Virus record (IMG/VR): IMGVR_UViG_3300033182_000980
Location: 186,001 to 250,000 of that record
Reading direction: 5' to 3' (one strand)
Length of the DNA stretch: 64,000 nucleotides
Both the position numbers and the translations under genes were made by a program. How positions within the stretch are numbered: the stretch's first letter is position 1; every line of letters begins with the position of its first letter. Under the pieces are notes generated by a model. It saw only the letters and a program-made list of their open reading frames with translations, did no database searches and was not told where the DNA came from. This document shows positions 1-64,000 of this stretch, one piece after another.

Positions 1-131
1 TTAGCGATAAGGGGTCGATCACCCCATGTACCTCTTAGTTCATCACCGTCTGTGGTAAGTACACGCCCCTCGAAAGAGGAACGCTTTAAGAAAGCACCGA
101 GAACTTTTTTATCTGAAAGGGCGATCTTCAC
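1..131 (-). CDS. Hypothetical protein, partial (runs off the left edge)
   Basis: Manual translation from GTG at 131 gives MKIALSDKKVLGAFLKRSSFEGRVLTTDG..., open to the edge, with AGGAG upstream. Not in the ORF track. Confidence 0.35.
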   Translation of the reverse strand, partial: MKIALSDKKVLGAFLKRSSFEGRVLTTDGDELRGTWGDRPLIA

Positions 132-159
132 CTTATCTCATCTCCTATTGAGTTTATGA

Positions 160-837
160 TTATTGTGCAACGCCTGCACCATCATATACTACCACATAAG
201 GATCAAGAGTAACATTATCAACTACTCGACTGCTCTTAAGTCCGAGGAGATCACCCTGTGCGAGAGAAATCCAAAAGCTAGAATCCTCTTCAACGATTGG
301 GTTGAAGAAAGCACTAAAGCTAGATGCTTGATCTTCAACAGAGAGCCACTGTGGGTTGTTAACATTGTCCTCAAGGTCATAACCTGCTGGTACTGTAAAG
401 GTAGCACCACCAAGAATCTGAAGGATGTTATTTACAGTAGCAGTTGAAGCTCCAAGACCAATGCCTGTACCTGCAAGACCTGGTAAAGCTGTGATGATTG
501 GGTTGATGTCGCCAACTTCAAGATCGTTGCCTGCTCTCATCTCGGAAATCAAAGCCTCTGCAATAAGAACAGACTCGGCAGGTGTGATGTTTGCACCTAA
601 AGCACCTTGGTCAAAAGTGACCAAGCAATAAGCGGCAAGACCACTTACAGTGCGAGAAACTACAGTACCATTAAGTACAGGTAGGGTAGGTGTCTCTACA
701 ACACGAAGGTAGCGAGGACCTTGTGGTGCAGGGTCAACTACAGGGTTCGCCTGTGATCTGTTAGGCCACATATCTTTAACGATGAGTTGACCATTTGAAA
801 TAGCTGTATCACGAATACAAATTACTGGACTAGCCAT
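160..837 (-). CDS. Putative virion structural protein, paralogue 3 of a tandem triplet
   Basis: Shares D(M/L)(W/F)PN, GP.Y, GLAAY, LQILGG and terminal VY..G motifs with 850..1569 and 1583..2317; GGAG RBS. Confidence 0.6.
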   Translation of the reverse strand: MASPVICIRDTAISNGQLIVKDMWPNRSQANPVVDPAPQGPRYLRVVETPTLPVLNGTVVSRTVSGLAAYCLVTFDQGALGANITPAESVLIAEALISEMRAGNDLEVGDINPIITALPGLAGTGIGLGASTATVNNILQILGGATFTVPAGYDLEDNVNNPQWLSVEDQASSFSAFFNPIVEEDSSFWISLAQGDLLGLKSSRVVDNVTLDPYVVVYDGAGVAQ

Positions 838-849
838 GAGTTAATCTCC

Positions 850-1569
850 TTATTGAATGAGTGAACCATCGTCTGCATAGCAAACAACGATTGGGTCTGG
901 GTTGCCGTCTGAGTCCACAGCGGTTTGAGCCTTCTTGAGCTGACCCTTACGAGCAGAGATATAGAAGGAATCATAGAACTTGTTAAACAAGCTACTCGCA
1001 TCTGCTGGGTCAGAGAACCCATTGGCTACAGGTGCCGCAAGATCAGCTTCGGTAAATGCACCTGCGGCTGTCTCCACACGAGTGTTAGCAGGCAAGGTGA
1101 AAACCTTGTAACCCGAAACGATCTGCAAGATTTCTAATACAGTTGCAAAGGAATCCCCGTTACTTAGACCAGCACCAGCATCAACACCGTTAATGATGGC
1201 ATTGATGTCTTCTGCTGTAAGGCTTTGACCACTCCGAGTACGAGCGATGATCTGTGTAGCCATGTTGCTTGCGTCAGCAACAGCAGTAGCACCACCAGCC
1301 GCTGACTCAATAGTGCCAAGAAGGTAAGCCGCTAGACCTTGATACTCTGCGTCAGTCTCAACATCGTTATTTCCACGAAGCTGTGTGGCAACATCTTCGG
1401 TCACATCACGACCATGTGCGTAGAGGTACTGTGGTCCTTGGAAGTTAGGAGTGTAAACAGCACTTGATTGAGTCTTGTGAGGGAACAGATCGGTGATCTG
1501 AACAGCAACACGATGTTGACGCTCACCAGCAACCGAGTTAAGAACTTTATTAGCGATAAGAAATGGCAT
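850..1569 (-). CDS. Putative virion structural protein, paralogue 2
   Basis: MPFLIA...ITDLFP...GPQY...GLAAYL...LQIVSG...YADDG; GGAG RBS. Confidence 0.6.
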   Translation of the reverse strand: MPFLIANKVLNSVAGERQHRVAVQITDLFPHKTQSSAVYTPNFQGPQYLYAHGRDVTEDVATQLRGNNDVETDAEYQGLAAYLLGTIESAAGGATAVADASNMATQIIARTRSGQSLTAEDINAIINGVDAGAGLSNGDSFATVLEILQIVSGYKVFTLPANTRVETAAGAFTEADLAAPVANGFSDPADASSLFNKFYDSFYISARKGQLKKAQTAVDSDGNPDPIVVCYADDGSLIQ

Positions 1570-1582
1570 GGTTTATCTCCTA

Positions 1583-2317
1583 TTATCCTGCGTAGATTGT
1601 ACCGTCATCATTGTAGACGGTAAGTAGAGGGGTAGCAGACTTAACACCTGCAAAAGCAAGGTTAGCGTTCTGAGCACCGACAAGACCTGAGAGTACACCC
1701 TCGGAGAAAGAAATCTTCCAAGAGCTATCTTGGGGAACAAGAGTTCTCATGGTTGTGCCAAGAGTACCAGGAGCGATGACAGGGGCAAAGACACCACCAG
1801 CAGTCTGAATAGCAACACCACCGTTGATGATGTAATCTTCACCTGCAAGGATAGCGAGGACTTCTACAAGTGATCCTGTAGAGTTTGAGTTTCCTGCCGC
1901 TCCATCGAGGTCAGTAGCTCCACCAGCAACTGCTGTGAGGTCAGCGTTTACATTAGCGAGAGTAACAGTCCCACCTGCTCGAACACGAGCGAGGATACGA
2001 TCAGCAACTTCTTCTGCTTGAACAACAGTAAAAGCTGGACCGTCATTACCATTACCACCTGGATCAACTTCAACATGAGCGATGAGGTAAGCAACTAGAC
2101 CATTGCATCTTTTCAAGAACTCAAGAGAACCATCTGCATTGGTCTTGATGAAAGGACGAGTCTGCCCCGATGATCCGATGTTCGGAACACGAACATAGAA
2201 CGGTCCTTGTGGGCGAGGATCAATGCCAGGGTTTGACTGAGTGGCATTGGGGAAAAGGTCAGTGATCTGAATAGATCCGTTTTGGATCTCAGACCTTCGT
2301 GCGAGAATGAAAGGCAT
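1583..2317 (-). CDS. Putative virion structural protein, paralogue 1
   Basis: MPFILA...ITDLFP...GPFY...GLVAYL...LAILAG...VYNDDG; AAGGAG RBS; class-L motif upstream. Confidence 0.6.
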   Translation of the reverse strand: MPFILARRSEIQNGSIQITDLFPNATQSNPGIDPRPQGPFYVRVPNIGSSGQTRPFIKTNADGSLEFLKRCNGLVAYLIAHVEVDPGGNGNDGPAFTVVQAEEVADRILARVRAGGTVTLANVNADLTAVAGGATDLDGAAGNSNSTGSLVEVLAILAGEDYIINGGVAIQTAGGVFAPVIAPGTLGTTMRTLVPQDSSWKISFSEGVLSGLVGAQNANLAFAGVKSATPLLTVYNDDGTIYAG

Positions 2318-2364
2318 AGTCTTTCTCCTTAATAGTTAGGGTTTCACCTATATACAGATGAAAT

Positions 2365-2379
2365 ATAAATAGACTATTA
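2365..2379 (-). promoter_or_regulatory. Class-L (putative late) promoter motif TAATAGTCTATTTAT
   Basis: Recurrent 15-nt motif; 48 nt upstream of the ATG at 2317. Confidence 0.6.
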
Positions 2380-2396
2380 AAGAGTCGGACTGCTAT

Positions 2397-3125
2397 TTAA
2401 CCTCTATTGACGACAGAACACCGAATAGTGAACAAAGGTGTTCCTGTTTGACCGGCTAAGAAGAACTCTCCGACAGCACCCGATGTTAAAGTTAATGACT
2501 CTCCTGGTCTCAAGATCGAGGGCGACATACCTGGATTAAATGAGATGAAGAGGTTAGAACCACCTTGAGGGTTATCTAGGTTTTGGATGTTGAGGGTCTG
2601 ACTAAAATTAGGGAGGTGGAAGTTAATCGCCCCTGTACTTAGCGTGTCGGGTATATCATTAGCCGCCCCTAGATTTGGTGCGTTCCCAATAGTCGTAAAG
2701 ATGGGTGCTGTAAGGGAGAAGAAATCGTAAGGTACGACACCCACTACTGGTCCAAAGTCTGTGTTCTCTTGTGTGGCACGAATTCGACCTCTGACTCTGA
2801 TATATAACATCTCGTCATCGGTCGGGATGCGAGGAGTGTTTGCCTTGAATGTGGTTGAATACTCATTAAGGTTAAACACAAATCGAGTTTGATCTCTCTG
2901 TGTCTCTTCAACGCCTAGTTTCGCCTGTGTGATAAACTTGCTTCTAAAAGTCTTATCATAAGGCACAGAGAACATCTCTACAGGGTTGTTATATGCGTCA
3001 TTGAGGTTAGATGCACCAAACACAGTAATCTGATCCATACCTCTAAGATTTGCGTTGTGTACTACCATGTCTATAAGACCTTTCGATCTATAGATAAGAC
3101 TCGGTATTAAGCGGCCTCTACTCAT
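2397..3125 (-). CDS. Hypothetical protein, possibly structural (beta-rich C-terminus)
   Basis: 242-aa ORF coupled to the upstream gene by an ATGA overlap; Gly/Asn/Thr-rich composition. Confidence 0.5.
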   Translation of the reverse strand: MSRGRLIPSLIYRSKGLIDMVVHNANLRGMDQITVFGASNLNDAYNNPVEMFSVPYDKTFRSKFITQAKLGVEETQRDQTRFVFNLNEYSTTFKANTPRIPTDDEMLYIRVRGRIRATQENTDFGPVVGVVPYDFFSLTAPIFTTIGNAPNLGAANDIPDTLSTGAINFHLPNFSQTLNIQNLDNPQGGSNLFISFNPGMSPSILRPGESLTLTSGAVGEFFLAGQTGTPLFTIRCSVVNRG

Positions 3126-3526
3126 TTCTTACTCTCTTTCTCTTTAGCAATCATTGGCTCATAGGACTCGGTACTCTTGCCCTTAGATTTGGCGAGCTTT
3201 TGAGCTTCAGCCCAAGAGTCTACACGCTCACCATCAACATTGGGAGCAAGGGTAACATTAGGGGCATCACGCTTCATCTCGGCAGTTCGTGCGTCTAGTC
3301 TCTTGTTCTTCTCACGCATCTGATTCTTGATGCGATGGTTCTTCCCCGCCCAACCGTCACCTTTGAGGATAAAGTTGGTAGTTGGTCTAAAAACCTTTTT
3401 GTTTTTAGTCTCACACTCTGGACAAGGTTGAGGTTCGTCATGTCTATCCATAGGCACACGACAGTTGTATTCTTGATCAAACTTTGTGCAGTCATTGTTT
3501 TTGCAAAGGTAGGTGTAAAAGGGCAT
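3122..3526 (-). CDS. FmdB-family zinc-ribbon protein
   Basis: MPFYTYLC...C...CPEC...F.LKG.GW pattern typical of the FmdB/Zn-ribbon_8 family. Confidence 0.8.
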   Translation of the reverse strand: MPFYTYLCKNNDCTKFDQEYNCRVPMDRHDEPQPCPECETKNKKVFRPTTNFILKGDGWAGKNHRIKNQMREKNKRLDARTAEMKRDAPNVTLAPNVDGERVDSWAEAQKLAKSKGKSTESYEPMIAKEKESKK

Positions 3527-3529
3527 GGT

Positions 3530-3904
3530 TTAAGCTCCAAAGAAATCTCTTAAGACCGCATAGGCGTGTTTGCATATTTTGTGCGTACCTTTAGGGTCTT
3601 TCTTAGTGGGTTGTTCTGCTGTACCTCTCACTTTACCGAACAAGTAATCGTTTTGGACTGCATGGTACTCTGGCCCTTGATACTGCCAATAGTTGCAAGT
3701 GCAAGTGAGGTGGAGATCGGGGTTTGATCTCTCTCCCTTAGCTTCAACTGTAACTACATAATCACCTACCTCAAACTCGATAGGCTCTTTAAGTACCTTC
3801 TCCTCAAAGCCATTTACGACAGCTTTGACAGAAGAAGCGTTGGACTTAACTTTAGAGTCGAGTCCATTTGTAATCTGATTAAGATATGCAGATGATCTAC
3901 GCAT
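3530..3904 (-). CDS. SWIM-type zinc-finger protein
   Basis: CTCNYW...ICKH fits CxC...CxH. Confidence 0.7.
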   Translation of the reverse strand: MRRSSAYLNQITNGLDSKVKSNASSVKAVVNGFEEKVLKEPIEFEVGDYVVTVEAKGERSNPDLHLTCTCNYWQYQGPEYHAVQNDYLFGKVRGTAEQPTKKDPKGTHKICKHAYAVLRDFFGA

Positions 3905-3944
3905 GATTTCTAACCTCTCTATTGTTGCTAAGAGAGGCTAGATC

Positions 3945-3959
3945 ATAAATAGACTATTA
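3945..3959 (-). promoter_or_regulatory. Class-L promoter motif overlapping the upstream stop codon, followed by an RBS-occluding hairpin (3909-3942)
   Basis: TAATAGTCTATTTAT; 12-bp stem TCTAGCCTCTCT/AGAGAGGTTAGA with one G-U pair. Confidence 0.65.
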
Positions 3960-4253
3960 CTTAACAGCGACAAACTTAACCTTATCCCCGACTCTTTCCA
4001 TCCGAAAGTTTCCAGGGAATTTGAATGTCTTACCCTTGAGATCAACGATAGCTATTTCAGAGATCGACCCATCGACAATGGCAGATCCTTCTGGAAGAAC
4101 CTCTTGCTTGAGTGAGAAATCTCCATTCATGTGCTTGAAGTTAAATTCACCCCAAACTTGGTTTTCTTGCTCTTGTGTTCGATCATCCCAACCTTCTGGC
4201 TTCGGGTTTAGGATCGCATCAACCATGTCTTTTATCTTAATATCATCGCTCAT
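3957..4253 (-). CDS. Hypothetical protein
   Basis: 98-aa ORF with AAGGA RBS; its stop is embedded in a class-L motif. Confidence 0.6.
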   Translation of the reverse strand: MSDDIKIKDMVDAILNPKPEGWDDRTQEQENQVWGEFNFKHMNGDFSLKQEVLPEGSAIVDGSISEIAIVDLKGKTFKFPGNFRMERVGDKVKFVAVK

Positions 4254-4289
4254 GTGAGTGTCCTTTCATTTGTGCTTTTGCATCATACC

Positions 4290-4333
4290 ATATAGATCAT
4301 TGTAACCCCTTAAATATAGATCATTGTAGCCCA
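4290..4333 (+). repeat. Direct repeat ATATAGATCATTGTA x2 (24-nt period) containing class-E motif GTAACCCCTTA (4302-4312)
   Basis: Exact 15-mers at 4290-4304 and 4314-4328, upstream of the ORF at 4360. Confidence 0.75.
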
Positions 4334-4359
4334 ACTCTCTCCCGAAAGGAGAACCCACC

Positions 4360-4809
4360 ATGAACATCGCAGTACCACTCAACCCCACACCCATCACCGT
4401 CCAAGAGTTTGAGGCTCTTTGCTCAAACCACGACTGGACATTCGAGTGGTCAGATGACCGCTCGGTGTGGGCAGACGGTCATCGAACACAACGGCAGATT
4501 GAGTCTCATCTCCGTACAGGGGACGAGGGCTTCAAGGCGATCTACCTCAAGTATTGTGTCCTCCCTTGGGAGGAGTCTCAAGTGGTTGAGGCTTATGGGA
4601 AGGTACGCACCATGACTGATGAGCGAGTCGGTGTTGAGGCTCGTAAGGCATGGGAGTCTCGCACTACCCTTGACCCTCTCTACGCTACCCTCCCTCGCCA
4701 CAAGCAAGGCTGGTGGTGGCTCTGTGAGCTTTCACGCTTCCTAGAGCAAGAGACAGGGGAGACGGCCTCAAAGCTCGGTACTTGGAACTACAAGCACTTG
4801 GACTCTTAG
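4360..4809 (+). CDS. Hypothetical phage protein with an HDW-x-(F/Y)-x-x-SDD domain
   Basis: Strong AAAGGAG RBS; HDWTFEWSDD...W..G pattern recalled from small phage proteins; lies opposite to its neighbours. Confidence 0.7.
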   Translation: MNIAVPLNPTPITVQEFEALCSNHDWTFEWSDDRSVWADGHRTQRQIESHLRTGDEGFKAIYLKYCVLPWEESQVVEAYGKVRTMTDERVGVEARKAWESRTTLDPLYATLPRHKQGWWWLCELSRFLEQETGETASKLGTWNYKHLDS

Positions 4810-4823
4810 GGTCGGACGAAAGG

Positions 4824-5192
4824 TTAAAAGAGGTATGCTGATTCTTCTTTAGCACCTACCGAAGTAAGTAATGCCCGACAAATATCTTGGAGCGACACCT
4901 CGAACCTCTCTATGCCCTTAAATTGATCTTCCTCTGCATACTGATTGTAGGTTTCCCAATCAACATTGTTGTGCCAATCAATGTATTCCTTAGTCAGAAT
5001 GACAATCCCCTCGCCATAATCCTTTAACTCAAACCTTCCACCCTTGGCGAGCTTCACAAACTTCTTGAGCGGGATCTCTTCAAAATCATATCCATAGTCA
5101 CTAGGTATGGTGATTTGGATCTTACTACCTTTAGCTTCTTTTTCAAGGCTTGCCACTCGCATTTCAAGCTGTTTAATCATCTCGTTAAGCAT
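4824..5192 (-). CDS. Leader-bearing hypothetical protein (start corrected to 5192)
   Basis: ATG at 5192 with TAAGGA RBS gives MLNEMIKQLEMRVASLEKEA; this removes the overlap with 5203..5916. Confidence 0.65.
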   Translation of the reverse strand: MLNEMIKQLEMRVASLEKEAKGSKIQITIPSDYGYDFEEIPLKKFVKLAKGGRFELKDYGEGIVILTKEYIDWHNNVDWETYNQYAEEDQFKGIERFEVSLQDICRALLTSVGAKEESAYLF

Positions 5193-5202
5193 GGTGTAAT
5201 CC

Positions 5203-5916
5203 TTAGAAGCGAATGTAGAGTCCTGTGCCATCTTCAAAGCGATCTTTGAGATCCTCTGCATAGACATCGTTGAACTCTTTAACAACCTTTACGCTACGAC
5301 CATGAGTACGAATGAACTCCATGTCATAAAGGTCAAGACCATTAAGGGTGATACGCACTCTGTTCACAGCACCCCTGTGCTTAGGCTTTGGGAACACGAG
5401 TGTAACACCATTAGGCTCATTGATGAGTTGCTTGAGTCCAATCATCATCTGTAGCTTACGACCACCGCCGAGCTGATTAACGATGGTAGCCGCAATCGAA
5501 TTGGCTTGTCTCTCAAGACGAGCAACCTTGACACCTCTAGCTGTGGCAGAGATACCTTTGGAAGCTAACCAGTTCATCACTGCCGTGAAATCACCTCGAT
5601 AATCATTAACTTCCATTAACTCTGCGAAGCCCATGTTTTGATTTGCTTTGGAAATCAAAGCCTTTTTAATCCCTTCTTTTCTGACCTCAACAGATTGGTC
5701 TGGCAATCTACTCTTAGACCACTCTTTCCAACTGACTGGCTTAATTGAACCATCAAATCCTACAAAAGCAAAAAATAAAGTTTCACCTCTTGAAAGGTTT
5801 ACTTTTCTCCCACTTCTTGATGCAATCGTCTTGTATTCAAATGCAGACGCTTGTCTCTCAAGACGAGCAATTCTCATCTCAAGATTTCTAATAATCTCAC
5901 TAGCTGATCTTCTCAT
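5203..5916 (-). CDS. Leader-bearing two-domain protein
   Basis: N-terminal MRRSASEIIRNLEMRIARLERQA and internal VARLERQA. The C-terminal domain (TIVNQLGG...VRITL..LDLYDMEF...VY...L...FE..TGL) resembles a recurring phage domain of unknown function. Confidence 0.75.
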   Translation of the reverse strand: MRRSASEIIRNLEMRIARLERQASAFEYKTIASRSGRKVNLSRGETLFFAFVGFDGSIKPVSWKEWSKSRLPDQSVEVRKEGIKKALISKANQNMGFAELMEVNDYRGDFTAVMNWLASKGISATARGVKVARLERQANSIAATIVNQLGGGRKLQMMIGLKQLINEPNGVTLVFPKPKHRGAVNRVRITLNGLDLYDMEFIRTHGRSVKVVKEFNDVYAEDLKDRFEDGTGLYIRF

Positions 5917-5966
5917 AGGTCATTCTCCATTGGTTAAGGGTTAAAGAGATCACCTATGGAGAACCT

Positions 5967-5981
5967 ATAAAGAGACTACAA
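5967..5981 (-). promoter_or_regulatory. Class-L promoter motif TTGTAGTCTCTTTAT with downstream anti-SD hairpin (5923-5963)
   Basis: Motif match; TTCTCCAT pairs with ATGGAGAA over the RBS of the 5916 gene. Confidence 0.6.
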
Positions 5982-5982
5982 A

Positions 5983-6981
5983 TCAATCCTCGTCATATTC
6001 CTGCTGTGCGAGGATCAACATACCCTTAGAGACAGCATGGAATGGGTCAGAGGCATGGCGTACCTCTGAAATCTCAATGGGGAAACGCTTACGCTTAGTC
6101 TCAAAGACCTCCCTAAAGAAATCCATGAAGCCACCAGCTAGGCTCGTACCCCCACCCACTACGATTGGAATGGGCTTGTTAAGGGTGAGGTGTCCACCCT
6201 TCATTACAAACTGTTGTGCGATGTTATCCAGAGCGTGTTCAATAAGAGCCTTATAATAGAACGAGATCGCTTCTTCTTCACGATTGGTAGGTGCATTAAG
6301 GTCAATGCCCTTCTCTTTAATAGCACACATCTTAGAGGCTGTTGCACCCACAGATCGAGCCGCACCTTGGTCGATCCAATCGCCACCACGAGCAACCGAG
6401 AATGAAAGACCTTCAATGGTGTTGATAGCAAGGGCGATGTTAGTCATACCCGAACCAAAGGAGATGCCGATACCACTGAAGCCTTCCTTAGCAGTCTCTG
6501 CGAATACGATAGCCATAGCTTCGTTAGCTGGATGAGCTGTATAACCACACTCTTGAACGATGCGTGTAAAGACACCCTTGTGATAGACGACATCCATGTT
6601 AGCGTCCACAGGGGCGGCAGGGATTGAGAAGTAGCAGTGTTCACCCTCATGGCTAGGCTCACCGAGTACATCTTTAACCATGTGTCCGAGAACGGTGAGT
6701 GAGTCAATCTCATCAGCAGAAATCAAACCCGCTTTGAGGGGTCTACGACCTTCTCGTCCGAACATATTGGCAACTTCCATAGCCTCATCACCAAGTACGA
6801 GAAGATTGTCATCCGCTTCAATGTATGAAACAGATCCGAGTTTGAGCATCTTCTTTGCAGACTGTGGGAGATCAATAAAGAGATCACGCATACGCCTAAG
6901 AGTGACCTCGTTCTTCTTGCCACTCATTCGGGCAGATACGAGGTTCATAGTTCCAATGTCAAGTCCTACGCCTTTACTCAT
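5983..6981 (-). CDS. Actin-like ATPase (MreB/FtsA/ParM superfamily)
   Basis: Phosphate-1 GLDIGTMN, phosphate-2 GISFGSGMTNI, adenosine loop VVGGGTS, connect-2 DPFHAVSKG; 332 aa. Confidence 0.88.
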   Translation of the reverse strand: MSKGVGLDIGTMNLVSARMSGKKNEVTLRRMRDLFIDLPQSAKKMLKLGSVSYIEADDNLLVLGDEAMEVANMFGREGRRPLKAGLISADEIDSLTVLGHMVKDVLGEPSHEGEHCYFSIPAAPVDANMDVVYHKGVFTRIVQECGYTAHPANEAMAIVFAETAKEGFSGIGISFGSGMTNIALAINTIEGLSFSVARGGDWIDQGAARSVGATASKMCAIKEKGIDLNAPTNREEEAISFYYKALIEHALDNIAQQFVMKGGHLTLNKPIPIVVGGGTSLAGGFMDFFREVFETKRKRFPIEISEVRHASDPFHAVSKGMLILAQQEYDED

Positions 6982-7625
6982 TGTTTATTTGCCTTTCTTA
7001 ATGCTTTCAAAGCAGAGAGTGCGTCCGAGAGTTCGTCTGAACCCTCTGACTTTGTTTCATTCGCCAGAGACTCGGAGGAGGCTATGGTCTTATTAGAGAT
7101 AATGTTGGAGGGGATAAAGGTCAATGCTTCATCTGTGTTCATATTACCCATAGGTTGATTGGTTTGAGCGTTATTATTCACAACCACCTGTTGAGCTGGC
7201 ATCTGTTTGGCGACTGCTTCTGCAATCGCTTCGGGAGAAATCATCGTACCGAGCTGTTGGATGAGGACAGAAGCTAGAGCATTCATATCGAGTTGAGGTT
7301 GTTCTGCTGGTTTCTCAATCACCTTTTCCACCACGACTTCTTTTTCTACTTCAACGATCTTCTCTACCAGAACAGGTTTTTCAACAACCTCTTTAACTAC
7401 CTTTGACTCCCGAACCACTTGAAATCGGTTGCTGTGTACTCCGAGTCGTGATCTATTCTGGCTATTTTTCACCTTGAGGGAGATCACTCCTGTGTTAACC
7501 AGAGACTTCAGCTCTTGGTTTGAGTCGTACTGAGCTTTCGTACAATCAAAGGTCTGACCTTGTTTGAGTTTGAGTCGGAGGCTCTTAACCTCTATGTCTT
7601 TAAGACATTGTGCTACATAAATCAT
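6978..7625 (-). CDS. Hypothetical protein with VEK/VVE low-complexity repeats, coupled to the actin-like gene
   Basis: ATGA overlap with the actin gene; VVEKPVLVEKIVEVEKEVVVEKVIEKP; amphipathic C-terminal helix. Confidence 0.65.
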   Translation of the reverse strand: MIYVAQCLKDIEVKSLRLKLKQGQTFDCTKAQYDSNQELKSLVNTGVISLKVKNSQNRSRLGVHSNRFQVVRESKVVKEVVEKPVLVEKIVEVEKEVVVEKVIEKPAEQPQLDMNALASVLIQQLGTMISPEAIAEAVAKQMPAQQVVVNNNAQTNQPMGNMNTDEALTFIPSNIISNKTIASSESLANETKSEGSDELSDALSALKALRKANKQ

Positions 7626-8194
7626 CTATTGTCTCCGCTCATCTGCTTAGTGAGAAAGAAAGTTGCTCTGCGTATGGCTTTCATTCTACCCTTCTCAATC
7701 CCTTGCTCAATAAAGTTAAACTTATAGACTGCTGGATGTATCCACTTGTTTTCAGTCCTAAGAGGGAGATTTCTAAATACAACCTCACCACTCTTGGTCT
7801 TAATCGGAACGACTTTCTTCTCCATGTTAGATTTACGAGTGAGCCAGCTCATCTCATAAGGCTCTTTGCGTTCAAGATACTTTTTAACCCATTGCCAATC
7901 AGACTTGAGCTTGATAGCTCCACCTTTAGTGATCTCGTAGTAGAACGAGTCTAAAAACTCTTTTGTGCGTGGAATACCCGTCCCCATTCCTGCCGCTTTC
8001 TTAGCCGACTCCTTAACTGCCTTGACTATTTCTTCACCGAAGATCTCCAAGACCTTTTTAGAGATGTCTTTACCCTTCAGATCAACATTCTGAAACTGAT
8101 TTTTACGCACTCTATAAGTACGAAGATCCCAAGGTCTGTTTGGATCTCTGTTCTTCGGTGGGTTTCTTCTTGCTCGTCTTGGGTCAAACTTCAT
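7622..8194 (-). CDS. Possible neck/tail-completion (HK97 gp10-like) protein (start corrected to MKFDP)
   Basis: AGGAGG RBS before the ATG at 8194; basic protein with VPIK..SG.VVFR...WIHPA...F pattern. Confidence 0.45.
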   Translation of the reverse strand: MKFDPRRARRNPPKNRDPNRPWDLRTYRVRKNQFQNVDLKGKDISKKVLEIFGEEIVKAVKESAKKAAGMGTGIPRTKEFLDSFYYEITKGGAIKLKSDWQWVKKYLERKEPYEMSWLTRKSNMEKKVVPIKTKSGEVVFRNLPLRTENKWIHPAVYKFNFIEQGIEKGRMKAIRRATFFLTKQMSGDNR

Positions 8195-8221
8195 ATCTAT
8201 GCCTCCTACTACAAGTAGCTG

Positions 8222-8255
8222 ATAAACAAAGTACAAGGGTCAATAGTCTTTTTAT
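8222..8255. promoter_or_regulatory. Divergent pair of class-L motifs (8222-8236 minus, 8241-8255 plus)
   Basis: TTGTACTTTGTTTAT on minus and CAATAGTCTTTTTAT on plus, back to back. Confidence 0.6.
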
Positions 8256-8263
8256 AACTGGTC

Positions 8264-8416
8264 GTTAGTGATTGTATCCCCTGTTCCCGATATGTGTATC
8301 TCCCATTGGGAGTCCGAAGAAGAAGGGTGACAGGACATATAGGGGGCAGAACTCCTTTGATCTGTTTGGTTTTCACCCTTTCTCAAACAGCTAGGAAACA
8401 GGACACAATCGCTTGC
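8264..8416 (+). ncRNA. Candidate structured ncRNA (rod with central bubble, 6S-RNA-like topology)
   Basis: About 20-bp closing helix 8264-8287/8394-8416, inner helix AAGGGTGA 8323-8330/TCACCCTT 8373-8380, apical stem 8341-8357; begins 9 nt after a class-L motif. Paired by eye. Confidence 0.55.
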
Positions 8417-8435
8417 TCATACAAGGACTTATCCC

Positions 8436-8723
8436 ATGTCAGATAAAGAACCAGAAATAGACCCGATAGAAATTGAGATCAACCTCTTACATGAGTTGAT
8501 CGAGGACAACATCCTCATAGTCATTCATAGGAACGGTATGTCCATTATGATGAATGAAGATGAGGAGGATAGAACCGAAGAACAGATGAGGCTATTTTCT
8601 CGCCTCTATGTAGCGGCTAACCCTAGCTTTGTCCTTCGGTTCTTTTTGATCTTAGAGGTTTTCTTGCTCTTAACTTGGGAGACTCTAGCCTATTTCTACG
8701 AAACAAAGATCAAGAAAAGGTAA
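8436..8723 (+). CDS. Small acidic protein with a C-terminal hydrophobic segment
   Basis: AAGGA RBS; FVLRFFLILEVFLLLTW is a probable TM helix. Confidence 0.6.
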   Translation: MSDKEPEIDPIEIEINLLHELIEDNILIVIHRNGMSIMMNEDEEDRTEEQMRLFSRLYVAANPSFVLRFFLILEVFLLLTWETLAYFYETKIKKR

Positions 8724-8789
8724 GAGTCTCACCTCCAAATTGTATAAGGGTAGTGTTCACATTAACCCTTAACCACATGGAGGTCGCAC

Positions 8790-9260
8790 ATGAGCGATAA
8801 GTGGAAAGCAGGACCAGAAGTCCAAGAGCAGATCAATCATCTCATCGGAAACGCACACCCTCATCTCGTAGACATTATGGATGACATCGTAGTCATCTTC
8901 AAAGAGAAGTGTTCACGCAAGGGTGGTCGCCCTATTCTCGGTAAAACCTCGAAAGCACCGGCTATCTTGTCAGTGCTTGGGGAGCATACCTACGAGTTTG
9001 TCATTGAGCTTGGAGCAGACTGTTGGAACAATCTCAATGAGGCACAGCGTCTTGCTCTCCTCGATCACCTTCTCTGCTTCATCGGTGGTGAGGAGGACGA
9101 GAAGTCGGGTGAGATGAAGTATTTCCTCTCCACTCCCGATGTCTACTATTTCTCTGAAGAGGTAGAGCGTAATGGGAGCTGGCGAGAGGACATGATGCCC
9201 GATGGTGTACCCGAAGAAGAAGAAGGCTCGGACGCACCCCTTCTTGACCCTATCGGTTAA
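8790..9260 (+). CDS. Phage metallopeptidase-like protein, catalytic motif degenerate
   Basis: GGAGG RBS; LGKTSK...YEFVIEL..DCW..L...QR.ALLDH pattern; the expected HELxH reads HLLCF. Confidence 0.6.
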   Translation: MSDKWKAGPEVQEQINHLIGNAHPHLVDIMDDIVVIFKEKCSRKGGRPILGKTSKAPAILSVLGEHTYEFVIELGADCWNNLNEAQRLALLDHLLCFIGGEEDEKSGEMKYFLSTPDVYYFSEEVERNGSWREDMMPDGVPEEEEGSDAPLLDPIG

Positions 9261-9281
9261 CAATGAGGAAGAAGCTCGTTT

Positions 9282-9608
9282 TCACATACGAGCTTCAAAT
9301 TCCCTACTGCTTTTTCTATATACTTTACCCACCGACATAGTGTCCATTGATTCGTCACTCCATGAATCAAGAGATACTTTAACGGCCTTATTTCCTTTTA
9401 AGGGTACTTCTAAGACGATCTTCCCCCCTCTTGACATTTCAAAAGGTTCAAGGTCAGTATTTACATTTTCGTTAGTTAAAATCGACACTTGATTCTTAAA
9501 AACCCTCATTAGATATGAGTCTTTGAGGTCAACTTTGCTCGCTTGACGCTCTAATCGAGCGATACGAGCTTCAAGATTTCTGATTATTTCTGACGCTGAT
9601 CTTCTCAT
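9282..9608 (-). CDS. Leader-bearing hypothetical protein
   Basis: MRRSASEIIRNLEARIARLERQA; AAGGA RBS. Confidence 0.75.
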   Translation of the reverse strand: MRRSASEIIRNLEARIARLERQASKVDLKDSYLMRVFKNQVSILTNENVNTDLEPFEMSRGGKIVLEVPLKGNKAVKVSLDSWSDESMDTMSVGKVYRKSSREFEARM

Positions 9609-9663
9609 GGTCTGTTCCTTTCATGTAAGAACGATGGTATAAAAAACACATCTAATGTTGACA

Positions 9664-9678
9664 ATAAATAAACTACAA
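9664..9678 (-). promoter_or_regulatory. Class-L promoter motif TTGTAGTTTATTTAT
   Basis: Motif match 56 nt upstream of the ATG at 9608. Confidence 0.5.
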
Positions 9679-9694
9679 ATAAAAGGAGTTTCAA

Positions 9695-10162
9695 ATGAAG
9701 TACACACGCATGGAAACTGTTGACGGACAAGAGCAGAAGCTCGTTGTCACTCTTGATGAGATCGTTCGCCTTGTAGGTGAGGATGGTGTTTATCAATACA
9801 TCACAGAAGGTGGCTGGGAAGTGTTCTCTGATGAGACATTCAACAACTATCAACAAGCTACAGCACAGACTGCCAAGTACCCACCCGACCAAGCCCTTGA
9901 GTACCTTTCACTCGGTATTGCAAGTGAAGCAGGCGAGGTTGCTGGTAAGATGAAGAAGTGGATTCGTGATGGGGATAGCAAGATGACTCGTGAGGAGTGG
10001 GTTCAAGCTATGTCATCAGAAATCGGTGATGTGCTTTGGTACGCCGCTCGCCTCGCTGATGAGCTTGGTCTAAGCCTCTCACAGATTGCAGAGGACAATA
10101 TGGATAAGCTCTTAGACCGTAAGGCGAGGGGTGTTATCGGAGGTAGTGGGGATAACCGTTAA
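9695..10162 (+). CDS. MazG-like nucleoside triphosphate pyrophosphohydrolase with an N-terminal extension
   Basis: LGIASEAGEVAGKMKKWIRD...EIGDVLWY...N.DKL..RK.RGVI.GSGDNR, the canonical MazG-like/NTP-PPase signature. Confidence 0.9.
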   Translation: MKYTRMETVDGQEQKLVVTLDEIVRLVGEDGVYQYITEGGWEVFSDETFNNYQQATAQTAKYPPDQALEYLSLGIASEAGEVAGKMKKWIRDGDSKMTREEWVQAMSSEIGDVLWYAARLADELGLSLSQIAEDNMDKLLDRKARGVIGGSGDNR

Positions 10163-10165
10163 GGT

Positions 10166-10648
10166 TTACCCAATCCACCTTGTCAGATCGCCCCAGTCTA
10201 ACCAGACTCTCTTTTTCTTAGGGTCAATTTTGATGCCGAGAGCTGAACCTATACTAGTACGATCTCGCTCATCAAAGTTGAATGGGATGCTTATGGTGTT
10301 TGGTCTACCCCCTCCACCAAACGATGGGAAACCTCTTAGTGCCATAAAGTGTTGAGCACCAGCTTGCTTAAACCATTCATCTGCACCAGTGTGAGTTTGT
10401 ACATACCCATAAACAGTCACTGTTCTGCCATTTTTTGGGTTTTCAAAAGTGACATCCACATTATTAAGGCTTTTTACTTCAACATCGACAACTTCAAATA
10501 GACCTGCATCGGTCTTGTAAAGGAGTCTCTCTAACTCTTGGAGGGTTAGTCTATTGTCCTTAAAGATGTCAAAGATACCTGCTTGCTTTTCAAGCTGTGT
10601 AACTCTTGACTCAAGGTCATGGATGATTTCTGATGCAGTTCTTTTCAT
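10166..10648 (-). CDS. Leader-bearing hypothetical protein
   Basis: MKRTASEIIHDLESRVTQLEKQA. Confidence 0.75.
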   Translation of the reverse strand: MKRTASEIIHDLESRVTQLEKQAGIFDIFKDNRLTLQELERLLYKTDAGLFEVVDVEVKSLNNVDVTFENPKNGRTVTVYGYVQTHTGADEWFKQAGAQHFMALRGFPSFGGGGRPNTISIPFNFDERDRTSIGSALGIKIDPKKKRVWLDWGDLTRWIG

Positions 10649-10691
10649 GGTAGGTTCTCCATAGGTTTGAGTTAATACCTATGGGGAGACA

Positions 10692-10706
10692 ATAAATAGG
10701 TTATTA
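10692..10706 (-). promoter_or_regulatory. Class-L motif over a stop codon, with anti-SD hairpin (10659-10684)
   Basis: TAATAACCTATTTAT; CCATAGGT/ACCTATGG 8-bp stem. Confidence 0.6.
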
Positions 10707-11372
10707 AAATCTGACCCTATACTTTTTGAGGGTCGGGGTCATACCTTTTTCAACGCTCTTAGCAATGGATACAACCTCTTCAGCTAATCTTACATTCTCT
10801 TCTGTCGAGTCGAGTCTCTTTACAAGACTGAGGCTAAGTTCGCTCCCTCCCTTAGACCAGTCATTTAGACGGTCTTGGAAATGATTTTTTAGTTCCACAT
10901 AAAGAGGATCGGGATCATACCCCGTAGCCCCTTGTGTGAATAACTCTATATTCATGGTTAGAGGAGAGTCTTCTTCTTCTCGCAAGTGTAGGAAAAACTG
11001 AGTGTCTTGCGATTGGAAGTGAAGCAGAGTTATCTCATCTTCATCAAGAATGTCATAGTATTGGTAGGGAACATCGCCAAGTTCAATCAACTCTATGACA
11101 GATTTCTCAACTTTGATGGGTGCAACTAAAGAGAATGTCCCTTGAGCTGACATCATCTTGTTATTTTGTTTGAGCTTGAAGTCAGTTATTTGAAACTGAA
11201 CTGTCCCATCAAACATATCTTGAAGCTCACCCTCTAACTCAGAGGACATTTCATCTTGAGTGAGCTTGGAAGGAACTTTGAAGTCATCAATGATGTAGTT
11301 TCTGCTCGCTTGTTTTTCAAGACGAGCGAGCCTACGCTCAAGACCTCGAATGATTTCTGATGCTTTTTTCAT
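10704..11372 (-). CDS. Leader-bearing acidic hypothetical protein
   Basis: MKKASEIIRGLERRLARLEKQA. Confidence 0.75.
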   Translation of the reverse strand: MKKASEIIRGLERRLARLEKQASRNYIIDDFKVPSKLTQDEMSSELEGELQDMFDGTVQFQITDFKLKQNNKMMSAQGTFSLVAPIKVEKSVIELIELGDVPYQYYDILDEDEITLLHFQSQDTQFFLHLREEEDSPLTMNIELFTQGATGYDPDPLYVELKNHFQDRLNDWSKGGSELSLSLVKRLDSTEENVRLAEEVVSIAKSVEKGMTPTLKKYRVRF

Positions 11373-11424
11373 ATTGGCTCTCCATTTGGTTAATACCTAT
11401 GGAGAGCCAATAAAAAAACTATTA
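11373..11424 (-). promoter_or_regulatory. Class-L motif (11410-11424) plus perfect 13-bp anti-SD hairpin abutting the ATG
   Basis: ATTGGCTCTCCAT (11399-11411 on minus) pairs with ATGGAGAGCCAAT (11373-11385), which contains the GGAG RBS. Confidence 0.75.
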
Positions 11425-11775
11425 CTCCTCAGCACCTGCCATGTCAGCAGACCCACCCTCGACTGCCATATCGGTAGTCTCCTCAACTCCACCCTCTGAC
11501 CTTGCGTCTACAGTCATGTCCTCTACACCCATGTCGGTCATGTCTGTACCCGCTTCAACAGTAGCATCCATCTCCATGCCTGCTTCTGTGGTTGAGCCAC
11601 CGTCAGTAGCTCCACCTTCAGCTCCTGCATCAGTTCCTGCATCCATACCACCCTCAGAACCACCCATCTCCATGCCTGCCATATCGCCAGCTACAGGAGT
11701 CTCGGTGGTTTCTTTATCCTTGTCGCAAGCGATAAGGGTAAGAGCAATAACTGCAATGGTAAGTAGATTTCTCAT
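11422..11775 (-). CDS. Predicted lipoprotein with acidic Gly/Met/Asp-rich low-complexity body
   Basis: Signal peptide MRNLLTIAVIALTLIAC with lipobox LIAC. Confidence 0.8.
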   Translation of the reverse strand: MRNLLTIAVIALTLIACDKDKETTETPVAGDMAGMEMGGSEGGMDAGTDAGAEGGATDGGSTTEAGMEMDATVEAGTDMTDMGVEDMTVDARSEGGVEETTDMAVEGGSADMAGAEE

Positions 11776-11777
11776 GG

Positions 11778-11830
11778 TATATACCTTTCGTTGTTAAGTG
11801 TTTGAAAGAAGGTATATAAAGAAACTACAA
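11778..11830 (-). promoter_or_regulatory. Class-L motif (11816-11830) plus 10-bp anti-SD hairpin
   Basis: TTGTAGTTTCTTTAT; TATATACCTT/AAGGTATATA stem. Confidence 0.65.
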
Positions 11831-11857
11831 AAGTTATTCAAATTTAACTGATAAAGG

Positions 11858-12790
11858 TTATAGGGGCAAGTACCGAGTTCTAGCGTATCGGGCAGACTTG
11901 CTTCCAAAACCAAACCATGACTTGAGTTTACTCACTCCAGTGTTCAAAGCGTCCATCACACCTCGACTTATACTTCTAAATCCACCTAAAAGTTTGTCTT
12001 TAAGCTCTGTAATCTTAACCCCTGTTCGCTGAATAAAGGGTAAGAAATACTTAAAGAAAAAGTTGGCAACTTTAGAGGTAGCCCACCCTAAAACTCTTAG
12101 GGCTAGATAAGCACAAAGCATGATACCCATGACTTTAACTGATCCAAGAGTAATAGCTCCCCACAAAGTCTTGGCAACAGCTCCTCCAGAAGCAAAGACA
12201 GCGATAGCGGCTGCACAAGTATAAACCACGAAAAACATTAGAATCGACCCTAGAGCGTTAAACTCATCTCCAGTATAGTATCGTTTCCCCCCCAAATTGA
12301 GGTGAGCACCCTCAATCGGAGTTCCCTTTTGCTGGAATAATTGTTCTTCGATTTGTTTATGACCCTTATAGAGCCAAGCATAAAAACCTATGGGGTCGTC
12401 CGAGTTATGTCGCTTAATACATTCATCAATGTAGGCATACTTAGCCTTGATTGAGTTTCTGCGATCAATCTCCTCTTTGATCTTTTGGATCTGAGGATTC
12501 TTATCATTGATGATCTTGTCCATGTTCTTATAGGCATTCATAATATCTCTTGGTGAGTTAATGCCAGCCTTCTTCATAGCAATCACAAAACTGCTTGGGA
12601 CATCCTCAAGTTCATTATCAAGCCCTTCTGCAAGCCCAACGAAAGCTGTTTCGATAGTAGCTTTCTCGACCTTATCTGCTTGGTTTGAAGTCTTGATGAC
12701 TCGACCAAGATTGTTGATGTAGGCTTGTTTTTCAAGGCTTGCGACTCGGATCTCAAGATCACGAATATATTGGTGTGCTGTCTTTCTCAT
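11858..12790 (-). CDS. Leader-bearing protein with a C-terminal hydrophobic hairpin (start corrected to MRKTAH)
   Basis: GGAGA RBS before the ATG at 12790; MRKTAHQYIRDLEIRVASLEKQA; two long hydrophobic Gly/Ala-rich segments. Confidence 0.7.
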   Translation of the reverse strand: MRKTAHQYIRDLEIRVASLEKQAYINNLGRVIKTSNQADKVEKATIETAFVGLAEGLDNELEDVPSSFVIAMKKAGINSPRDIMNAYKNMDKIINDKNPQIQKIKEEIDRRNSIKAKYAYIDECIKRHNSDDPIGFYAWLYKGHKQIEEQLFQQKGTPIEGAHLNLGGKRYYTGDEFNALGSILMFFVVYTCAAAIAVFASGGAVAKTLWGAITLGSVKVMGIMLCAYLALRVLGWATSKVANFFFKYFLPFIQRTGVKITELKDKLLGGFRSISRGVMDALNTGVSKLKSWFGFGSKSARYARTRYLPL

Positions 12791-12839
12791 GTTCTTTTCT
12801 CCATAGGTAGAATTAAGGTAAGGACACATATCTCAGAAT

Positions 12840-12854
12840 ATAAAGAGCCTATAA
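12840..12854 (-). promoter_or_regulatory. Class-L motif variant TTATAGGCTCTTTAT
   Basis: Motif match 50 nt upstream of 12790. Confidence 0.45.
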
Positions 12855-12901
12855 ATGTTTTAGACTCTTTATATTTCTCCTTAGCAAAAACTGAGGTGAT
12901 T

Positions 12902-13585
12902 ATGAGACTTGTTTGTATTTCAGACACCCACAATCAGCATGATGAACTTGATTTACCCGATGGAGATGTCCTAATCCACGCAGGGGATTGGACAGGCACA
13001 GGTACGCAGAAGCAAGTGATCTCATTTATAAGGTGGTTTGCGAGCCAACCCCATAAGCATAAGATACTGATTGCAGGAAACCATGAAGTGACTCTCGATA
13101 AGTCATTCTATCAGATCAACTGGCCTAGATTTCATCCGAAGCAACCCCACAGATCACATGACATAGCTAACTATGTGTTGAGGGAAGAGGGCATCTACTA
13201 TCTTGAGGACACAGAAGTGGTCATAGAGGGTGTTAAGTTTTATGGTAGCCCTTGTCAGCCCTCATTTGGTGGTTGGGCTTTTAATGTGGATAGAGGCTTA
13301 CCAATCCGAGCTGTGTGGGGCAATATACCAGAAGATACTGATGTGTTGATCACACATGGACCGCCATATGGGTATGGAGATAAGTTAGCCATTGGAGAGC
13401 GTGTGGGCTGTAAGGATTTACTCGATGAGATCACTACAAGGGTACGCCCTAAAGTCCATGTATATGGTCATATCCATGAGGGTTATGGCACATATGACTT
13501 AGAGGGTATTAAGCTCATTAATCCTGCGAACTGTAATGAGGACTACAAGATTACTAATAAGCCTATCGTGTATGACTTAGAATAG
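12902..13585 (+). CDS. Calcineurin-like metallophosphoesterase (MPPED-like)
   Basis: ISDTH, HAGD, AGNHE, LITHGPP, GHIHE motifs; start set at MRLVCISD. Confidence 0.92.
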   Translation: MRLVCISDTHNQHDELDLPDGDVLIHAGDWTGTGTQKQVISFIRWFASQPHKHKILIAGNHEVTLDKSFYQINWPRFHPKQPHRSHDIANYVLREEGIYYLEDTEVVIEGVKFYGSPCQPSFGGWAFNVDRGLPIRAVWGNIPEDTDVLITHGPPYGYGDKLAIGERVGCKDLLDEITTRVRPKVHVYGHIHEGYGTYDLEGIKLINPANCNEDYKITNKPIVYDLE

Positions 13586-14152
13586 ATCTTCAGACCAAAC
13601 GATGTACTTGTCTCGCATGAACTCGATATAGGCTTTTGCTCTAGGGTTTCGAGCGAGTCTGATCGCTTTTTCAAAGTCTCCACCCCAAAGAGCTTCAAAC
13701 TTGTCCGACAGACCGTCATCATATTCTGGATCAATCTTAGACAGCCCATCAATATGATCAAGGAGGAAGTCCTCGAACCTCATCTTAGCTACTCTTTTAG
13801 CACTGCTCTGTTTACTAGTGGATGGGAAAGGGGTCGGGTTATATTTAGATGCCATATCGACCATCTCCCTATCCTCATGTGTGAGTCGTTGCCTGTACCA
13901 ATCGCTACCCATAGAGATGAGAGCATAGTTAGTACGATCTAAGGAACGCTCTAACTTTGATAAGTGTCTTGGTAGAGCTTCAAAGTTATCCCCACAACGC
14001 TTGTATATTTCCTCAGCGATTTCTGGACTTTCTTTGATCGCCTCGATCATCTGGTTCATGTGTGTACGAACAATGTGAGCTTCAACTCTCGCAGAGGACA
14101 CCCCTTGAGATAAAATAGACCAAGATGCTTGGCTTGAAGATTTCTTTTTCAT
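13577..14152 (-). CDS. Hypothetical protein
   Basis: AAGGAG RBS; class-L motif upstream; internal AKRVAK leader-like site. Confidence 0.65.
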   Translation of the reverse strand: MKKKSSSQASWSILSQGVSSARVEAHIVRTHMNQMIEAIKESPEIAEEIYKRCGDNFEALPRHLSKLERSLDRTNYALISMGSDWYRQRLTHEDREMVDMASKYNPTPFPSTSKQSSAKRVAKMRFEDFLLDHIDGLSKIDPEYDDGLSDKFEALWGGDFEKAIRLARNPRAKAYIEFMRDKYIVWSEDLF

Positions 14153-14188
14153 TACTATTCTCCTTGTCTCTTGGTCTAAGGCAATATG

Positions 14189-14203
14189 ATAGAAAAACTA
14201 TTA
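14189..14203 (-). promoter_or_regulatory. Class-L motif over a stop codon
   Basis: TAATAGTTTTTCTAT, 37 nt upstream of 14152. Confidence 0.55.
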
Positions 14204-14665
14204 CTCTAGCTCTTCTGGTATATCGAACCTTACTGTCCTTCTATACTTATCCCGATAACCAATCTTAGCTTGGACTTGGTGCTTACAGGGGATCATCTTT
14301 CCTGTTTTGATCTTGTGTATGATTAGCTCGTAATCCATGATCTCACCAGGTAATGCCATGATGATATATGGGTTAGCTATATCTGTCGGGAGGTCTTTAG
14401 GATCGACTACAAGTACAACGGCTGTTGGTGTAGAAATCCAACCTTTGATCTGGATCGTTTGACTAGTAGCGAGTATTGAGGTGTATGGTTTTAAGTCGAT
14501 CACAGATCCGTTCGACCCGAATGATTTAAGGACAGCAACAGACCCTTTTTTATTCCAGTAAGAGGGGATCGTGGGAGTGTTAGGTTCTCTTTTCCACCAC
14601 AAGAACAGCTCTTCTGGTTCTCTGATGCAAGCTACTAGGCTAGATACTTTTGTGATTAAATCCAT
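14201..14665 (-). CDS. Hypothetical protein
   Basis: 154-aa ORF coupled (TAATG) to the upstream gene. Confidence 0.6.
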   Translation of the reverse strand: MDLITKVSSLVACIREPEELFLWWKREPNTPTIPSYWNKKGSVAVLKSFGSNGSVIDLKPYTSILATSQTIQIKGWISTPTAVVLVVDPKDLPTDIANPYIIMALPGEIMDYELIIHKIKTGKMIPCKHQVQAKIGYRDKYRRTVRFDIPEELE

Positions 14666-16512
14666 TATCTGATCCTCTTAGGGTGTTTGTACTTGGTCCT
14701 CCAAGACGGCTGTATCTGCTCCATTGCTTCAATGCCAACTTTACTCATTATGTCGGGTTCAAAGACACTACCCAAAGAGATGTTAGTTTTGGCTAACACT
14801 TTGTGTTTAGGGGGGTGTGCATAACCATTTGATTTATCCACAACTAGGTAGGTGTGAGTAGAGTTCATCTCCTCATTTTGATAGAGGAAGATGATGACAT
14901 TCTTGAGAACCTTTATTGTCATCCCTAAAGCAGAAGCAATAGCTCTCGATGCTTCAATAATCGCATCTCCATTGCCTTCTGGAGTAGTCGGGATTGTTGG
15001 TTCGGGAGTCTGATCCACGACTTCTGTTTGAGGAGGCTCTTGGGTAGGCTCTGTAATAACATTCATTGTCCTCCAACGAGGTTTTAGGCTACTCATACGC
15101 TCAAACCCTACACAGACATCTAAGTTATCATTAGAGATGTTTGAGAGGTTCACATTAAGGTTTGGCTTAGACTTCGTTTTAGGAGCGAACAGATTACCTG
15201 TGGCATAGTCTATGAACATATAAGCGTGTGTCGAACCTACAGCTTGATTAGTGTAGACGAACAATCCGTACTTACGACCTTTTTTAAATAGGAGTCCAAG
15301 TCTACTTGCCAATGACTCGGAGATCCTAATCATCTCTTGTTTACTTGGGAGAGTTTCTTCAACTTGCGTGGCTCCGGCTTCTTCAGTTTCACTTGGCACG
15401 AAAATATCTGTAAAGTTTGAGCCGTCGGGTTGATACTCTACGCCGTCAACAATGATACTATTAAACGCTTCTAAGGACTTAGGGTGTAGCTTCCCTACTG
15501 CTTTGTACGATAGAGCTTCACAGAAATGCTCTTCAACATCAGTCATAGCATATTTAGTAGGAAAGATACCAGTTTGTGCCTTGATGTATTCTTTAATGTA
15601 TTTCTCTCTATAAACACCGATCTCACTACCGTCGGGCAATACAAGATAGACTCCATGAGATGTTATCCTAGAAATCTTTACAGGGACACCATCACTAGCT
15701 TTGACCCCTATAGATGTTTTTGAACGCTTCTTTTTGGCATATAGATTGATGTCTTTACCGATCCATTCAGATAGACGAATACGCTGTGCATAATGGCATT
15801 TAAGATCATATCTTCTCCACAGTCTCTTTTTATCTTCGGAGAGGATTTTCTGATAGTATCTATGCCCTATCTCATGGATAAAAGTCTTAATGAACTCTGC
15901 TTTATCCCTATCCATGTACTTCATGGTGATCTCGTCTTTTACCGAGTTGTACCATGCGTACCAGCTTGACCTTCCTAGCTTCTCGACTAGTACGACATCA
16001 CCGTAGAGTGCTTGAGGAAAGTTGGGAGCTAGTGAGTTCGTGCATCGAGACAGGGCTTGAGTGCAAGCCTCTTTCATCTCTTCGACCTTATCTTCACCGA
16101 GATTGATTGGGTTCTTTAGAGTAAAAGGACCGACATCGACTTCGTTTTCCCCTTCTTCTCTTAAAGGGTATCGAAGCAGAGCAAGCATATCATCAATATG
16201 TTTCTTCCTAGCTCTAAGCCAATCTTGAGGGCTGTATCTTCTTGAACGAGGGAGCTTAAGTTTATTCTTAATCGCCCGAACTCTCTTCGACTTATTTTCG
16301 GGGAAATTGATCTTATGGAATAAGAAATCGGCTAAGTGTACTGCAAAGACTAATCCTTTACTTTGCACGAATAATGAAGGGTTGAACCTTGCATCTTCAA
16401 GGACATCAATGGCTTCTAACACAGGGGTGTTGTAGTTAGTGTTTCTTATGAGTCCTTGCCATGTACCTATTTCACATCTGCTTAAGTGACTGTAGCTTGC
16501 GTACCTTCTCAT
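14665..16512 (-). CDS. Zincin metallopeptidase-domain protein with two C-terminal repeats
   Basis: FIHEIGH followed by PTKYA...EEHFCE; two ~75-aa repeats (..STH(A/T)Y(M/L)..D...G....PK); ATG at 16512 with AGGTGG RBS. Confidence 0.75.
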   Translation of the reverse strand: MRRYASYSHLSRCEIGTWQGLIRNTNYNTPVLEAIDVLEDARFNPSLFVQSKGLVFAVHLADFLFHKINFPENKSKRVRAIKNKLKLPRSRRYSPQDWLRARKKHIDDMLALLRYPLREEGENEVDVGPFTLKNPINLGEDKVEEMKEACTQALSRCTNSLAPNFPQALYGDVVLVEKLGRSSWYAWYNSVKDEITMKYMDRDKAEFIKTFIHEIGHRYYQKILSEDKKRLWRRYDLKCHYAQRIRLSEWIGKDINLYAKKKRSKTSIGVKASDGVPVKISRITSHGVYLVLPDGSEIGVYREKYIKEYIKAQTGIFPTKYAMTDVEEHFCEALSYKAVGKLHPKSLEAFNSIIVDGVEYQPDGSNFTDIFVPSETEEAGATQVEETLPSKQEMIRISESLASRLGLLFKKGRKYGLFVYTNQAVGSTHAYMFIDYATGNLFAPKTKSKPNLNVNLSNISNDNLDVCVGFERMSSLKPRWRTMNVITEPTQEPPQTEVVDQTPEPTIPTTPEGNGDAIIEASRAIASALGMTIKVLKNVIIFLYQNEEMNSTHTYLVVDKSNGYAHPPKHKVLAKTNISLGSVFEPDIMSKVGIEAMEQIQPSWRTKYKHPKRIR

Positions 16513-16517
16513 CTTAT

Positions 16518-17249
16518 TCACCACCTAATTTTGAACTTAACTTTGATCTGCATATCTTCATTGATGACCTGTTCGGGAGGTCGGGTGTCATAAGCATAGT
16601 TAAGCTCATTGACTAGGGAGAATACTTTGTTGAGAGTGAACTCAAGAGATCCTGTGGTCAAGATACGATAGTCATCTGGGTCTGTGAACAAAGGTTGAAA
16701 GTAAGTGATCAATTGACCCTTAACCTTGTTTTCCCATTCCTTGCCTATACGAATATAGGAAGAGGCTCTAGCATTGATATTTCCTGTCTCAAGAGCTGAG
16801 ATACGCTCATAGTCCGACATCCCACCTATACCTATAGCTAAGTGGTCTTTGAACATGGTGAACCTCAACCCACATCCAGTGAGCTGTCTCAAGGTCAGTA
16901 GTTGGAACTCGGCTGTCTGTACTTGAGTGAATACCTCTGTACCGACATGATTCCACCACATAGCTGTCCATCTAAGGTGAGCATAGGACTGATCTTGGAA
17001 AGGCTCACCTTCGCTTTCGCCATAGGACATTGACCCAATGATGAGTGAGTGGTGTATGTCTTTGATATAGTCAGCTCTTAAACCAAGCTGATACTGAAAG
17101 ACATTTACATTCCCTCTCTGTACAGATAAACCGATTTCATTAGATCCATGTAGACCTTGCTTATCTCCACCACGATCTGACTCGATGTTCACTACTTGCC
17201 CCCAAGCGAGGTATGGGAGCATTACAATAAAGATAAGCAAGGCTCTCAT
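16518..17249 (-). CDS. DUF481/YdiY-like outer-membrane beta-barrel protein
   Basis: Signal peptide, alternating beta strands, G.GLRF and YFQP..TDP.DYRI...NYAYDTRPP patterns, terminal aromatic residue (KFKIRW). Confidence 0.8.
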   Translation of the reverse strand: MRALLIFIVMLPYLAWGQVVNIESDRGGDKQGLHGSNEIGLSVQRGNVNVFQYQLGLRADYIKDIHHSLIIGSMSYGESEGEPFQDQSYAHLRWTAMWWNHVGTEVFTQVQTAEFQLLTLRQLTGCGLRFTMFKDHLAIGIGGMSDYERISALETGNINARASSYIRIGKEWENKVKGQLITYFQPLFTDPDDYRILTTGSLEFTLNKVFSLVNELNYAYDTRPPEQVINEDMQIKVKFKIRW

Positions 17250-17722
17250 TACAGGATCTCTACAGGATAGTTTTCAAGTAGGAGTCTTGTAAGAGGACAA
17301 CGCTTCTTCTTTGCGTGAGTCTCTAAATAAGGCACATGATTTCTGCTCTTTGAGTGGAGGCTATGAGCTACTTCACCCGAATAGAGAATGAGGTCTGTGA
17401 TTGCCTTGTGTGAAGCTCTTGCACAGCTCGGCTTAAACCCTAGAGGTCCAGCTACCATACGCTTTGGCTTCTGATTGAGTAAGCAAGCACCACCAAGAGC
17501 TTTACTCGCATTACAGTTCGATCCTTGGCATCGGGTACTGAAATAAGTACCCGCTTCTGGATGCTTGCTCTCAACAAAGCGAGCGAGGGCATTAACCTTT
17601 TTCTCTAGCTTACGAAGAGCGACTTCAACATCATTCTGGACAGCTTTGGTGAAACCATAGTTCCCACTTGCCGCAGTCTTATTCATGTAGGCGTTAGCAA
17701 CTCTTTTAATGCTGTTATTCAT
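17249..17722 (-). CDS. Hypothetical protein with two internal repeats, KTA site (start corrected)
   Basis: MNNSIKRVANAYMNKTAASG; repeats YGFTK...C and LGFKP...CPL..LL..YP. Confidence 0.65.
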   Translation of the reverse strand: MNNSIKRVANAYMNKTAASGNYGFTKAVQNDVEVALRKLEKKVNALARFVESKHPEAGTYFSTRCQGSNCNASKALGGACLLNQKPKRMVAGPLGFKPSCARASHKAITDLILYSGEVAHSLHSKSRNHVPYLETHAKKKRCPLTRLLLENYPVEIL

Positions 17723-17723
17723 C

Positions 17724-19304
17724 TCACCACTCCAAATCGTCAATGATGTCATCGTGATGAGCTAGACGGCTTAGTGCGTCTAAGCCACCACTAGAAGGCT
17801 TCTTTGCAGGTCCAAGACTATCAAGTGCGGATAATCCACCACCAGATCCCCCTGTGTTCTTTTGAACACGAGCTGGATCAATTCCTTTGGAAGTCATTGC
17901 ACCTTCGTACTTAGCCCACTCTTTCCCAAAGTTTTTTTTCTGGGCTTCATAGGAATCTTTTACTTCTTTTGCACTATTGTGCTTGTGGCTTTTGACCCTA
18001 GACTCTTTGTCGAAGTCAGCCGTGATGCCCATATCATCAATGATGTCATCTGCAAACTTAAAGGTATAACCTTCCTCTTCGCCATGTGGGTGATCATCAC
18101 GATAACCACGATAACGAGCTACATCGTTCATAGCGGAGTGTGCGTGAGAAATCTTATCTTCAACCCAGTCGTCAAGGTCGTCCATGCCGATGTCATCAAC
18201 GATGAAATCCGCCATGTCGCTGATCTCTCGTAGGTTCTGTCGGCTCATGTATGATCCGGACTCTTCATGGTCTTTAGCCATACGGCTAGAACCTTTAGGG
18301 ACAGAGCCAATAAGGTCTTCAATGTTTTTTAAGGCATATTCTAAAGTCGGGAGAACTTCATTTTCCATGACTCTATAAACATAACGCTCATTGCCTTCGT
18401 CAGCCAATCCACGATCAATCATAGAGGTGATCTCATGGTTTGCTTCTTTAATTGCCTCTTGGAAACTTTCAAAAGCTCCAGACACCTCTTCATGGTATGG
18501 AGCAAACAAAGGATGTCCATCTACATCTACGAAAAGTTCACCCCAACTGTTTTGGCTTTTAATCAGAGCTGATTCTACAGCATTCATATCTTCAACAGCA
18601 TCGGAGAGATCATCAAGAGTTATTTTACTTAATAATCTGTCAATATGAGATACAGAATTCACTAGTCGTTTCTTTAAAGATGAACTGATCTCACGATCTG
18701 ATAGATCACCTGCTATACGACCAAGACCAAGGTCATCAATGATCTCGTAATGTGCAGTTTTACCCGCATCTTCTACGATCTCTTCTTTGTCCTCTTTGAT
18801 GTCCTCAAGTTTCTCTTCAAGCTCTTTTTGCTCGGAGTCTAACTCTTGGAAGTCCTCGGAACTCATCGCCTTAGCTCTGTTCTTAACGACATCCTTGTTG
18901 ATCTCGGTCTGCTCATCAAAGGTTTCAGCGGCATCGGGGTTGTCTTTCTTCCACTGCTCAAACTCTTTCTTACCTTTAGGTCCAGAATGAAAACGAGACT
19001 CTTTCCAGAAATCAGACATACGATCAAGACCGATGTCATCTACAATCTCGAAGCCCTCAAGCTCCTCGGCTTCAAAGTCATCCGAGAGAAAGTCAGCTTC
19101 AAAGTCATCTGCGATCACTTCATCTTTGACATTACCTGGACCACCTCTTAATGGCTCGATCCCCATATTTACTTGGACGACATTCTCACCCAAGAAATCA
19201 GCGGCGTTTCTCTCACCATAGTCGGGCTGTAGTCGAAGGGGTTGCTGTGGGTATCGAATCTCCATGTGCTTCTGTGCGATTTTTTTAGCTAGTCTTTTAA
19301 GCAT
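17724..19304 (-). CDS. Acidic, repeat-rich putative head core/scaffold-like protein
   Basis: Repeated [IV][IV]DD[ILM]G units next to KTA/RIA/RMA/KFA/RLA sites; SYMSRQNL...LDDWVEDKISHA domain. Confidence 0.5.
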   Translation of the reverse strand: MLKRLAKKIAQKHMEIRYPQQPLRLQPDYGERNAADFLGENVVQVNMGIEPLRGGPGNVKDEVIADDFEADFLSDDFEAEELEGFEIVDDIGLDRMSDFWKESRFHSGPKGKKEFEQWKKDNPDAAETFDEQTEINKDVVKNRAKAMSSEDFQELDSEQKELEEKLEDIKEDKEEIVEDAGKTAHYEIIDDLGLGRIAGDLSDREISSSLKKRLVNSVSHIDRLLSKITLDDLSDAVEDMNAVESALIKSQNSWGELFVDVDGHPLFAPYHEEVSGAFESFQEAIKEANHEITSMIDRGLADEGNERYVYRVMENEVLPTLEYALKNIEDLIGSVPKGSSRMAKDHEESGSYMSRQNLREISDMADFIVDDIGMDDLDDWVEDKISHAHSAMNDVARYRGYRDDHPHGEEEGYTFKFADDIIDDMGITADFDKESRVKSHKHNSAKEVKDSYEAQKKNFGKEWAKYEGAMTSKGIDPARVQKNTGGSGGGLSALDSLGPAKKPSSGGLDALSRLAHHDDIIDDLEW

Positions 19305-19342
19305 TTCAGATCTCCTTTAGATTGTTCATTTAATCTCTAGCA

Positions 19343-19357
19343 ATAGATAAACTATTA
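19343..19357 (-). promoter_or_regulatory. Class-L motif over a stop codon
   Basis: TAATAGTTTATCTAT, 39 nt upstream of 19304. Confidence 0.55.
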
Positions 19358-21262
19358 AATGTTAGGTAGTCCTACGAGGTACTTAACTACATCGCCTTTA
19401 CCTTCTAGGTTTCGGGTGTAGCACTTCTTGTCATCATCCCATTCGAGAGGTTTGTTGAGGACTGCTCTTACTTGAGTCTCATCTTGGATGTGATTGACTC
19501 CGAGTCGCTTCTTTAAGAGTCGGGCGAACCTTGCATCAACCTCTGCATACCAACCTCTCTTTAAGAGGAGTTCTGCACCTTTCATCAACATAGCGTTCCT
19601 ACCCTCGCTTGTGCCATCAGACCCAATGAGTCCGATCTTCTTCCCGAAGCGTGTAGTGCTATAACTAACGAAAGCGTCTATCTCATCATCTCCAGCAACA
19701 TCAACGACCCAGAAGATGTCGTAGTTTCTCATAAGCTCGGACTTGGAGCTTATGTGCTTTCCTACTTTGGAGTAGGATAGATCATAAATGACCCACAGTT
19801 GTTCCTGTTGATCTTGGGAGAATTGCTTAGGGGGTGCTTCAACCCACTTTTTACGGTCAAGGTGAACAAGAGCGATACGCTGTGCCATCCTTTGATGTGC
19901 AAATGATCTGAACACGAGCTTGTATGCTTCGCCTACAGCTTTAGAGTATTTGTCTTTAGCTTTACGCTTAAGTGAGAGGAAAAAACCAATGGGTCTGACA
20001 TAGTTTAAGAAGTCTGCCCTTCTTCTTTCTTGTCTGCCGATGTCTTGACCCACAAGAGCCTTAAACAATAAGTTCTTATCTTGGACAGTAAGTTTTCTGT
20101 GCTCTCCGTGGTAATCGAACTTTGACATAATCTCACGAACAGCATCCCTAAGATCAGTATAAAACTCAACATCATCTAAATGATGCTTTTCAAGATCAAG
20201 TCTCCTACCACTATCCTCTTGATTTTGCTTGAACTGAGGCGTTCTGATCTTCTTTGAGGGCAGTCCTGCTAGATTGCTTTGGTTTCTTAGTCTTGCATAA
20301 TCACTGAAGAAATCTTTTAGCTTTAATGAGATGTAAGACAGGATTGTTTGACCAGCGTGGGTCATCTCGTGAACCACAACCCTGTGGATATGCTTAACTA
20401 TATACCGTGCCTCTGGAATTATACCAGATCCATCTACAGCTTTTTCTGCATCACTAATAGGCATGAAGAAAGTGTTAGCTCCTGCTTGCCAATGTGGGTT
20501 TTCGTTTGAAACTTGTATCCTCACATTGATATGAGCAAGGCTCTCTATTTCGTCCTCAAGATTGTTGGCTCTCTCTATAACCCTTTCAAGCTGTTCGGTT
20601 AAGAAATCACTTGCGTCATCGGGTACGGTCTCAAGCAGACTCGTCATGCTTGACTTCATTTGATCCAACTCTTCTAACTTTGTTTGCTTGACCCTCTCTC
20701 TATGCTCTTCAAGAGACTGCTGATCGACATACCATTCATCAAGATAGATAGGGAACTGCACATATCTTACTTCGCCTTTTTTCATGGGCTTCAGCTTAAC
20801 TGTGATGAGCTTCTTAAATCCTTTAATCTTCTCCTTAACATTAGGGATCATTCTCTCGCCATAAGCAAGACGACCCTCCATAGATTCGAGGTTCTTCTCA
20901 ATCTGTTCCTCGATTAGTGCTTTAACAGCTTCCCTTCGCTCCGAGGACTTTACTCCAGAGAAGGCTTTCATCTTAAAATCTGAAAAGTAGCCATACCCAA
21001 AAAAGCCTCTCGACACCTCTCCGAACTCTTTGTATTTACTGTAGATGTCTCTTGTGCCTTTAGAGTCAGCGGCATCTCTTAGCTCATCAATCGCAGTTAA
21101 AAGAGGCTCATATCTTGGCTCTTCCGTAACTCTGAACTTTTTAAGCTCCCTAACCTTTCGGTTGAGGGCTTTGACATAGTTAGTCGCTACTTGTGAGATG
21201 ATATGCTCATACACATCTTGAGTGAGCATAGGGGGTGGCTTCATTAGTCCTGCATATTTCAT
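19355..21262 (-). CDS. HExxH metallopeptidase-like protein with a conserved C-terminal alpha/beta domain
   Basis: VVHEMTHAGQ...EFY; C-terminal ~165 aa paralogous to that of 21274..22512. Confidence 0.65.
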   Translation of the reverse strand: MKYAGLMKPPPMLTQDVYEHIISQVATNYVKALNRKVRELKKFRVTEEPRYEPLLTAIDELRDAADSKGTRDIYSKYKEFGEVSRGFFGYGYFSDFKMKAFSGVKSSERREAVKALIEEQIEKNLESMEGRLAYGERMIPNVKEKIKGFKKLITVKLKPMKKGEVRYVQFPIYLDEWYVDQQSLEEHRERVKQTKLEELDQMKSSMTSLLETVPDDASDFLTEQLERVIERANNLEDEIESLAHINVRIQVSNENPHWQAGANTFFMPISDAEKAVDGSGIIPEARYIVKHIHRVVVHEMTHAGQTILSYISLKLKDFFSDYARLRNQSNLAGLPSKKIRTPQFKQNQEDSGRRLDLEKHHLDDVEFYTDLRDAVREIMSKFDYHGEHRKLTVQDKNLLFKALVGQDIGRQERRRADFLNYVRPIGFFLSLKRKAKDKYSKAVGEAYKLVFRSFAHQRMAQRIALVHLDRKKWVEAPPKQFSQDQQEQLWVIYDLSYSKVGKHISSKSELMRNYDIFWVVDVAGDDEIDAFVSYSTTRFGKKIGLIGSDGTSEGRNAMLMKGAELLLKRGWYAEVDARFARLLKKRLGVNHIQDETQVRAVLNKPLEWDDDKKCYTRNLEGKGDVVKYLVGLPNI

Positions 21263-21273
21263 CTTATTTCTCC

Positions 21274-22512
21274 TTATAGAACGGGGCTACCGAATAATGC
21301 TTTGGTGTGTCTGCCGATAGATCCCAATGACCTACTGTAGTAGCCATCACCTTCAAGGATGATGTCTCCTTTACCACCCATAATAGCCATGATCGTATCT
21401 GGATTCTTTATGTTGTCTAACCCTCCCCTTCTTAGGATTTCTTCAACCTTGTCAGACGCTTCTGTGTAGTATCCTCTCTGTTTGAGGAGCTTGAGCATCT
21501 TAACTATGACTGCCTTTTTGGACTTCCTTGTTCCATCATGCCCCATAGCCGCGATCTTCTTACCGAATGGTGTGTCTTTCATGGCAATGAAGATGTCAAT
21601 ATCTGGATCATCATCGTTGTCAATGACCTCGAAGATCGGGTACTTTTTGATTAGCTCCTCTTTAGACCCTATGTGCTTGCCGATAGCTCCATAAGCAATG
21701 TCATATAGAGTCCAAAGATCTCCCTCTTGCTCGGAGTCGAATCGGTTATTCTTTGTCTCTAACCATTTATCCTTCTCCAAAACGACTCTAGCAAGTCTCT
21801 CTGCCATGCGTTCTCTGCGTAAGTCTTTCTTATGCTTCTCTTTACGAGATCGACCCTTAGCGACATCTTTATCCCTATTCTTGTGCTTGCCTTTACCAGA
21901 ACTGCCGACACCTGTACCATCGAACATTCCTTGTGCGTTAGGATCACGATACTTAGGGATCGAGGGTTCTTGGTTTTTCTTCTTTTTGCTTGCCATGATC
22001 TGGCGACCATTCTCACAGACCTCACGCTCAATCATAAGAGCGGGTCTGCGTACAAGATAGTTCGGCCATTTCTCGAACCACTTAGAGTAGAAATCATCTT
22101 CGGAGACTTCACGAGTGGTCTTGTCGGGGTTAGGCATATTGGGGTCAGCTACATGAACAACATAGCTTCCCTTTTCACCAGTCACATCAAAGATTAAGCT
22201 CGCATGACTCCAATCCCTACCTTCTGGATTCCAAGCGATGAGGACAGGCTTACCTTGATCAGTCCATGATTTTACTTGGGTGAGTGTAGCTGGTGTAGTG
22301 AGTGTAGCTCTGCAACCAAAGTATTGAGCACAGGCTAATACCTCTTCCCATCTCGCACCTTGCATGGGTTTCGCACCAATAACTTGATTGACTTGATCTT
22401 CGTTGCATTTAACCCCTACAGCATTGAGTGCCATACAGGTGGAGGTTGCAACGCAACTAAACTGTGACCGCTGTCGTATTGGGTTCACATCAGCTTTTGC
22501 TAATCTTCTCAT
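21274..22512 (-). CDS. C39-like cysteine peptidase with a conserved C-terminal alpha/beta domain
   Basis: RQRSQFSCVATS (Q...C), SHASL (H), VADPN (D). Confidence 0.75.
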   Translation of the reverse strand: MRRLAKADVNPIRQRSQFSCVATSTCMALNAVGVKCNEDQVNQVIGAKPMQGARWEEVLACAQYFGCRATLTTPATLTQVKSWTDQGKPVLIAWNPEGRDWSHASLIFDVTGEKGSYVVHVADPNMPNPDKTTREVSEDDFYSKWFEKWPNYLVRRPALMIEREVCENGRQIMASKKKKNQEPSIPKYRDPNAQGMFDGTGVGSSGKGKHKNRDKDVAKGRSRKEKHKKDLRRERMAERLARVVLEKDKWLETKNNRFDSEQEGDLWTLYDIAYGAIGKHIGSKEELIKKYPIFEVIDNDDDPDIDIFIAMKDTPFGKKIAAMGHDGTRKSKKAVIVKMLKLLKQRGYYTEASDKVEEILRRGGLDNIKNPDTIMAIMGGKGDIILEGDGYYSRSLGSIGRHTKALFGSPVL

Positions 22513-22513
22513 A

Positions 22514-22565
22514 ATAGGTAGCCCTTTCTATTGTTAGGAAAGAGCCACCTATAAAGAGATTACAA
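22514..22565 (-). promoter_or_regulatory. Class-L motif (22551-22565) plus 15-bp anti-SD hairpin
   Basis: ATAGGTGGCTCTTTC pairs with GAAAGGGCTACCTAT (two G-U pairs) just before the ATG at 22512. Confidence 0.72.
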
Positions 22566-22991
22566 ATCTATCACCACACAAAGGCCGGAGCTAGGGTGCT
22601 TTCTTTTAAGAGACTCCCATACCCTCATAGCCATGTCGCTAGTTGACCCCGACACGCTACATTTTTCGGGTATGATGACAAAGGGTTTCCTCACCCTCTT
22701 TGACCACCCCTCTATGAGCTTTTGGTAAATCTCTGACCCGACACCTTTGCCTTGGTACTCTTTACTTAGGCTGACTACATTGACTTCTAATATGCGTATG
22801 TCCTCACCGTCCATGACTTGAGGATACTCATAACTAATATCTATGAGATCGTCCGAGCATTGATAGGTATGTACGACCTCCATCATAGAGATGGAGTCGC
22901 CATAAGCCCTAGCAAGCCCTATGACTTCACCTTGGTCTTTAACCTCAACAAAGACGGAGGTTGATGTGGTCTTGGTGGAGAAATCGAGCAT
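22560..22991 (-). CDS. GNAT-family acetyltransferase
   Basis: V.LSKEYQGKGVGSEIY (motif A, QxxGxG) and S..AMRVWESL. Confidence 0.8.
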   Translation of the reverse strand: MLDFSTKTTSTSVFVEVKDQGEVIGLARAYGDSISMMEVVHTYQCSDDLIDISYEYPQVMDGEDIRILEVNVVSLSKEYQGKGVGSEIYQKLIEGWSKRVRKPFVIIPEKCSVSGSTSDMAMRVWESLKRKHPSSGLCVVIDL

Positions 22992-23746
22992 CAGCTTCTC
23001 TTAAACTTCGACTTGTTGAGATGAATCTCAATGTGACCTTTTTCTCCTATATTAATCGTATAGTCCTTATCGTAGCCAGATTTGAGTTTTTTAAATGCTG
23101 GGTACTTTGTGGTTAGGAGTTTTTTAAGGTCATTGGTTAGAGGACCAGCCCATTCGTCCCACCACCCCTCTTCATCCCAACCCTCTGGATCACAATCGGG
23201 ATCGTCCTCATCACAGTCATAGTACGCACCAACATAGTGGTCGAGTCTTTGTCTGTTCATAGGCTCTATCTCTAGGAACCAGGTGTTTCCATCGTCACTT
23301 AGACCCATACCTTTCATACGACCACCATTGGGGGTACTTGACCTGCTCAAGAAATAGTAGACCTCTTGAGCTGTCGGTAGTTGTTCTTCAACTGTAGGTC
23401 GAGATCTCGGTGCTGATCTAGTAGGTGTTCGTTGTCGAACAGGTCTTGGAGGCTCGTTAACCACACGAGGAGAGGGTTGTCTACCTGTTGGGTTAGACCT
23501 AAACGAGTCAGCCAAGTCAGATGCGTTGTTTCTGTGCATTACTTTTCTGATGTTTTTAAGATCTCGCTCACTAAGATCACCCCCGTCTTTGAGGGTCTGA
23601 AGGTATCCCCCAAGCTCAACGATCATTCTTGTGTTGTTTCGATTTTGGGACAGGAAGCCCCTAAGAGCTTCATAAGCCTCTGACTTAGTGGCGGCCTGTC
23701 TTTCGAGTCTGGCAACCCTCATTTCGAGGTTTCTTAAGATACTCAT
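22991..23746 (-). CDS. Leader-bearing multi-segment hypothetical protein
   Basis: MSILRNLEMRVARLERQA; Pro/Arg-rich linker; Asp/Trp-rich C-terminal patch. Confidence 0.7.
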   Translation of the reverse strand: MSILRNLEMRVARLERQAATKSEAYEALRGFLSQNRNNTRMIVELGGYLQTLKDGGDLSERDLKNIRKVMHRNNASDLADSFRSNPTGRQPSPRVVNEPPRPVRQRTPTRSAPRSRPTVEEQLPTAQEVYYFLSRSSTPNGGRMKGMGLSDDGNTWFLEIEPMNRQRLDHYVGAYYDCDEDDPDCDPEGWDEEGWWDEWAGPLTNDLKKLLTTKYPAFKKLKSGYDKDYTINIGEKGHIEIHLNKSKFKRS

Positions 23747-24441
23747 TATTGTTGCTCCAAGTCAGCAGAGTCTGTGTGGAGGATCGCTTTGAAAATAGAG
23801 TCCTCGTCATAATAGCCATCTCTGTCCTGTTTGATAGATCTACTAGGAACAGTAAGGTGGAATACAGTTCGCTCTGATTTCTCTCGGTCGTCAGCTCGGT
23901 CAATATACTCAAGCTCAACATTTAGTTTCACATAAGTACCATAGAACTCGACTTGATCTTCAACATCCACAGCAACATATTGCTTGCGATCATCTCCGTA
24001 AGACCCAAGCCATTCAAAGACTTGACTGTTTAAATAATCTCGTCCTCTACGACCTAGCTCAACGAGGGCTTGAGGGGTTTCTCTCCTAGCTGATTTCTCA
24101 AGTCGAGCAATGCGACCCTCTAGCTCATAGATGACATCAGATGCCCTACGAGTCCTAATGCCGCTGAGTCGATCTTCGAGGTCTTGCAGTTGTAGGGCAT
24201 CAAGATTGAGGCTTTGTTCTTGAGCTTCAAGTGCTTCAAGACGCTCTTGCTCTCGGATCAGAGGCTCAAAGTGCTGAATGTCAGCAATGAACTCTCTGAC
24301 CCTTCTGATTTCTTCTTCAAGGTCTTCGGTGTCAAGACTCTTGATATATCCGACATTAACTTTACCAGCATCGCCATCAAGTTGTTTGTATAGCTTGATG
24401 AGATTGTAGAGGTCGATTCTTTTACCCGCGTTTCTTCGCAT
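23746..24441 (-). CDS. Hypothetical protein with an internal leader copy
   Basis: MRRNAG start; internal RRASDVIYELEGRIARLEKSA separates two domains. Confidence 0.7.
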   Translation of the reverse strand: MRRNAGKRIDLYNLIKLYKQLDGDAGKVNVGYIKSLDTEDLEEEIRRVREFIADIQHFEPLIREQERLEALEAQEQSLNLDALQLQDLEDRLSGIRTRRASDVIYELEGRIARLEKSARRETPQALVELGRRGRDYLNSQVFEWLGSYGDDRKQYVAVDVEDQVEFYGTYVKLNVELEYIDRADDREKSERTVFHLTVPSRSIKQDRDGYYDEDSIFKAILHTDSADLEQQ

Positions 24442-24452
24442 GATTATTCTCC

Positions 24453-25013
24453 TTAGTATTTGAGGTCTATTCCGAGTTTGCCGTCAGAGCCTGGCACTTT
24501 ACAGCAGATACCTACGACAGTGGGGTTAACACCGAGAGCGGCGTTGAGGTTAGCATCAGGATCATTGCATAACAATCCATTCTCGCTGATTTTGAGTGGG
24601 TCATTAAGGTTGTAGGTAATAGGGCCAGCGTTGCGTACTCCGTTTACAGCTAAGGCAGTCGTTTCAAACTCTTTGAAGAGTATTCTAGCACCACCATTAA
24701 CAAGTGTGAGTACGGCCGCACCAGAGGCAGATGCTAATGCCCCTGTGTTTTGATACGAGGTGAAGTTTCGATAAGTAGACTGTCGGGCAGATGCGTAGTT
24801 CTCTGAACCATACAAGACAAATCCTGCCACATATCGCCCATCAGATTTCTCTACTGTGAACTCGGACACATTATCATCATTAGGCACATAATAGACCCAA
24901 GTGCCACCTTTCCAACCTGTCCTACGCATAATAGGACCTGCTGTGCAGGGAGTCTTATCACCATTCTTTAAAACATCAATGTCATCTGTGGTTAGATTTA
25001 GATCAATAGACAT
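24453..25013 (-). CDS. Putative capsid decoration/cement-like structural protein
   Basis: Gly/Asn-rich, beta-rich composition ending G.LGIDLKY; context only. Confidence 0.4.
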   Translation of the reverse strand: MSIDLNLTTDDIDVLKNGDKTPCTAGPIMRRTGWKGGTWVYYVPNDDNVSEFTVEKSDGRYVAGFVLYGSENYASARQSTYRNFTSYQNTGALASASGAAVLTLVNGGARILFKEFETTALAVNGVRNAGPITYNLNDPLKISENGLLCNDPDANLNAALGVNPTVVGICCKVPGSDGKLGIDLKY

Positions 25014-25531
25014 TACGCTTTACCTCCATTCTCTAGCTCACCTTTTTGCTTTTTGTCTTGTAGGACTTGTTTAACCGCCTTTGCCTGTTCTTTTTTAGAG
25101 AGGTGTCTTTCAACGACTCTCTCTACAAGATCTTTTTTCACCTCTACTTTGGTCTTATCTTTGGTGATAGGCTTGGCTTTAGGGATCTCTTCGTGGCTGG
25201 TAGGCACACCTTCGATCTTTTCTTCAGTCTTAACGATAAACTGATTGAGTGTACTCAACTCTTTGCCGCCTGGCTTCTTAATGATTTCTTCGGGAGGGGG
25301 AGGGGCAATGACAGCTTCGCTTTCTATGAGCGTGTCATCTTTCTTCATCTCACCTGACTGGATGGCTTTTTCAACAGTATCTACTTTGTTAGTGATCGCC
25401 TTTGACTCGGCAAGATTTCTAACAGACCTCTTGGTTGGATTATCGAAAAAAGCAGACTCGGCTGATTGTGCTTGTTCCAGCTCTGCTACTCGCCTCATTA
25501 GTGAGGCTATTCTATATCTAAGATCATTCAT
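25013..25531 (-). CDS. Hypothetical protein with a leader-like N-terminus
   Basis: MNDLRYRIASLMRRVAELEQA; AGGAG RBS; class-L motif upstream. Confidence 0.6.
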   Translation of the reverse strand: MNDLRYRIASLMRRVAELEQAQSAESAFFDNPTKRSVRNLAESKAITNKVDTVEKAIQSGEMKKDDTLIESEAVIAPPPPEEIIKKPGGKELSTLNQFIVKTEEKIEGVPTSHEEIPKAKPITKDKTKVEVKKDLVERVVERHLSKKEQAKAVKQVLQDKKQKGELENGGKA

Positions 25532-25566
25532 ACTAAACTCCTATCGGGTCTAGTGTAAGCAACCTT

Positions 25567-25581
25567 ATAAATAAACTATTA
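25567..25581 (-). promoter_or_regulatory. Class-L motif over a stop codon
   Basis: TAATAGTTTATTTAT, 36 nt upstream of 25531. Confidence 0.6.
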
Positions 25582-26148
25582 CTTTAGCCACCGATACGCT
25601 GTGGCTTCGGAGACTCCGTATAAATCCATGACTTGCTTTACATTCAAACTATAATCGAAGTCATGGGGTTTGCTAGATTTTCTATTTTTGGGCCTCATCT
25701 TAACGCCATATTTTTTAAGCCTATTTCTAAGTGTCTTTGGGTCAACATCGTATTTTTTGCAGATGTCTTTAACCTTTATACTTGAGTCTTGATACATCCT
25801 TATTATGTGTTCCATATCTTCTTCAGGTATTTTTTCTAACGGTTGTTCATATCTTAATGGGACATTAAACTCGTGTATCATGTTATAAACATGGGGCTTA
25901 GATACCCTATGCTTTCTAGCTATCTCGGAGACACCCATACCTCTTTTATAGTCTAAGGCGATGTCAGCACCCTCAAACTTATATGCTTTTGAGGGTTTTA
26001 TTTGAACACCCTCTTCTCTTAGCCTATTGATGATCGTTAGATAACTCACACCATAAAGTTCACCTAGCTTGGTTGAGCTGATGTTATTCCGATAACTACG
26101 AACAATTTGATCTACTGGTAGATCTATATAGCCTCCAACTTTTTTCAT
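25579..26148 (-). CDS. Tandem helix-turn-helix DNA-binding protein (about four HTH units)
   Basis: STKLGELYGVSYLTIINRL; VSEIARKHRVSKPHVYNMI; VKDICKKYDVDPKTLRNRL; VKQVMDLYGVSEATAYRWL. Confidence 0.8.
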   Translation of the reverse strand: MKKVGGYIDLPVDQIVRSYRNNISSTKLGELYGVSYLTIINRLREEGVQIKPSKAYKFEGADIALDYKRGMGVSEIARKHRVSKPHVYNMIHEFNVPLRYEQPLEKIPEEDMEHIIRMYQDSSIKVKDICKKYDVDPKTLRNRLKKYGVKMRPKNRKSSKPHDFDYSLNVKQVMDLYGVSEATAYRWLK

Positions 26149-26474
26149 GTCTGATCCCCCTCTCTATTTGCATAGCGTGGGGAGTCAAAGCTACTATGGA
26201 TAAACTCATCAAAGGGAACACTCCATTGATATTCAGAGTAGTATTCCTCGACTAGATGTACCGTATTCCCCCTCGACCACACCACAGTATCACCAAACTC
26301 ATCAGCCCAAACAGGGCAAGAGCAGATATACTTAGTATCGGACTCTTTTAGGAGTCCTCTGATTGTGTCCATAAAGTCTTTGGGTTCAACCCACCCTATT
26401 TCTTTACCATGTCCGAAAGTGCCTTTTGGCTGATACTCGCTGATGTGATAGCATTCGTCTTGGTCATAAGTCAT
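26145..26474 (-). CDS. Hypothetical protein
   Basis: ATGA overlaps with both neighbours. Confidence 0.6.
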   Translation of the reverse strand: MTYDQDECYHISEYQPKGTFGHGKEIGWVEPKDFMDTIRGLLKESDTKYICSCPVWADEFGDTVVWSRGNTVHLVEEYYSEYQWSVPFDEFIHSSFDSPRYANREGDQT

Positions 26475-27580
26475 ACTCGATACCTCTCGATCTCTTGGGT
26501 TGGGGCTAGGTTAGGGTCTTGGGTGAACTCATGCCACAGCTTGATTTTGACCCATGTTTTGGTTGCATCTCCTGCTTTATAGGTTCGGGTGCGATCCTCG
26601 ATGTCGATGATGTCATCGTCTATTACTTGGTGCTTTTCTACATAGGCTAAGGTTACCCATCGCTCTCTGTAGTGGCTACGCACATTACGAGGGGTGTAGT
26701 GTTCGGGTGCTGTGTAGCTCCTAGCATCAGTCTCTTTTGGGTCGCTATCTACATGGCGAAAGTAGGTAGTGCGAAACTCCCTGTACTTCTGCTTGAACCT
26801 TGCACCTTTTGGCTTGCCTTTGCCTTTAGACTTGATCTTTGTTCGCCCACAGGGGAAGCGATTGTCTTGGTGGACGCTTGTTTCCTTGACGAACTGACCC
26901 TCATGGATCATCTCAAGTGCTGTTAGTCCAAAGGCGGCTACTTTAGCGTAGCCCATCTTTGGTGAGATCTCACCTCGCTGTTCGTGAGCTACAAACTCAC
27001 CAAACGAAAGCTCCTTATTCAAAGGGAAAGCATAAAAGTATCCGTTGGTAGCGTGGACATAGCACCAATACTCTGGCATAGCATCTGCGTACTTTTCTTG
27101 AGAAAGTTCAGACACATAGCCATAATAACCTTTCTCTACCCACGATGGTGTTTTCACTAGAAGGATGCCTTTCACCCTTTCAAGAGTTTCATTTTCACCT
27201 GTTCTGTCGGGGTTTATAGGAAAGCCCCAACTTGAGAGGTCAATCCATACCATTCCTTTATCAAGGTGTGGGATGGTGATCTCCTCTTTTAGAGGTGTGT
27301 TCTCAAGATACTCTTTGACGCTACGATCAAGAGCGAGGTCAGCAGGTCGCTTTTTGAGGTAGTTTAAGGCACAGTACAAGTCCATTAACGGATTAGTTGC
27401 CCCCTCAACAAACTCATAAAAGTCATCAGAGTGCTTTTTAAACCCTGTGATTGATAGAGCGTACTCGGCTTGATCTTTGGTTGTACCCTTGTGCTTTAGG
27501 GCTTCATTGAGCACACCGTGGGGGATCGTCTGCTTGAGATGTGCAAGGTATGAACCTCGTGGTAGCTTGTGTGAACGCAT
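26471..27580 (-). CDS. Hypothetical phage protein with a C-terminal VR(S/G)H(Y/W)R-type motif
   Basis: Strong AAAGGAG RBS; PRNVRSHYRERW...WVK. Confidence 0.7.
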   Translation of the reverse strand: MRSHKLPRGSYLAHLKQTIPHGVLNEALKHKGTTKDQAEYALSITGFKKHSDDFYEFVEGATNPLMDLYCALNYLKKRPADLALDRSVKEYLENTPLKEEITIPHLDKGMVWIDLSSWGFPINPDRTGENETLERVKGILLVKTPSWVEKGYYGYVSELSQEKYADAMPEYWCYVHATNGYFYAFPLNKELSFGEFVAHEQRGEISPKMGYAKVAAFGLTALEMIHEGQFVKETSVHQDNRFPCGRTKIKSKGKGKPKGARFKQKYREFRTTYFRHVDSDPKETDARSYTAPEHYTPRNVRSHYRERWVTLAYVEKHQVIDDDIIDIEDRTRTYKAGDATKTWVKIKLWHEFTQDPNLAPTQEIERYRV

Positions 27581-27609
27581 ATTGGTTCTCCTTTCAGAGT
27601 GGCTATGGT

Positions 27610-27620
27610 TAAGGGGTTAC
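27610..27620 (-). promoter_or_regulatory. Class-E motif GTAACCCCTTA
   Basis: Exact 11-mer, 30 nt upstream of 27580. Confidence 0.65.
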
Positions 27621-27838
27621 AGTCTTTTGTGCCTCTGCTTATATGACTTTAGGTCAAAGCCTTCATCTCTTAGGGTTCGCCTAATCTTCTCAAGAGCCTT
27701 AGCTACAACCCGATCACCTTTAGGGTAGTAATCTCCATTGGCTTCAAGCCATGCAGAGACTCGGCTCTTGTCTTTAAAGGAGCAAATGACCACCCTAGCT
27801 AACTCGCTAGACTCGTGGCTGATCTGTTCGGCTGTCAT
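27617..27838 (-). CDS. Small hypothetical protein
   Basis: 73-aa ORF coupled (ATGA) to the upstream gene. Confidence 0.55.
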   Translation of the reverse strand: MTAEQISHESSELARVVICSFKDKSRVSAWLEANGDYYPKGDRVVAKALEKIRRTLRDEGFDLKSYKQRHKRL

Positions 27839-28143
27839 ACACCAACCATCCTGTACTCAACAGCCTCACCGCACTTAGGACACTTACCATCTGGTGTAGG
27901 CTCACCTCCATCATGGAACTGATGCCATTGACAGATGTGAGGCTCAACCGACTTGATGTGCTTACAAGGGCTTTTATCGTAGTCCTCTCCCTTCTGATAG
28001 AAGAAGGCCGGACAAGTACAAGTCCATACTCCAAGACGCTCTAAGAGCTGTACCTTGTAGGCCTTACCTTTGCTTCCCTGTACCTCATAGGTCTTAAAGG
28101 GAGCTTGGCATTGTGCGTATGGGTGGTAAGTTAAGTCGGGCAT
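27835..28143 (-). CDS. SWIM zinc-finger protein with a C-terminal zinc ribbon
   Basis: V.GSKG..Y.V...WTCTCP...CKH plus C..H...CPKCG; AAAGGAG RBS. Confidence 0.8.
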   Translation of the reverse strand: MPDLTYHPYAQCQAPFKTYEVQGSKGKAYKVQLLERLGVWTCTCPAFFYQKGEDYDKSPCKHIKSVEPHICQWHQFHDGGEPTPDGKCPKCGEAVEYRMVGV

Positions 28144-28180
28144 TGGTGTTCTCCTTTAAGGATTATTATATGACAGAGAC

Positions 28181-28801
28181 TTAGGCGAGTCGGATGTTTG
28201 CCCTCACATCCCAATACGCCTTAGACACCTCCATTTGAGCGTTGTACTCGTCCTCACTCATATCGGTGAGCGTACCTCCATCAAGACCCTTATAGTTAGC
28301 CTCTAGTGCTGTGGGGGTGATGGGTGGAGCGTCCATGCACTCGTCCTCTGAAGCGTTGATGCTGACCAACTGCCAACTAGTAGGGTCAAGCGTGGAGAGG
28401 TCTACATCTTCACCCTGTGCGAGAGCGACATCGTTGTAAAACACGAGATCGACCGTCTTGGCGAGTGGCTTAGAGTCTCGGATCACCTCACGATAAGGTC
28501 GGGGATCTTCACCCTCCACACGAGAACGGAAGCCTTCAAGGACCTCCTCACCCTCACGAACAAGAGTGATTGCAGAGAAGAAGCGATCCCTCACTTGCTC
28601 ATCTGTAAGACGAGCGAGGATGACTCGACCACCCTGGTCGTAGCTTGCAGGTCGGTAGCCTTCGGACAGGTTTTTTGACTCGACCTCATGCAAGAGAAGG
28701 GCGACCTCTTCAAAGGTCATGGAGCTGTGAGAGAAAGGACTCTCAGCAGTTTGTCGTTGGCAGAAGGGGTTTACGGTTGCGTTGTTGATTGTGATGTTCA
28801 T
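28181..28801 (-). CDS. Hypothetical protein
   Basis: AAGGGAG RBS; class-E motif upstream. Confidence 0.7.
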   Translation of the reverse strand: MNITINNATVNPFCQRQTAESPFSHSSMTFEEVALLLHEVESKNLSEGYRPASYDQGGRVILARLTDEQVRDRFFSAITLVREGEEVLEGFRSRVEGEDPRPYREVIRDSKPLAKTVDLVFYNDVALAQGEDVDLSTLDPTSWQLVSINASEDECMDAPPITPTALEANYKGLDGGTLTDMSEDEYNAQMEVSKAYWDVRANIRLA

Positions 28802-28846
28802 CTTGTCTCCCTTTCGTGGAGTGGTTGATTGATGCTTTGTAATAGA

Positions 28847-28857
28847 TAAGGGGTTAC
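28847..28857 (-). promoter_or_regulatory. Class-E motif GTAACCCCTTA
   Basis: Exact 11-mer, 46 nt upstream of 28801. Confidence 0.65.
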
Positions 28858-28909
28858 GCTTTACCTAACGACTCGACAGAGAGCTTTCGGACAGCGAACC
28901 TAAGTTTTT

Positions 28910-29089
28910 TTATCCGAGATCGTGTGCGAGGTCATTCGCCTCAATCTCTGCGTGGATCTCCTCGTGGTCAAAGATGACCACACGCTCTGCTTTGAGCTTG
29001 GCTCGCATCTCTTTGACGGTGTAGACCTCATTGAGATGGAAGAGAAAGAGTCGGCAGAGTGCATTGATCTCGTTCATTGTGTATGTCAT
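28910..29089 (-). CDS. 59-aa hypothetical protein (below the ORF-track cutoff)
   Basis: MTYTMNEINALCRLFLFHLNEVYTVKEMRAKLKAERVVIFDHEEIHAEIEANDLAHDLG; AAAGGAG RBS; class-E motif upstream. Confidence 0.7.
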   Translation of the reverse strand: MTYTMNEINALCRLFLFHLNEVYTVKEMRAKLKAERVVIFDHEEIHAEIEANDLAHDLG

Positions 29090-29152
29090 GTGTGTCTCCT
29101 TTGGGAGTTGAGGTTGGGGTTGGTCATCAGCCCCTCGATACTATGGTATAAA

Positions 29153-29226
29153 TAAGGGGTTACCGATTAGCTTTTGTGAGCCAAATCAAACACTTACGCA
29201 AGTTTGTGGTGGGTCGTAACCCCTTA
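29153..29226. promoter_or_regulatory. Divergent pair of class-E motifs (29153-29163 minus; 29216-29226 plus)
   Basis: Two exact GTAACCCCTTA 11-mers pointing outward. Confidence 0.65.
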
Positions 29227-29290
29227 TCTATTGTTTCTTATCGGGGCAGACGATGCCTCACTAACCCTCACTCCCGAACGGAGAACAGAC

Positions 29291-29434
29291 ATGACAGTTT
29301 CACAAATCATCCTCGCACTCATCGCACTCATCGGAACTGGCTTCTTCATGGTCGTCATGTACGCCGCATGGCTGGGTCTGATGGAGGACACAGCGAGGCT
29401 TGTGATTAAGGTTCGCAACCACACTAAGAGGTAA
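29291..29434 (+). CDS. 47-aa single-pass membrane protein (start corrected)
   Basis: GGAGA RBS; MTVSQIILALIALIGTGFFMVVMYAAWLG hydrophobic helix, basic tail. Confidence 0.65.
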   Translation: MTVSQIILALIALIGTGFFMVVMYAAWLGLMEDTARLVIKVRNHTKR

Positions 29435-29437
29435 AGC

Positions 29438-29448
29438 GTAACCCCTTA
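29438..29448 (+). promoter_or_regulatory. Class-E motif GTAACCCCTTA
   Basis: Exact 11-mer, 60 nt upstream of 29508. Confidence 0.65.
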
Positions 29449-29507
29449 ATCATATAACTGTGTAGGTATGATGCCTACACCTTCCCCACTCTAACAAGGA
29501 GATCAAT

Positions 29508-30209
29508 ATGAGTGCCGAGACAATCCTTTACATAATCCTATCGCTCTTAAGAGCAGACAACGCAACCAACCTCACCGACCCTGTGGTTCATAACCACTTG
29601 GTCGAGGTAAGTGAGGCTATCGAGGCTCACGCTTCACGAACAGTACCTGCCGAGCGTCTTATAAGCCTTGCGTATAATGAGAGTCGCTTTGGGTATCGCC
29701 ATGTTCAGCGTGGCACTTTCCCAAAGAGCAGTTGGAATGCCTGTGGCATCTATCAGCAAGTCCCTCGCTACAGTCGTATCGAGACGACCTGTGATCGACT
29801 AGGGACAGATGTTGACCATGCCACAGAGGTAGCTGTTGCTTACCTTGACTACATGATTGATCGCTGGTCAATCAGAGGCTCACGCAATATGGACACTCGT
29901 ATGTGCCACTACTACAGTGGCAACCGATGTGATGCCGAAGCTAGAGCTTACTCGAAGCGACATCGTAGGGTTCGTTTAAAGGCTCGTAAGCTACGCTCTA
30001 AGGCTCGCAGAGCTTCGACCCCTCGCCCTACTACTCGCAGAGCTACAAACGCTCGTAGGATCACAAAAGAGAGCCTTTTCGCAGGTGTCTCACCTCGCAG
30101 AAAGACTCTACAAGAGATGACTCGTGAGGAGTGGGTACACGCTCTCCGACATGAGACGAATGAAGCTCGTAGACGAGAGCTTGCTCTCCCACCCTTAACC
30201 TTAGACTAA
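29508..30209 (+). CDS. Lytic transglycosylase (SLT/lysozyme-like) domain protein with an Arg-rich tail
   Basis: LAYNESRF (catalytic ES), ACGIYQ, YYSG; hydrophobic N-terminus. Confidence 0.7.
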   Translation: MSAETILYIILSLLRADNATNLTDPVVHNHLVEVSEAIEAHASRTVPAERLISLAYNESRFGYRHVQRGTFPKSSWNACGIYQQVPRYSRIETTCDRLGTDVDHATEVAVAYLDYMIDRWSIRGSRNMDTRMCHYYSGNRCDAEARAYSKRHRRVRLKARKLRSKARRASTPRPTTRRATNARRITKESLFAGVSPRRKTLQEMTREEWVHALRHETNEARRRELALPPLTLD

Positions 30210-30219
30210 GGGGGTGGGT

Positions 30220-30771
30220 ATGAGGTTCATGCAAGCATCTGACATATACGAGGTCTTGATGACCTACACTTTGCCCTTTGCGTTGAAGGAAAGCGACCTA
30301 GAGGAAGATGAGGTTTTAGACTATATACATGACTTTTACATAGACCTCCAAGACAATGAGGTGCAATGGGTAGACGGTGTTCGTCAAGGTACTTACGACC
30401 TTGAGAAGTTGAGTCCTAAGACCATGAAGCCAATCATCACTCGGTTCTTCTTTCAGTATGTAACGAGAGCCAAGTACACAGAGGGTAGGTGGGTAGATCG
30501 GAGACTATTGGGTCGAAGGACTCATGCGGAGGTGCTCAATGGATCACAAGCACCACATCATCTTCCACCACCAACGAGCTATGAGATGCACCTAAGAACA
30601 GACTGTGAGCTGTTCTTCAACTCGCTATCTCAAGATGAAGCTCTGGTGTTAAATCAGCTTGTTCGGGGAGAATCAGTAAAAACCCAAATGGAAACCATAG
30701 GTAAATCTTATAAGAGATACCGTAGGGTACTTAAAAGCCTACAGGCTAAAGCAAGAGAGCAGTTAATGTAA
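30220..30771 (+). CDS. Divergent ECF-like sigma factor
   Basis: Region-2-like helices, then region-4-like LSQDEALVLNQLVRGESVKTQMETIGKS...VLKSL. Confidence 0.5.
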   Translation: MRFMQASDIYEVLMTYTLPFALKESDLEEDEVLDYIHDFYIDLQDNEVQWVDGVRQGTYDLEKLSPKTMKPIITRFFFQYVTRAKYTEGRWVDRRLLGRRTHAEVLNGSQAPHHLPPPTSYEMHLRTDCELFFNSLSQDEALVLNQLVRGESVKTQMETIGKSYKRYRRVLKSLQAKAREQLM

Positions 30772-30782
30772 GGAGAATAACT

Positions 30783-31220
30783 ATGAAAACAATAACTAAG
30801 AAACAGGACGGCAAGCGTTGCATGAAGAAGATGAATCAATGGTATGGGTGCAATAAAAGCACAGCAGTAAACTGGTTTTCGAGGTGGGACGAGTTTACGA
30901 ATGACCTTATGCTTGAGCTTGGTTTTGTAAGAACAAAGTGTAGCCCGATTGAAAAGATCCCACGAAAAGATTGGGAACAAGAGCTGACTTACAGCCACAA
31001 TGTTCTTGGTGAATACACATTCCACCTAAAGAGGAAGCGTAGGCAAGAGGGTGGGCGTATCTATGTGTCTTGTGGTGATAAGGAAGTTATGGTAGATACT
31101 GTTAGTTATATCGCTTACCCCATAATGTGTCGGACAACAGTGGGTGATAAAATCTTGGAGATCATCCGTACTAACTGGGAGTCTCAAAACCTTGAGTCAA
31201 AGCCTAACGAAGAAGATTAA
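30783..31220 (+). CDS. Hypothetical protein, paralogue A
   Basis: W.C.NK.T..WF...ELGF...GG.I...RT.VGD.I...IR..W shared with 31234..31605. Confidence 0.65.
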   Translation: MKTITKKQDGKRCMKKMNQWYGCNKSTAVNWFSRWDEFTNDLMLELGFVRTKCSPIEKIPRKDWEQELTYSHNVLGEYTFHLKRKRRQEGGRIYVSCGDKEVMVDTVSYIAYPIMCRTTVGDKILEIIRTNWESQNLESKPNEED

Positions 31221-31233
31221 AGGCAAGCGAGTA

Positions 31234-31605
31234 ATGAGGAGTCTCCCTGTGTGGAGATGCGTGAATAAGACGACACCATTTAGCTGGTTCGAGAAATATG
31301 ATAGATTTCTCACAGAGCTTGGGTACGAGTTGGGGTTTACCTCCATAGGTGCAACGGAGATAGAGGAAATCACCGACAGCTATTACATTACGATGACTTT
31401 TCGCCACAGCTCTGATAAGTATTTTTCTTTTACGCTTATGAGGGGCAAACAGTTTTTCGGTGGTGGCATTAGTCTTAGGTTAGACAACCATCAAACAGAG
31501 TTGCTTGTAACAGCGATCCCTCATAACAACAAATTTGTAGAGTCAAGGACAGTGGTTGGGGACTGGATTATAAATCAGATCCGAGATCATTGGGATCTAG
31601 TTTAA
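31234..31605 (+). CDS. Hypothetical protein, paralogue B (start corrected to MRSLPV)
   Basis: Same shared motifs as paralogue A. Confidence 0.65.
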   Translation: MRSLPVWRCVNKTTPFSWFEKYDRFLTELGYELGFTSIGATEIEEITDSYYITMTFRHSSDKYFSFTLMRGKQFFGGGISLRLDNHQTELLVTAIPHNNKFVESRTVVGDWIINQIRDHWDLV

Positions 31606-32178
31606 GCCAAACTTCTTTCTCGACACAGGTAGAAATCCAAAGCCTGGTGAGATGGAGTCTCCTGTTGAGATTTGATTTCCACCCTCATCAATCTTCATAT
31701 TGAATGTAGCTTTCTCCACAGTCCCTGGAGAGAAGGTAGCCACTTCTTCAATGTGATCAGCCCATGCGAGAAGGTAGCGACTACCTTCAAATGGTTCGCC
31801 TTTGAAGTCGGTTCGTAGCCCATAAGCGAATACGGGTATTTCTAGCTCATCGACAATCTTTGTTAGACCGAGAACTTGCTCACGATTAAAGAACTGAGCT
31901 TCGTCAACAAAGACGACTTGGATTCCCTCTGATCCAACATCTTTTCGGAAGATGACCTCTTGCATGATGAGGCTGAAAGGATCTTCCCCTGTTCCGACAG
32001 TGGTAGCCTTTTGTTCAAAGCCGATTCGTGATGCGACCTTAGATTTCCCATCACGATCTTGAGCCACTTCTGGTACAAGGATACGAAACTCGATGTCTCT
32101 TTCTTTGCATGAGTGTGCCCTCATTATGAGGTTAGCAGATTTACCTGCGTTGACGGTTGAATAGATAAAGTTTAACAA
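31597..32178 (-). CDS. tdk: Thymidine kinase (TK1/type II family)
   Basis: YSTVNAGKS P-loop, VFVDEAQF, AYGLRTDF.GEPFEGS..LLAWAD. Confidence 0.93.
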   Translation of the reverse strand: MLNFIYSTVNAGKSANLIMRAHSCKERDIEFRILVPEVAQDRDGKSKVASRIGFEQKATTVGTGEDPFSLIMQEVIFRKDVGSEGIQVVFVDEAQFFNREQVLGLTKIVDELEIPVFAYGLRTDFKGEPFEGSRYLLAWADHIEEVATFSPGTVEKATFNMKIDEGGNQISTGDSISPGFGFLPVSRKKFGLN

Positions 32179-32777
32179 GGCAGTAAGTCCTCTCGTTCAA
32201 GTAAGTAAGCGACCTTTTCACGCACCTGCTTAACATACTTATTAACGAGTCTGATCTCCCAACCGTACTCACGACTGATGTGGGCTTTCTTTAATCCGTT
32301 CATAAGTGCATCATATACCTTGAGCAGAACTCCAGAGAAGTTAGCTCTGATTTCTTGTAAGAAGATAGCGTCCGAGGGGTCTTCCTCATAAGACGCATTA
32401 TATGAGCAAGCCACATCATCTTCCACACCAGTGACAAATCTATCACTGATGCGATTATACTTATTCATGTAGTTCATGGTGATGCAATCAACGACCATCA
32501 CAATATAAGTAGACATTGCAGACTTCTCTGGATCAAAGGGGCATGATCCTCTATTTCGGATAAGGATGCCTTTGTAGACCTCTTGTAGCACCTCTTCGGT
32601 GTCCACACCTGTTTTCATCAACTTCTGCCCTTGTCTTTTATAGAACAGGTTTTTGATGTCTTCTTTGTGTTTTTCTATATCAATACCTAGTGTCTTTACT
32701 TTGAAAGAATAGGAAAAAATAGTCGGTAGCCCCTCTTGCCACTTAAATTGTGGCGAGAGGTCAGTATAATCATACAT
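32172..32777 (-). CDS. ECF-type (sigma-70 family) RNA polymerase sigma factor
   Basis: EEVLQEVY...FDPEKSAMSTYI...NY (region 2) and a C-terminal HTH region 4. Confidence 0.8.
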   Translation of the reverse strand: MYDYTDLSPQFKWQEGLPTIFSYSFKVKTLGIDIEKHKEDIKNLFYKRQGQKLMKTGVDTEEVLQEVYKGILIRNRGSCPFDPEKSAMSTYIVMVVDCITMNYMNKYNRISDRFVTGVEDDVACSYNASYEEDPSDAIFLQEIRANFSGVLLKVYDALMNGLKKAHISREYGWEIRLVNKYVKQVREKVAYLLEREDLLPC

Positions 32778-32835
32778 TAAACCCCCTTTGCGTCTGGCTG
32801 GTGGATGTATTCTTCATGTAGAAAGGTTGTTGTCA

Positions 32836-33822
32836 ATGAAAAAGACATCTCAAATAGAAATCTTACATTGGGCCAAGTCTAAGCACAATGTAGACACTAA
32901 ATATATACATAAATCTCTTTCTGACAAGGATTTTAATAATCTTTGCTTACTTTTGCAGAAAAATAAGTACATTGGCTCGGTGGTAGACACTAAAGAGATG
33001 GTAAGTGAATACATCAAGGAACATGGCATACAGTACATACCTCAATCCTTTAAAGGGGTAGATGTAGACCTTACTTTCTTCTTTAATACCCATCCCCTTC
33101 AAGAAGATGAGTCGATTGAGGTCGATCTGTACCACATACTTTTACAATCGTGGTGCAAGCCAAGTAGAACGAACTACAGGACACTTAAGAAGCATCTTAA
33201 AGAGCTAGGGTACGATTTAAAGACTACATCTCCTACCTACTCTAGTCGCACAGAAAACTGTGTCGTGTCTCTCAAAGCCAACTACCCTCTAAGTTTGCCA
33301 AAGACTTTGGTAAGGTGTACCAAAGCTATCAAATGGTACACCGAGATACACAGTTGGCTGTATTTGGACTCGCCTAAAATTGAGTTGAGAGGTGAACTAT
33401 ATACTTTGAGGAGCTTAGGAGATAGGTGGGAAGCCTACTTTACGAAGCGTTTTATAGATCTTTTTGATATGTCGGAAGCACCTTATCTACATAAGCACCC
33501 TCAAGTGAGGGGAGCTTATGAGAATGCTCCTCCAGTATTGGCATTGTGTGAGCTGACCATTCGAGATGTTTTCAAGCCGACTAAGTTAAGAGACTGGATA
33601 GATACAGCTCTACGAACTTCTTACCTTGAGACTTACGGTAAGGAGTCCGAGGTGGACGAGATCTTTTTGGAAACCGTTTATGAGGAGGTGTGTGGCAAAC
33701 TCTCTAAGACTATGATAAAAGGCAACCCGATAAAAAGTTTCGATGTTGTTGGGGGTTGGATTTCTATAATAGTGATTGCTTACCTCAATGACATTCTGAA
33801 TGAATACCGGTCACTACTATAA
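32836..33822 (+). CDS. Hypothetical protein (start set at MKKTSQ)
   Basis: Long ORF with AAAGG RBS; no motif recognised. Confidence 0.65.
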   Translation: MKKTSQIEILHWAKSKHNVDTKYIHKSLSDKDFNNLCLLLQKNKYIGSVVDTKEMVSEYIKEHGIQYIPQSFKGVDVDLTFFFNTHPLQEDESIEVDLYHILLQSWCKPSRTNYRTLKKHLKELGYDLKTTSPTYSSRTENCVVSLKANYPLSLPKTLVRCTKAIKWYTEIHSWLYLDSPKIELRGELYTLRSLGDRWEAYFTKRFIDLFDMSEAPYLHKHPQVRGAYENAPPVLALCELTIRDVFKPTKLRDWIDTALRTSYLETYGKESEVDEIFLETVYEEVCGKLSKTMIKGNPIKSFDVVGGWISIIVIAYLNDILNEYRSLL

Positions 33823-33830
33823 GGAACAAG

Positions 33831-34628
33831 ATGAATATACTTTTAATTTTAGGACTCTCTTTTCAATGTATGTTGAACCATATGTCGTATGCGTCCTCTA
33901 TACATATAGAGCCTGGTTGGAAGATGATCCAGTCAAGACCTACCTCCGAGAGACAATTAAGGCGATTTCTAAGAGAGCTGACAAAAGACGATGATGAATA
34001 TGTTGACCCACGCATCCTCGCATTGTCTTGGATTGAGTCTCGGATCAGACCTCGTATAAATAGAGGAGATCGTGGCAAAGCCTGTGGGATGTTCCAAATC
34101 CATGCTCGTTATTCTTACCCTATGTTCAGAAGGCGAAGGGGCTTCAATGGATGGGTTGAAAGTGAAGAACAACAAACAATCAGCCGTGAATGTAGGCGAT
34201 TAGAATCTATAAGGTACTCTGTAAACACTATGGAGCGATACCTCACAAAAATGGATGAGAGAGGTTTACATCCTTGTCATCATAATAGTGGCTTCTATGG
34301 TCGATGTAATACATGGTATAAACAACGAGTCGATTATTGGACTGCTTACTTTGAGATCGCCAACTTCATGTGCAATGAAAGGACAATAGAGATTATGGCT
34401 ATGATGAGAACAGGAAACCCTATCCCGACAGCACCAGCTACAATGATGCAAGGTTATCTTGATGCGATGGGTGATAGAGAACCACAAAACGAAGATGACC
34501 CCACTTATAAGGCTGGGTACGACCTCGCAAAGCTCGTTCAAGAGGGTAAGGCTCAAGCTCCCTCTTGGGCGACTGAAAGCTCAAACAACACCTCGACAGC
34601 AAGCGAGGAAACTGAGCGTGAAGGATGA
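33831..34628 (+). CDS. Secreted lytic transglycosylase (SLT-like) domain protein
   Basis: Signal-like N-terminus; ILALSWIESR, ACGMFQI, HHNSG. Confidence 0.7.
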   Translation: MNILLILGLSFQCMLNHMSYASSIHIEPGWKMIQSRPTSERQLRRFLRELTKDDDEYVDPRILALSWIESRIRPRINRGDRGKACGMFQIHARYSYPMFRRRRGFNGWVESEEQQTISRECRRLESIRYSVNTMERYLTKMDERGLHPCHHNSGFYGRCNTWYKQRVDYWTAYFEIANFMCNERTIEIMAMMRTGNPIPTAPATMMQGYLDAMGDREPQNEDDPTYKAGYDLAKLVQEGKAQAPSWATESSNNTSTASEETEREG

Positions 34629-35289
34629 TTGGATAAGACAAGGTTTGATAGGGGCGAACCCTATACACCTACCTTATCTCGTATCAAGAGGGGTGGGCGA
34701 AGGTTGTCGGGTAGATTTCTATTCGTGGCAACCCCACCCCAATGTTCAATGTCCTAAGTTCAAAGCTAACTTCGGACAGTCGGGTGAGCGTATAAAGGAC
34801 TCACTTATCATCCCTATCACATCACCTCGTGGAGAAATCATAGGGATGGAGACTCGTCAGATTAAAGAAGATGGCTCTAAAAAAGTCCATCAGTACCGAA
34901 CCCTTAATGCTCAATGGAATCCCTACGCACTTGGTGCTGAAGAAGGCTTTAAAGCTCTATGGGATCAAGGAGACTTATGGGTAGTCGAGGGGATCTTCGA
35001 CAAGGTGGCTCTGGATAAAGTCATACCTAGATGTGATGCTGTGATCTCCACACTAAGAGCGGGCATGGACGCTAACACTATGGACATGATTGAACGCTTC
35101 TATACACCTGCCTCAACCATATACATCTGTTATGACAATGACGAGACAGGTCAGAAGAAATCAGCTTGGCTTCAGCGTGAGATGAAGAAGCGAGGTATGC
35201 GATCTGTTGTGTGGAGGTATCGAGGGAAAGATCCTAACGATGTCTGGACACAAGGTGGGGATCAAGCTCTAAGGAGAATGTTCCTTTAG
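34618..35289 (+). CDS. DNA primase, TOPRIM catalytic core (DnaG-like, short)
   Basis: YLVSRG, LIIPI..PRG.IIG..TR, VVEGIFD, YDNDETG, KDPND; GTG start at 34618 with GAGGA RBS. Confidence 0.85.
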   Translation: MKDDWIRQGLIGANPIHLPYLVSRGVGEGCRVDFYSWQPHPNVQCPKFKANFGQSGERIKDSLIIPITSPRGEIIGMETRQIKEDGSKKVHQYRTLNAQWNPYALGAEEGFKALWDQGDLWVVEGIFDKVALDKVIPRCDAVISTLRAGMDANTMDMIERFYTPASTIYICYDNDETGQKKSAWLQREMKKRGMRSVVWRYRGKDPNDVWTQGGDQALRRMFL

Positions 35290-35720
35290 AGGCTAGAAGC
35301 CCAAGTCTCTCTGATGAACTTAGGTAGCTTGAACCAATGCTCGCTATTAGGCTCTCTAAGGATATGAGCTTGACCGATGACCCCTTTAAGTCCGTCCGAT
35401 TTCTTACCCATGATGCGTATCTCATACGCTTGCTCATGGACGAAAGCAAAGGTCTGTCCAGGATTGGGGGTGGTGTAGGGGCAACCATCCCAACCATGAA
35501 AACCTGTCGGGCATGGTACAGCGATGACGATCTTACGAGAGTCAATGTGTGTGAATAAGATAGGGCTATCCCATCTAGTTTTTCCACACCCGAAGGTCAT
35601 CTCTCCGAGCATATCCATGAGGATTGCATCTTTGCAATCTATGGGTGCGTTTTTAAAGTCATTCTTAGCCGAAGCTGAAAATAGGGTATGTCCGTGTTCG
35701 TCTTTAGTCAAGTAGCTCAT
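35286..35720 (-). CDS. Hypothetical protein
   Basis: 144-aa ORF convergent with the primase gene. Confidence 0.55.
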   Translation of the reverse strand: MSYLTKDEHGHTLFSASAKNDFKNAPIDCKDAILMDMLGEMTFGCGKTRWDSPILFTHIDSRKIVIAVPCPTGFHGWDGCPYTTPNPGQTFAFVHEQAYEIRIMGKKSDGLKGVIGQAHILREPNSEHWFKLPKFIRETWASSL

Positions 35721-35723
35721 GTA

Positions 35724-35734
35724 GTAACCCCTTA
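35724..35734 (+). promoter_or_regulatory. Class-E motif GTAACCCCTTA
   Basis: Exact 11-mer, 44 nt upstream of 35778. Confidence 0.65.
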
Positions 35735-35777
35735 TCTATTAGATACTGTTGATAGTTTATATGAAAGGGGATGTACT

Positions 35778-36122
35778 ATGGCTAAAAAGAAGGTTTGGAG
35801 AAGAAGGTTGAAAGCATGGGAAAGAAAGTTTTACTGCTCTAAGCACGATAGTGTTATATCGTGCGAGATGTGTCATGGAGTGTTTCATGGCACAGTAAAA
35901 GAGCTTGCTGGTAAGCTCAAGGATCACGAGCTAAGAGGGAAGCTCATAGGGGATCACTTTGTTTTTGATGTGGTCGAGTATGGCCACAGAGATGGATCTG
36001 TGACTTGGGCTAGAACCAAGTCATATGTGGGAGGACGACAAGAGACAGGTCGTTGGGTAGAGATAGATACTGATATGTGGTTCAGAGAAGAGATTGCTCA
36101 AAAGAGTGAGTGGATCTACTAA
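35778..36122 (+). CDS. Hypothetical protein with a Cys/His cluster (start corrected to MAKKKV)
   Basis: AAGGGG RBS; C..H...C..CHG. Confidence 0.6.
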   Translation: MAKKKVWRRRLKAWERKFYCSKHDSVISCEMCHGVFHGTVKELAGKLKDHELRGKLIGDHFVFDVVEYGHRDGSVTWARTKSYVGGRQETGRWVEIDTDMWFREEIAQKSEWIY

Positions 36123-36226
36123 TAGTCCTTGAACCACATAGAGATAAACCCAATCCCCAAGATGACCATGACAGGCCATAAATCAAGCAAGGTAAGGTCA
36201 GTCCATAGGGTTGGGTTAAGGTGCAT
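36119..36226 (-). CDS. 35-aa single-pass membrane microprotein
   Basis: MHLNPTLWTDLTLLDLWPVMVILGIGFISMWFKDY; TAATG coupling to the upstream microprotein. Confidence 0.5.
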   Translation of the reverse strand: MHLNPTLWTDLTLLDLWPVMVILGIGFISMWFKDY

Positions 36227-36354
36227 TATCTATTGCTCTTGATCGTAAAGTAAGTGATGGATGCAAAGAATAAGATCAGCATGAATACGCTCCCGACAGT
36301 TATTTCGGGTTCTTGTTCGTTATAGATCAACCAAGCTGTCATTGCCTTAAACAT
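36226..36354 (-). CDS. 38-42-aa single-pass membrane microprotein
   Basis: (MFKA)MTAWLIYNEQEPEITVGSVFMLILFFASITYFTIKSNR; overlaps the stop of the 36347 gene. Confidence 0.5.
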   Translation of the reverse strand: MFKAMTAWLIYNEQEPEITVGSVFMLILFFASITYFTIKSNR

Positions 36355-36805
36355 GAGGGGGTGTATCATCATCTTTATCAAACAACTGTGGTGTGTTGTC
36401 TAATGGGATTGGCGGTGGTGTGCTATCGTCTGGTTCACCACCTAAAGGGTAATCTCTCCAAGCGTATGCCCTTCTAATGTCAAGGTAGTTGAAGTAGTCA
36501 TCACAATGCCATGCCTCTTGCTCAAATCGGATAGCGAGGTAAGCATCTCTGGTAAAGCCTTTCTTTTTGATGACAGCGGCGTACAAGAAATCGAACACAT
36601 AGATGACCAAGAACCCAATGAAAAACAGCTCTAGGTACTGCTGATAATGGATCGTCTCGTGTCGTTTGGTCTTGTCGGAGATCTTACCTCTTGAGAACAC
36701 GAATGGACCAAGGGTGATTGCGTTGATCTCAATGGGAGCGAGCTTTGAGAGCCAAACTGGTACTTTTGAGTTCTCAAAGAAGAATGGTTTTGCTTTCTTG
36801 AACAT
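36347..36805 (-). CDS. Membrane-associated HExxH zinc-peptidase-like protein (start corrected to MFKKAK)
   Basis: NAITLGPFVF...RHETIHYQQ...TM segment...AY..IRFEQEA; AAGGAG RBS. Confidence 0.75.
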   Translation of the reverse strand: MFKKAKPFFFENSKVPVWLSKLAPIEINAITLGPFVFSRGKISDKTKRHETIHYQQYLELFFIGFLVIYVFDFLYAAVIKKKGFTRDAYLAIRFEQEAWHCDDYFNYLDIRRAYAWRDYPLGGEPDDSTPPPIPLDNTPQLFDKDDDTPPHV

Positions 36806-36912
36806 AATTTTTACTCCTTGTTTAGACATATAGACAAGACATATTTAATCCTTACAAAAGAGTATTTGGGTGGTATAGATGATCTACACTATCTTAAAGG
36901 AGATGAAAGATC

Positions 36913-37170
36913 ATGGGGCGACCAAAGCAGAATAAGAAGGCAGAGATCAGAGCAAGGCGTAAGGCTCGTAGAGCACATGAGCGTATTGCTGATCTCAAGC
37001 GTAGGGAGAAGATGATTAAGGCTTATCTAAAAGTCATTGCGGAGAACGCACAGACTTTACAACAGCTCGCTGACTCGGAAGCCCAAGAAGCTACAGGAGA
37101 AGCTACCGACATTTCTGACGAGTCTTCTTCTTCTCCAGACGATCAAAGTAGCCAATCGCCTTCCGAATAG
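36913..37170 (+). CDS. Hypothetical basic coiled-coil protein with an acidic tail
   Basis: AAAGGAG RBS. Confidence 0.55.
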   Translation: MGRPKQNKKAEIRARRKARRAHERIADLKRREKMIKAYLKVIAENAQTLQQLADSEAQEATGEATDISDESSSSPDDQSSQSPSE

Positions 37171-37294
37171 TATAGAGGCACTTGGCACACATACCAGTGC
37201 CATCTTGCCAATTTAACCCCCAACCTCTAGTGCTTTCGGGGAGCTTATGACCACAGCAAGTACAATGTCCTGGTACTCGTTTGTCCTTAGCCAT
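37103..37294 (-). CDS. Small zinc-finger protein
   Basis: CTCCG...CAKC. Confidence 0.5.
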   Translation of the reverse strand: MAKDKRVPGHCTCCGHKLPESTRGWGLNWQDGTGMCAKCLYTIRKAIGYFDRLEKKKTRQKCR

Positions 37295-37305
37295 GACATA
37301 GGGCT

Positions 37306-40300
37306 TTAGTTGCTAGAGTTGTATGGGGCAGGTACTACATTTAAGTTAGATGCTTGACTGTAGACCTTAACTAGAGGTTTACCTTTGATCCTAAAGCGAT
37401 CAGCAGCCGCTAGACCCTCACCATATCCCGATGGAGATATATCTCCACCAAGTGTGATTGACGATGTTCCTCCGTCTACTGCGTGGGTGACAACAACTAA
37501 CTGAAGCTCACTCCCATAGCTCTTAGGGTTTGAGAAGCTATCCTCTTCATAGTTATTGGACACGAGTAGTGCTCTACCGACTAACGCACTTCCTTTCAGC
37601 ACAGGCTGTAAGGACTCATTAAATGAGGTCGCAAGGAAGCTCAAAGGTCCTCCTGGTATATTCCCTCCTGCGTTGAATACAGCACCACCACCTCTTGCGA
37701 TGGTGAACTTAGGGTCAGATGCAGGGGTTGCTCCATTAAAGATCTTGCCGTCATTCATCTGAAGTGTGTCTCCGCTGACACCAAGAGCGGCAGTATAAGG
37801 GATACCATTGGGGTTTACAGGTACAGGATTAGAAATCGTGGAGTATGATCCCGAAGATGAGAACAGATAGCTAGAGCTATTGTTTAAGATGTCCTCACAC
37901 ACAAAGTCGGAGTCTCTTACGAGTGATCCGAGAGGCAATCTTGATGTAATCCCTGTTAGAGAGATTGGGGTATTACCATCACCTGCGTTGATCTTTGGTG
38001 CGTTGACTCCAGAGAAGTGAACACGACTCATGCTTCGAGAGTTGAGTACAGACTCTTTGTTATAAACAAAAGGATTCACCTCAAACCACATCTCGAAGCT
38101 CATGGGTGATTCTCTAAGACCCTCAAAGATTTGAATGTCTTGACCGTTCCTCAAGTCTTTCCATAGAACTGCTAACTCAAAGGTGTCTGTTGGGTTAGGA
38201 GCTTGGATTAAAACACCGAGGTAGGTTTGATTGTCCACATTGTTTTGCTTCATTTCCCCACGAGTCTGGAAGCAGTTATACCCTAAGCTCTGTAGCCACT
38301 CCATAGTCAATGCTACTTGTGTTTCAAGAACCCGACCATTTCCATTAGCAGATAAGGTGATCGTGTCTACAAGAGAGCCATTTTTGTAGAGGTTAAGGTC
38401 TACAACTGACTGTACGATAGTTTCAGCTTGCTCGAATAGGAATAGGCTCGCCCAACCTCCTCTTAGAGTAGACTCACCGGTAAAAGTAGAAGTCCTTAAG
38501 GGGATATAGTTAAGACCTTCTGCCAATAAATCGGTGGGATCTCGATTGATAGGGAATGGTGTGTGTCCGACATCTGTGATTGTTGTCGGGTAGACCTCAC
38601 CTCCAATCTTACCTGTACCTAAAGTGGTGTAGAAATCCATACTTGCGAGCACTTCTACATTACGCTTATTGGTATTCGAGAGGTCTACTGGTTGTGTCTT
38701 AGATCCTAGCCTTAGTTTGTTGAGGCTCTTTCGACCTTGAGGTACCGTTTGGTCTGATTGTCCGAGTGTACCTAAAGGGTCGCCTTGATACGGAGTACGC
38801 TTGTAAGCAACAGTAATGTGAGATCCGATGGGAGGGGCGAAAGGAATAACTGTGGACACAACAGCTTTCTGGGCATCTGTCGCAAGTAAAGCAAACCCCG
38901 AACCATTATGCTTTCTAGGCAGTACATATCTGTTATGAGAAATAAATCCGTCAGCAAACATGAACACGACAGCTTCAACGACATAGTTAAAGTCTGTAAA
39001 GGTAGAACCCTCAACCCAACCAGCACCTTTATCTTTTAGTCGTGTGATGTCGATAGCGTGTTCGGTGAGCATATAGGTATGTGCGTGTTGATAATCTGGA
39101 TTAGACCCATCATCACCATTTACAAGCTCTTGACCACCATTTTGTCGGATATACATGGTGAACGCAGAGGTATCTGTCCTAAGTAGGTTAGGGCAGTTCC
39201 CATTCGATACATTAGTCGCAACAGTAACACGATCACTTGCGTGTCCTGCGAGTTGGTTTTGGTTAGTCAGATGAGCGTGGAAAAGATCTCTCTCATAAAC
39301 ACCATAGACTCGAACGATGCCATAGTAAGGTGGAAGCTCAATACCGTTAAGGGTAGACCCAAAGTCGCTTGTAGGCACATCGGTAAATGTTGTTCTTCTA
39401 GCACCAATACCGATCTTGCTGTTTATGGTGTTGATCGCTTGTCTTTGACCCCATGCAGTATCTGGATCTCCTGTGACAAAGAGAACATTCTTAGTACCTG
39501 GACTCCCTTCATTATCAAGACCCCCGATGATGTTAAATACTTGATCAGTGCCAGATAGGGGCTTATCTATAAAGATGTGGTTTAGGCCGTTTCTAAACTG
39601 ATCTTCTGTCCCTGTATAGGTATGTAAGGGGATGTCTTGTCTACCGAAGCGAGGCATGATTGCTTCGGGTAGAACAAAGGCGGCGTTTTTAGTTGGGAGG
39701 AACATCTCGGCAGTTTCAAGGTCTACATCAATCTGTGATGAGTTCCAATGCTCTGGTACTAGAGGTAGGGTAACCCCATTCAACGCTAGGTTATCAGAAG
39801 TCGCTTTGTTGATGATGACTGTTTTATTTTGAAACGGTCGGAGGACGACAGTCTTGCTGTTTTCGTCAGTAAAGGCTTCTGCTTCACGATCCGCTTCCTC
39901 GTTGATGATACGACCACCCATTTGGTTAGGTTGAGCAACACCGATAGGGAGATTTGATGAGGGCAGTCTGTTCCAAAGGGAAATATGATTCTTTGTCGGT
40001 AAGTCGATCTCGTTTCCTACAAGGGGTAGGTTAGAGAAATCATTCCCATGTAACACGGACTTAGAGTTGTTAAGGAACTCACCTGTAGAGATGTCGGGGA
40101 TTAAGCCGATTTTGTGGATGTCCTCTGCAACATTAGCTGTGCCACCAGTTGCAGATGGGTATAGGACAGACACTCCAAGTTGGAACTCGTTTGTGATTTG
40201 AAGTTTACCTAACCCCGTGATTGGAAGTGTGCCTGTGTGGGCCTCTGACTCTGTAATGGCGATCATAACCTCATCATCTTGATTGGAGAGGTCTTGTGTT

Positions 40301-42630
40301 CTGAACTCGATTTTCAGAGTTGTATTGGTGGTCAATCCTGCTGATCGTAGTATGTTGTCGATAGGTTTAAGTATGATCCAACCTACTTTCGAGTTTGGAG
40401 TCCAAAGATCAGCTGGATTTGTTGAGTCATAATAAGTAGCACTAGCAGTGTCTGCATCATCGTTTAATAGGTCTACTACTTTGAACACACCGTTGTTTTG
40501 TTGGTGGTTGTCTCTAGGGTCGCCATAGATGACAGCATAGAGGCTAGAGTGATCCCCACTCGTGTCATACCCATTGTTTGTAACGAGGCTTTCAAGATTT
40601 CTTAAAGCGAGAGGTAAATCATCTCCACTTGCACCCAATCTGACAGCAACGACTTTCTCGGAAGCGACAAAAGCGTTTGTGCTTTGTTCAGATACAATAC
40701 TTGATTGGCTGGCTGCGAGTGGTCGATACAAGTAGCGATAGTTCTGAGTTACATTATCGGGCACAGTGTTTGATGTGAATGTATCGCTATACTTTGACTT
40801 CCCTAGAACAATGAATGGTTTTTCAAAGTTTGAAGCGAGGGTCGGGGAGTATAACTGACCGTGAGTTTCACCGACCTCTTCGATAGTGAAGGGTGCTCTT
40901 TTTGTAGATGTGTCTCTGATCTCTCTAGGGGCTATAAAGCGAACCCCTCTTTCTTCGGCGGTAGTCGCACCGTCAATCTCATTGACTCCATAAGCTAAGT
41001 TTGAGGTTGTTGAATCAAGAGTGAGCTTAATCCAAGACCCCGACTTAATTGAGTTGTCCTCATAAATAAATGCACTAGGTTCAAGGTCTGGTCCTATAGT
41101 CCATGATGCAAGGTTAGCTTGATTGAGGTTTGTTGTGGTTACCCCAAACCCATCTCTAGCACTAGGGAGGTTAAGATACAGAGTCAATCCCATTTGAGGA
41201 ACAGAGGCATCTGACCATGTATCTCTAAAACCGTTGGGCCAATCCATAGGGTGCGTTTGAGCAGAAACATCTTTGTCGATCATAGAAACTTCTTCTACTG
41301 TCGTTCCCGCCGAAGTGATGTTGTTTTGGTTCTGCTTGTAGGCTGTCTTTAGGTTTCCGAACAAGAGGTCAGAGAGAGAGCTTTCAAGAAGGGACTGATA
41401 ATCCCACTCACCGATAGTGGTCGCATGACGCATATCGAATAGATCTTCGGTATGGATCTGATCGGCATATTTACCATCGGGTCGGTTGTTAAAGAGAACA
41501 ACATTTGTGCCTGCCGAGTGATACTTAGTTTGTGTACCACCCTCACCTCTAGCTTCAATCGTGATGTTGGGGTCTGCGAAACCACTTACTCTGATGATTT
41601 CTCTGTTAAGACCTTCACCAAGCACCAAGTATCTTTCAGACCCATAGAGGGATGCGTCATCAAGACCCGAACCAACACCGTTAAGGAGTGCGACATTACC
41701 TGTATGACCTGCGTCTAAGGGGTCAACAAGAGTTGCTTGTAGAAGAGTCGTAGCGTCTGTGCTTGTGGTAGAGGACGGCTTACGATTTATCGCTCCATTC
41801 TGATTAGCATTACCTGCGTTTGTAGAAGCGACATAAGCGTTATCATTCCTACGAGTGATTGCACAGATCGGGATGCCATAGACGATGTTCTCGGACAAGA
41901 AATCACTTAGTGGTGTACCTGTTGCAGTACCGTCATCGGTCATGTGAGCGACCCAAAGACCTGCATCTCCATTAGCCCACTGGTTATTGAAGCTCACATT
42001 GCTAACAGCGTCTAGCGGCCCTTTAGCTTTAACGAGGTTGCTAGACATACCCTCTAGGTGAGAATAGATGTCGATGTTATCAACTACTCTGAAGCGATAC
42101 TGAACTTGAACACGCTTTGTGGTTTCAAATCCAACATTAGAGTCCACCATCTCATCGTCTAGCCCAGCACCACTGAGATTACCGTTGGAATAAACGGTCG
42201 TGGTAGTTGGTTTAACTTTTTCTAAGGTCGCATCCGGTAGTGCGTTGTCAGCAGAGATGATTGTTTTCCACACCTCAAGGAATACGAAGTCTACTCGGTT
42301 ATCTTGGGTAGGGGGAGGTGATAGGTTGATGGTAGCTTCTTCAATGTCGAGGACGAGTCCGTTGACAAGGGCTTTAAGTGGCTTGACCTTTAAGAAGTTT
42401 GACCACAGGGGATTAAACTCAAAGTCTCGGTCAGCAGTTCTAGGGTTCATTAAGATACCACTATGTGCTGTTGCCGATACTGTCTTTGAGAGGTTATCTG
42501 TAGCGATTTGACCTATAAGGTTAAGCTCACTATCGAGAGGTGGCTTACCTGCTTGCCACACAACATTTGTGTATTGGCGATTGGTCGTGTCTAGTGTTCT
42601 ACTAACTGTACTCTTAAAGTCGTCAGCCAT
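37306..42630 (-). CDS. Large tail/baseplate-associated structural protein (1774 aa)
   Basis: N-terminus paralogous to 49667..52921 (VVWQAGKPPLDSELN, DFVFLEVW, RVQVQYR, RPDG..ADQI); lies in the baseplate operon. Confidence 0.7.
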   Translation of the reverse strand: MADDFKSTVSRTLDTTNRQYTNVVWQAGKPPLDSELNLIGQIATDNLSKTVSATAHSGILMNPRTADRDFEFNPLWSNFLKVKPLKALVNGLVLDIEEATINLSPPPTQDNRVDFVFLEVWKTIISADNALPDATLEKVKPTTTTVYSNGNLSGAGLDDEMVDSNVGFETTKRVQVQYRFRVVDNIDIYSHLEGMSSNLVKAKGPLDAVSNVSFNNQWANGDAGLWVAHMTDDGTATGTPLSDFLSENIVYGIPICAITRRNDNAYVASTNAGNANQNGAINRKPSSTTSTDATTLLQATLVDPLDAGHTGNVALLNGVGSGLDDASLYGSERYLVLGEGLNREIIRVSGFADPNITIEARGEGGTQTKYHSAGTNVVLFNNRPDGKYADQIHTEDLFDMRHATTIGEWDYQSLLESSLSDLLFGNLKTAYKQNQNNITSAGTTVEEVSMIDKDVSAQTHPMDWPNGFRDTWSDASVPQMGLTLYLNLPSARDGFGVTTTNLNQANLASWTIGPDLEPSAFIYEDNSIKSGSWIKLTLDSTTSNLAYGVNEIDGATTAEERGVRFIAPREIRDTSTKRAPFTIEEVGETHGQLYSPTLASNFEKPFIVLGKSKYSDTFTSNTVPDNVTQNYRYLYRPLAASQSSIVSEQSTNAFVASEKVVAVRLGASGDDLPLALRNLESLVTNNGYDTSGDHSSLYAVIYGDPRDNHQQNNGVFKVVDLLNDDADTASATYYDSTNPADLWTPNSKVGWIILKPIDNILRSAGLTTNTTLKIEFRTQDLSNQDDEVMIAITESEAHTGTLPITGLGKLQITNEFQLGVSVLYPSATGGTANVAEDIHKIGLIPDISTGEFLNNSKSVLHGNDFSNLPLVGNEIDLPTKNHISLWNRLPSSNLPIGVAQPNQMGGRIINEEADREAEAFTDENSKTVVLRPFQNKTVIINKATSDNLALNGVTLPLVPEHWNSSQIDVDLETAEMFLPTKNAAFVLPEAIMPRFGRQDIPLHTYTGTEDQFRNGLNHIFIDKPLSGTDQVFNIIGGLDNEGSPGTKNVLFVTGDPDTAWGQRQAINTINSKIGIGARRTTFTDVPTSDFGSTLNGIELPPYYGIVRVYGVYERDLFHAHLTNQNQLAGHASDRVTVATNVSNGNCPNLLRTDTSAFTMYIRQNGGQELVNGDDGSNPDYQHAHTYMLTEHAIDITRLKDKGAGWVEGSTFTDFNYVVEAVVFMFADGFISHNRYVLPRKHNGSGFALLATDAQKAVVSTVIPFAPPIGSHITVAYKRTPYQGDPLGTLGQSDQTVPQGRKSLNKLRLGSKTQPVDLSNTNKRNVEVLASMDFYTTLGTGKIGGEVYPTTITDVGHTPFPINRDPTDLLAEGLNYIPLRTSTFTGESTLRGGWASLFLFEQAETIVQSVVDLNLYKNGSLVDTITLSANGNGRVLETQVALTMEWLQSLGYNCFQTRGEMKQNNVDNQTYLGVLIQAPNPTDTFELAVLWKDLRNGQDIQIFEGLRESPMSFEMWFEVNPFVYNKESVLNSRSMSRVHFSGVNAPKINAGDGNTPISLTGITSRLPLGSLVRDSDFVCEDILNNSSSYLFSSSGSYSTISNPVPVNPNGIPYTAALGVSGDTLQMNDGKIFNGATPASDPKFTIARGGGAVFNAGGNIPGGPLSFLATSFNESLQPVLKGSALVGRALLVSNNYEEDSFSNPKSYGSELQLVVVTHAVDGGTSSITLGGDISPSGYGEGLAAADRFRIKGKPLVKVYSQASNLNVVPAPYNSSN

Positions 42631-42650
42631 TTTTTATCCCCTTTATGTTA

Positions 42651-43478
42651 TCAATACATCAATGTGTATGAGAGAAGTGTGAGATCAGCGTCTGTGTAGT
42701 TTACCCATGCTAGTCTGATCGTATCGACCGCACCATTGAATGAGAAAACAGATAGGTTGTCGATCTCTTGGTATGTACTACCATCACTAGATATAAAACA
42801 TCTAAGACGATTAGACGCATCATATTCGGTGTTTGTGTAAGCCACTGAACCTTTTCGGTTTGCTGTCTTTGCTGTTTGTGGTGGAGTCGTTTTCTCTTTG
42901 TCAGATAAAGAGCGATCTTTAGTGTAGCTCTTTAAGGCACTCCTAAAGTACACAAAGAAATCGTTTCTACCTAGACCATCTGATGTGCTTCCAGCTATAT
43001 CTATCTCTTGTGTGAGAATGCACCGATTACCCGGAAGAGTTTGATCTGATGTGATTGTAGCTCCCTCTGTATGACCCATGTTCGGGAAACGACCCATCAC
43101 AGAGGTAGTGTTCGGAGCATCCCCATTTTTATAGGAGTTGAGGAAGTTATATTCGGGGTTCGCTGAACTCACAGGGAGGTATAGGTTATCAACGACAGAG
43201 ATCGACTGACTCGCACTCGTCTCAAAGTTATCAGTGAAGTCAGCCTCACTTAAAAGGTTGTTCGTAATGAAGTAATCAAACGCTACAAACCTTTCCCTCA
43301 TCATCTCGTTGATCTTGTTGATGACATCAGCCCTAGTAGGCTTTGTTGTATTGAGCTTTAGATCAAAGTGGTCTGGAAAGTCCACCACATACCGACCAGA
43401 GATCGGGAGGGTGTTTGGGTATGTGGGAATGATTTCTACTAATGTATCTGTAGCATCTCTATGAAATATAGCTGGCAT
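42651..43478 (-). CDS. Tail-associated structural protein
   Basis: Operon context; beta-rich. Confidence 0.55.
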   Translation of the reverse strand: MPAIFHRDATDTLVEIIPTYPNTLPISGRYVVDFPDHFDLKLNTTKPTRADVINKINEMMRERFVAFDYFITNNLLSEADFTDNFETSASQSISVVDNLYLPVSSANPEYNFLNSYKNGDAPNTTSVMGRFPNMGHTEGATITSDQTLPGNRCILTQEIDIAGSTSDGLGRNDFFVYFRSALKSYTKDRSLSDKEKTTPPQTAKTANRKGSVAYTNTEYDASNRLRCFISSDGSTYQEIDNLSVFSFNGAVDTIRLAWVNYTDADLTLLSYTLMY

Positions 43479-43481
43479 ATT

Positions 43482-46400
43482 TTACCCCTTACCCTTGTTA
43501 GTTAATGTCTTTTGAACACCACCACCTATTGGTGTAATCACATCACCTGCGAAGGTATATGTTTGCTTGTTTGTCTTAATGACATTAGTACCATCATGGC
43601 TTAAAGCAGTTGCACCTCTCAGGTATCCAGAAGCATTTGTGCCTGTTTGTTGTGCATCATCATAATGCAACATATACAGAGTCCTGTCATCTTCACCATT
43701 TGATGTAGTTGTATCTATATCCCCAAATAAGTTGATCTTTGTGTATTCTGGTCTATCAATCACTTCGTCTCGATCAAAGTTAGAACCGTCTGGACGAAGC
43801 ACTTCAATACCCATTAAGCCACGCCTTGCCCATGTAGGAGCACGATCATCGGGTGGGAATGAATGTCCTCTATAAGATTTGTTCGGAGAGGGCCAGATGT
43901 CATATACTTCCCGTGTTCCATTTGGGTACACATTCGCTTCTAGTACGAGCAGGTTGTCCAAGTCCACCCTGTCTACAAGAGCCGTAGGGTCATTGGGGTG
44001 TAGCTCATAACTAGGGTTGTCTGGATCGCTAAGGATTACCTTAACGAGTATTGGAGCTTCTTTATTTCCAGCCCCCCACTTTCTGTATATGGTATCCCCA
44101 TAGTGTCGAGTAGAATTACCCACCCAAATGGTCTTTGCCTTTTCTCCTAGATACTCATCATGTGATCCTAGCCACTCATACTCGTTGGCAGAACCCTCAA
44201 AGTTTTCTGTTCCAAGCGTGTTGAAGGCTGGCACAAACCCGACATCAAGTTCGAGATCAAGTGCGACAAGACCTTCTTCGACAAGGAAGGTTTCTTTGTA
44301 AGATACACAACAACCAGCACCGTCAATGCTTGGGTGTGTCTTATCAGAGGTAGCACCACCCTCGTTCATCCCCCCAAATGTTCCTGTCGGATCACCTGCG
44401 TATTGAACATAGGACTCACCAACCTCTCCGTTCATCACACCCACATCAAGCCAAGTGGTTAATCCTGGTACTTTGACGAACACACGCATAACACGCTTAC
44501 GCATAAGATACTTCTTAGAATCTATCGTGTAGACAGTACCATCCCTTCGAGCGTTAGGGAATTTAGGGTCTACATAAGAAATCATGTCCCAATCTATCCC
44601 GACAAGTCTCAACTTGATTGGGGTAAATGAAGTGTTGCCTTGATCGTCAACTTTATATCTGACCCATTCTCCAGACTCGATTAGACCTTGTGGATCGGCA
44701 TCCTCTGCAAGCCTATCAACTTGATTACCATTCGCAGTTTCAGTCCAATCTCTGTTCCAATAAGGAATGTGAGGGCTTCTTTCGTTGCTCTTTCCAAAGT
44801 TTAGATCAAATGCTCTTAGGTATCCCACATCTGGCTTTACAGGTAGCGAACTGTAGTCGGGCTGGGCGTGTCTAATGAGTGGCAGAGTAGCTACACCATC
44901 ATCAACCCACCCAAATCCAGAGTCGATTTTATCTGCGTTGCCAGGGATCAAGTTAGTTGGGTGGATGTCTGTATTAGGGAGATACCAACCAACATGAGAG
45001 TCTATTAAAGGATTTCTATTAGCCGCACCATTGGTCGTATAGTTAAGGTCATATCCAAACTCTGTGACAGTGGGTCCGAAGAAGTTTTGGGAAGGGTAAA
45101 CCAAGATACCTCGTGGTGGTGTTCCATACTTTGAACCGGACAAGTGATTTCTTGTCATGTTTGGAAAACCGCTGACTTGAGCTTCGAGCCAATCAAGAGG
45201 GTCTAAAGGATTGGTGGTTTTGATCCTTCTAAGGTGTAAGTTATTTCGTAAATAACCTGCATACCCATGATGAGAGAACTTCATTAGGTTTGGTAGTGGG
45301 TATGTTGCTGGATCAAAGCGATTGTTGTTTTTATCTACCCTAGCCATACGAGGTGAGTAGTTGACCTCATCTCTGACAGGGAAAGAGATATACCCACCAT
45401 TGACACCCGAACCAAAGTGAGGAAGACCTGGGCCGACTAGATTTGATCTCAACTCGGTGTTACCCACTGCTGGTGTAGCACCACTTACATCGCTGTGGTT
45501 GCCGAACTGATAGCTCGTATCGGGATCGTTGTTGTCCAAGACAGATAAGAGGCTATGCTCTATACGATAAGATTCGTCTAAGAAACGCTCTTGTGTATCT
45601 TTCCTTGGGGTGAGCAACGATGTAAGAGGAAACCTAGTCTGAGTGTCTACTGCGTGTAGATTGTAGGTAGTACCTGCTTGTCTGTTCCCTTGTCCACTGA
45701 ATGTAATATACCCTAAAACATCTTGAGTAAAGTTTCCATACTCTGGAAGCTCCTTTCTTCCAGTAGGTATAACCTCTACAATCCTCTCACCAAAGTTTCT
45801 AATGCCATCTTTGGTAAGACTTAGAGCGGGGTGTGGGTGTTCTTTCACTTGGCGTAAAAAGTTTGCAAATCTGATTTCTTCGGGGTCGGTTGAACTATAT
45901 GTCTGAAGATAGCTACCACATAAGTGGACAGTAGCACCTAACTGACAGTTAACAAAAACACCAGCAGAGTGAGTGTTGGTATTGATGCCCTCACCATAAT
46001 AAGGTCCTAAGGCATTACTCTGAATATAAGTGGTGTTGTCTCCCATGTTCTCATAGAGATATATACGATTTACACCAGAAGTAGATTGAAAGTCTAGGTA
46101 GAGGTCGGCTTTCCTTGCGGCGTTCCCATAGCCCCATGTTTGACCGAGTTGGTAAATGCCTGATTTCTGCTTGGTCGATTTATTCCACGCACTAGGTACA
46201 ACTTGGAACTCTGGAATGACCGTATTTGGAGGTAGGTTTAGACCTTGAGTATCTTTGATGCCATTGATACCAATATCGTGGTCGTAAGGCACACTTGGAT
46301 GACACTCAATGTAGTAATCAACATCTTTGATTGCGATGTACTTTGCATCCATGTGAGAGGTAGCCGCTACTCTTGTAGGGGTGTTTTCTACAGGGCGATA

Positions 46401-49400
46401 AACAGGAACATCACTACGATAGTAATAGTCGGCATCTACACCAGCTAAGAGCTGTGGCTCTTGTTGTGTGTTCCTTACCCAATCCCAACCTGTGCATAGT
46501 TCAAGGGCATACCCATTAGCCTCATCTCCGCCGATAGGTAGGAGTTCTAGTTCAACATAAACTTTGTATCCCTCCTCATCATATCTATAGATGGAGAATG
46601 CTTGTCCACATGACTTTGGAGTTAATACGCTTGATATAGGATCATTGTTTTCCCAACGAGCTTGTAGGAACACTTCTGCAAAGCTCTCTTTATTTCGGTA
46701 CTCTTGACCTACTATATCATGCGACTCGGCATATACTTGAACACCTGTGCCAAAAGGGTCAACACCTGTAGGGCCTTTTTTATCCATAACATAGATGTTG
46801 GCATTAGCGATTGCAGACCCTCCACCTAATGTAGTGCCTGTAGGGATGAGTCGATCTCCATATAACTCAAGCAAAGAGAGTTTTCTCGAAGAGTGGTATA
46901 AGACTTTTTTTGTAAATCCCAAAGAGTTGTTGGAGAGATCATCCTTGACTGAAATGACACCTAAGTTCTCAAACTGCTTGTGAGGGTTGTTTAGCAAGAC
47001 ACTAGGTCTGAACCCTACTGTGGTAAAGGTACATAGACCTTGCTTCGAGTCATATAGTGTCAGATCATTTACAGCTTTGACAGAATCGCCTGTAGGGATA
47101 ACAGCTATATTTCCGTCTACCACGCCACCTTTTAAGTCTGTGGCGTTCGCCCATACTTGCTGGTGTTTTGTAGTGATCGTATATTGTGGTAAAGTGTCGT
47201 TATCAAAGTATTCAACGCTGTTTGCTACTAGGTTGTTTGAAGCTGTAAGATCACTTGTTAGGATTTGGAGTGTAGGTCTGATTGTTTCAAAAGGTACGCT
47301 AGGGTTAGCCTCTGTGTTTGTCCAGTCGGACATAGAGTCCGTACCTTGAACAAATTTCTTTGTGATCTCGATTTCGACTCTGAACTTAGTGTTTTGAGTT
47401 TCGGTTGCTCTATTTACTGAGCCTCCAAAATGACTTGTTCCATGCCCTTTATAAGAGAACCAAGAGTTAGGGTGTGCATAAAGGACACCAGACACCCATG
47501 AGAAGTAGGTGTCATCTCTGCTAAGTGTATCAATGTCTCCTTCTGTCGGGTGTATGCCATAGGACTGAGACTTTGACTTGATCCCAAAAGATGCAAGGGA
47601 TGACTTTTGAAGGAAGTTCAGATTGGGTCGGAATACCGAGAGTGACTTACTTGGCTGGTATGATGCTTCTGTGTCAGTGAGTCCATCTCCACCTGTCATG
47701 CCTAGATACTCACCTACATTGTTATTTAAGGTCGAGTAATCCACTAAACTTTGACTGTAGAGATCACTTTCAGAGGGTGCTACACCGTCACGAACAAAAG
47801 ATTCAAAAGCCCTCTCGGTCTTAAAGTGCATAAGTGCGATAGACCCAAAGTTAAATTCGGGTTGAGCAGAGTCAAGAGCTAGACCACCATTCACACCTGT
47901 GCTTGTTGTGCCATCAAGTGTGTATTCGTTGGTTAATGTGATGACCTGTCTGTATCTCGCTACTTGGAAAGAGTAGTTATCTTGTTCACCAAAGGTGGTA
48001 TATCCACCAGCCGTTGTGAATCTATTAGCGTAATCAGCCGAGTCTTGGTCTTGGTTCGGTTTACGCTTTATGAAGAACCGATCTCTTTCGAGTGGTGGTG
48101 TTTGTAGCCCATTCGGAGAATAATCTCTTAACACAGGCATACGATATGAAAGGAAGTTTCGCTCCTCTTTTAAGACATACGCATAGTAGGTGAAAGGGGT
48201 ATTCACATTAGCGGGATCTATGTCGATCTCACTAGTGCCTGTATTTATAGTTGCTTGTATTGTTGCCCCTGTACTGTCAATAACATACGCACCGAGAGAA
48301 GGTTCTGGATCTGATTCCGAGTAAAAATCGGCCCAAGGTAGAGAGGTGAGGTTGCTCTGTTTAGAAATCTTCTCGAAGGGTGAGAAGAGAACAGGGATAC
48401 CACCGACTCTTGTCGTTGATCCATCAAAAGCATTAGCGTTTGTTAGCAGTCTGACTTTCCCTATAGAAGTCTTATCGGGGACACCTACTAAGTCGGCTAT
48501 CGGACCAGATCTTGTAGACTCTGTGGTGTAGTTTCCTGTGTGTAGCTCGTATAGATCATACTGACCTGTTTTCCTAGAAGGGAATGTATCACTAGATGTG
48601 TTATTAAAAATAACATCACCTGGAGACCCGTCATTAGGTCCTGCACCTTGACCGAGATTGATTGCACCAATAACTCTTGATTCTATATCGTCAACAGTCG
48701 TAGCTGGAGAACCTACAAAACTTGTTGCCACTCCATAGGGATCACTAGCAAACCTTACAAGTGCGACCACACCACGATCAGCAGGGAAGAGTACACCCGA
48801 AACAACAATACCTACATCTTGAGGTAATGGCTCGGACACTGTTAAATCTGTCAGACCTTCTGTCAAACTAGGCAAGTAAGTGGTTGTTCTAAAAGGAGAA
48901 CCTAAACTTATAGACGCTTGCCCTTCTTTTACCGATAAAGAAGAAGTACCTGTGCCCGCATTAAACCCAAGCGTAATCCCTGTTGCCGAGTTGAAGAAAT
49001 CGCTTACACTTTCTTCGGACACAGACGAGTTTTTGTATGAGAAGGGGTAAATCTCGGTAGCTTCGATGTTTTGGAAAGCAGTTCTTGGTACAGATTGTTG
49101 AACCCCACCATACCCATTCTCAAACTCATATGGTGTTCCTTGACCATGAGTCACCGTGTTTACGCTTAGACCTTGATCCGAGTTGATGTCCGAGTTTCTG
49201 TAGTTAAAGTTGACTGTATCGTATTTACCTAGAGGGTTTATGTACTTAGCATCGTATGTGGAGCTTGGATTCTCGGTCATATCTGTGCCATAATAATAGT
49301 GTGGCATCTCAAATCGCTCTGCCCATTTTTTACGCTGTGTCAGCCAAGGTGGGTTATCCACGACTTTTGCTTGACCCCAATCGGGTCGTCCATCATGTGT

Positions 49401-49664
49401 AGATGAAACAGATCCATTTGAGAAGGTAATCGGTCCGAATCCTAGTCTTGGGGGTTGACCTTCAAGTGCGTCAGATGTGAGGTCATCTAAGTTGAGCTGG
49501 ACATTGTAGCCTAAGTATTCATTAGTATTGTTTGAGGAGATGACTTCCGAAGCTACTACGCTTGTGTCGAGACTCCCAATCAAAGATGTGTCTGACCCCG
49601 AAGCATCAGTGCCTTGACTTGAAACGATTGTGATTGGGTTTCTATCTATGGACTTCTTAGGCAT
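43482..49664 (-). CDS. Very large tail/fibre-associated structural protein (2060 aa)
   Basis: Uninterrupted ORF in the baseplate operon; Gly/Ser/Thr/Asn/Tyr-rich. Confidence 0.65.
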   Translation of the reverse strand: MPKKSIDRNPITIVSSQGTDASGSDTSLIGSLDTSVVASEVISSNNTNEYLGYNVQLNLDDLTSDALEGQPPRLGFGPITFSNGSVSSTHDGRPDWGQAKVVDNPPWLTQRKKWAERFEMPHYYYGTDMTENPSSTYDAKYINPLGKYDTVNFNYRNSDINSDQGLSVNTVTHGQGTPYEFENGYGGVQQSVPRTAFQNIEATEIYPFSYKNSSVSEESVSDFFNSATGITLGFNAGTGTSSLSVKEGQASISLGSPFRTTTYLPSLTEGLTDLTVSEPLPQDVGIVVSGVLFPADRGVVALVRFASDPYGVATSFVGSPATTVDDIESRVIGAINLGQGAGPNDGSPGDVIFNNTSSDTFPSRKTGQYDLYELHTGNYTTESTRSGPIADLVGVPDKTSIGKVRLLTNANAFDGSTTRVGGIPVLFSPFEKISKQSNLTSLPWADFYSESDPEPSLGAYVIDSTGATIQATINTGTSEIDIDPANVNTPFTYYAYVLKEERNFLSYRMPVLRDYSPNGLQTPPLERDRFFIKRKPNQDQDSADYANRFTTAGGYTTFGEQDNYSFQVARYRQVITLTNEYTLDGTTSTGVNGGLALDSAQPEFNFGSIALMHFKTERAFESFVRDGVAPSESDLYSQSLVDYSTLNNNVGEYLGMTGGDGLTDTEASYQPSKSLSVFRPNLNFLQKSSLASFGIKSKSQSYGIHPTEGDIDTLSRDDTYFSWVSGVLYAHPNSWFSYKGHGTSHFGGSVNRATETQNTKFRVEIEITKKFVQGTDSMSDWTNTEANPSVPFETIRPTLQILTSDLTASNNLVANSVEYFDNDTLPQYTITTKHQQVWANATDLKGGVVDGNIAVIPTGDSVKAVNDLTLYDSKQGLCTFTTVGFRPSVLLNNPHKQFENLGVISVKDDLSNNSLGFTKKVLYHSSRKLSLLELYGDRLIPTGTTLGGGSAIANANIYVMDKKGPTGVDPFGTGVQVYAESHDIVGQEYRNKESFAEVFLQARWENNDPISSVLTPKSCGQAFSIYRYDEEGYKVYVELELLPIGGDEANGYALELCTGWDWVRNTQQEPQLLAGVDADYYYRSDVPVYRPVENTPTRVAATSHMDAKYIAIKDVDYYIECHPSVPYDHDIGINGIKDTQGLNLPPNTVIPEFQVVPSAWNKSTKQKSGIYQLGQTWGYGNAARKADLYLDFQSTSGVNRIYLYENMGDNTTYIQSNALGPYYGEGINTNTHSAGVFVNCQLGATVHLCGSYLQTYSSTDPEEIRFANFLRQVKEHPHPALSLTKDGIRNFGERIVEVIPTGRKELPEYGNFTQDVLGYITFSGQGNRQAGTTYNLHAVDTQTRFPLTSLLTPRKDTQERFLDESYRIEHSLLSVLDNNDPDTSYQFGNHSDVSGATPAVGNTELRSNLVGPGLPHFGSGVNGGYISFPVRDEVNYSPRMARVDKNNNRFDPATYPLPNLMKFSHHGYAGYLRNNLHLRRIKTTNPLDPLDWLEAQVSGFPNMTRNHLSGSKYGTPPRGILVYPSQNFFGPTVTEFGYDLNYTTNGAANRNPLIDSHVGWYLPNTDIHPTNLIPGNADKIDSGFGWVDDGVATLPLIRHAQPDYSSLPVKPDVGYLRAFDLNFGKSNERSPHIPYWNRDWTETANGNQVDRLAEDADPQGLIESGEWVRYKVDDQGNTSFTPIKLRLVGIDWDMISYVDPKFPNARRDGTVYTIDSKKYLMRKRVMRVFVKVPGLTTWLDVGVMNGEVGESYVQYAGDPTGTFGGMNEGGATSDKTHPSIDGAGCCVSYKETFLVEEGLVALDLELDVGFVPAFNTLGTENFEGSANEYEWLGSHDEYLGEKAKTIWVGNSTRHYGDTIYRKWGAGNKEAPILVKVILSDPDNPSYELHPNDPTALVDRVDLDNLLVLEANVYPNGTREVYDIWPSPNKSYRGHSFPPDDRAPTWARRGLMGIEVLRPDGSNFDRDEVIDRPEYTKINLFGDIDTTTSNGEDDRTLYMLHYDDAQQTGTNASGYLRGATALSHDGTNVIKTNKQTYTFAGDVITPIGGGVQKTLTNKGKG

Positions 49665-49666
49665 TT

Positions 49667-52600
49667 TTATTCTCCGAGCAAAAGCTGGTTGCGTGTTCTA
49701 TAAACACAAGCGGCGACATAGTTGTCAGCTAAATTTTCTCTCATATCAACAGCGACACCTTGACCCCATTCGTTTGTCTTGACGAATACCACTAGGACAA
49801 CCTCACCTTTACGATAAAGAGTGTGGTTGTCATCTACGACTCGCATAAGACATGGAAGTGCAGTCTTGTAGTTGCTGTGTATTCCACCCATATTCTTGGC
49901 AAAAGCAGAAGGGAAATAACTAGCGTCTTCCATAGTAGGGTAGTACGCCCTACTCTCATTGTCTTTAAGAGGAGGTTGACCTACATTTGTATCTCCCAAA
50001 GCTACATTTACCGAAGAAACGAACGGTACAAATGAAGGTAGGTTGATAGATCCTGTGTTGATCTTGAGGTCATCAAGAATAACTTCGGGAGAACTTAGAG
50101 TTTGGTACTCCTCATAGTTAGACGCATTGTGGTGTGTAGCAAGTTGATCAGTTGGGTTGAAGAACGGATAATGCTCCCCTGTCTTTAAGTAAGCTCCGAT
50201 TTCTTTACCTATGACTAATGGTTGTAAGTTCAACTCATCTGGTATAACACCACCTGCATTAACTCCTACATCTGGAACAGTGATCGCAAAGTCTGACCCA
50301 ACAGTTTTAGGTGCGTGTCTACGATAAGACACAAAGATCGTGCTATCTGTAGGTGCATCGGGATAAGGCTCAAGAGGATAGGCACTTATTTCGATCAATC
50401 TTTGCCCTGAGTTCCAAGCAGGGCCAGAGTCTACATTCCAACCAATCTTTGACTCTGCGTGTTGATAATTGGTGTTAGCGTTATCAAGAGTAAGGTTAGT
50501 TCCTGCATTACTTCGGTCTGTAATCGTAGGGGCTAGGTCAGCGTTGTAATAGAGTCTCCAAGGTAAATAAGAGCTTGTAGGACTGCTTGACACTAGTTGT
50601 ATCGTTTGCTGTGCGTACACATACTCTAACGATACTTCTTTGGTGTTAGGGATCACATTTGAGATAGGAGGGGCGTTCCCATTCCCTTGACCTGGATATG
50701 GGTCGTAAGCGTTCGTGGGTGCTAACTCTGTGAGTACAGCAGAACCTGTGGGGTATCCCGATCTGTCGGGTATAGGGGCTTCGGCAACAGTGCCACTAAG
50801 ACCACGATCAATAGAGGAGTAGTCAAAGATAAGCTCAATAAAGATTTCTTTGTCACTGTTTGTAGACTGTCCGTCAGCATCACCTACGAGCAAATAGTCA
50901 CCAGCACCAATGATACCACCGTTGACTAAGACTCCTGGGTTTGCATCTAATGTGATCACAACTTGGTTTGAACCTAGACCTGTGATGCTTTGAATACGAA
51001 CTTGTTGTTCAATAGCGTTAACAAAATGTCCATCGTTGTGCCAGCAATACCCAATGTCGATGAGCTTAGGTAGGATTGTATTATCATCAGCAGGTAGTGT
51101 ATCTCCACTGTTGCTCGCCCATCCTAAATGCCCCGATATATCAAGAGTAGTCAGATCAATGGTTATCTGATCTCCCTCATACCAATAGTCTCCAGTACCT
51201 CCAGCATGAGATACAGAGATACCAGTTGACGGTTGATTAGGGGTGTTAGACGGTTTAGCTGTGATGTAAATTCGTTCTGTGGTTGGTTCGTTTGACCATC
51301 TACGAGCGATGTGGTCAAAGTTTTGCCTCCACTGACCAGCTCCCCCGATGTTTGCTGGTTCATTTCTCCCATATACATCACACACAAGTGGAGTGTGGCT
51401 CACACCACCCGAACCATTCCCTGTGGTCTGTAAGTTATCAGCACGAGCAAACCAAGTTCTATTAGTGTCGTCTAAGAGAGAGTGGTACTGATAGTCTAAT
51501 TCTGCCGAGAAATCGAGTCCTCTAGGGTAGACCCTTCTCCTTAGATCGAGGACATCGTACTCGGAGATCTGATCTGCAAACAAGCCATCTGGTCGGTCTG
51601 AATGTCCTACAGATACATTATCAACATAGTTGTTAGCACCTAGAGTTGTACCATTATGGTCATGGAGAGCACCTGTGTTGAAAGAGCCTATTGGGTTGAA
51701 CCCATTTGCTCCATCGTTCGCATTTCTACGAAACACATAACAGATAGGGATAGCATATACATACCCATCAACAGTTCCAAGGTCTTGAGCGGCAGCTTCT
51801 GACCCATCTCCAGCATACCATAGACCAGTATCGGTATCATGTCTTTCAAAGGGGTATCCTGCAACAGCTCCACCTTGTGATCCTTGAGCTAAAACAGTGT
51901 TGCTTTCAAACCCAAAGATTTCTTGAGACAAGTCAGTAGAGATACCGTCCATCCTAAGTCGGTATTGGACTTGGATTCTACGAGTGGACGACACATTTAC
52001 ATTTGGGTCTTGGATGTTGTCATCAAGATGTGTAGTGGGGTCGGAGAGTACATTCCCCGCAAAGTAAACTTTATTTGCATTGGGCTTACCCTCACCATCA
52101 GAACCACCTGCTGGTTGGTTGAGGATACGAATACCTGCTGTATTTGAGCTTACAAGAGTGAAACTATTTGGGTCTGTGCCTACATGATTTCCACTCGCTC
52201 CCCCATTATGGTTGAGGAATAGATACTCTGTACCTCTTGTCTCAGCGAATGTGGTAACACCATCAACAGTCAATCCAAGATTAGCTCCGTCATAATCATT
52301 AATGGCTTGAGCCATATTGCGAGCTGTCTCGGCGGGGGTCACGCCTTTCTGAAAGTCAACCCCAACAGTAAGGGTGATCGTATTATTAGCTGGAGGTGGA
52401 GTTGGGTTTACCCCTTTTGTGAATTTAAATGTGTCATTGGGTTGAGCGGATATGATCTTGACCCTAGACTTTGACTGCATAGCAGGAGTGACTTCTCGCC
52501 TCCATACTTCAAGGAATACAAAGTCTCCTCTAGTGCCTGGTCCTGCACCTACATCTGGCACTGCTAAGGTGATCTTGTTCGTACCGTCTGTGGCATCGGT

Positions 52601-52921
52601 GTTGCGAACATCAATAACCATCCCATTAACCATTGCTTTGAATGGGTTAATGACGAAGCTGTTTGCAGTAAAGTTTGGATTTAGATTAGGTGGGTCTGCA
52701 TCATCATAAGGATCTTCAAAAGAGAATGACCCAATAGACTCATCTTGCCCTTGATAAGAAATCATGCCACTAGGGAGCGTGTTCTTCTTATTGAGGATGT
52801 CTTGGGTAAGATTAAGTTCACTATCAAGCATGGGTCTTCCAGCTTGATATACGACACTATCCCACGCATAGTTTGTGGGGTTGAGATCCCGACTTGTAGA
52901 GGGTAGGTATTTTTGAGACAT
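49667..52921 (-). CDS. Tail/baseplate structural protein, paralogue of 37306..42630
   Basis: VVYQAGRPMLDSELN, DFVFLEVW, RIQVQYR, YAIPIC...RRN, RPDGLFADQI. Confidence 0.7.
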   Translation of the reverse strand: MSQKYLPSTSRDLNPTNYAWDSVVYQAGRPMLDSELNLTQDILNKKNTLPSGMISYQGQDESIGSFSFEDPYDDADPPNLNPNFTANSFVINPFKAMVNGMVIDVRNTDATDGTNKITLAVPDVGAGPGTRGDFVFLEVWRREVTPAMQSKSRVKIISAQPNDTFKFTKGVNPTPPPANNTITLTVGVDFQKGVTPAETARNMAQAINDYDGANLGLTVDGVTTFAETRGTEYLFLNHNGGASGNHVGTDPNSFTLVSSNTAGIRILNQPAGGSDGEGKPNANKVYFAGNVLSDPTTHLDDNIQDPNVNVSSTRRIQVQYRLRMDGISTDLSQEIFGFESNTVLAQGSQGGAVAGYPFERHDTDTGLWYAGDGSEAAAQDLGTVDGYVYAIPICYVFRRNANDGANGFNPIGSFNTGALHDHNGTTLGANNYVDNVSVGHSDRPDGLFADQISEYDVLDLRRRVYPRGLDFSAELDYQYHSLLDDTNRTWFARADNLQTTGNGSGGVSHTPLVCDVYGRNEPANIGGAGQWRQNFDHIARRWSNEPTTERIYITAKPSNTPNQPSTGISVSHAGGTGDYWYEGDQITIDLTTLDISGHLGWASNSGDTLPADDNTILPKLIDIGYCWHNDGHFVNAIEQQVRIQSITGLGSNQVVITLDANPGVLVNGGIIGAGDYLLVGDADGQSTNSDKEIFIELIFDYSSIDRGLSGTVAEAPIPDRSGYPTGSAVLTELAPTNAYDPYPGQGNGNAPPISNVIPNTKEVSLEYVYAQQTIQLVSSSPTSSYLPWRLYYNADLAPTITDRSNAGTNLTLDNANTNYQHAESKIGWNVDSGPAWNSGQRLIEISAYPLEPYPDAPTDSTIFVSYRRHAPKTVGSDFAITVPDVGVNAGGVIPDELNLQPLVIGKEIGAYLKTGEHYPFFNPTDQLATHHNASNYEEYQTLSSPEVILDDLKINTGSINLPSFVPFVSSVNVALGDTNVGQPPLKDNESRAYYPTMEDASYFPSAFAKNMGGIHSNYKTALPCLMRVVDDNHTLYRKGEVVLVVFVKTNEWGQGVAVDMRENLADNYVAACVYRTRNQLLLGE

Positions 52922-52933
52922 CTTTCACACCCC

Positions 52934-53575
52934 TTAAAAGGTCAATCGCCAAGTGATTGCTAAGATAGCTCCACTTGGTTTATTGATGACAGGGAATGTG
53001 AGGTAGTTTACGAGGATGTCGCTACCTGTGATGTCAGTGGTTAAATCACGAGAGGGGAATACATCAGCGAGCTGACTGAACTCTGCTGATCCTCCCGACA
53101 CACCCGAAACGGTACACATCAGGCCCATCTCTGTTAACGCACCCACAGCATCTGCCGACTCAAATGTGGTTGTAAAGTCAACGATGTTTGTAGGCACATT
53201 AGCTAGGCTACCATCGGAGTTTCGATACACAACGCTCGTAAATGTTTTTCTGAACAAAGGCACATTGATCTTGCGTTGTCTGTAGTCAGCAATGTCGGGG
53301 CTTGCAGAAGAACCCGAAGCACCTGTTCCAACAGCGAGCATATCAACGCCACGAGCGAATCCAGCCCCTAAGTTTCTTGAGAACAGAATCGCCGCTAAGA
53401 TACCACCGTCAAGCGTATAGACATTGGACTTGTCTAAAACGATTTCTTCTCGTCCGTCCTCATATTGAAGGACTCCAAAGACATCACCTTTAACTTTGAT
53501 TCCGAGATTATCTTCAAAGCCAAGTCCGAAGTTTACAGCAGTTGTCTTAGGTGGTGGGATTTTTGTAGAGATCAT
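52934..53575 (-). CDS. Tail-collar/fibre-attachment-like baseplate protein
   Basis: LAVGTG...LFRK...DFTTTF...LTEMGL...TFPVINK...ITW.LTF; start set at MISTK, where GGAGG serves as RBS. Confidence 0.65.
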   Translation of the reverse strand: MISTKIPPPKTTAVNFGLGFEDNLGIKVKGDVFGVLQYEDGREEIVLDKSNVYTLDGGILAAILFSRNLGAGFARGVDMLAVGTGASGSSASPDIADYRQRKINVPLFRKTFTSVVYRNSDGSLANVPTNIVDFTTTFESADAVGALTEMGLMCTVSGVSGGSAEFSQLADVFPSRDLTTDITGSDILVNYLTFPVINKPSGAILAITWRLTF

Positions 53576-53580
53576 ATTTT

Positions 53581-53633
53581 CCTCCATTTGAAGATATGGG
53601 GCTGATAATGGAGGGTTATTTAAGACTTACAAA
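53581..53633 (-). promoter_or_regulatory. Anti-SD hairpin (CCTCCATT/AATGGAGG) with a degenerate class-L-like motif upstream
   Basis: 8-bp inverted repeat 53581-53588/53607-53614 covers GGAGG. Confidence 0.45.
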
Positions 53634-53656
53634 TCTCCCACCCTCCTCACCTTAAT

Positions 53657-54370
53657 TTACGCACCGAAAGTTAAGGTGTAGCTGATGTCTAGTGTACCAT
53701 CGTCAGTCTTTGTGATGGTGTTAGCGAGAACTTTTCTTGCGAACATTCTCATGTTCGTAGTTGTGGTAGGTACTTCAGCATTAACAAACCCTTCAGTGTC
53801 AACATTGTCTCCTACTGTCCAGAGTGCGATTTCTGAAATCCCATTGGCAATGTTTCCTTGGTCGGTAGCGAATGTGGTTGTGAACTTGATTGACTTAGCA
53901 CTAGGGAAAGTCACCGAGTCAATGATACGAGTCCTAACATTCACATCAAGGTGGTTATGGTTATCATCAACCATGCTGACTTGTGTTCCAGGGCTTGCTA
54001 CATCTGCATTTGCGTTTGCGTGAGCATTACCAGCCGAGTCATTACCTAAGTTGTCCCCAACACAGATATACCCGATCTGATTCACATTTGATGTCTCTTG
54101 AGTATGGAGTAAACCATTACCTACACCTGTCGGACCAATGTAGTTTGCACCAGTAGGGTGGGTGGTGTTGTCTGTCATGTTAGTGGATTCTGGTCTGTCA
54201 GCGGCATCAATGCCATTTCCAGCAGAGCCAAGACGAGGGTATATAGCGTCCATAACGATGTTATTGGACATCTCAACGACTGTATTCTCTCCTTTTTCGT
54301 GAGAGATCACATTGCCATTACGATCTTTTAGGGTGACTTCTACGAAGCCTTTGATTACGAGTCCATTCAT
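53657..54370 (-). CDS. Tail-collar/fibre-attachment-like protein, paralogue of 52934..53575
   Basis: IKGFVEV...YICVGD...KFTTTF...ISEIAL...MFARK...ITK...ISYTLTF. Confidence 0.65.
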   Translation of the reverse strand: MNGLVIKGFVEVTLKDRNGNVISHEKGENTVVEMSNNIVMDAIYPRLGSAGNGIDAADRPESTNMTDNTTHPTGANYIGPTGVGNGLLHTQETSNVNQIGYICVGDNLGNDSAGNAHANANADVASPGTQVSMVDDNHNHLDVNVRTRIIDSVTFPSAKSIKFTTTFATDQGNIANGISEIALWTVGDNVDTEGFVNAEVPTTTTNMRMFARKVLANTITKTDDGTLDISYTLTFGA

Positions 54371-54416
54371 AGTATCTTCCTCCATTTAAGGGTGGTGTTT
54401 CATCTTAGTGCCCTTA

Positions 54417-54431
54417 ATAAATAAAGTATTA
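54417..54431 (-). promoter_or_regulatory. Class-L motif over a stop codon
   Basis: TAATACTTTATTTAT upstream of the 54370 gene. Confidence 0.6.
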
Positions 54432-57400
54432 AGGTCTTGAGTCGGGGTCTTGTTCCCATACTACAAAGCCGTCTCTGCGAATATAGAAATAATGTCTATA
54501 AGTCACATTGGCGATGTTGTCTTGCTGGAACAAGTTAGTGTAGGTGATGTTAGATTGTGCATTATACTCTGTGTTGTAGCTGTTACCAACATCATTGGTA
54601 GGGTTCACCCTAATATGTAGTTCGACATCAGGCCCTACATGATCCTTTGTATAAGTAATGAGTTTATACCTCTGAGTTCTTGGGAGAGTGTAAGAAAGTC
54701 GAGCTACATTGTCCACATTGGTGTCTGTGTTATACCCATAGGTAAAGTTATAGTCAGTCACACCTGGATTATTGTAGTTGATGTAAGTGCTGTTAGGAGC
54801 ACCAGCGTGTAAAGTCGGAGTATACCTTTGATCCAAAACATCCTCGTTGTTTTGAGGGTTAGCGTCTGTCTCTGTGTTGTTCGCCTTGTTCAGTATTATG
54901 TGGTAATACTCGCTGTTATTATTCGGAGTGAGTCGAGTATAGAAGTAAACAGATGTTGGATTGCCCACGGAGGTGAGCTTATCTGGAACAACATCTTGGG
55001 TGAATACGACATCTTGTTGAGCAGACCTAAGCCTAATGTTGTGGTAATAGAAATAGTATCCTCCCTGTAAGGTATTTGTATCGCCAGTGTTATTACTCGC
55101 TAACTCATAATAAGTTTCCCCACTACAATAGCCTGTCATGGTTTCATTAGAACCACCCCTCTTTAACGCCATCTTACATACATCGACTTGGCTAGAGTTC
55201 TTTTGGCTATGGAAGTAAAGCGTATAGTCTTTATCGTTATCTAAAGGGCCAACCTTGACATGAGCGTCCTCGTTTTGATTTTGGTTGGCATTACTATTTA
55301 CAAGATACAAGTATGGAGAAGTCGGCCCACTCCAACCAGAAACATTATCGGCAGAGGATCGGTAAGGTGATGACACTGTTGTGGTGTAGCTGTTAACATA
55401 GACTAAGCTATCCATTTCACCACCTGCTTCGTACAAGTGGATCTCAAAGCCATTCGTGCCATTTGGGTGTTTGAACGAGAGATATAGATAATCTTGAGGT
55501 ACAACGAAGTTTGCCTCGACATCATCTGTGATAGAGACGGTACTTGGGTCTAACTGATTAGTGCTAGAGATAAACGCTGTCGCATCTGCATTGAAAGACA
55601 GAGTATCGGATAAGGTAATCGTGAGGTTGGTGTCCGCATCATCAGATATGCCTGTCAGCAAATCACTAGCGTTATGTGAGGAAATATATGCCTCTGTAAA
55701 GTCGTTAAAGAAAAGAGGCATCGTGTCCTCTACATAGAGGGCTAAAGAGGTCGCAACAGCGTCAGTTATCGTGGCGAAATCGCTTGTTGGTGCTAGTGAT
55801 TGATAAAGAGGTACAATCACATCATCTTCAATGTTGGGGAATGTACTTGACTCATCTAAGCTACCTAAAGAGTAGTTGGCTTCTATCGCATCAGAGACTT
55901 GGAAAGTGTCGCTGACATTTATTGATGAGATAAAGGCTATGATCTCATCATTGATTGGGTCAACAGAGTCGGTTTCAAGTACATCTACGAAGCTCTTAGT
56001 GTAATCAACGAGATCAGTAATCTTGGGTACATTGCTGTCTGTGGATCTGGGTAAGAAGATATAACTCGCTAAGAGTGCGTCTGGATTACTATCCGACACA
56101 TTAGGTACATCAGACCTTACCCCAATGCCTTTGATCCTTGCTTCAACATCGTCAGAGATGATCGACACTGTGGACGAAGGCACGATCCTTTGGAAGATAG
56201 GCACTTCCACATTTTCCACTATGTTGGGGAAGATGTCGGAAAGGTTAATCTTATTGAGTATGTAGTTGTACTCCAAGCTGGCTTCTATCGCAGGGAAATC
56301 TGACTCATTTCTAACAGCGACATAGTTTAACGCCCAAGATACCGAGTCTGTAATGTCAGCTACACTTTGGGTGATTGTAGAGGGTAAGAGTAATAATGAG
56401 GTTGAGACTTGATCTGTGGGGAGTGTAATCGCAGATGCCTCGTCAATGTAGGTAAGTCTTTGCTCATACTCTATATCTTCGGAGATTTGAGGTACTTTGT
56501 CATCCACGCTTGTAAAGACAAACCCTGGAGTTTCAAAGTTGTTCTTCCATGAGAAATCAAACCCTAAGTTTGGAAGGGCATAGTTATCGTTCGTGACAAC
56601 TGATTCACTTATGGCATAAGTGTGAGTGGGGGTGGAAACGACCTCTATCTCTTTAGTCGCTGTTGGGTTAGGGTCTGCCGAGGGGTTAAAAGAAGTGACC
56701 TCACCTGGATTTGTGGCAAATGTGACAGCGTGTAAATAGTATCCAGGTGCGTAAACATCATCATCAAGGTCGAGTTGGTAAGTTTCTGCCGAGCTGGCCC
56801 AATCTGTATTAAGAGAGTAGGGTGCATCTGTGCCTTGTGAGAAGAAATGCACTTGCGTTACATCAGCTAAATCAATCTCAAGCACCATTTCAATGTAATA
56901 GGTTTCGTTAGGTAAGTGATTGAATACAGCGTTGATTTCTGCCGTGTAGTCGGGTCCTGTTCCATTAGTGTAGGTAAATGGGCTTGGAGGGCTTTCGTCC
57001 ATGAGTCTATAAGCGAGGGGGGCACCCGTAGTGGTAGGTAAAACTGGCCATTCTTCTATGGCATTGAACCCATTACTATCAGCCCTTGGTGTGAGAGTTT
57101 GATAGTATTTAACTCCGTCTGAACCAACCCTATATATTGAGAAGTAAGCATAAGTACCTACAACACCTTGTTGCTCTATTTCACCTGGACCTGCCGCATT
57201 GTTCCATACACCTGTATAGTTAAAATAAAGGTATGTAGGTATTGTATTGACTGTGGCTGTCTCAATAACAGACCTCGGTCCTAAGATGTAAAGCGAAGGG
57301 TCGGGATAAAGCCATTCGTCTTGTGGTACATGAGGGTTGTAGTCGTTTGTAAATCCGTCTCGACCATCGAGTTCATAACCTGTGATCACATCCTCATAAA

Positions 57401-60137
57401 AGGTCAGCTCACCTTCAACACCCGAAGTTTGAGTGTCGATCATAGAATAGACAGATCGGATTTCATCCGTTGTTGCAGTATTACCCTCAACGATTACGAC
57501 ATGATCCCCGACTGAAACGCCTGTTACTTTGTCGTTTGTATATGTATATGTCGTTTCAATCTCTGGTAATGTATCAAGAATCCTAGATGCCAAACCTAAA
57601 GGGTTCTGCATATATCTTTCAGATGTGGACTCTGTAAAGTCACCCAAATCAAGTGTTGTGGTATGTCTAAAGAAAGCTCCTCCCTCACCTAGTTTATCTC
57701 CTTTGTACCAATCGAGGTCAGCACTAAAGGGGTTAGAGGAAAGCCCCGAAACTGTGAGTGTCTTTTCGGAATCAAGACCACTTACGAGTACATGATCTTG
57801 ATTGAGTGTGTATGAGTAGCTCGTACCCTCGCTGTCTACAACAGATGTGATATAAGAGGGTCTAAACCCTAGCTCGTAAAAGGATATGCTAGGGTTTGAT
57901 GTAGTGAGGGTCTTGGTAGCTGGCTTGAAAACTTGGTCTTGAGTAGCCGTCTGGTTGAGAGAGAAGTTATTAAGTGTGTATGTGGTGTTGAGCGTTTGGT
58001 TGCTCGTATTGAGAAGGTCAGAGCTACCCGCCGAATAGGTGGCAATCTTTTGCTCTTGTGTATAGGGGGTGACAGGTTGTGGTTCATTGAGTACATAAGA
58101 AATCGGAGAGGTTGTCTCAATGACCCTGTTTTGACCGATGCCTCGACCAGACTCTGAAACCTTTCTTCGAGGTCTAGCGGCGTTAAGGGTCATCTCTAAG
58201 CTATTGAGTTCACGGAAGCGTCTAATCTCTGACTTAGCTTTAGGGTATGTGAGGGTGATTGTATCTCCGGAACTAGATAAAGGATTTCCAGAACCTCCTA
58301 GATCCACAATGACTCTTGAAAAGTCGCTTTGATTTCTTATCGTATTTGAATAGAGAGTTTGTTCGGTTAAAGAGATGAACTTTAACTTTCTTATAGAGTA
58401 GTCAACAGGTGTCCCATTGACGCTAATCTCAAGGTCGAAGATAGATAGTGGGAGTCCATTTATTGTTTTCGCCATGCCCTTTACAATATACAAAGGAATG
58501 GGGATATAAGACTCTCCGATAAAGGACGCGGCACCTTCGGGGTAATCTTGCTTGATGAACTCGACAGTCTCATACAGGTTTTGATCTCGGACTTGCCATG
58601 TAGATGAGGCGTTTTTTACCTCTTGTAGACCACTCAATGAGATTTGTGCGTCAACAGTGACCTCGATATAGCTCAGTTTTATCAAGTGTCCATAAGTGTA
58701 TTCGTATTGTGCCCCTGGAGTATAATATATAGCTTCTTCGCCCATGAGGTCGCAGAAATATATTTCCCCACTAAGAGAGAGGGGTTCACCGTCATTGAAC
58801 AAGTCGCTGTGATTGAAGTAGTTGGGGTCTTGTCCAAACATTTCAATCCTAGATACGATTGCGTTCTTCACCTCCACAGGGAAGGTGTTCACTAAATAAC
58901 CCTCATGGTTATCTCCTCTAACGAGGGGTCTTACATTTTTCGTGATGTAGTTTACACCAAGATTTTCGTCAAAGACTAGATCAAAGTATGTTCCGTCTTC
59001 AGGAACAATCCTATCTGAAACAGAGATGACCCTTAGCTTTTGAGTGCCGATGACAAGAGTATCAGCGACCTTAATGTTGGTTCTCCAAAAGCGTATCTTC
59101 TTACCCGAAACATACCCATAGCTGTTTGGCTCATAAACGCCCTCTCTAGCCCTCCTCATATCCTCTTGGTACAAACCCCCTAGTGAGAGTCCAACGAGGC
59201 CATACCGAGCGTTTTGGTTGTAGTACGGAAGTGATGGGTCAATCTTGTTAGCCTCAATGATTTCTTCGTCCGGCAGAGCAGAGTCGATACCGAGAATGGG
59301 GCTAAAGACATCTCCTTTCCCTTGAGCGAGGATAGGTATGTCCTCATCAATGATGGAGGCAATCTCTCCTGTCTTAATGTGAGCAGGTTTGGTGATGCTG
59401 AAAACTTTGCGTAAGTTGTTCTGTAGTCGGACTATGTTTTCTGGAATACCGAGATAAACTTCATGGGAGTGGGAGTTCCCTTCACTATCTGTCCAAGGTT
59501 GTATGACACCATCAATGATGTCATGTGTGTGAAGTTCATCTCCCCATTTGTACTCAATGGGTTTGTTGGTAGAACCTAATCCAGATTCGTCTGTGAAAGT
59601 AAAGTGTCGGTGTTCGGGGAACACACCATCTGTGTTGTATTCTGTTGTCGCTAAGATGGCTGACTTGATGTTAGCAATATACCCCTCAACAGTGCTGACA
59701 ACAACTGCGTTTCCCTCTGCAATGTCGTTCAGCACCTCATCCACAGATTTCTTGGTTGCCCCTTGTAGTAGGGCTTCATAAGTCTGTAAAAGAAACGAGA
59801 TAGTCTCTTCGTGTGTATCACCGACAGGTACAGAGTCCTCATCGGGGAAAACAAGGTACATGAGTCGAGTGGCAACAAACTCGGCTCGTAGTTGTGAGTA
59901 TTCTACATCTTCAAGGTTATCTAAGGTGTCTACTAATAGCTCTGCGAGGAGTCTACCCACACCTTCATAAATGATCCTATGGTTTGGGCCATAGCTACGG
60001 GTAAAGTAGTTTGAAGCAGTACCGAAAGACATGGAGTCTACGATTTTATTGGTGAGAATGTCTTCAAGTAGCCTTCTTGGATAAGACTTAGAGTTTAGGT
60101 TTTCCCTGTTTGTGCGTGGGTCAAAATCATAAACCAT
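54429..60137 (-). CDS. Large baseplate wedge protein (gpI/T4 gp7-like N-terminus) with HxH motifs and ~25-aa repeats
   Basis: Directly follows the baseplate-J gene; LLQGATK.SV and TKPAH motifs; HRH/HTH/HSH cluster; repeated D..P.I.D.V units. Confidence 0.6.
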   Translation of the reverse strand: MVYDFDPRTNRENLNSKSYPRRLLEDILTNKIVDSMSFGTASNYFTRSYGPNHRIIYEGVGRLLAELLVDTLDNLEDVEYSQLRAEFVATRLMYLVFPDEDSVPVGDTHEETISFLLQTYEALLQGATKKSVDEVLNDIAEGNAVVVSTVEGYIANIKSAILATTEYNTDGVFPEHRHFTFTDESGLGSTNKPIEYKWGDELHTHDIIDGVIQPWTDSEGNSHSHEVYLGIPENIVRLQNNLRKVFSITKPAHIKTGEIASIIDEDIPILAQGKGDVFSPILGIDSALPDEEIIEANKIDPSLPYYNQNARYGLVGLSLGGLYQEDMRRAREGVYEPNSYGYVSGKKIRFWRTNIKVADTLVIGTQKLRVISVSDRIVPEDGTYFDLVFDENLGVNYITKNVRPLVRGDNHEGYLVNTFPVEVKNAIVSRIEMFGQDPNYFNHSDLFNDGEPLSLSGEIYFCDLMGEEAIYYTPGAQYEYTYGHLIKLSYIEVTVDAQISLSGLQEVKNASSTWQVRDQNLYETVEFIKQDYPEGAASFIGESYIPIPLYIVKGMAKTINGLPLSIFDLEISVNGTPVDYSIRKLKFISLTEQTLYSNTIRNQSDFSRVIVDLGGSGNPLSSSGDTITLTYPKAKSEIRRFRELNSLEMTLNAARPRRKVSESGRGIGQNRVIETTSPISYVLNEPQPVTPYTQEQKIATYSAGSSDLLNTSNQTLNTTYTLNNFSLNQTATQDQVFKPATKTLTTSNPSISFYELGFRPSYITSVVDSEGTSYSYTLNQDHVLVSGLDSEKTLTVSGLSSNPFSADLDWYKGDKLGEGGAFFRHTTTLDLGDFTESTSERYMQNPLGLASRILDTLPEIETTYTYTNDKVTGVSVGDHVVIVEGNTATTDEIRSVYSMIDTQTSGVEGELTFYEDVITGYELDGRDGFTNDYNPHVPQDEWLYPDPSLYILGPRSVIETATVNTIPTYLYFNYTGVWNNAAGPGEIEQQGVVGTYAYFSIYRVGSDGVKYYQTLTPRADSNGFNAIEEWPVLPTTTGAPLAYRLMDESPPSPFTYTNGTGPDYTAEINAVFNHLPNETYYIEMVLEIDLADVTQVHFFSQGTDAPYSLNTDWASSAETYQLDLDDDVYAPGYYLHAVTFATNPGEVTSFNPSADPNPTATKEIEVVSTPTHTYAISESVVTNDNYALPNLGFDFSWKNNFETPGFVFTSVDDKVPQISEDIEYEQRLTYIDEASAITLPTDQVSTSLLLLPSTITQSVADITDSVSWALNYVAVRNESDFPAIEASLEYNYILNKINLSDIFPNIVENVEVPIFQRIVPSSTVSIISDDVEARIKGIGVRSDVPNVSDSNPDALLASYIFLPRSTDSNVPKITDLVDYTKSFVDVLETDSVDPINDEIIAFISSINVSDTFQVSDAIEANYSLGSLDESSTFPNIEDDVIVPLYQSLAPTSDFATITDAVATSLALYVEDTMPLFFNDFTEAYISSHNASDLLTGISDDADTNLTITLSDTLSFNADATAFISSTNQLDPSTVSITDDVEANFVVPQDYLYLSFKHPNGTNGFEIHLYEAGGEMDSLVYVNSYTTTVSSPYRSSADNVSGWSGPTSPYLYLVNSNANQNQNEDAHVKVGPLDNDKDYTLYFHSQKNSSQVDVCKMALKRGGSNETMTGYCSGETYYELASNNTGDTNTLQGGYYFYYHNIRLRSAQQDVVFTQDVVPDKLTSVGNPTSVYFYTRLTPNNNSEYYHIILNKANNTETDANPQNNEDVLDQRYTPTLHAGAPNSTYINYNNPGVTDYNFTYGYNTDTNVDNVARLSYTLPRTQRYKLITYTKDHVGPDVELHIRVNPTNDVGNSYNTEYNAQSNITYTNLFQQDNIANVTYRHYFYIRRDGFVVWEQDPDSRP

Positions 60138-63100
60138 TATCTTCTCTCCTCTTCATAAGTGAAGCTGAGATCGCCCACTTGAAAGTAGCTAAAGTTGTTT
60201 AATCTGATCTCACCCACCACCCCTGTACCGTCTCCACAGGTGTAGTTGACCTCAATCTCATAATCCAAAGGTGTTTCCCCTAATGGTAATGAGAGCATAA
60301 GTTTTCGAGCTGAGTTGGGGATCTCTGTTAGAACTCCGTTAGTGCTGATGTGGGCTTTCTCCAAACCTACGATGCTCCCTTTCACTCCGACCCAGTTGGA
60401 GGCAGTTTCCCTTTGTCCGAGCGATAGTGTTTCGATTTCTTTTCGGTTCAAAAATACCCTAGCATTTGATCCACCACTAGAGGCTGGTACATGGTCTAGT
60501 TGCACATCCATGAGCCACACTTTATGACTAGAGCTTGTAAACTCCGTGATCTCTATCGGCACTGTCGGGTTCACTTCTTCACGAAGGATCTGATCTCCTT
60601 CGGTCAATGAAAGCTCGGTCAAAGGAACAGACACATAAGAAACACCTCGTACAGAGTCAATCTCCCGAATGAAATCGGAAGGGTAAAGATTACCACCAAG
60701 AGTTGTTTCTGTTATAAGGTTGAACAATGATGCTTTGATAATCGAGTCAACACTTGTAGCAGATGCTCCTTGCTCTAAGTAGACAAGACCTTTTACATTT
60801 ACTCGAACAGGGTTCACCTCTTTTACGAGGACATCAGCCCCCATGTGTTTTTGCTCATCAACCTCTAGCTGTAGGTTAGAGACTACAAGGTTTGTCTGAT
60901 AAGTGACTGTAATGTTTTCTAGGTACTCATAATCTACATAGACCGTCTGACTCGATGTGATTGTGCTTGTTGTTGTCCTCTTAATCGTTGTTAGATCTCC
61001 ATTCACTTCAATAACATAATCTGGTGTCGTAGATGTGAGAGGGCTAGAGAAGATGTTGCCATTTGAGTCTTTGACTACTATGGTCGTGATGTCGATCCCA
61101 CGATTTGATAGGGTTTCGGTGTAGAGTTCATTGAGAGTCTGCTGTTCGGCTGTGATTGAGATGATCTTCTCTAATCCGTCATTATCAATGATGATGTAGT
61201 CTTGAGCTTTTGAGGACTGCCCTTGTACGAGTGGATCTTCAGTTTTGTAGAAGGTGTAGCCGAGATCAGTACCGTCTGCTTTACGGACAGAAATCACTTG
61301 TCGGACAGGTTGTCTATCAAGCACGACTTTATTAGTCACATCGGTTCGGTAGTCTCCTAATATGATGTCGGTCATACGATATGTGGGCTGTGGTATGTCT
61401 TGATTGAGTATGAGGATCTTACCCTCGGAGATCGTTGCTCCTGTAAGGTCGAAGAACTCACCGTTAGTTTGGTTTTTGAGTCCGAATGTACCTGCTCGGT
61501 CAATCATTTGAAACAATGGGTTCTCTGTGGAGGCATCAGACGCTTGGAACTTATACGCACCCTCTGACTGTATCGGAATGAATCTTGATCCCTTTCTCGA
61601 TTTGTAAGACGGAGCATATACATCAGTCACTCGGCTCAACAGTTCCCCTCTAACCCAAATGTCTACCTTACCCCCTTGATCGTTGTCTCGGAGCATATAT
61701 GGACTATCGGCATCTATGATCTCATAGCCCAGCACACCTGCTGATTCTCTAGCTACTCGTTCATAACCAGCTCTTGTGCCGACATCCACAGAGGAGATGT
61801 AAGTCATTGCTCGTGTCATCAGCTCTTGGTTTGTCTCTCTTGTAGACCCCCCAAATGTAGGTGCGTTGTTGATGACGCTTAGTCCTAGTGGAGCACCTGT
61901 TGTGATTTGTCCAGATGTCAGATTTCCACTAAGACCTGCTGTGTCTGCTTGGATTGGCAAGGTGATTTCATATCTGCGTGTGATGGGGTTATAGAAGTTG
62001 GGTGCTTCGGAAACAGAGATTGTTCCTGCTTGGAGAGTCCTAAAACGCACACCTCCACCAGAGATGATCTGTCCAATAGGTACGATGAGGTCAAAAGTAG
62101 GTAAAGACCTTGAATAGAAAGTTGCTTCCCCTCTAGCTACTTGTCCAGATAGTCTGACGATCCCTAGATTAGAAGCCAAGCGATCAAAACAGATGTCGAT
62201 AAGGTTTTGTACCTGTGTGTCTGTATCGAGGAAATAAGCCTCTTTTAAGAGCTGTTTATAGCTAGAGTTCGATACATAGATGGACTCACCCAATCCTGTG
62301 GGGTCGTCTATATCGTTGAGGGAGACAAAGTTAGTCGCCTTGTAGCAGAAATCTAAGAGGACTCTGATGCGAGATACTTCGGAGACAACAGGATCAATGA
62401 ATAAGTCTCTTATAGCTGAACCAGCTTGAACACTCGCTGTGGGGTCAGCATCGTAGATTGCCGAGATCATGCTCTCTGTAAGCTGTGAGTCAGTCACATT
62501 AGGTAATGTCGTGTTGATGAGCTGTAGGTTGATAGGTGCTGACCCGACCTCAACACTAAAAGCAGACTCTACGGATTGGTTGTCTACAACCTTGACCGCT
62601 GTGATGACATAATAAAGAGGAGTGTTCACATTGAGTGAAGCAAACTCGCCTATCTCGATTGTGTTCGCAGAGTTAGGGTTGGTTCGATTGTGTTTGAAAG
62701 ATACCTTTGTCTCCAACTCGATTGCGGATACATTTGTTGCGACTCTTAATCGACCCACGCTCTCTGCGATCTCCTGTGTTCCCACATCACTCTCGGTGGT
62801 GTTCTGTAGGGCTTTTATAGTGAGAACATTCGGATCTTCTCCAATGGCTTCAATGTCGCTAGATAAATCTACTATTGAGGAGACTTTTTCTGACTTAAAG
62901 CCATAGGTGATAGGGTCGATTGGGATCTTGTTGATCTGTTGATAACCATTTCCACCACCACCACTTACAGTTGAAGCGTACACATTATAAGAGCTGATCT
63001 CGGAGTCGGTATGTACCCAACTAAGAACGACATTATCATCAGCTCTCTCGGCTTTTATGTTGATGGGTGGTTGAGGTTTAGCCGTATTTGAGTCTAGGCT

Positions 63101-63406
63101 AGAGATAACAATCAGCGTTAAAGATGTTGTATTTATTCCGTCTGTTGCCGAGATAAGGAAGCTGTTAGCTCCTTGATTTAAGTCGATCCCCTCGGATGTA
63201 TTTGGAAATACCCATGATCCATCAGCGATTGTGATGTCTGCATCTACACCCACGGATGTAAATGTCTCGTCTAAGAATGACACTGTGATTTGGTCATACC
63301 CTTCAACAAGACCATGAATGAATACTTCTTCTTTGTCGGTTGAATAACTAGTTGATGTTGAGGAGCTGACTCCATCTGGCTTTACGATTTTTAAGCTATA
63401 ACTCAT
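60137..63406 (-). CDS. Baseplate J / T4 gp6-like wedge protein with Ig/FN3-like N-terminal domains
   Basis: GSAIRDLFIDP...IVPIG..ISGGG.RF.T...GN...G.IT...NNAPTFGG...ETN.EL..R...GT..GYE...G.VDIWV. Confidence 0.85.
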   Translation of the reverse strand: MSYSLKIVKPDGVSSSTSTSYSTDKEEVFIHGLVEGYDQITVSFLDETFTSVGVDADITIADGSWVFPNTSEGIDLNQGANSFLISATDGINTTSLTLIVISSLDSNTAKPQPPINIKAERADDNVVLSWVHTDSEISSYNVYASTVSGGGGNGYQQINKIPIDPITYGFKSEKVSSIVDLSSDIEAIGEDPNVLTIKALQNTTESDVGTQEIAESVGRLRVATNVSAIELETKVSFKHNRTNPNSANTIEIGEFASLNVNTPLYYVITAVKVVDNQSVESAFSVEVGSAPINLQLINTTLPNVTDSQLTESMISAIYDADPTASVQAGSAIRDLFIDPVVSEVSRIRVLLDFCYKATNFVSLNDIDDPTGLGESIYVSNSSYKQLLKEAYFLDTDTQVQNLIDICFDRLASNLGIVRLSGQVARGEATFYSRSLPTFDLIVPIGQIISGGGVRFRTLQAGTISVSEAPNFYNPITRRYEITLPIQADTAGLSGNLTSGQITTGAPLGLSVINNAPTFGGSTRETNQELMTRAMTYISSVDVGTRAGYERVARESAGVLGYEIIDADSPYMLRDNDQGGKVDIWVRGELLSRVTDVYAPSYKSRKGSRFIPIQSEGAYKFQASDASTENPLFQMIDRAGTFGLKNQTNGEFFDLTGATISEGKILILNQDIPQPTYRMTDIILGDYRTDVTNKVVLDRQPVRQVISVRKADGTDLGYTFYKTEDPLVQGQSSKAQDYIIIDNDGLEKIISITAEQQTLNELYTETLSNRGIDITTIVVKDSNGNIFSSPLTSTTPDYVIEVNGDLTTIKRTTTSTITSSQTVYVDYEYLENITVTYQTNLVVSNLQLEVDEQKHMGADVLVKEVNPVRVNVKGLVYLEQGASATSVDSIIKASLFNLITETTLGGNLYPSDFIREIDSVRGVSYVSVPLTELSLTEGDQILREEVNPTVPIEITEFTSSSHKVWLMDVQLDHVPASSGGSNARVFLNRKEIETLSLGQRETASNWVGVKGSIVGLEKAHISTNGVLTEIPNSARKLMLSLPLGETPLDYEIEVNYTCGDGTGVVGEIRLNNFSYFQVGDLSFTYEEERR

Positions 63407-64000
63407 GTCAAACTCCCATCTAATGAAATGCTACCTGGTACTTCAAAAACTATATTTACGCTCACTTGGCGATTAGCACCACTACGAACGACCACATTAC
63501 ACAATAATGCGGTCGCATTGCCATTGAGTGCTGAAACTTCCACAGATTGAACGCTCACTAATCTTTCTTCTTGGCTGAGGTATTGTACCCTCTTGAGGTC
63601 TTGTTGCATCTTTTGCAACTTATCTAGTGCTTGTTGGACGCTCATTCTTAATGCGACCCCTACCGAAGCATTGTTCTTTTGACCGATGAGTCGGTTAGCG
63701 TTTGAACCGTACCAAGGGTGATATGGGTTAGACCCGATCTCTGTTAGTAGGGTCTTAGCTATATTCTGATAGAGCAGGTCTGTGTCTTGTACCTTTTGAA
63801 GATCTCCGTCAGTACCGAACCTAAAGTCGTTCTCTACCCCTGTGCCACCACATCGTCTACAGTATATCTTTTCAGTCGTGTAAGAGATTTCTAGCAAGCC
63901 CTCTGGTTCTAGTTTGCTCTTGAACTGTATATCGTTTCCGTTGAGCCGTGAAACCAACCCCCAAGCAGGAGTGGTCTTTTTAGTCTTAACGACTTGCTTT
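63403..64000 (-). CDS. Baseplate gp25/GpW-like protein, partial (frame open to the right edge)
   Basis: GDLQKV...L.QNI.K.LLTE.GSNPYHPWYGS; CRRCGGTG; no stop between 63957 and 64000. Confidence 0.8.
   Translation of the reverse strand, partial: KQVVKTKKTTPAWGLVSRLNGNDIQFKSKLEPEGLLEISYTTEKIYCRRCGGTGVENDFRFGTDGDLQKVQDTDLLYQNIAKTLLTEIGSNPYHPWYGSNANRLIGQKNNASVGVALRMSVQQALDKLQKMQQDLKRVQYLSQEERLVSVQSVEVSALNGNATALLCNVVVRSGANRQVSVNIVFEVPGSISLDGSLT

What the first reader, a model, noticed from the sequence alone, without database searches (positions are those of the whole stretch)
3902..53633. Promoter plus anti-Shine-Dalgarno hairpin cassette gating many late genes
Seen: right after the class-L motif an inverted repeat begins whose 3' arm covers the RBS and reaches or nearly reaches the ATG. 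Cases: perfect 13 bp at 11373-11411; 15 bp with two G-U at 22514-22552; 12 bp at 3909-3942; 10 bp at 11778-11818; 8-bp cores at 5923-5963, 10659-10684 and 53581-53614. The leaders of 5916, 10648 and 11372 share CTC(C)CCATAGGT, and these genes encode leader-tagged proteins. Known: T4 e, soc and I-TevI are silenced on read-through transcripts by RBS-sequestering hairpins, which a late promoter inside the hairpin truncates. Inference: initiation about 6-9 nt after TTTAT removes part of the 5' arm, so these genes translate only from their own late promoter. Promoter + hairpin + leader would then form a reusable plug-in module.
Basis: partly seen in the sequence, partly recalled or inferred. Interest (0 to 1): 0.75.

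Follow-up and report, generated by a model that had tools for sequence, protein, structure and literature searches.

The report
Promoter-embedded hairpins masking ribosome-binding sites
In an uncultured 376-kb marine phage, many tandemly arranged structural genes sit behind one abundant promoter motif followed by a conserved hairpin that would hide their ribosome-binding site on read-through RNA but probably not on their own RNA: a trick known from a few T4 genes, used here genome-wide.

Summary
All seven cited inverted repeats fold as described (MFE -5.9 to -25.3 kcal/mol; z -2.2 to -7.5). The "class-L" motif TTWRTAGTTTNTTTAT occurs about 120 times in the 375,691-bp genome, nearly always 25-58 nt before an SD plus ATG.

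In 20 of 82 analysed leaders, the 20 nt after TTTAT pair strongly and gene-specifically with that gene's own translation start region (13% at or below -18 kcal/mol, against 0.6% with permuted partners).

- Orthologues at 42-93% protein identity keep the hairpin with different arm sequences.
- Strong hairpins occur only where the upstream gene is co-directional (20/52 against 0/30). This trend replicates in a 312-kb relative.
- They are absent from the two other promoter classes.

The transcription start could not be mapped. That start would restore ribosome-site accessibility to baseline.

The best reading is a T4 e/soc/I-TevI-type device in which translation depends on the gene's own promoter. 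It is used at scale, and mostly between neighbouring L units rather than only early-to-late. A role as a 3' structure for the upstream mRNA is not excluded. The "plug-in module" idea holds only for a 27-gene family with a shared N-terminal tag.

The parts
3902..3959 (-). L cassette with strong hairpin. Motif 3945-3959; 5' arm 3931-3947; 3' arm 3902-3920, covering the SD and ATG (3904). Gene 3530-3904 (124 aa).
   Evidence: (MFE -20.7, z -5.3). Orthologues L141 and L145 keep the hairpin, with a G-U to G-C change.
5912..5981 (-). L cassette with strong hairpin. Motif 5967-5981; 5' arm 5952-5971; 3' arm 5912-5934; ATG 5916. Tag-family gene 5203-5916.
   Evidence: (MFE -21.1, z -3.8). Orthologue L147 keeps a 10-bp GGTTCTCCAT/ATGGAGAACC stem.
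10646..10706 (-). L cassette with medium hairpin. Motif 10692-10706; 5' arm 10677-10687; 3' arm 10656-10666, covering the SD; ATG 10648. Tag-family gene.
   Evidence: (MFE -12.0, z -2.2).
11370..11424 (-). L cassette with the strongest hairpin in the window. Motif 11410-11424, whose first three bases TAA are the stop codon of upstream gene 11422-11775. 14 perfect pairs from the AT of TTTAT to 1 nt before ATG 11372.
   Evidence: MFE -25.3, z -7.5; opening cost 18.7 kcal on read-through RNA, 2.3 if the start is at +11.
11773..11830 (-). L cassette with a weak A/U-rich 10-bp hairpin. Motif 11816-11830; arms 11809-11818 and 11778-11787; ATG 11775.
   Evidence: (MFE -7.7, z -2.5).
22510..22565 (-). 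L cassette with strong hairpin. Motif 22551-22565; 5' arm 22538-22552; 3' arm 22514-22528; ATG 22512. Gene 21274-22512 (412 aa).
   Evidence: (MFE -21.0, z -5.4). Orthologues L003, L004, L007, L009, L013 and L017 keep the hairpin with different arms.
25519..25581 (-). Motif 25567-25581; the helix reaches over ATG 25531. It is the first L unit downstream of the E and M3 promoters at 27.6-29.2 kb.
   Evidence: (duplex -12.8, MFE -16.2).
53585..53633 (-). Variant motif (TTGTAAGTCTTAAATA, not found by the weight matrix) with a 7-bp CCTCCAT/ATGGAGG stem; ATG 53587.
   Evidence: MFE -5.9, z -2.35. This is the weakest of the cited cases.
2317..2379 (-). L cassette without a hairpin that sequesters the start region.
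8194..8236 (-). L cassette without hairpin; the upstream neighbour is on the other strand.
9608..9678 (-). L cassette without hairpin; the upstream neighbour is on the other strand.
12790..12854 (-). L cassette without strong hairpin (gene 11858-12790).
12858..12906 (+). L cassette on the plus strand, back to back with the one at 12854. Moderate helix; ATG 12902.
14152..14203 (-). L cassette (TCTAT variant) without hairpin.
19304..19357 (-). L cassette without hairpin, although the upstream gene is co-directional.
54370..54431 (-). L cassette without hairpin.
27639..29163 (-). Other promoter classes at the head of the same minus-strand array. E-type GTAACCCCTTAT at 28846-28857 and 29152-29163. 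M3-type TCATATAA at 28166-28173 and 27639-27646. They point leftwards into the L cassettes.
   Evidence: No terminator-like sites at the cassettes in the scanned stretch 3500-23000.

Best explanation
TTWRTAGTTTNTTTAT is the recognition element of the phage's most abundant promoter class, which drives mostly virion and structural genes. Where such a promoter follows a co-directional gene, the non-conserved stretch from the AT of TTTAT to about +13 has evolved to be complementary to that gene's own SD and/or AUG.

RNA that reads through from upstream contains both arms. On that RNA the translation start region is locked in a 10-19-bp helix.

RNA started at the gene's own promoter is inferred to begin about 10-12 nt after TTTAT. 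It lacks the 5' arm and is open to ribosomes.

Translation of each such gene therefore depends on firing of its own promoter. This is the mechanism shown for T4 e, soc, 49 and I-TevI.

Shown here: the hairpins, their specificity, their conservation by compensatory change, their restriction to read-through contexts, and their restriction to class L. Inferred: promoter function, the transcription start position, and the effect on translation.
For: - The hairpins exceed shuffles and permuted-partner controls.
- The stem runs from position -2..+1 relative to the end of TTTAT to 0-3 nt before the ATG, or over the ATG.
- Orthologues of two genes keep the hairpin with other sequences. Own arm against own start region: -19.5 and -23.0 kcal/mol. 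Swapped between orthologues: -11.0 and -14.2. 5'-arm identity is only 0.36 and 0.54.
- Strong hairpins occur in 20 of 52 cassettes behind a co-directional gene and 0 of 30 behind an opposite-strand neighbour (Fisher p=2.7e-5).
- That contrast holds outside the tag family (10/32 against 0/23) and inside it (10/20 against 0/7).
- In relative G001 the continuous measure replicates (-9.0 against -5.1, p=2.6e-4); the count of strong hairpins there was too small to test (5/34 against 1/23, Fisher p=0.38).
- Promoter classes E and M3 show no pairing above control (p=0.42 and 0.33).
- The predicted cost to open positions -13..+4 in the 20 strong cases is 15.5 kcal/mol on read-through RNA, 6.8 for a start at +7 and 4.3 for a start at +11. 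That equals the 4.1 of the other 62.
- Start-site clues, also present in hairpin-less and divergent cassettes: a TA peak at +10/+11 (48 of 82, replicated in G001) and a G-poor pyrimidine tract at +3..+9. The SD never begins before +15.
- No terminator-like sites lie at the junctions. In 25 of 52 co-directional cases the upstream stop codon lies inside the motif, so read-through is expected.
- The T4 precedent is described in PMC3014915.
- Some of these genes, such as the baseplate wedge, should be essential. They must therefore be translated from some RNA that lacks the helix.
Against: - No transcription start, RNA structure or translation measurement exists for this phage. The only RNA data were sparse short contigs of relatives.
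- A at +1 after TTTAT (56%) is also a plausible start, and it would put the whole hairpin into the gene's own RNA.
- In several long-arm cases (22512, 3904) the nearest TA is at +15 and there is no purine at +7..+14.
- For 16 of 20 strong hairpins the nearest upstream promoter is of the same class, so simple early-to-late gating does not explain them.
- 32 of 52 co-directional cassettes have no strong hairpin.
- Gene calls were made with a crude home-made caller, and all energies are predictions.
- No RNA polymerase or sigma factor could be tied to the motif.
Confidence: 0.55

Rival explanations
1. The hairpin mainly serves the upstream gene. It would be a 3' structure just after that gene's stop codon that protects the upstream late mRNA from 3' exonucleases, or that marks a processing or pause site. 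Overlap with the next gene's start region would be a by-product of tight packing, made tolerable because the next gene's own RNA starts inside the hairpin.
For: This also explains why hairpins occur only behind co-directional genes. The hairpin begins about 12 nt after the upstream stop codon, which often lies inside the motif. In 16 of 20 cases the upstream unit is itself L-driven.
Against: - There is no U-tract after any cited stem, and none was scored as terminator-like.
- In tag-family paralogues the 5' arm pairs either with the SD (CTCCAT/ATGGAG) or with the AUG and first codons (TCTCATAAGT/ACTTATGAGA). These are two solutions that share only the start region as target.
- Co-directional junctions ahead of E and M3 promoters lack such hairpins.
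- No phage RNase III was found.
- This reading does not exclude the main explanation; both could hold.
Confidence: 0.2
2. L transcripts start at or next to the end of TTTAT, so the hairpin is the 5'-terminal structure of the gene's own mRNA. It would stabilise the RNA, or hold it translationally silent until a phage factor or a change of conditions opens it.
For: The stem starts at -2..+1 relative to the end of TTTAT. T(-1)A(+1) at that point fits the pyrimidine-purine start rule. From my own knowledge, promoters of several phage-encoded polymerases are conserved right up to +1.
Against: - It does not explain why strong hairpins are absent from all 30 cassettes without a co-directional upstream gene, nor the replication of that trend in G001.
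- It does not explain the TA peak at +10/+11 or the pyrimidine tract in hairpin-less leaders.
- A helix with 13-16 kcal/mol opening cost over the SD and AUG would nearly abolish translation of structural genes.
- No activator is known, and no phage RNA polymerase was detected by Pfam. The T7-type search was uninformative.
Confidence: 0.1
3. Translational coupling. The hairpin would keep the downstream start region closed until a ribosome finishing the upstream gene melts it, tying the two yields together, as in RNA-phage and ribosomal-protein operons.
For: The context is co-directional and tightly spaced, and the start region is sequestered.
Against: The stop codon sits at motif positions 1-6, 9-13 nt before the first paired base and about 45 nt before the ATG. 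By my own estimate of the ribosome footprint, a terminating ribosome would reach at most the foot of a 13-19-bp helix. Coupling also gives no reason for each gene to have its own strong promoter.
Confidence: 0.07
4. The motif is not a promoter but an RNA processing signal, an AU-rich cleavage site next to a stem-loop. Alternatively, the repeats act in DNA as operators or cruciforms.
For: The motif is AU-rich and is followed by a stem-loop, as RNase E sites often are (my own knowledge).
Against: - About 120 copies sit at a fixed 25-58 nt before an SD plus ATG, including 30 at divergent junctions where the opposite gene's start lies only 11-17 nt away. That leaves no room for another promoter.
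- Arm sequences differ from gene to gene, which excludes a common operator.
- Loops of 4-22 nt and arms anchored on the SD and ATG point to RNA, not DNA.
Confidence: 0.05

Closest known systems
T4 genes e, soc, 49 and I-TevI, and Aeh1 mobE: hairpins that sequester the ribosome-binding site, with a late promoter in the DNA encoding the 5' strand (PMC3014915)
   Same: A hairpin covers the SD and/or AUG. A promoter lies immediately upstream of or within the 5'-arm coding DNA. Long upstream transcripts would be silent and the gene's own transcripts open. Related phages keep the structure.
   Different: - The promoter motif is unrelated to TATAAATA.
- No gp55-type factor was identified.
- The device is used at 20 or more genes per genome (about 40% of tandem L units) rather than a handful.
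- The upstream transcription unit is usually of the same promoter class.
- The start site and the effect on translation are unmeasured here.
T4 middle promoters (MotA box plus -10 element)
   Same: A long, phage-specific upstream box with a second, weaker positional element about 10 nt downstream.
   Different: The E. coli -10 matrix is not enriched (z -3.2) and -7T is not conserved. A start about 7 nt after such a '-10' would cut off the SD in short leaders. I rejected this architecture.
Hairpin-gated translational coupling in RNA phages (MS2, Qbeta) and bacterial operons
   Same: The start region is closed by long-range or local pairing, and expression depends on an upstream event.
   Different: Here each gene has its own promoter, and the stop codon lies outside the helix. 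The opening event is inferred to be transcription initiation, not an upstream ribosome.
5'-terminal stabilising stem-loops (ompA-type) and RNase III sites of T7 and lambda
   Same: A stable stem-loop in an intergenic leader.
   Different: Those structures leave the start region free or are cleaved. These cover the SD and AUG, depend on context, have stems shorter than typical RNase III substrates, and no phage RNase III was found.

Membership tests
T4-type promoter-embedded hairpin that sequesters the ribosome-binding site (e, soc, 49, I-TevI) | A helix includes the SD and/or start codon of the regulated gene | tested here: met
   The 3' arm covers the SD and ends 0-3 nt before the ATG or runs over it. 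Opening cost is 15.5 kcal/mol against a baseline of 4.1.
T4-type promoter-embedded hairpin that sequesters the ribosome-binding site (e, soc, 49, I-TevI) | The gene's own promoter starts RNA inside or after the 5' arm, so its own transcripts lack the helix | tested here: inconclusive
   The motif abuts the 5' arm. TA peak at +10/+11, pyrimidine tract, and SD at +15 or later. A start at +11 restores accessibility. No start site was mapped.
T4-type promoter-embedded hairpin that sequesters the ribosome-binding site (e, soc, 49, I-TevI) | Longer transcripts from upstream promoters run through the gene | tested here: inconclusive
   Indirect only. Strong hairpins are confined to co-directional junctions. 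There are no terminator-like sites. Stop codons lie inside the motif. No transcript data exist.
T4-type promoter-embedded hairpin that sequesters the ribosome-binding site (e, soc, 49, I-TevI) | The structure is conserved in related phages | tested here: met
   Hairpins are kept at 42-93% protein identity with different arms.
T4 late promoter (TATAAATA, gp55/gp33/clamp) | TATAAATA at -10 | tested here: not met
   The motif is TTWRTAGTTTNTTTAT. gp55 and gp33 homologues were not searched for.
Sigma-70 consensus promoter | TTGACA-N17-TATAAT-like hexamers | tested here: not met
   26 sites against 32 +/- 5.5 in shuffles; the -10 matrix downstream of the motif scores below shuffles.
Intrinsic terminator | G+C-rich stem followed by a U-tract | tested here: not met
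   none of the cassettes was listed. The stems are followed by ATG and coding sequence.
Known structured RNA families (riboswitch, thermometer, leader) | Match to an Rfam model at gathering score | tested here: not met
   no match in the 64-kb window.
N4-type hairpin promoter | Short DNA hairpin (5-7 bp stem, 3-nt loop) upstream of the start, with a shared sequence (my own knowledge) | tested here: not met
   Stems are 8-19 bp, loops 4-22 nt, and arms are gene-specific and anchored on the SD and ATG.

The most novel reading that the evidence does not exclude
A whole clade of uncultured marine huge phages may use 'one promoter, one cistron' translational insulation. In tandem arrays of late transcription units, the pyrimidine-rich stretch between a clade-specific promoter box and the start site doubles as an anti-start-region arm. 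A gene would then be translated only from RNA initiated at its own promoter, even when the read-through RNA comes from a neighbouring promoter of the same class. That would set protein ratios by promoter strength alone. The promoter class may be read by a so-far unassigned phage factor, such as the conserved protein with two sigma-region-4-like domains.
Probability: 0.35. Interest if true: 0.65.

Novelty: new member of a known kind. Interest (0 to 1): 0.5.

Why it matters
If confirmed, a regulatory trick known from four or five T4 genes would be a general design rule in a large, uncultured phage lineage. Promoter spacers would encode anti-ribosome-site arms, and dozens of genes would be uncoupled from read-through transcription in genomes that have almost no terminators.

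It also gives a purely sequence-based way to place transcription starts and to recognise promoter classes in uncultivated phages. The context rule (hairpin only behind co-directional genes) is a clean, falsifiable prediction. For annotation, it warns that transcript presence in metatranscriptomes need not mean translation for these genes.

Tried and rejected
1. RNA evidence. Two run searches and the one read-laying run (45) gave only a few 150-350-nt contigs of relatives from four seawater metatranscriptomes. They carry no 5'-end information.
2. 'Upstream box plus -10 hexamer at +10, start at about +22' (T4-middle-like). Rejected because the E. coli -10 matrix is not enriched, -7T is not conserved, and in short leaders the SD begins at +15..+18.
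3. De novo EM motif search downstream of TTTAT gave only a vague CTCTTAA-like motif.
4. A search for leaderless genes with ATG at +9..+13, as a start-site marker, found nothing convincing.
5. Relatives of the 222-aa gene 10704-11372: none found.
6. MAFFT alignment of orthologous leaders (A1) was too poor for the count of structure pairs because whole arms are replaced. I used an own-against-swapped arm test instead.
7. The exact core TAGTTTNTTTAT is rare in relatives. Their motif is a looser variant, so I fetched and re-analysed one whole relative.
8. Polymerase and factor searches in the genome:
   - No Pfam multisubunit RNAP.
   - The T7-type search was uninformative because its controls did not ring.
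   - No sigma region 2.
   - One protein with a sigma-region-4 domain. Its model matches only region-4 domains, weakly, and it cannot be tied to the L motif.
   - No RNase III and no DnaN-type clamp.
9. PHROGs and Pfam left most L-driven proteins unnamed.
10. The nearest records in the phage collection are an uncultured 485-kb phage (33% identity) and Bacillus phage G. No cultured relative with mapped promoters exists.
Full report
**Source and setting.** The window is bases 186,001-250,000 of a single 375,691-bp IMG/VR virus record, GC 0.449, rated complete by CheckV. Marine, seawater and wetland metagenomes hold it. It has no near relative among deposited phages. The best hits of its Baseplate_J protein are an uncultured 485-kb phage at 33% identity and Bacillus phage G. 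All cited cassettes lie on the minus strand.

**The observation.** I folded each cited leader from TTTAT to just past the ATG.

| Gene | Pairs | MFE (kcal/mol) | z |
|---|---|---|---|
| 11372 | 14 perfect | -25.3 | -7.5 |
| 22512 | 15 | -21.0 | -5.4 |
| 3904 | 12+5 | -20.7 | -5.3 |
| 5916 | not counted | -21.1 | -3.8 |
| 11775 | 10, A/U-rich | -7.7 | -2.5 |
| 10648 | not counted | -12.0 | -2.2 |
| 53587 | 7, behind a motif variant | -5.9 | -2.35 |

In every case the 3' arm holds the SD and stops 0-3 nt before the ATG or runs over it.

**The motif.** There are about 120 genome-wide hits, 96 with a downstream ORF. The distance from TTTAT to the ATG is mostly 25-58 nt, and an SD is almost always present. 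Thirty of the 82 analysed copies stand at divergent junctions where the opposite gene's start is only 11-17 nt away. I therefore take the motif to be a promoter. That is an inference.

L-driven genes that could be named are:
- a baseplate wedge protein and a tail lysozyme or hub protein;
- a 2084-aa protein with an Mtd_N domain;
- the genes next to Baseplate_J.

A weak motif variant also precedes an RNR small subunit. 'Late' is plausible but not shown.

**More than chance, and gene-specific.** For the 82 leaders, the 20 nt after TTTAT pair with the gene's own start region (-18..+14) better than with the start regions of other L genes. The mean is -9.7 against -7.1 kcal/mol. Values at or below -12 occur in 24% against 7%, and at or below -18 in 13% against 0.6% (p=1e-4). 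About a quarter of L cassettes therefore carry a strong, gene-specific helix. In the strong cases the stem begins at the AT of TTTAT or the next base.

**Conservation.** Thirty-nine relatives of the 412-aa gene (22512) and 18 of the baseplate-wedge gene just right of the window were fetched. Orthologues with an L-like motif keep a hairpin in the same register, but with other arm sequences. Examples are L007, L013, L097 and L099. An orthologue's own arm against its own start region gives -19.5 and -23.0 kcal/mol. Arms swapped between orthologues give -11.0 and -14.2. The 5' arms are only 36% and 54% identical. Orthologues of the 3904 and 5916 genes behave similarly, with one G-U to G-C change and one weakened case. 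This is compensatory evolution of a structure.

**The context rule.** Strong hairpins (duplex at or below -12) occur in 20 of 52 cassettes whose upstream neighbour is co-directional. They occur in 0 of 30 whose neighbour is on the other strand (Fisher p=2.7e-5). The rule holds outside the paralogous tag family (10/32 against 0/23) and inside it (10/20 against 0/7).

I fetched one whole relative, G001 (312,136 bp, GC 0.384), and repeated the analysis on its 57 L instances.
- Own arm against permuted partners: -7.4 against -6.0 (p=0.024).
- Co-directional against opposite-strand context: -9.0 against -5.1 (p=2.6e-4).
- The count of strong hairpins was too small there to test on its own (5/34 against 1/23, Fisher p=0.38).

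**Controls with other promoter classes.** The genome has two other abundant upstream motifs: GTAACCCCTTAT(CTATAG) and TCATATAA. Neither shows arm-to-start-region pairing above control, and neither shows a context effect. No terminator-like site coincides with a cassette. In 25 of 52 co-directional cases the upstream stop codon is part of the motif, as TAA or TGA at positions 1-3 or TAG at positions 4-6. Read-through into these cassettes is therefore expected, and the hairpin is tied to it.

**Where transcription starts.** This is the decisive unknown. RNA data gave nothing. Three sequence features, present also in hairpin-less and divergent cassettes, point to a start about 10-12 nt after TTTAT.
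- A sharp positional peak of TA at +10/+11. It is seen in 48 of 82 leaders, and in 60 of 82 within +9..+12 against 27% expected. It is replicated in G001.
- A G-poor pyrimidine tract at +3..+9.
- The SD never begins before +15.

A geometry in which TAT plus the next three bases acts as a -10-like element, with a 7-8-nt gap to the start, fits. This is my inference.

I considered a start at about +22 and rejected it. The predicted cost of opening -13..+4 in the 20 strong cases is:

| RNA form | Opening cost (kcal/mol) |
|---|---|
| Read-through RNA | 15.5 |
| Start at -2 | 13.5 |
| Start at +7 | 6.8 |
| Start at +11 | 4.3 |
| Baseline, the other 62 leaders | 4.1 |

A start at the end of TTTAT cannot be excluded from sequence alone. 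It would leave essential structural genes closed, and it does not explain the context rule.

**Mechanism and rivals.** The best-supported reading is the T4 e/soc/49/I-TevI device (PMC3014915). The helix silences the gene on RNA coming from upstream, and the gene's own promoter starts inside or beyond the 5' arm.

- For 16 of the 20 strong hairpins the nearest upstream same-strand promoter is another L promoter. The device mostly insulates neighbouring units of one class. Early-type promoters do head the window's minus-strand array at 27.6-29.2 kb, and they could also read through.
- The 'plug-in module' exists only for a family of 27 genes. These share the L promoter, a conserved leader (CAT-W-R-GTGATC, TAACCCTTAACC, ATGGAGAA) and a 25-residue N-terminal tag, while their C-terminal parts are unrelated. 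Elsewhere the arms are private to each gene.

The main rival is that the hairpin is a 3' structure for the upstream mRNA. It explains the context rule equally well. It fits less well with the two alternative pairing targets within the start region (SD or AUG), with the lack of U-tracts, and with the absence of hairpins ahead of E and M3 promoters. The two readings are compatible.

**Verdict.** The kind of mechanism is known, but its scale, its promoter and its use between units of one class are new. The key step, the start site, remains untested.

Noticed in passing
window 5203-5916, 9282-9608, 10166-10648, 10704-11372, 11858-12790; 27 genes genome-wide: A family of 27 genes shares a 25-residue N-terminal tag (MRRSASEIIRNLEMRIARLERQA...). 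Their C-terminal parts are unrelated: only one pair is similar beyond residue 28. The ARLE/RLEK motif resembles the LxE cleavage sites of T4-type prohead proteases (my own knowledge). These may be head-targeted internal or injected proteins.
   Followed up: partly
genome-wide, about 50 copies; in window at 28846-28857 and 29152-29163 (promoter sense on the minus strand): A second abundant motif, GTAACCCCTTATCTATAG, is followed by CTAGTGT, often by a G+C-rich local stem-loop, and then by SD and ATG. It is clustered at 335-362 kb and looks like an early promoter class with a 5' stem-loop that does not touch the start region.
   Followed up: partly
genome-wide, about 55 copies; in window at 28166-28173 and 27639-27646 (minus strand): A third motif, TCATATAA, lies 26-66 nt before ATGs and is often directly preceded by GTAACCCCTTAA. 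It is -10-like and also stands before tRNA-like sequences at about 176.5-177.6 kb of the genome.
   Followed up: partly
tag-family leaders, e.g. window 5940-5960 (minus strand): These leaders keep GGTGATC or AGTGATC at +12..+19 and TAACCCTTAACC in the loop. Both blocks are conserved across most tag-family leaders in the alignment. GGTGATC is complementary to the 3' end of 16S rRNA beyond the core anti-SD (my own knowledge), so it may be a standby or second SD at the 5' end of the gene's own transcript.
   Followed up: no
genome 42,275-42,841 (minus strand; L040:1195-1761), outside the window: A conserved 188-aa protein (48-95% identity across the clade, including Tara samples) has two helix-turn-helix domains. 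The first passes Pfam Sigma70_r4. The model (pLDDT 83) matches only sigma region-4 (-35-binding) domains. It sits next to a KOW-motif protein and a protein with a clamp-loader lid domain, and is a candidate promoter-specificity factor.
   Followed up: partly
co-directional L cassettes, e.g. window 11422-11424: In 25 of 52 cases the upstream gene's stop codon is built into the promoter motif: TAA or TGA at positions 1-3, or TAG at positions 4-6 of TAATAG or TGATAG.
   Followed up: yes
window 37306-63406 (minus strand): A run of giant ORFs (1774, 2060, 1084, 1902 and 1089 aa) has no Pfam match except Baseplate_J in the last. Elsewhere, two L-driven giants both begin MAVRR. One, of 2176 aa, has weak DEAD/SNF2 helicase motifs. 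The other, of 2084 aa, has an Mtd_N (tropism determinant) N-terminal domain.
   Followed up: partly
genome 110,867 (+), 2,723 (-), and window 8241 (+): High-scoring L motifs (22.1, 17.7 and 16.6 bits) have no recognisable SD, ATG or ORF downstream. They may drive non-coding transcripts, or gene starts may have been missed.
   Followed up: no

What the first reader, a model, noticed from the sequence alone, without database searches (positions are those of the whole stretch)
5983..8236. Phage actin-like ATPase with a coupled partner in an apparently late, virion-assembly operon
Seen: all actin-fold nucleotide-binding motifs are present, though phosphate-2 has S where D is usual (GISFGSG). The gene is translationally coupled to a VEK-repeat protein and a possible neck protein, all downstream of the class-L motif at 8222-8236. 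Known: phage cytoskeletal proteins include tubulin PhuZ in nucleus-forming jumbo phages and actin-like AlpC of prophage CGP3. Inference: late co-expression suggests capsid or DNA trafficking or host-shape manipulation rather than plasmid-type partition, with 6978..7625 as adaptor.
Basis: partly seen in the sequence, partly recalled or inferred. Interest (0 to 1): 0.65.

Follow-up and report, generated by a model that had tools for sequence, protein, structure and literature searches.

The report
Huge-phage actin with adaptor and neck gene
A 375-kb uncultivated aquatic phage carries a conserved three-gene cassette (tail-completion-like protein, fast-evolving adaptor, Volactin-family actin-like ATPase), which points to an undescribed actin-based cytoskeleton in huge phages that lack the known tubulin PhuZ.

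Summary
ORF 5983-6981(-) is a full-length member of Pfam Volactin (PF25216, E 1.6e-75). It has all the actin-fold motifs. The Ser in phosphate-2 (GISFGSG) is a family hallmark, present in 80 of 82 representatives, not a defect. The predicted fold (pLDDT 87) is closest to MamK, MreB and BeeR.

The gene overlaps by ATGA with the 215-aa protein B, which in turn overlaps by ATGA with a 190-aa protein A (true start ATG 8194). Three fold searches place A with HK97 gp10 / P2 gpS tail-completion proteins, weakly.

The order A-B-actin recurs upstream and on the same strand in every related locus with enough DNA. Actin identity there is 57-97% (45% in one more phage), while B keeps only 18-42%. B's best-conserved part is its C-terminal 50 residues (F-I-P motif plus a basic amphipathic helix). 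A complex prediction of actin with that part scored 0.60 against 0.01 for the best control, which counts as weak support.

The motif at 8222-8236 belongs to a real promoter class, TAGTTTNTTTAT (45 copies against 1.4 expected). That class also precedes the sheath-like and Baseplate_J operons. DNA polymerase A sits behind a different, sigma-70-like motif.

Expression timing, polymerisation and cargo are not shown. I found no paper describing phage volactins. I rate it a new variant of a known kind.

The parts
8222..8236 (-). Promoter-like motif TTGTACTTTGTTTAT (class L; core TAGTTTNTTTAT), 39 nt upstream of the start of gene A
   Evidence: 45 exact-core copies in the genome against 1.4 in shuffles, and 79 PWM hits of which 70 lie within 150 nt upstream of a gene on the same strand. 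Conserved in L005 and L008.
7622..8194 (-). Gene A, 190 aa: single-copy protein with an HK97 gp10 / P2 gpS-like (tail-completion, neck) fold. Motif W151-x-H153-P154 is invariant.
   Evidence: Start ATG 8194 with an AGGAGG SD. No Pfam or PHROG hit. AF2 model pLDDT 75. BFVD weak hits to gp10-like / tail-component proteins. VIA best match is a SaPI1 neck chain, Z 7.6, 98 of 109 residues. ESM Atlas gives PF04883, PF05069 and PF11114 clusters, TM up to 0.73 by target. One copy in the genome.
6978..7625 (-). Gene B, 215 aa: putative filament adaptor. ATGA overlap with A at 7622-7625 and with the actin gene at 6978-6981.
   Evidence: Homologues lie upstream of the actin gene in all related loci that have upstream DNA. 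No family hit in Pfam, PHROGs, NCBIfam or the Atlas.
7455..7625 (-). B N-terminal globular domain (aa 1-57), the presumed cargo-binding end; fold unknown
   Evidence: Conserved hydrophobic pattern, G46 nearly invariant. 16-47% identity to relatives.
7308..7409 (-). B VEK-rich low-complexity linker (aa ~73-106), not conserved
   Evidence: middle regions 6-31% identity.
6981..7130 (-). B C-terminal module (aa 166-215): invariant I171-P172 (F170 in 10 of 11) and a terminal amphipathic basic helix (A202, A205, L206 invariant; ...ALKALRK...). Presumed actin-docking part.
   Evidence: Best-conserved region of B, 25-59% identity (alignment). Complex prediction of actin with aa 150-215: ipSAE 0.60 against a best control of 0.01, weak support.
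5983..6981 (-). Gene C, 332 aa: Volactin-family actin-like ATPase
   Evidence: PF25216 E 1.6e-75, residues 5-325 on profile positions 3-321 of 321. AF2 pLDDT 86.7. Foldseek: MamK 5ljv TM 0.71, BeeR 0.69, MreB 0.64-0.66. 1770 word-search homologues and 1075 clusters at 50% identity.
6943..6966 (-). Phosphate-1 motif GLDIGTMN (aa 6-13)
   Evidence: D8, G10 and T11 are invariant.
6439..6474 (-). Phosphate-2 motif GISFGSGMTN (aa 170-181), with S174 where other actins have D. This is also the intein insertion point in relatives.
   Evidence: S in 80 of 82 representatives. Inteins at profile position ~180.
6127..6162 (-). Adenosine motif VVGGGTSLAGGF (aa 274-285)
   Evidence: G277, G278, T279 and S280 are invariant.
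5967..5981 (-). Next class-L motif (TTGTAGTCTCTTTAT, PWM 24.6), directly after the actin stop codon. It starts the downstream leader-peptide gene 5203-5916 and marks the 3' edge of the cassette.

Best explanation
Genes A, B and C form one transcription unit, read from a class-L promoter. The same class precedes tail-sheath-like and baseplate genes.

C is a Volactin-family actin-like ATPase. By inference it binds ATP and polymerises into dynamic cytoplasmic filaments, as H. volcanii volactin does.

B is made in step with C through ATGA coupling. By inference it is a modular adaptor: its conserved C-terminal F-I-P motif and basic amphipathic helix dock on the actin, a variable disordered linker spans a distance, and the N-terminal ~57-aa domain holds a cargo.

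The cassette always travels with A, the phage's only tail-completion-like protein. In several phages it also abuts the sheath cluster. I therefore take the most likely role to be spatial organisation or transport of virion assembly intermediates (tails, filled heads or packaging sites) late in infection. That would be an actin-based counterpart of the PhuZ tubulin system in huge phages that have no tubulin.

Shown: family membership, the motifs, the coupling, the synteny, the promoter class. Inferred: polymerisation, B-C binding, timing, cargo.
For: - Family and fold.
- The window is part of a complete 375,691-bp virus record that carries Baseplate_J and a sheath-like giant ORF and has no tubulin.
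- ATGA overlaps, and no internal promoter or terminator above chance.
- A-B-C synteny in all related loci with upstream DNA (L002-L023, L025-L027, L030), and weakly in L032 at 45% actin identity. P0055's contig shows the same gene sizes and overlaps.
- Actin is 88-97% identical where B is only 31-38% identical, and B's C-terminal 50 aa are its best-conserved part.
- Complex prediction 0.60 against a best control of 0.01. 58 of 80 solved complexes and 2 of 110 mismatched pairs reach the mark, but a pass at 0.60 or under is weak. Run agreement at least 73%, partner pLDDT at least 61.
- Gene A fold. Gene A single-copy.
- In other phages the 370-aa gene that follows the actin gene is the one that precedes the sheath-like gene here.
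- Class-L motif in front of the sheath-like (g194-g195) and Baseplate_J (g304-g303) operons. DNA polymerase A has a TCATATAAT-type motif and small-gene clusters have GTAACCCCTTATCTATA.
- Volactin forms dynamic filaments in vivo: PMC10869688.
Against: - There are no expression data. No RNA run holds the region, so 'late' rests only on promoter-class association.
- Class L also precedes 20 of 24 leader-peptide genes of unknown role.
- The complex score is only weak support, and no interface was reported.
- The fold assignment for A is below the level that excludes a common arrangement (Z 7.6; Foldseek E 0.015 or weaker) and has no sequence-level support.
- B's N-terminal domain has no recognisable fold or partner.
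- A conserved neighbour need not be the cargo.
- The C-terminal basic amphipathic helix could instead be a membrane- or DNA-binding element.
Confidence: 0.45

Rival explanations
1. The cassette is an AlpAC/ParMRC-like DNA-positioning system. B binds phage DNA, and Volactin filaments push or anchor replicating genomes (or a plasmid-like carrier state) to defined cell sites. Linkage to gene A would be incidental.
For: The order adaptor then actin in one operon matches alpA-alpC of prophage CGP3 (PMC4446434). A cellular family member (P0201, 41% identity) is fused to a ParB HTH domain and sits beside a second Volactin gene. Volactin dynamics resemble ParM (PMC10869688). B ends in a strongly basic tail.
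Against: There are no iterated or centromere-like repeats in or around the cassette. No DNA-binding domain is detectable in any of 11 B homologues. The promoter class is shared with tail genes rather than with replication genes. The A-B-C linkage has survived rearrangements of all flanks. AlpAC is an early operon.
Confidence: 0.3
2. The cassette is a host-takeover device. The phage actin reshapes or enlarges the host cell, or replaces or poisons host MreB/FtsA, to accommodate large virions. B would be a membrane anchor acting through its C-terminal amphipathic helix.
For: Volactin controls cell shape in H. volcanii, and its filament tips contact the membrane (PMC10869688). B's terminal helix is amphipathic and basic, like known membrane-targeting helices (the comparison is from general knowledge). 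The fold is closest to MreB and MamK.
Against: Shape takeover would be expected early, but the promoter class is the one shared with structural genes. Nothing links the cassette to cell-wall genes. The conserved partnership with a virion-type protein would be unexplained.
Confidence: 0.12
3. C is a non-polymerising ASKHA ATPase (chaperone- or kinase-like). B is an unrelated small protein, and the coupling reflects only compact phage gene packing.
For: The unusual Ser in phosphate-2 might alter catalysis. No polymer has been shown for any phage member.
Against: There is a full-length match to Volactin, whose founding member forms filaments (PMC10869688). The best structural matches are all filament formers, namely MamK, MreB, BeeR and actin. 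No Hsp70 or sugar-kinase family is hit. B co-occurs with C in all related loci and has a conserved C-terminal module.
Confidence: 0.05

Closest known systems
Volactin (VolA, HVO_2015) of Haloferax volcanii; Pfam PF25216
   Same: Same Pfam family, full length, 255 bits against a cut-off of 35. Same actin motifs, including Ser in phosphate-2 across the family. Volactin forms dynamic cytoplasmic filaments (PMC10869688).
   Different: This copy is encoded by a huge tailed phage, not an archaeal chromosome. It is embedded in a conserved cassette with an adaptor-like and a tail-completion-like gene. It belongs to a phage clade at 57% identity or more that turned up only on short MAG contigs among 185,579 species genomes. 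A role in cell shape is unlikely here.
AlpC/AlpA of Corynebacterium glutamicum prophage CGP3
   Same: A phage-encoded actin-like protein whose adaptor gene lies immediately upstream in the same operon, with the adaptor binding the filament (PMC4446434).
   Different: AlpC is not in the Volactin family. AlpA binds alpS repeats upstream of the operon, and no such repeats exist here. alpAC is an early operon that aids replication, whereas this cassette uses the promoter class of tail genes and is linked to a virion-type gene.
ParMRC (plasmid R1) type II partition
   Same: An actin-like NTPase plus a small adaptor whose C-terminal end docks on the filament (ParR logic, from general knowledge), with operon coupling.
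   Different: The gene order is reversed: the adaptor comes first. There is no ParM/StbA Pfam hit, no RHH or HTH domain in B, no parC-like repeats, and the setting is a lytic-type huge phage.
PhuZ tubulin spindle of nucleus-forming jumbo phages
   Same: A phage-encoded cytoskeletal polymer in a jumbo phage. PhuZ positions the replication compartment and delivers capsids (PMC8314001, PMC9067925), which is the functional analogy proposed here.
   Different: The protein superfamily differs (tubulin/FtsZ against actin). This genome has no tubulin. PhuZ has no dedicated coupled adaptor gene or linkage to a neck gene (general knowledge).
MamK / MreB / BeeR (solved bacterial actins)
   Same: These are the nearest solved folds: TM 0.71 (MamK 5ljv), 0.69 (BeeR 8r2n) and 0.64-0.66 (MreB).
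   Different: Sequence identity is only 14-20%. There are no PDB hits by sequence, and MreB_Mbl is not reported by Pfam.

Membership tests
Actin/ASKHA superfamily | Five conserved motifs: phosphate-1, connect-1, phosphate-2, adenosine, connect-2 | tested here: met
   GLDIGTMN, NEAMA, GISFGSGMTN and VVGGGTSLAGGF are present and conserved. Phosphate-2 has S instead of D.
Actin/ASKHA superfamily | Two-lobed actin fold | tested here: met
   AF2 model pLDDT 86.7, pTM 0.86. Foldseek probability 1.00 to MamK, MreB, BeeR and actin.
Volactin (Pfam PF25216) | Score above the curated gathering threshold over the full profile | tested here: met
   255 bits against 35; residues 5-325 on profile positions 3-321 of 321. 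The same result comes from the genome search.
Volactin (Pfam PF25216) | ATP-dependent dynamic filament formation | not testable with these tools
   Shown only for H. volcanii VolA in vivo (PMC10869688).
ParMRC / AlpAC-type actin partition system | Adaptor protein that binds the actin filament | tested here: inconclusive
   Complex prediction 0.60 against a best control of 0.01, weak support. Conserved C-terminal module. ATGA coupling.
ParMRC / AlpAC-type actin partition system | Adaptor carries a DNA-binding domain (RHH or HTH) | tested here: not met
   No such Pfam, NCBIfam or PHROG hit in B or in 10 homologues. The Atlas feature search was uninformative. A novel DNA-binding fold is not excluded.
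ParMRC / AlpAC-type actin partition system | Centromere-like repeat array next to the operon | tested here: not met
   No repeat family beyond chance-sized pairs in 5900-8800. No tandem arrays in 1-14000.
ParM/StbA, MreB_Mbl, FtsA families | Pfam family match above cut-off | tested here: not met
   Only FtsA appears, at E 0.011 and 16.5 bits against a cut-off of 31.8. No MreB_Mbl or StbA hit.
PhuZ / tubulin phage cytoskeleton | Tubulin/FtsZ-fold GTPase | tested here: not met
   No PF00091 match in the 375-kb genome, while the control rang in 13 of 14 genomes.
HK97 gp10 / P2 gpS tail-completion (neck) proteins (gene A) | Sequence-profile match (PF04883 or PF05069) | tested here: not met
   No hit in A or in 17 homologues. 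Genome searches did not hit gene A.
HK97 gp10 / P2 gpS tail-completion (neck) proteins (gene A) | Shared fold | tested here: inconclusive
   Three searches converge. BFVD gives 'HK97 gp10 family' and 'tail component' proteins at E 0.015-0.4. PDB VIA top hit is a SaPI1 neck chain, Z 7.6, well above rank 2 at 5.8. ESM Atlas clusters carry PF04883 (TM 0.73 by target), PF05069 and PF11114. All are below firm thresholds, and the model pLDDT is 75.
HK97 gp10 / P2 gpS tail-completion (neck) proteins (gene A) | Presence in the virion neck | not testable with these tools
   Needs virion proteomics or cryo-EM.

The most novel reading that the evidence does not exclude
Huge phages without tubulin run an actin-based assembly line. 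Volactin-type filaments, coupled through the adaptor B to the tail-completion protein A (or to particles that carry it), move or align tails and heads for joining. That would be the first cytoskeleton in any virus of prokaryotes dedicated to virion morphogenesis with its own adaptor, conserved across a large, globally distributed clade.
Probability: 0.2. Interest if true: 0.85.

Novelty: new variant of a known kind. Interest (0 to 1): 0.66.

Why it matters
Phage cytoskeletons are known from tubulin (PhuZ, TubZ) and from a few actin-like proteins of temperate elements (AlpC, plasmid-prophage ParM or Alp). This finding adds a different actin family, characterised only in a haloarchaeon in 2024. 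It is abundant in uncultivated huge phages: at least 1770 sequences at 90% clustering, on contigs of 100-470 kb. It is highly constrained, carries inteins in some relatives, and is locked into a three-gene cassette with an adaptor and a virion-type gene.

This yields a concrete, testable system (three small proteins, a defined C-terminal docking module) for asking how very large virions are organised inside bacteria without a PhuZ spindle. It also shows that Ser-for-Asp in phosphate-2 is a functional family signature that biochemists can probe. None of the papers I could search (volactin papers, huge-phage surveys, jumbo-phage reviews) mentions it.

Tried and rejected
- PDB sequence search for the actin: no hit.
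- PHROGs and NCBIfam for all three proteins: nothing useful.
- Pfam on every member of the A and B alignments: nothing.
- ESM Atlas feature searches for B, whole protein and aa 1-60: uninformative.
- Foldseek of gene A against PDB: no match at E 0.001 or better.
- Rfam on the whole window: no hits.
- Sigma-70 promoter and terminator scan of 5000-9000: not above shuffles.
- Direct, inverted and tandem repeats as a possible centromere: none.
- Search for RNA runs to time expression: only DNA metagenomes (wetland, marine, aquatic) hold the region.
- Pfam searches of the genome for MCP (Gp23, Phage_capsid), Terminase_6N and DNA_pol_B: no hits, so capsid and terminase genes could not be used to calibrate promoter classes.
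- Pfam and PHROGs on 15 large window ORFs: only Baseplate_J.
- Identity with 'Jug' gut phages (similar size, PMC12363816) was considered and dropped. The habitat is aquatic, and that paper does not discuss an actin in its text.
- B-actin fusions as Rosetta-stone evidence: the N-terminal extensions of longer family members do not match the A or B profiles.
- Cluster look-up for names of distant relatives: no names.
- A phylogeny against MreB, FtsA, ParM and MamK was not built, because no tool-derived sequences of those families were at hand. Pfam and fold ranking were used instead.
Full report
WHERE IT IS. The window is bases 186,001-250,000 of a 375,691-bp IMG/VR virus record that CheckV rates as complete. 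The genome encodes Baseplate_J (window 60137-63406) and a 1619-aa sheath-like protein (weak PF04984 match). It also has a family-A DNA polymerase, a class I ribonucleotide reductase with an intein, a UvrD helicase and nine tRNAs. It has no tubulin. DNA runs that hold the region come from wetland, marine, aquatic and estuary metagenomes, and no RNA run holds it. Strong GGAG ribosome sites, PolA and a sigma-70-like -10 motif class point to a bacterial host, which remains unidentified.

OBSERVATION. Three minus-strand genes are packed head to tail.
- Gene A is 7622-8194, 190 aa. The mechanical ORF starts at TTG 8236, but ATG 8194 has an AGGAGG site 8 nt upstream.
- Gene B is 6978-7625, 215 aa.
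- Gene C is 5983-6981, 332 aa.

The A/B and B/C junctions are ATGA overlaps. No sigma-70-like promoter or intrinsic terminator exceeds chance inside the unit. C carries phosphate-1 GLDIGTMN, the connect motif NEAMA, phosphate-2 GISFGSGMTN and the adenosine motif VVGGGTSLAGGF, and these are invariant or nearly so across 26 homologues.

WHAT C IS. Pfam places C in Volactin (PF25216) at E 1.6e-75 over the whole profile. The only other hit is sub-threshold FtsA. No solved structure is detectable by sequence. An AlphaFold2 model built from 26 homologues (pLDDT 86.7) is closest to MamK (TM 0.71), BeeR (0.69) and MreB (0.64-0.66), and then to eukaryotic and archaeal actins.

The Ser that replaces the usual Asp in phosphate-2 is S in 80 of 82 normal-length family representatives. 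It is therefore a family signature, not a lesion.

The family is large. The word search found 1770 homologues, most at 62-68% identity and many on contigs of 100-470 kb. The exhaustive search found 1075 clusters at 50% identity with E up to 1e-3, of which 338 reach E up to 1e-30. Two deposited huge phages carry it: LR745208.1 (485 kb, 62% identity) and LR756511.1 (595 kb, 32%).

Among one genome per 185,579 prokaryote species, the close clade appears only on four short MAG contigs assigned to unrelated taxa. Three of these also carry genes A and B, so they are most simply phage contigs that were binned with cells. More distant members (about 41% identity) do occur on cellular-looking contigs. 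One is fused to a ParB HTH domain and lies beside a second Volactin gene, and another is fused to a Wzz/BY-kinase.

THE CASSETTE. Profiles of A and B were run against all ORFs of the fetched loci. B lies upstream on the same strand in every locus of the clade at 57% identity or more that has upstream DNA. A is there too in all but two near-identical loci, L009 and L015. The two genes are usually contiguous or overlapping with the actin gene. These loci range from 38% to 67% G+C. A phage whose actin is only 45% identical (L032) still has weak A-like and B-like genes upstream, with a homing endonuclease inserted between B and the actin gene.

The flanks are not conserved. In several phages a ~455-aa gene precedes A, and a ~370-aa gene followed by the sheath-like giant gene comes after the actin gene. 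In this genome those homologues lie at 1.9 kb and 163.8 kb. The three genes therefore stay together while their surroundings are rearranged.

GENE B. No family is detected in B or in ten homologues (Atlas). It evolves quickly: where the actin is 92-94% identical, B is 31-38% identical. Conservation is modular.
- The N-terminal ~57 residues keep a hydrophobic pattern.
- The middle is low-complexity and variable.
- The last 50 residues are the best conserved part (25-59% identity). They hold invariant I-P (preceded by F in 10 of 11) and a terminal amphipathic basic helix (..A..AL[KR]..[RK]K..).

This layout matches filament adaptors such as ParR or AlpA. A complex prediction of C with B residues 150-215 scored 0.60 in the median of three runs, against 0.01 for the best of three controls. 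The runs agree in at least 73% of contacts, and the partner pLDDT is at least 61. The tool grades this as weak support: 58 of 80 solved complexes and 2 of 110 mismatched pairs reach the mark, but a pass at 0.60 or below is more often wrong than right unless the pair was already likely. Given the coupling, the synteny and the conserved module, I put direct B-C binding at roughly two in three.

GENE A. There is no sequence-family hit. The model (pLDDT 75) has no Foldseek match in the PDB. Three other searches nonetheless agree.
- BFVD lists 'HK97 gp10 family', 'tail component' and 'virion morphogenesis' proteins at E 0.015-0.4.
- The all-against-representatives structural search puts a chain of the SaPI1 neck first, at Z 7.6 with 98 of 109 residues aligned. 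The next match is at Z 5.8.
- ESM Atlas clusters carry PF04883 HK97-gp10_like (TM 0.73 by target, rmsd 2.8), PF05069 Phage_tail_S and PF11114 Minor_capsid_2.

A is single-copy, and the genome has no other gp10-like or gpS-like gene detectable by sequence.

PROMOTER CLASSES. The motif at 8222-8236 is a copy of TAGTTTNTTTAT, often preceded by TT(T/A)(G/A). There are 45 exact-core copies against 1.4 in shuffles. There are 79 PWM hits, and 70 of them lie within 150 nt upstream of a same-strand start codon. The copy is conserved in related phages.

Class L stands in front of the sheath-like operon (g194-g195), the operon holding Baseplate_J and a 1902-aa protein, further large-protein operons, gene A, and 20 of 24 leader-peptide genes.

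Two other classes exist. GTAACCCCTTATCTATA has 67 sites, 30 of them in the small-gene region at 325-375 kb. TCATATAA(T) is a -10-like motif 28-50 nt from start codons, and it is the one in front of DNA polymerase A.

The cassette therefore belongs to the regulon of the tail genes and not to that of replication or of the small-gene clusters. That this regulon is temporally late is inference.

MECHANISM AND RIVALS. My best reading (0.45) is a filament-plus-adaptor system that acts during virion morphogenesis. Its cargo would be bound by B's N-terminal domain, and A or particles carrying A are the obvious candidate.

The main rival (0.30) is an AlpAC/ParMRC-like DNA-positioning system. In its favour are the identical adaptor-then-actin order (PMC4446434) and the ParB-HTH fusion in a cellular relative. 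Against it are the absence of repeats, the absence of a DNA-binding domain, and the promoter class.

Host-shape takeover (0.12) and a non-polymerising ATPase (0.05) are less likely.

LITERATURE. Volactin is described only for H. volcanii (PMC10869688, and citing papers). Its paper mentions no virus. The huge-phage survey (PMC7162821) mentions tubulin but not actin. The jumbo-phage comparative review has no actin protein. Searches for phage-encoded actin return only AlpC and Bacillus plasmid-prophage actins. Subscription-only papers were not searchable.

VERDICT. This is a new variant of a known kind, a phage-encoded actin with an adaptor. It differs by its family (Volactin), its obligate three-gene cassette that includes a virion-type protein, its structural-gene promoter class, and its wide spread in huge phages.

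Noticed in passing
window 5203-5916(-), 4824-5192(-), 9282-9608(-), 10166-10648(-), 10704-11372(-), 11858-12790(-), 22991-23746(-); 24 genes genome-wide: Twenty-four otherwise unrelated proteins share a ~22-aa N-terminal leader (MRRSASE[IV]IRNLExR[IV]ARLE[RK]QA). Twenty of them sit behind the class-L motif. The leader also occurs in related phages (L009, L010, L012). It looks like a targeting or propeptide signal, for example for head-internal or compartment-targeted proteins.
   Followed up: partly
window 5917-5966(-), 8753-8775(+), and 12 other 5' UTRs in the genome: There is a conserved 5'-UTR box (GTGATCTCTTTAACCCTTAACC...ATGGAGA). It folds into a hairpin that pairs with the Shine-Dalgarno region (-21 kcal/mol for the 5203-5916 gene). 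It is present in 14 of the 24 leader-peptide genes and has no Rfam match.
   Followed up: partly
whole genome; in the window at 4302(+), 27620(-), 28857(-), 29163(-), 29216(+), 29438(+), 35724(+): A second promoter-like class, GTAACCCCTTATCTATA, has 67 sites allowing one mismatch. Thirty of them lie in the small-gene region at 325-375 kb, often in divergent pairs. A third class, the -10-like TCATATAA(T), lies 28-50 nt from start codons and includes the site in front of DNA polymerase A.
   Followed up: partly
proteins P0157, P0163 and about 20 further family representatives; this genome at 3255-7340 and 86441-89101 (genome coordinates): Many Volactin-family genes carry inteins (Intein_splicing with HNH or LAGLIDADG) inserted at the phosphate-2 motif, around profile position 180. 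The gene in this window has none. This genome has inteins in its ribonucleotide reductase and in a 1361-aa protein.
   Followed up: partly
L031 (JGI contig of 247 kb), P0201; P0217: Some cellular-looking relatives are fusion proteins. P0201 joins a ParB HTH domain to Volactin and lies beside a second Volactin gene, among McsB, UVR and RND genes. P0217 joins Volactin to Wzz, GNVR and a ParA-like BY-kinase.
   Followed up: partly
L025, L026, L027 (and L024): MAG contigs labelled Actinomycetota, 'uncultured bacterium', Legionellales and Thermoplasmata carry the phage-type actin at 60-66% identity. Three of them also carry genes A and B. They are probably phage contigs that were binned into cellular MAGs.
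   Followed up: partly
L006 and L007, 6478-6609: In two close relatives, a 44-aa copy of the actin C-terminus (aa 289-332, 93% identity) sits about 480 nt downstream of the intact gene, after an inserted leader-peptide gene. This is a partial duplication.
   Followed up: no
window 37306-63406(-): A run of giant ORFs (1089 aa with Baseplate_J, then 1902, 1084, 2060 and 1774 aa) has no other Pfam hit. They are presumably baseplate or fibre proteins.
   Followed up: no
window 3122-3526(-) and 3530-3904(-): A Zn_ribbon_8-like protein (weak hit) and a SWIM zinc-finger protein lie downstream of the cassette. A Zn_ribbon_8 gene also follows the actin region on P0055's contig.
   Followed up: no
window 8237-8435: The intergenic region upstream of gene A also holds a weaker class-L-like site on the + strand (8244, PWM 14.1). 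It faces the divergent genes 8436-8723 and 8790-9260, which suggests a divergent promoter region.
   Followed up: no
L029 (LR756511.1, 595 kb): A 32%-identical Volactin-like gene, also with Ser in phosphate-2 (GISFGAG), has no A or B homologue. It has only a 76-aa upstream ORF that ends in a basic tail.
   Followed up: no

What the first reader, a model, noticed from the sequence alone, without database searches (positions are those of the whole stretch)
19355..22991. Adjacent peptidase + shared C-terminal domain fusions next to a GNAT: modular effector polyproteins
Seen: two neighbouring genes carry different N-terminal peptidases (HExxH zincin; C39-like Cys protease). Both have a leader-like linker (QRMAQRIA / ERMAERLA) and the same ~160-aa C-terminal domain (LW.+YD+.Y..+GKHI.SK.EL...FGKKI...G.DGT...RG(W/Y)Y.E...Y.R.L.G.G). 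A clear GNAT gene sits immediately upstream. Inference: the shared domain may be GNAT-like, and protease cleavage would release separate protein-modifying effectors, as proposed for phage polyvalent proteins.
Basis: partly seen in the sequence, partly recalled or inferred. Interest (0 to 1): 0.6.

Follow-up and report, generated by a model that had tools for sequence, protein, structure and literature searches.

The report
Phage peptidase–GNAT fusion gene pair
Two neighbouring genes of a 376-kb aquatic phage each join a different protease to a copy of an unnamed acetyltransferase-fold domain that is common in uncultured phages. They look like small versions of the multi-enzyme "polyvalent" proteins of phages, but whether they are cut apart or carried in the virion is untested.

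Summary
On the minus strand lie a 143-aa canonical GNAT (22560..22991), a 412-aa protein with a C39-like cysteine peptidase, and a 635-aa protein with an HExxH module. The last two share a ~180-aa C-terminal domain (38% identity, E 2e-29).

The shared domain has no Pfam, PHROG or NCBIfam match. It folds confidently (pLDDT 95) as a GNAT, with Z about 10.5 to NatC, NatD, RimI, GCN5 and AAC(2'). It defines a large phage family of 841 clusters. Most members are solo proteins of about 180 aa. Others sit inside giant proteins with topoisomerase IB, InPase, poly(A) polymerase, and homologues of two other genes of this locus.

In 25 related phage loci the C39 gene is constant. What follows its fixed end (GRQIMA[ST]) varies: nothing, either GNAT paralogue, other domains, or the zincin.

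The "leader-like linker" is the first helix of the GNAT domain, not a copy of the genome's true leader.

Best reading: modular polyvalent-type enzyme proteins. Self-cleavage, virion packaging and the acetylation target remain inferred.

In passing: about 31 proteins of this genome share a 23-residue N-terminal leader, reminiscent of T4's capsid-targeting sequence.

The parts
22560..22991 (-). P0003, a 143-aa stand-alone canonical GNAT. Motif A (QGKGVG) is at 22737..22754.
   Evidence: Pfam PF00583 22.3 bits against a cut-off of 20.7. Atlas neighbours are GNAT clusters at 0.95-0.96. Motif position. Homologue upstream of the C39 gene in L003, L004, L009-L011, L014, L022 and L033. Also embedded in the giant protein P0021.
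21985..22512 (-). P0002 residues 1-176: C39-like papain-fold cysteine peptidase. Cys20 is at 22453..22455 and His103 at 22204..22206. The domain ends in the invariant tail GRQIMAS.
   Evidence: Pfam PF13529. Q14, C20, H103 and D123 invariant. Weak profile match to the endoisopeptidase PeiR that aligns the Cys and His. Boundary.
21820..21984 (-). P0002 residues 177-231: Lys/Arg/Gly-rich linker with a conserved core (PKYRDPNAQGMFDGTGVGSS...).
   Evidence: The same linker precedes the type-2 GNAT domain behind a zincin (P0008) and behind the 'middle' domain (P0005). It is unique in this genome.
21277..21819 (-). P0002 residues 232-412: shared GNAT-fold domain, paralogue type 2. Helix alpha-0 (MAERLARVVLEKDKW) is at 21763..21807. 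The invariant Glu on beta-5 is at 21460..21462.
   Evidence: AF2 pLDDT 95.3. Foldseek and VIA-align hit only GNATs. Family of 841 clusters. No Pfam, PHROG or NCBIfam match.
19901..21262 (-). P0001 residues 1-454: HExxH module, a putative zincin. HEMTH is at 20357..20371 and the candidate third ligand E366 at 20165..20167. The N-terminal half is long helices.
   Evidence: H298, E299, H302 and E366 invariant in 22 homologues. AF2 pLDDT 86 shows a sheet, then the HExxH helix, then a Glu helix. No significant fold or family match.
19358..19900 (-). P0001 residues 455-635: shared GNAT-fold domain, paralogue type 1. Helix alpha-0 (MAQRIALVHLDRKKW) is at 19844..19888.
   Evidence: 38% identity to the P0002 domain, E 2e-29. 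Keeps all family-invariant residues. In relatives, type 1 also occurs behind C39 (L009, L021).
17724..19304 (-). 526-aa acidic protein with four [DE][IV][IV]DD[ILM]G repeats, Gly-Gly motifs and the N-terminal motif RLAKKIAQKHM. A homologue lies directly downstream of the C39 gene in most related loci.
14665..16524 (-). P0004, 619 aa: a second HExxH (HEIGH) protein of the locus with two repeated C-terminal segments. It is homologous to a segment of the giant protein P0023 that directly precedes a copy of the shared GNAT domain.
   Evidence: Weak Pfam MPTase-PolyVal match, E 0.22. 30% identity over 282 aa, E 3e-23, to P0023.
22991..24441 (-). Two leader-bearing genes directly upstream (22991..23746 and 23746..24441). 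They belong to the genome-wide family of about 31 leader proteins.
   Evidence: Leader HMM E 6.5e-9 and 9.5e-13.

Best explanation
These are two modular phage enzyme proteins of the polyvalent-protein kind.

Shown:
- Each joins a catalytically intact-looking peptidase to a paralogous copy of a phage-specific, previously unannotated GNAT-fold domain. One peptidase is a C39-like Cys/His enzyme. The other is an HExxH metalloenzyme.
- That GNAT domain is a mobile module. It occurs solo, behind either peptidase, behind other domains, and inside giant multi-enzyme proteins.
- In this phage lineage the C39 gene is the constant element. Whatever follows its fixed C-terminal tail is exchangeable cargo.

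Inferred:
- The GNAT domains use an acyl-CoA to acylate an amine, most likely on a protein.
- Peptidase and GNAT work as independent 'beads' rather than as one coupled machine.
- The fusion serves co-expression or co-delivery, and the peptidase may cut the cargo free at the flexible junction, as papain-like leader proteases and polyvalent-protein peptidases are proposed to do.
- Delivery with the virion is possible but has no direct support.
For: Fold and domains:
- GNAT fold: AF2 pLDDT 95.3, pTM 0.89, topology b1-a1-a2-b2-b3-b4-a3-b5-a4-b6-b7.
- Foldseek top hits are all GNATs. VIA-align gives Z 10-10.7 with 130-144 aligned residues to NatC, NatD, RimI, AAC(2') and GCN5.
- The conserved residues of the 65-sequence family include Y43, G47 and E120 (on strand beta-5), Y161 and R163 (strands). 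Their placement at the usual GNAT substrate cleft is my inference.
- The catalytic residues of both peptidases are invariant.

Family spread:
- 841 clusters. 81 of the top 150 are solo proteins.

Polyvalent context:
- The domain is embedded with TopoIB, InPase, PolyA_pol and 2H domains.
- P0021 also holds a P0003-like GNAT. P0023 holds a P0004-like zincin directly before the domain.
- One relative fuses C39, a middle domain, the zincin and the GNAT domain in a single 991-aa ORF.

Module exchange:
- Both paralogue types occur behind both peptidases.
- At least nine C39 architectures diverge right after GRQ[ILV]MA[ST].
- P0002 has a 55-residue basic and Gly-rich low-complexity linker.

Precedent: Iyer et al. 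2017 describe GNATs and releasing peptidases in polyvalent proteins (PMC5512222).
Against: - No cleavage, packaging or activity data exist.
- The b4-a3 loop reads G-x-D-G-x4-K, not the canonical Q/R-x-x-G-x-G/A. Acyl-CoA binding is therefore assumed from the fold.
- The C39 domain is unusually conserved (82-95% identity). It always sits before the same acidic repeat protein. That looks more like a housekeeping role in phage development than an arms-race effector.
- The genes are not next to portal, MuF or head genes. The nearest recognised structural gene is a Baseplate_J gene about 37 kb away.
- The zincin assignment rests on motifs and predicted topology only.
- The giant relatives scanned show no Pfam peptidase domain.
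Confidence: 0.55

Rival explanations
1. Phage-protein maturation enzymes. The peptidases remove N-terminal leaders or short terminal tags from the phage's own proteins, and the attached GNAT acetylates the newly exposed N-terminus. Candidate substrates are the ~31 leader proteins, or the acidic repeat protein that always follows the C39 gene.
For: - C39 peptidases classically remove amphipathic leader peptides (established knowledge).
- The genome has 31 ORFs with a near-identical 23-residue leader, and related phages have 10-18.
- Leader genes flank the locus.
- The C39 gene is highly conserved and always sits next to the p526-like protein, which carries Gly-Gly motifs.
- Many of the closest structures are N-terminal acetyltransferases (NatC, NatD, RimI, Ard1, Naa50).
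- A tag-like motif [RK][VIL]A..[YHF][MLI] is eight-fold enriched. It sits at protein termini and at the peptidase/GNAT junctions.
Against: - The GNAT cargo is optional. Many relatives have C39 and leader genes but no GNAT domain.
- A complete 316-kb relative has C39 plus the p526-like gene but only two weak leader-like matches.
- The leaders have no Gly-Gly site.
- The structural neighbours are tied with non-NAT GNATs.
Confidence: 0.15
2. Coupled two-step attack on one host protein. The GNAT domain acetylates a host target such as an RNA polymerase or translation component, and the attached peptidase then cleaves it. Both halves act while still joined.
For: - Precedent: the phiKMV-like phage GNAT Rac acetylates the RNAP alpha subunit, which leads to its cleavage (cited in PMC7824862).
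- A hydrolase followed by this GNAT domain recurs with four unrelated hydrolases: C39, two zincin families, and an esterase-annotated protein.
Against: - Free swapping of the two GNAT paralogues between peptidases argues against a co-adapted pair.
- So does the frequent solo occurrence of every module.
- No target is known.
Confidence: 0.15
3. Cell-envelope enzymes used at entry or lysis. The C39-like domain acts as an endoisopeptidase on wall peptides and the zincin as a wall or outer-membrane protease.
For: - The best solved-structure sequence match of the C39 profile is the endoisopeptidase PeiR (E 0.1).
- The locus encodes a DUF481 outer-membrane-type protein with a signal peptide.
Against: - The PeiR match is not significant.
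- P0001 and P0002 have no evident signal peptide or membrane segment (read by eye).
- A GNAT domain needs cytoplasmic acyl-CoA.
Confidence: 0.05
4. The shared domain is a non-catalytic GNAT-fold binding or scaffold module. In that case the fusions are simply peptidases with a targeting domain.
For: - The canonical acetyl-CoA motif A is absent.
- No sequence model for GNATs detects the domain.
Against: - Residues that are invariant or nearly so across a 26%-identity family include a Glu on strand beta-5. I infer they line the usual catalytic cleft.
- The conserved G-x-D-G loop lies where GNATs bind pyrophosphate.
Confidence: 0.1

Closest known systems
Polyvalent proteins of phages and conjugative elements (Iyer, Burroughs, Anand, de Souza, Aravind 2017; PMC5512222)
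   Same: - Several unrelated catalytic domains, including peptidases and GNATs, sit in one polypeptide.
- Domains are shuffled freely and have solo versions.
- The peptidase is proposed to release the other domains.
- The shared GNAT domain here is embedded in giant proteins with InPase, a Pfam family that Iyer et al. describe in polyvalent proteins. Those giants also carry homologues of two neighbouring genes.
   Different: - These have only two domains and are 412 and 635 aa long.
- The peptidases are a C39-like enzyme and an unclassified HExxH module, not the MPTase family.
- The GNAT family has no Pfam model. No match was found in the phage record collection apart from uncultured huge phages.
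- There is no link to MuF, portal or ART domains.
- Packaging is untested.
Polymorphic-toxin-style architecture (constant N-terminal module, releasing peptidase, exchangeable C-terminal cassette); from my own knowledge of Zhang et al. 2012
   Same: The N-terminal C39 domain is constant (82-95% identity). There is a sharp boundary, after which the C-terminal cargo differs between close relatives.
   Different: No secretion domain, no immunity gene and no recognised toxin domain. The elements are phage genes, not bacterial loci.
GNAT superfamily, especially protein N-terminal acetyltransferases (RimI, NatC/Naa30, NatD/Naa40, Naa50) and GCN5
   Same: Same fold and strand order, Z about 10. An invariant Glu on strand beta-5, which I read as lying in the catalytic cleft.
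   Different: 5-13% identity. Not detected by any GNAT sequence model. The pyrophosphate loop is G-x-D-G-x4-K. There is an extra N-terminal helix alpha-0.
Peptidase family C39 and C39-like (bacteriocin leader peptidases; Pfam PF03412 and PF13529)
   Same: Pfam match above the cut-off. Gln, Cys, His and Asp are conserved in the usual order.
   Different: Not fused to an ABC transporter. No double-glycine substrate has been identified. The domain is phage-encoded with variable C-terminal cargo.
T4 internal proteins with a capsid-targeting sequence (PMC3012670)
   Same: This comparison applies to the leader family noticed in passing. Many otherwise unrelated small proteins share only a short conserved N-terminal sequence.
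   Different: The leader here is 23 residues long, is present on about 31 proteins, and has a different sequence. No T4-type prohead protease or gp23 was found. P0001 and P0002 do not carry it.

Membership tests
GNAT superfamily (shared C-terminal domain) | Mixed alpha/beta GNAT fold with the b4/b5 splay | tested here: met
   AF2 pLDDT 95.3. All top Foldseek hits are GNATs. Z 10-10.7 over 130-144 residues.
GNAT superfamily (shared C-terminal domain) | Motif A, Q/R-x-x-G-x-G/A, at the b4-a3 junction | tested here: not met
   The family consensus there is G-x-D-G-x4-K. Only the central Gly is kept.
GNAT superfamily (shared C-terminal domain) | Match to a GNAT sequence model | tested here: not met
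   No match in Pfam, PHROGs or NCBIfam. hhalign against P0003 gives a probability of 0.2%.
GNAT superfamily (shared C-terminal domain) | Binds acyl-CoA and transfers the acyl group | not testable with these tools
   Needs biochemistry or a cofactor-aware model.
GNAT superfamily (P0003) | Pfam model above the cut-off, and motif A | tested here: met
   PF00583 22.3 bits against a cut-off of 20.7. QGKGVG is present. Atlas GNAT neighbours.
Peptidase C39-like (PF13529) | Sequence model above the curated cut-off | tested here: met
   25.3 bits against 24 for P0002. Relatives reach up to 34.5 bits.
Peptidase C39-like (PF13529) | Conserved catalytic Cys and His, with Gln and Asp | tested here: met
   Q14, C20, H103 and D123 are invariant in 9 sequences. 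The Cys and His align with those of PeiR.
Peptidase C39 (bacteriocin-processing) | Cleaves a double-glycine leader; fused to or partnered with an ABC exporter | tested here: not met
   No ABC domain in the protein. None was seen among the 10 locus neighbours scanned. The genome's leaders lack Gly-Gly.
Zincin metallopeptidases (P0001 N-terminal module) | HExxH on a helix, plus a downstream third ligand | tested here: met
   H298, E299, H302 and E366 are invariant. HEMTH lies in predicted helix 285-312 and E366 in helix 364-388, after a three-strand sheet.
Zincin metallopeptidases (P0001 N-terminal module) | Significant fold or sequence match to a known zincin family | tested here: inconclusive
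   - Foldseek: no hit at E <= 0.001.
- VIA wide search: dominated by a helical hairpin.
- Only weak leads to Zn_peptidase, MPTase-PolyVal, M78, SprT and BSP.
- The 454-residue model was too long to search as a single domain.
Polyvalent proteins (Iyer et al. 2017) | Two or more unrelated effector-type domains in one phage or plasmid polypeptide, with combinatorial architectures | tested here: met
Polyvalent proteins (Iyer et al. 2017) | Packaged in the virion or transferred into the host | not testable with these tools
   No proteome exists. No RNA run holds the locus. No portal, MuF or head gene is adjacent.

The most novel reading that the evidence does not exclude
This lineage of huge aquatic phages runs a genome-wide tag-and-process system. 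Dozens of unrelated proteins carry a 23-residue N-terminal leader, or a short terminal tag of the form RVA..YM. The conserved C39 peptidase and its zincin neighbour are the processing enzymes. Their GNAT cargo caps the new N-termini. The 'linker' helix at the peptidase/GNAT junctions would then be a built-in copy of the tag.
Probability: 0.12. Interest if true: 0.8.

Novelty: new variant of a known kind. Interest (0 to 1): 0.5.

Why it matters
- It names a large phage protein family of 841 clusters at 50% identity. No sequence library recognises it, and it can now be annotated as GNAT-fold.
- It gives small, tractable two-domain versions of polyvalent proteins. The long-standing proposal of peptidase-mediated release can be tested on them with two point mutants.
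- It shows a phage locus with a constant peptidase and exchangeable cargo.
- It points to about 31 leader-tagged proteins as candidates for packaged or processed factors in an uncultured 376-kb phage.

Tried and rejected
- **Linker as a copy of the genome's leader.** An HMM of the leader finds 31 ORFs but neither linker among its top 60 hits. Rejected.
- **Internal translation start at the conserved Met of the linker.** There is no Shine-Dalgarno like the GGAG seen before true starts. Not supported.
- **C39 domain binding a leader peptide.** Complex prediction with P0002 1-176 and P0189 1-40 gave no verdict, score 0.00. This is evidence neither for nor against.
- **Classifying the HExxH module by structure.** Foldseek pdb, VIA wide and the Atlas search were all inconclusive. 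A profile search against PDB sequences and Pfam on all 22 homologues gave only chance-level hits.
- **Sequence relation between P0003 and the shared domain.** None.
- **PDB sequence search with the domain profile.** Only chance enolase hits.
- **Cultured or annotated phages with the domain.** blastn and tblastn of the phage collection found only unannotated huge-phage records.
- **Prokaryote genomes.** The pattern scan found no relative. The wider alignment was too diverse to scan.
- **Known domains in the alternative C39 cargo and in leader proteins.** Pfam found none except one WGR domain.
- **T4-type prohead protease and gp23.** Not found, but the control genomes did not ring either, so this is uninformative.
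- **Promoter and terminator scan.** It gives no sign of separate transcription units inside the finding.
- **Read laying.** Not used, because only assembled contigs and no RNA runs were on offer.


Full report
**Where the window lies.** The window is bases 186001-250000 of a 375,691-bp virus record that CheckV rates complete. Near-identical words occur in seawater, marine, aquatic and wetland metagenomes, with no RNA run among them. The only similar records in the phage collection are unannotated 485-735-kb uncultured phages. The window also carries a Baseplate_J gene and four giant ORFs.

**Observation.** Three co-directional minus-strand ORFs fill the stated interval exactly:
- 22560..22991 (P0003, 143 aa)
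- 21274..22512 (P0002, 412 aa)
- 19355..21262 (P0001, 635 aa)

The gaps between them are 47 and 11 nt. No minus-strand terminator-like site lies between them. The last ~181 residues of P0001 and P0002 align at 38% identity, E 2e-29. They are the only two copies in the genome.

P0002 residues 8-124 match Peptidase_C39_2 above the curated cut-off. Relatives reach 34.5 bits. Gln14, Cys20, His103 and Asp123 are invariant.

P0001 has HEMTH. H298, E299, H302 and E366 are invariant across 22 homologues that fall to 25% identity.

P0003 passes the Pfam GNAT threshold and has a canonical QGKGVG. Its Atlas neighbours are GNAT clusters. So the description is correct.

**The shared domain.** Pfam, PHROGs and NCBIfam find nothing in it or in 64 relatives. 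A profile search of PDB sequences gives only chance hits.

An exhaustive profile search of 1.84 billion representatives finds 841 proteins at E <= 1e-3, and 447 at <= 1e-10. Of the best 150:
- 81 are solo proteins of about 175-230 aa
- 39 have an N-terminal extension
- 10 have a C-terminal extension
- 20 have both

With a 65-sequence alignment (26% mean column identity), AlphaFold2 gives pLDDT 95.3 and pTM 0.89. The strand and helix order is that of a GNAT, preceded by one extra helix. Every leading Foldseek match is a GNAT. VIA-align gives Z 10.0-10.7, rmsd 3.3-3.8 Å and 130-144 aligned residues to NatC, NatD, RimI, AAC(2'), Ard1, Naa50/60 and GCN5. In BFVD the nearest models are uncharacterised phage proteins of the same family. 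One of them is a 406-aa protein annotated as an esterase.

Residues conserved across the family include Y43, G47, E120 on beta-5, Y161, R163 and G177 (strands). I infer that they line the usual GNAT substrate cleft. The b4-a3 loop reads G-x-D-G-x4-K instead of Q/R-x-x-G-x-G/A, so cofactor binding is inferred from the fold, not from a motif. P0003 is unrelated to this domain in sequence.

**The 'leader-like linker'.** In the model the motif forms helix alpha-0 of the domain (residues 2-9, pLDDT about 73). Solo family members begin with their start Met 13-19 residues before the nearly invariant Trp. That is the position of the Met in RMAERLA and RMAQRIA. The simplest history is that a solo gene was fused behind each peptidase.

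No Shine-Dalgarno precedes the internal Met, so a separate start there is unlikely.

The motif is more than a relic, however. Peptidase-only relatives keep it as their last 10-14 residues. This holds for the C39-only proteins P0186 and P0187 and for the zincin-only proteins P0181 and P0174. It also fits a short pattern, [RK][VIL]A..[YHF][MLI], that occurs 20 times in the genome against 2.5 ± 1.7 in shuffles. Most occurrences lie near N- or C-termini, including the two proteins encoded just downstream. It does not match the genome's true 23-residue leader by HMM.

**Comparative anatomy.** Twenty-five IMG/VR loci, plus four metagenome and NCBI-assembly contigs fetched by exact protein look-up, carry the C39 gene. 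I mapped them with HMMs built here.

The C39 domain is 68-95% identical throughout. In most loci the next recognised gene is a homologue of the 526-aa acidic repeat protein. In the closer relatives that is followed by homologues of the 167-aa protein, a DUF481 protein, the 619-aa HEIGH protein and a 154-aa protein.

The zincin and the shared GNAT domain are optional inserts. What follows the invariant C39 tail GRQ[ILV]MA[ST] differs between loci:
- a stop codon after about 11 residues
- GNAT type 1
- GNAT type 2, with or without the basic linker
- a 170-aa 'middle' domain
- the middle domain plus a GNAT domain
- the middle domain plus the zincin plus a GNAT domain, in one 991-aa ORF
- the zincin directly
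- the C-terminal part of the acidic protein
- other unknown domains

Both GNAT paralogues occur behind both peptidases. This is the pattern of independent modules joined at a fixed boundary.

**Link to polyvalent proteins.** Giant relatives place the domain next to topoisomerase IB (four of the five scanned), InPase, the poly(A) polymerase head and 2H phosphoesterase domains. They lie in phage contigs of 100-295 kb.
- P0021 also contains a P0003-like GNAT (33% identity, E 4e-16).
- P0023 has a P0004-like HEIGH module directly before the domain (30% identity over 282 aa, E 3e-23).

Thus three separate genes of this locus appear as domains of single giant proteins elsewhere. Iyer et al. (PMC5512222) describe polyvalent proteins with GNATs, InPase and peptidases proposed to release the other domains. 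Those authors report two GNAT families. Whether this family is one of them could not be tested, but it has no Pfam model. A solo member sits in a T4-like contig next to an ATP-grasp gene.

**Mechanism.** I commit to modular polyvalent-type enzyme proteins, at confidence 0.55.
- Shown: the domains, their conservation and their mobility.
- Inferred: acyl-CoA-dependent amine acylation (probably of a protein), functional independence of peptidase and GNAT, and release by the peptidase at the junction.

Points against an arms-race effector role are the extreme conservation of C39 and its fixed partnership with the acidic repeat protein. These features suit a role in the phage's own development. The main rivals are therefore a maturation system and a coupled acetylate-then-cleave attack like that reported for Rac (PMC7824862). 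One relative with C39 but almost no canonical leader argues mildly against the maturation reading. The complex prediction for C39 with a leader gave no verdict and is not counted.

**Novelty.** The concept is known, and so are the GNAT and C39 superfamilies. Three things are new:
- recognition of a large unannotated GNAT-fold phage family
- its fusion behind two peptidases in adjacent genes
- the constant-peptidase, variable-cargo locus

Noticed in passing
Genome-wide. In the window: 4824..5285, 5203..5916, 9282..9608, 10166..10648, 10704..11372, 11858..12829, 22991..23746, 23746..24441 (all minus strand): - About 31 ORFs share a near-identical 23-residue N-terminal leader (consensus MRRSASEVIRNLEMRIARLERQA). 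After it the proteins are unrelated.
- A regex finds 26 matches against 0.5 expected by chance. The HMM finds 31 at E <= 5e-7.
- Related huge phages have 10-18 copies. One complete relative has almost none.
- This resembles T4's capsid-targeting sequence on diverse internal proteins (PMC3012670).
- Ten leader proteins scanned have no Pfam domain except one WGR.
   Followed up: partly
Upstream of the leader genes, for example window 5917..5945 (minus strand), and many sites outside the window: The leader genes share a conserved upstream DNA motif, CCCTTAACC-N3-6-ATGGAGAA-N5-7-ATGAGAAGA. It probably combines a phage promoter element and a ribosome-binding site. The 9-mer occurs 22 times against about 5 expected, and roughly half of the occurrences lie before leader genes.
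   Followed up: partly
Genome-wide. In the window: 17249..17752 and 17724..19304 (N-termini), and 19844..19888 (P0001): A second short motif, [RK][VIL]A..[YHF][MLI] (typically RVAsRYMk), occurs 20 times against 2.5 ± 1.7 in shuffles. It is usually 6-17 residues from the N-terminus or at the extreme C-terminus. It is also the tail of peptidase-only relatives. It may be a sorting or processing tag.
   Followed up: partly
window 17724..19304 (-): - A 526-aa very acidic protein with four [DE][IV][IV]DD[ILM]G repeats, Gly-Gly motifs and a C-terminal DDIIDDLEW.
- Its family keeps an N-terminal QPLRLQPDYGE box.
- It lies directly after the C39 gene in most related loci and is once fused to it, in L031.
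- It is a candidate substrate or partner of the C39 peptidase.
   Followed up: partly
window 16518..17249 (-): A phage-encoded DUF481 protein (E 2.4e-11) with a signal-peptide-like N-terminus, conserved in the closer related loci. By my reading it is an outer-membrane beta-barrel type, which would imply a Gram-negative host.
   Followed up: no
window 14665..16524 (-): A 619-aa protein with HEIGH (weak MPTase-PolyVal match, E 0.22) and two similar C-terminal segments of about 50 residues. Its HExxH part is homologous to a segment of the giant polyvalent-type protein P0023.
   Followed up: partly
window 23746..24441 (-) and 5203..5916 (-): Two proteins carry the leader in unusual places. The first has a full copy at residues 96-118, behind an MRRNA start. 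The second has a second partial copy at residues 131-138. These may be fusions of leader-gene cassettes.
   Followed up: no
window 37306..63406 (-): Five very large ORFs of 1774, 2060, 1084, 1902 and 1089 aa. Only the last has a Pfam match (Baseplate_J, E 2e-16). They are probably tail or baseplate proteins.
   Followed up: no
window 25579..26148 (-): A 189-aa protein that matches many helix-turn-helix families at several places along its length (HTH_23, E 1e-18).
   Followed up: no
L005:8001-9490 (T4-like metagenomic contig): A solo member of the shared GNAT-fold family lies among T4-type neck and tail genes. It is directly followed by an ATP-grasp (RimK-like) gene, and a DUF5661 gene lies nearby. 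DUF5661 also precedes the domain in the giant protein P0038.
   Followed up: no
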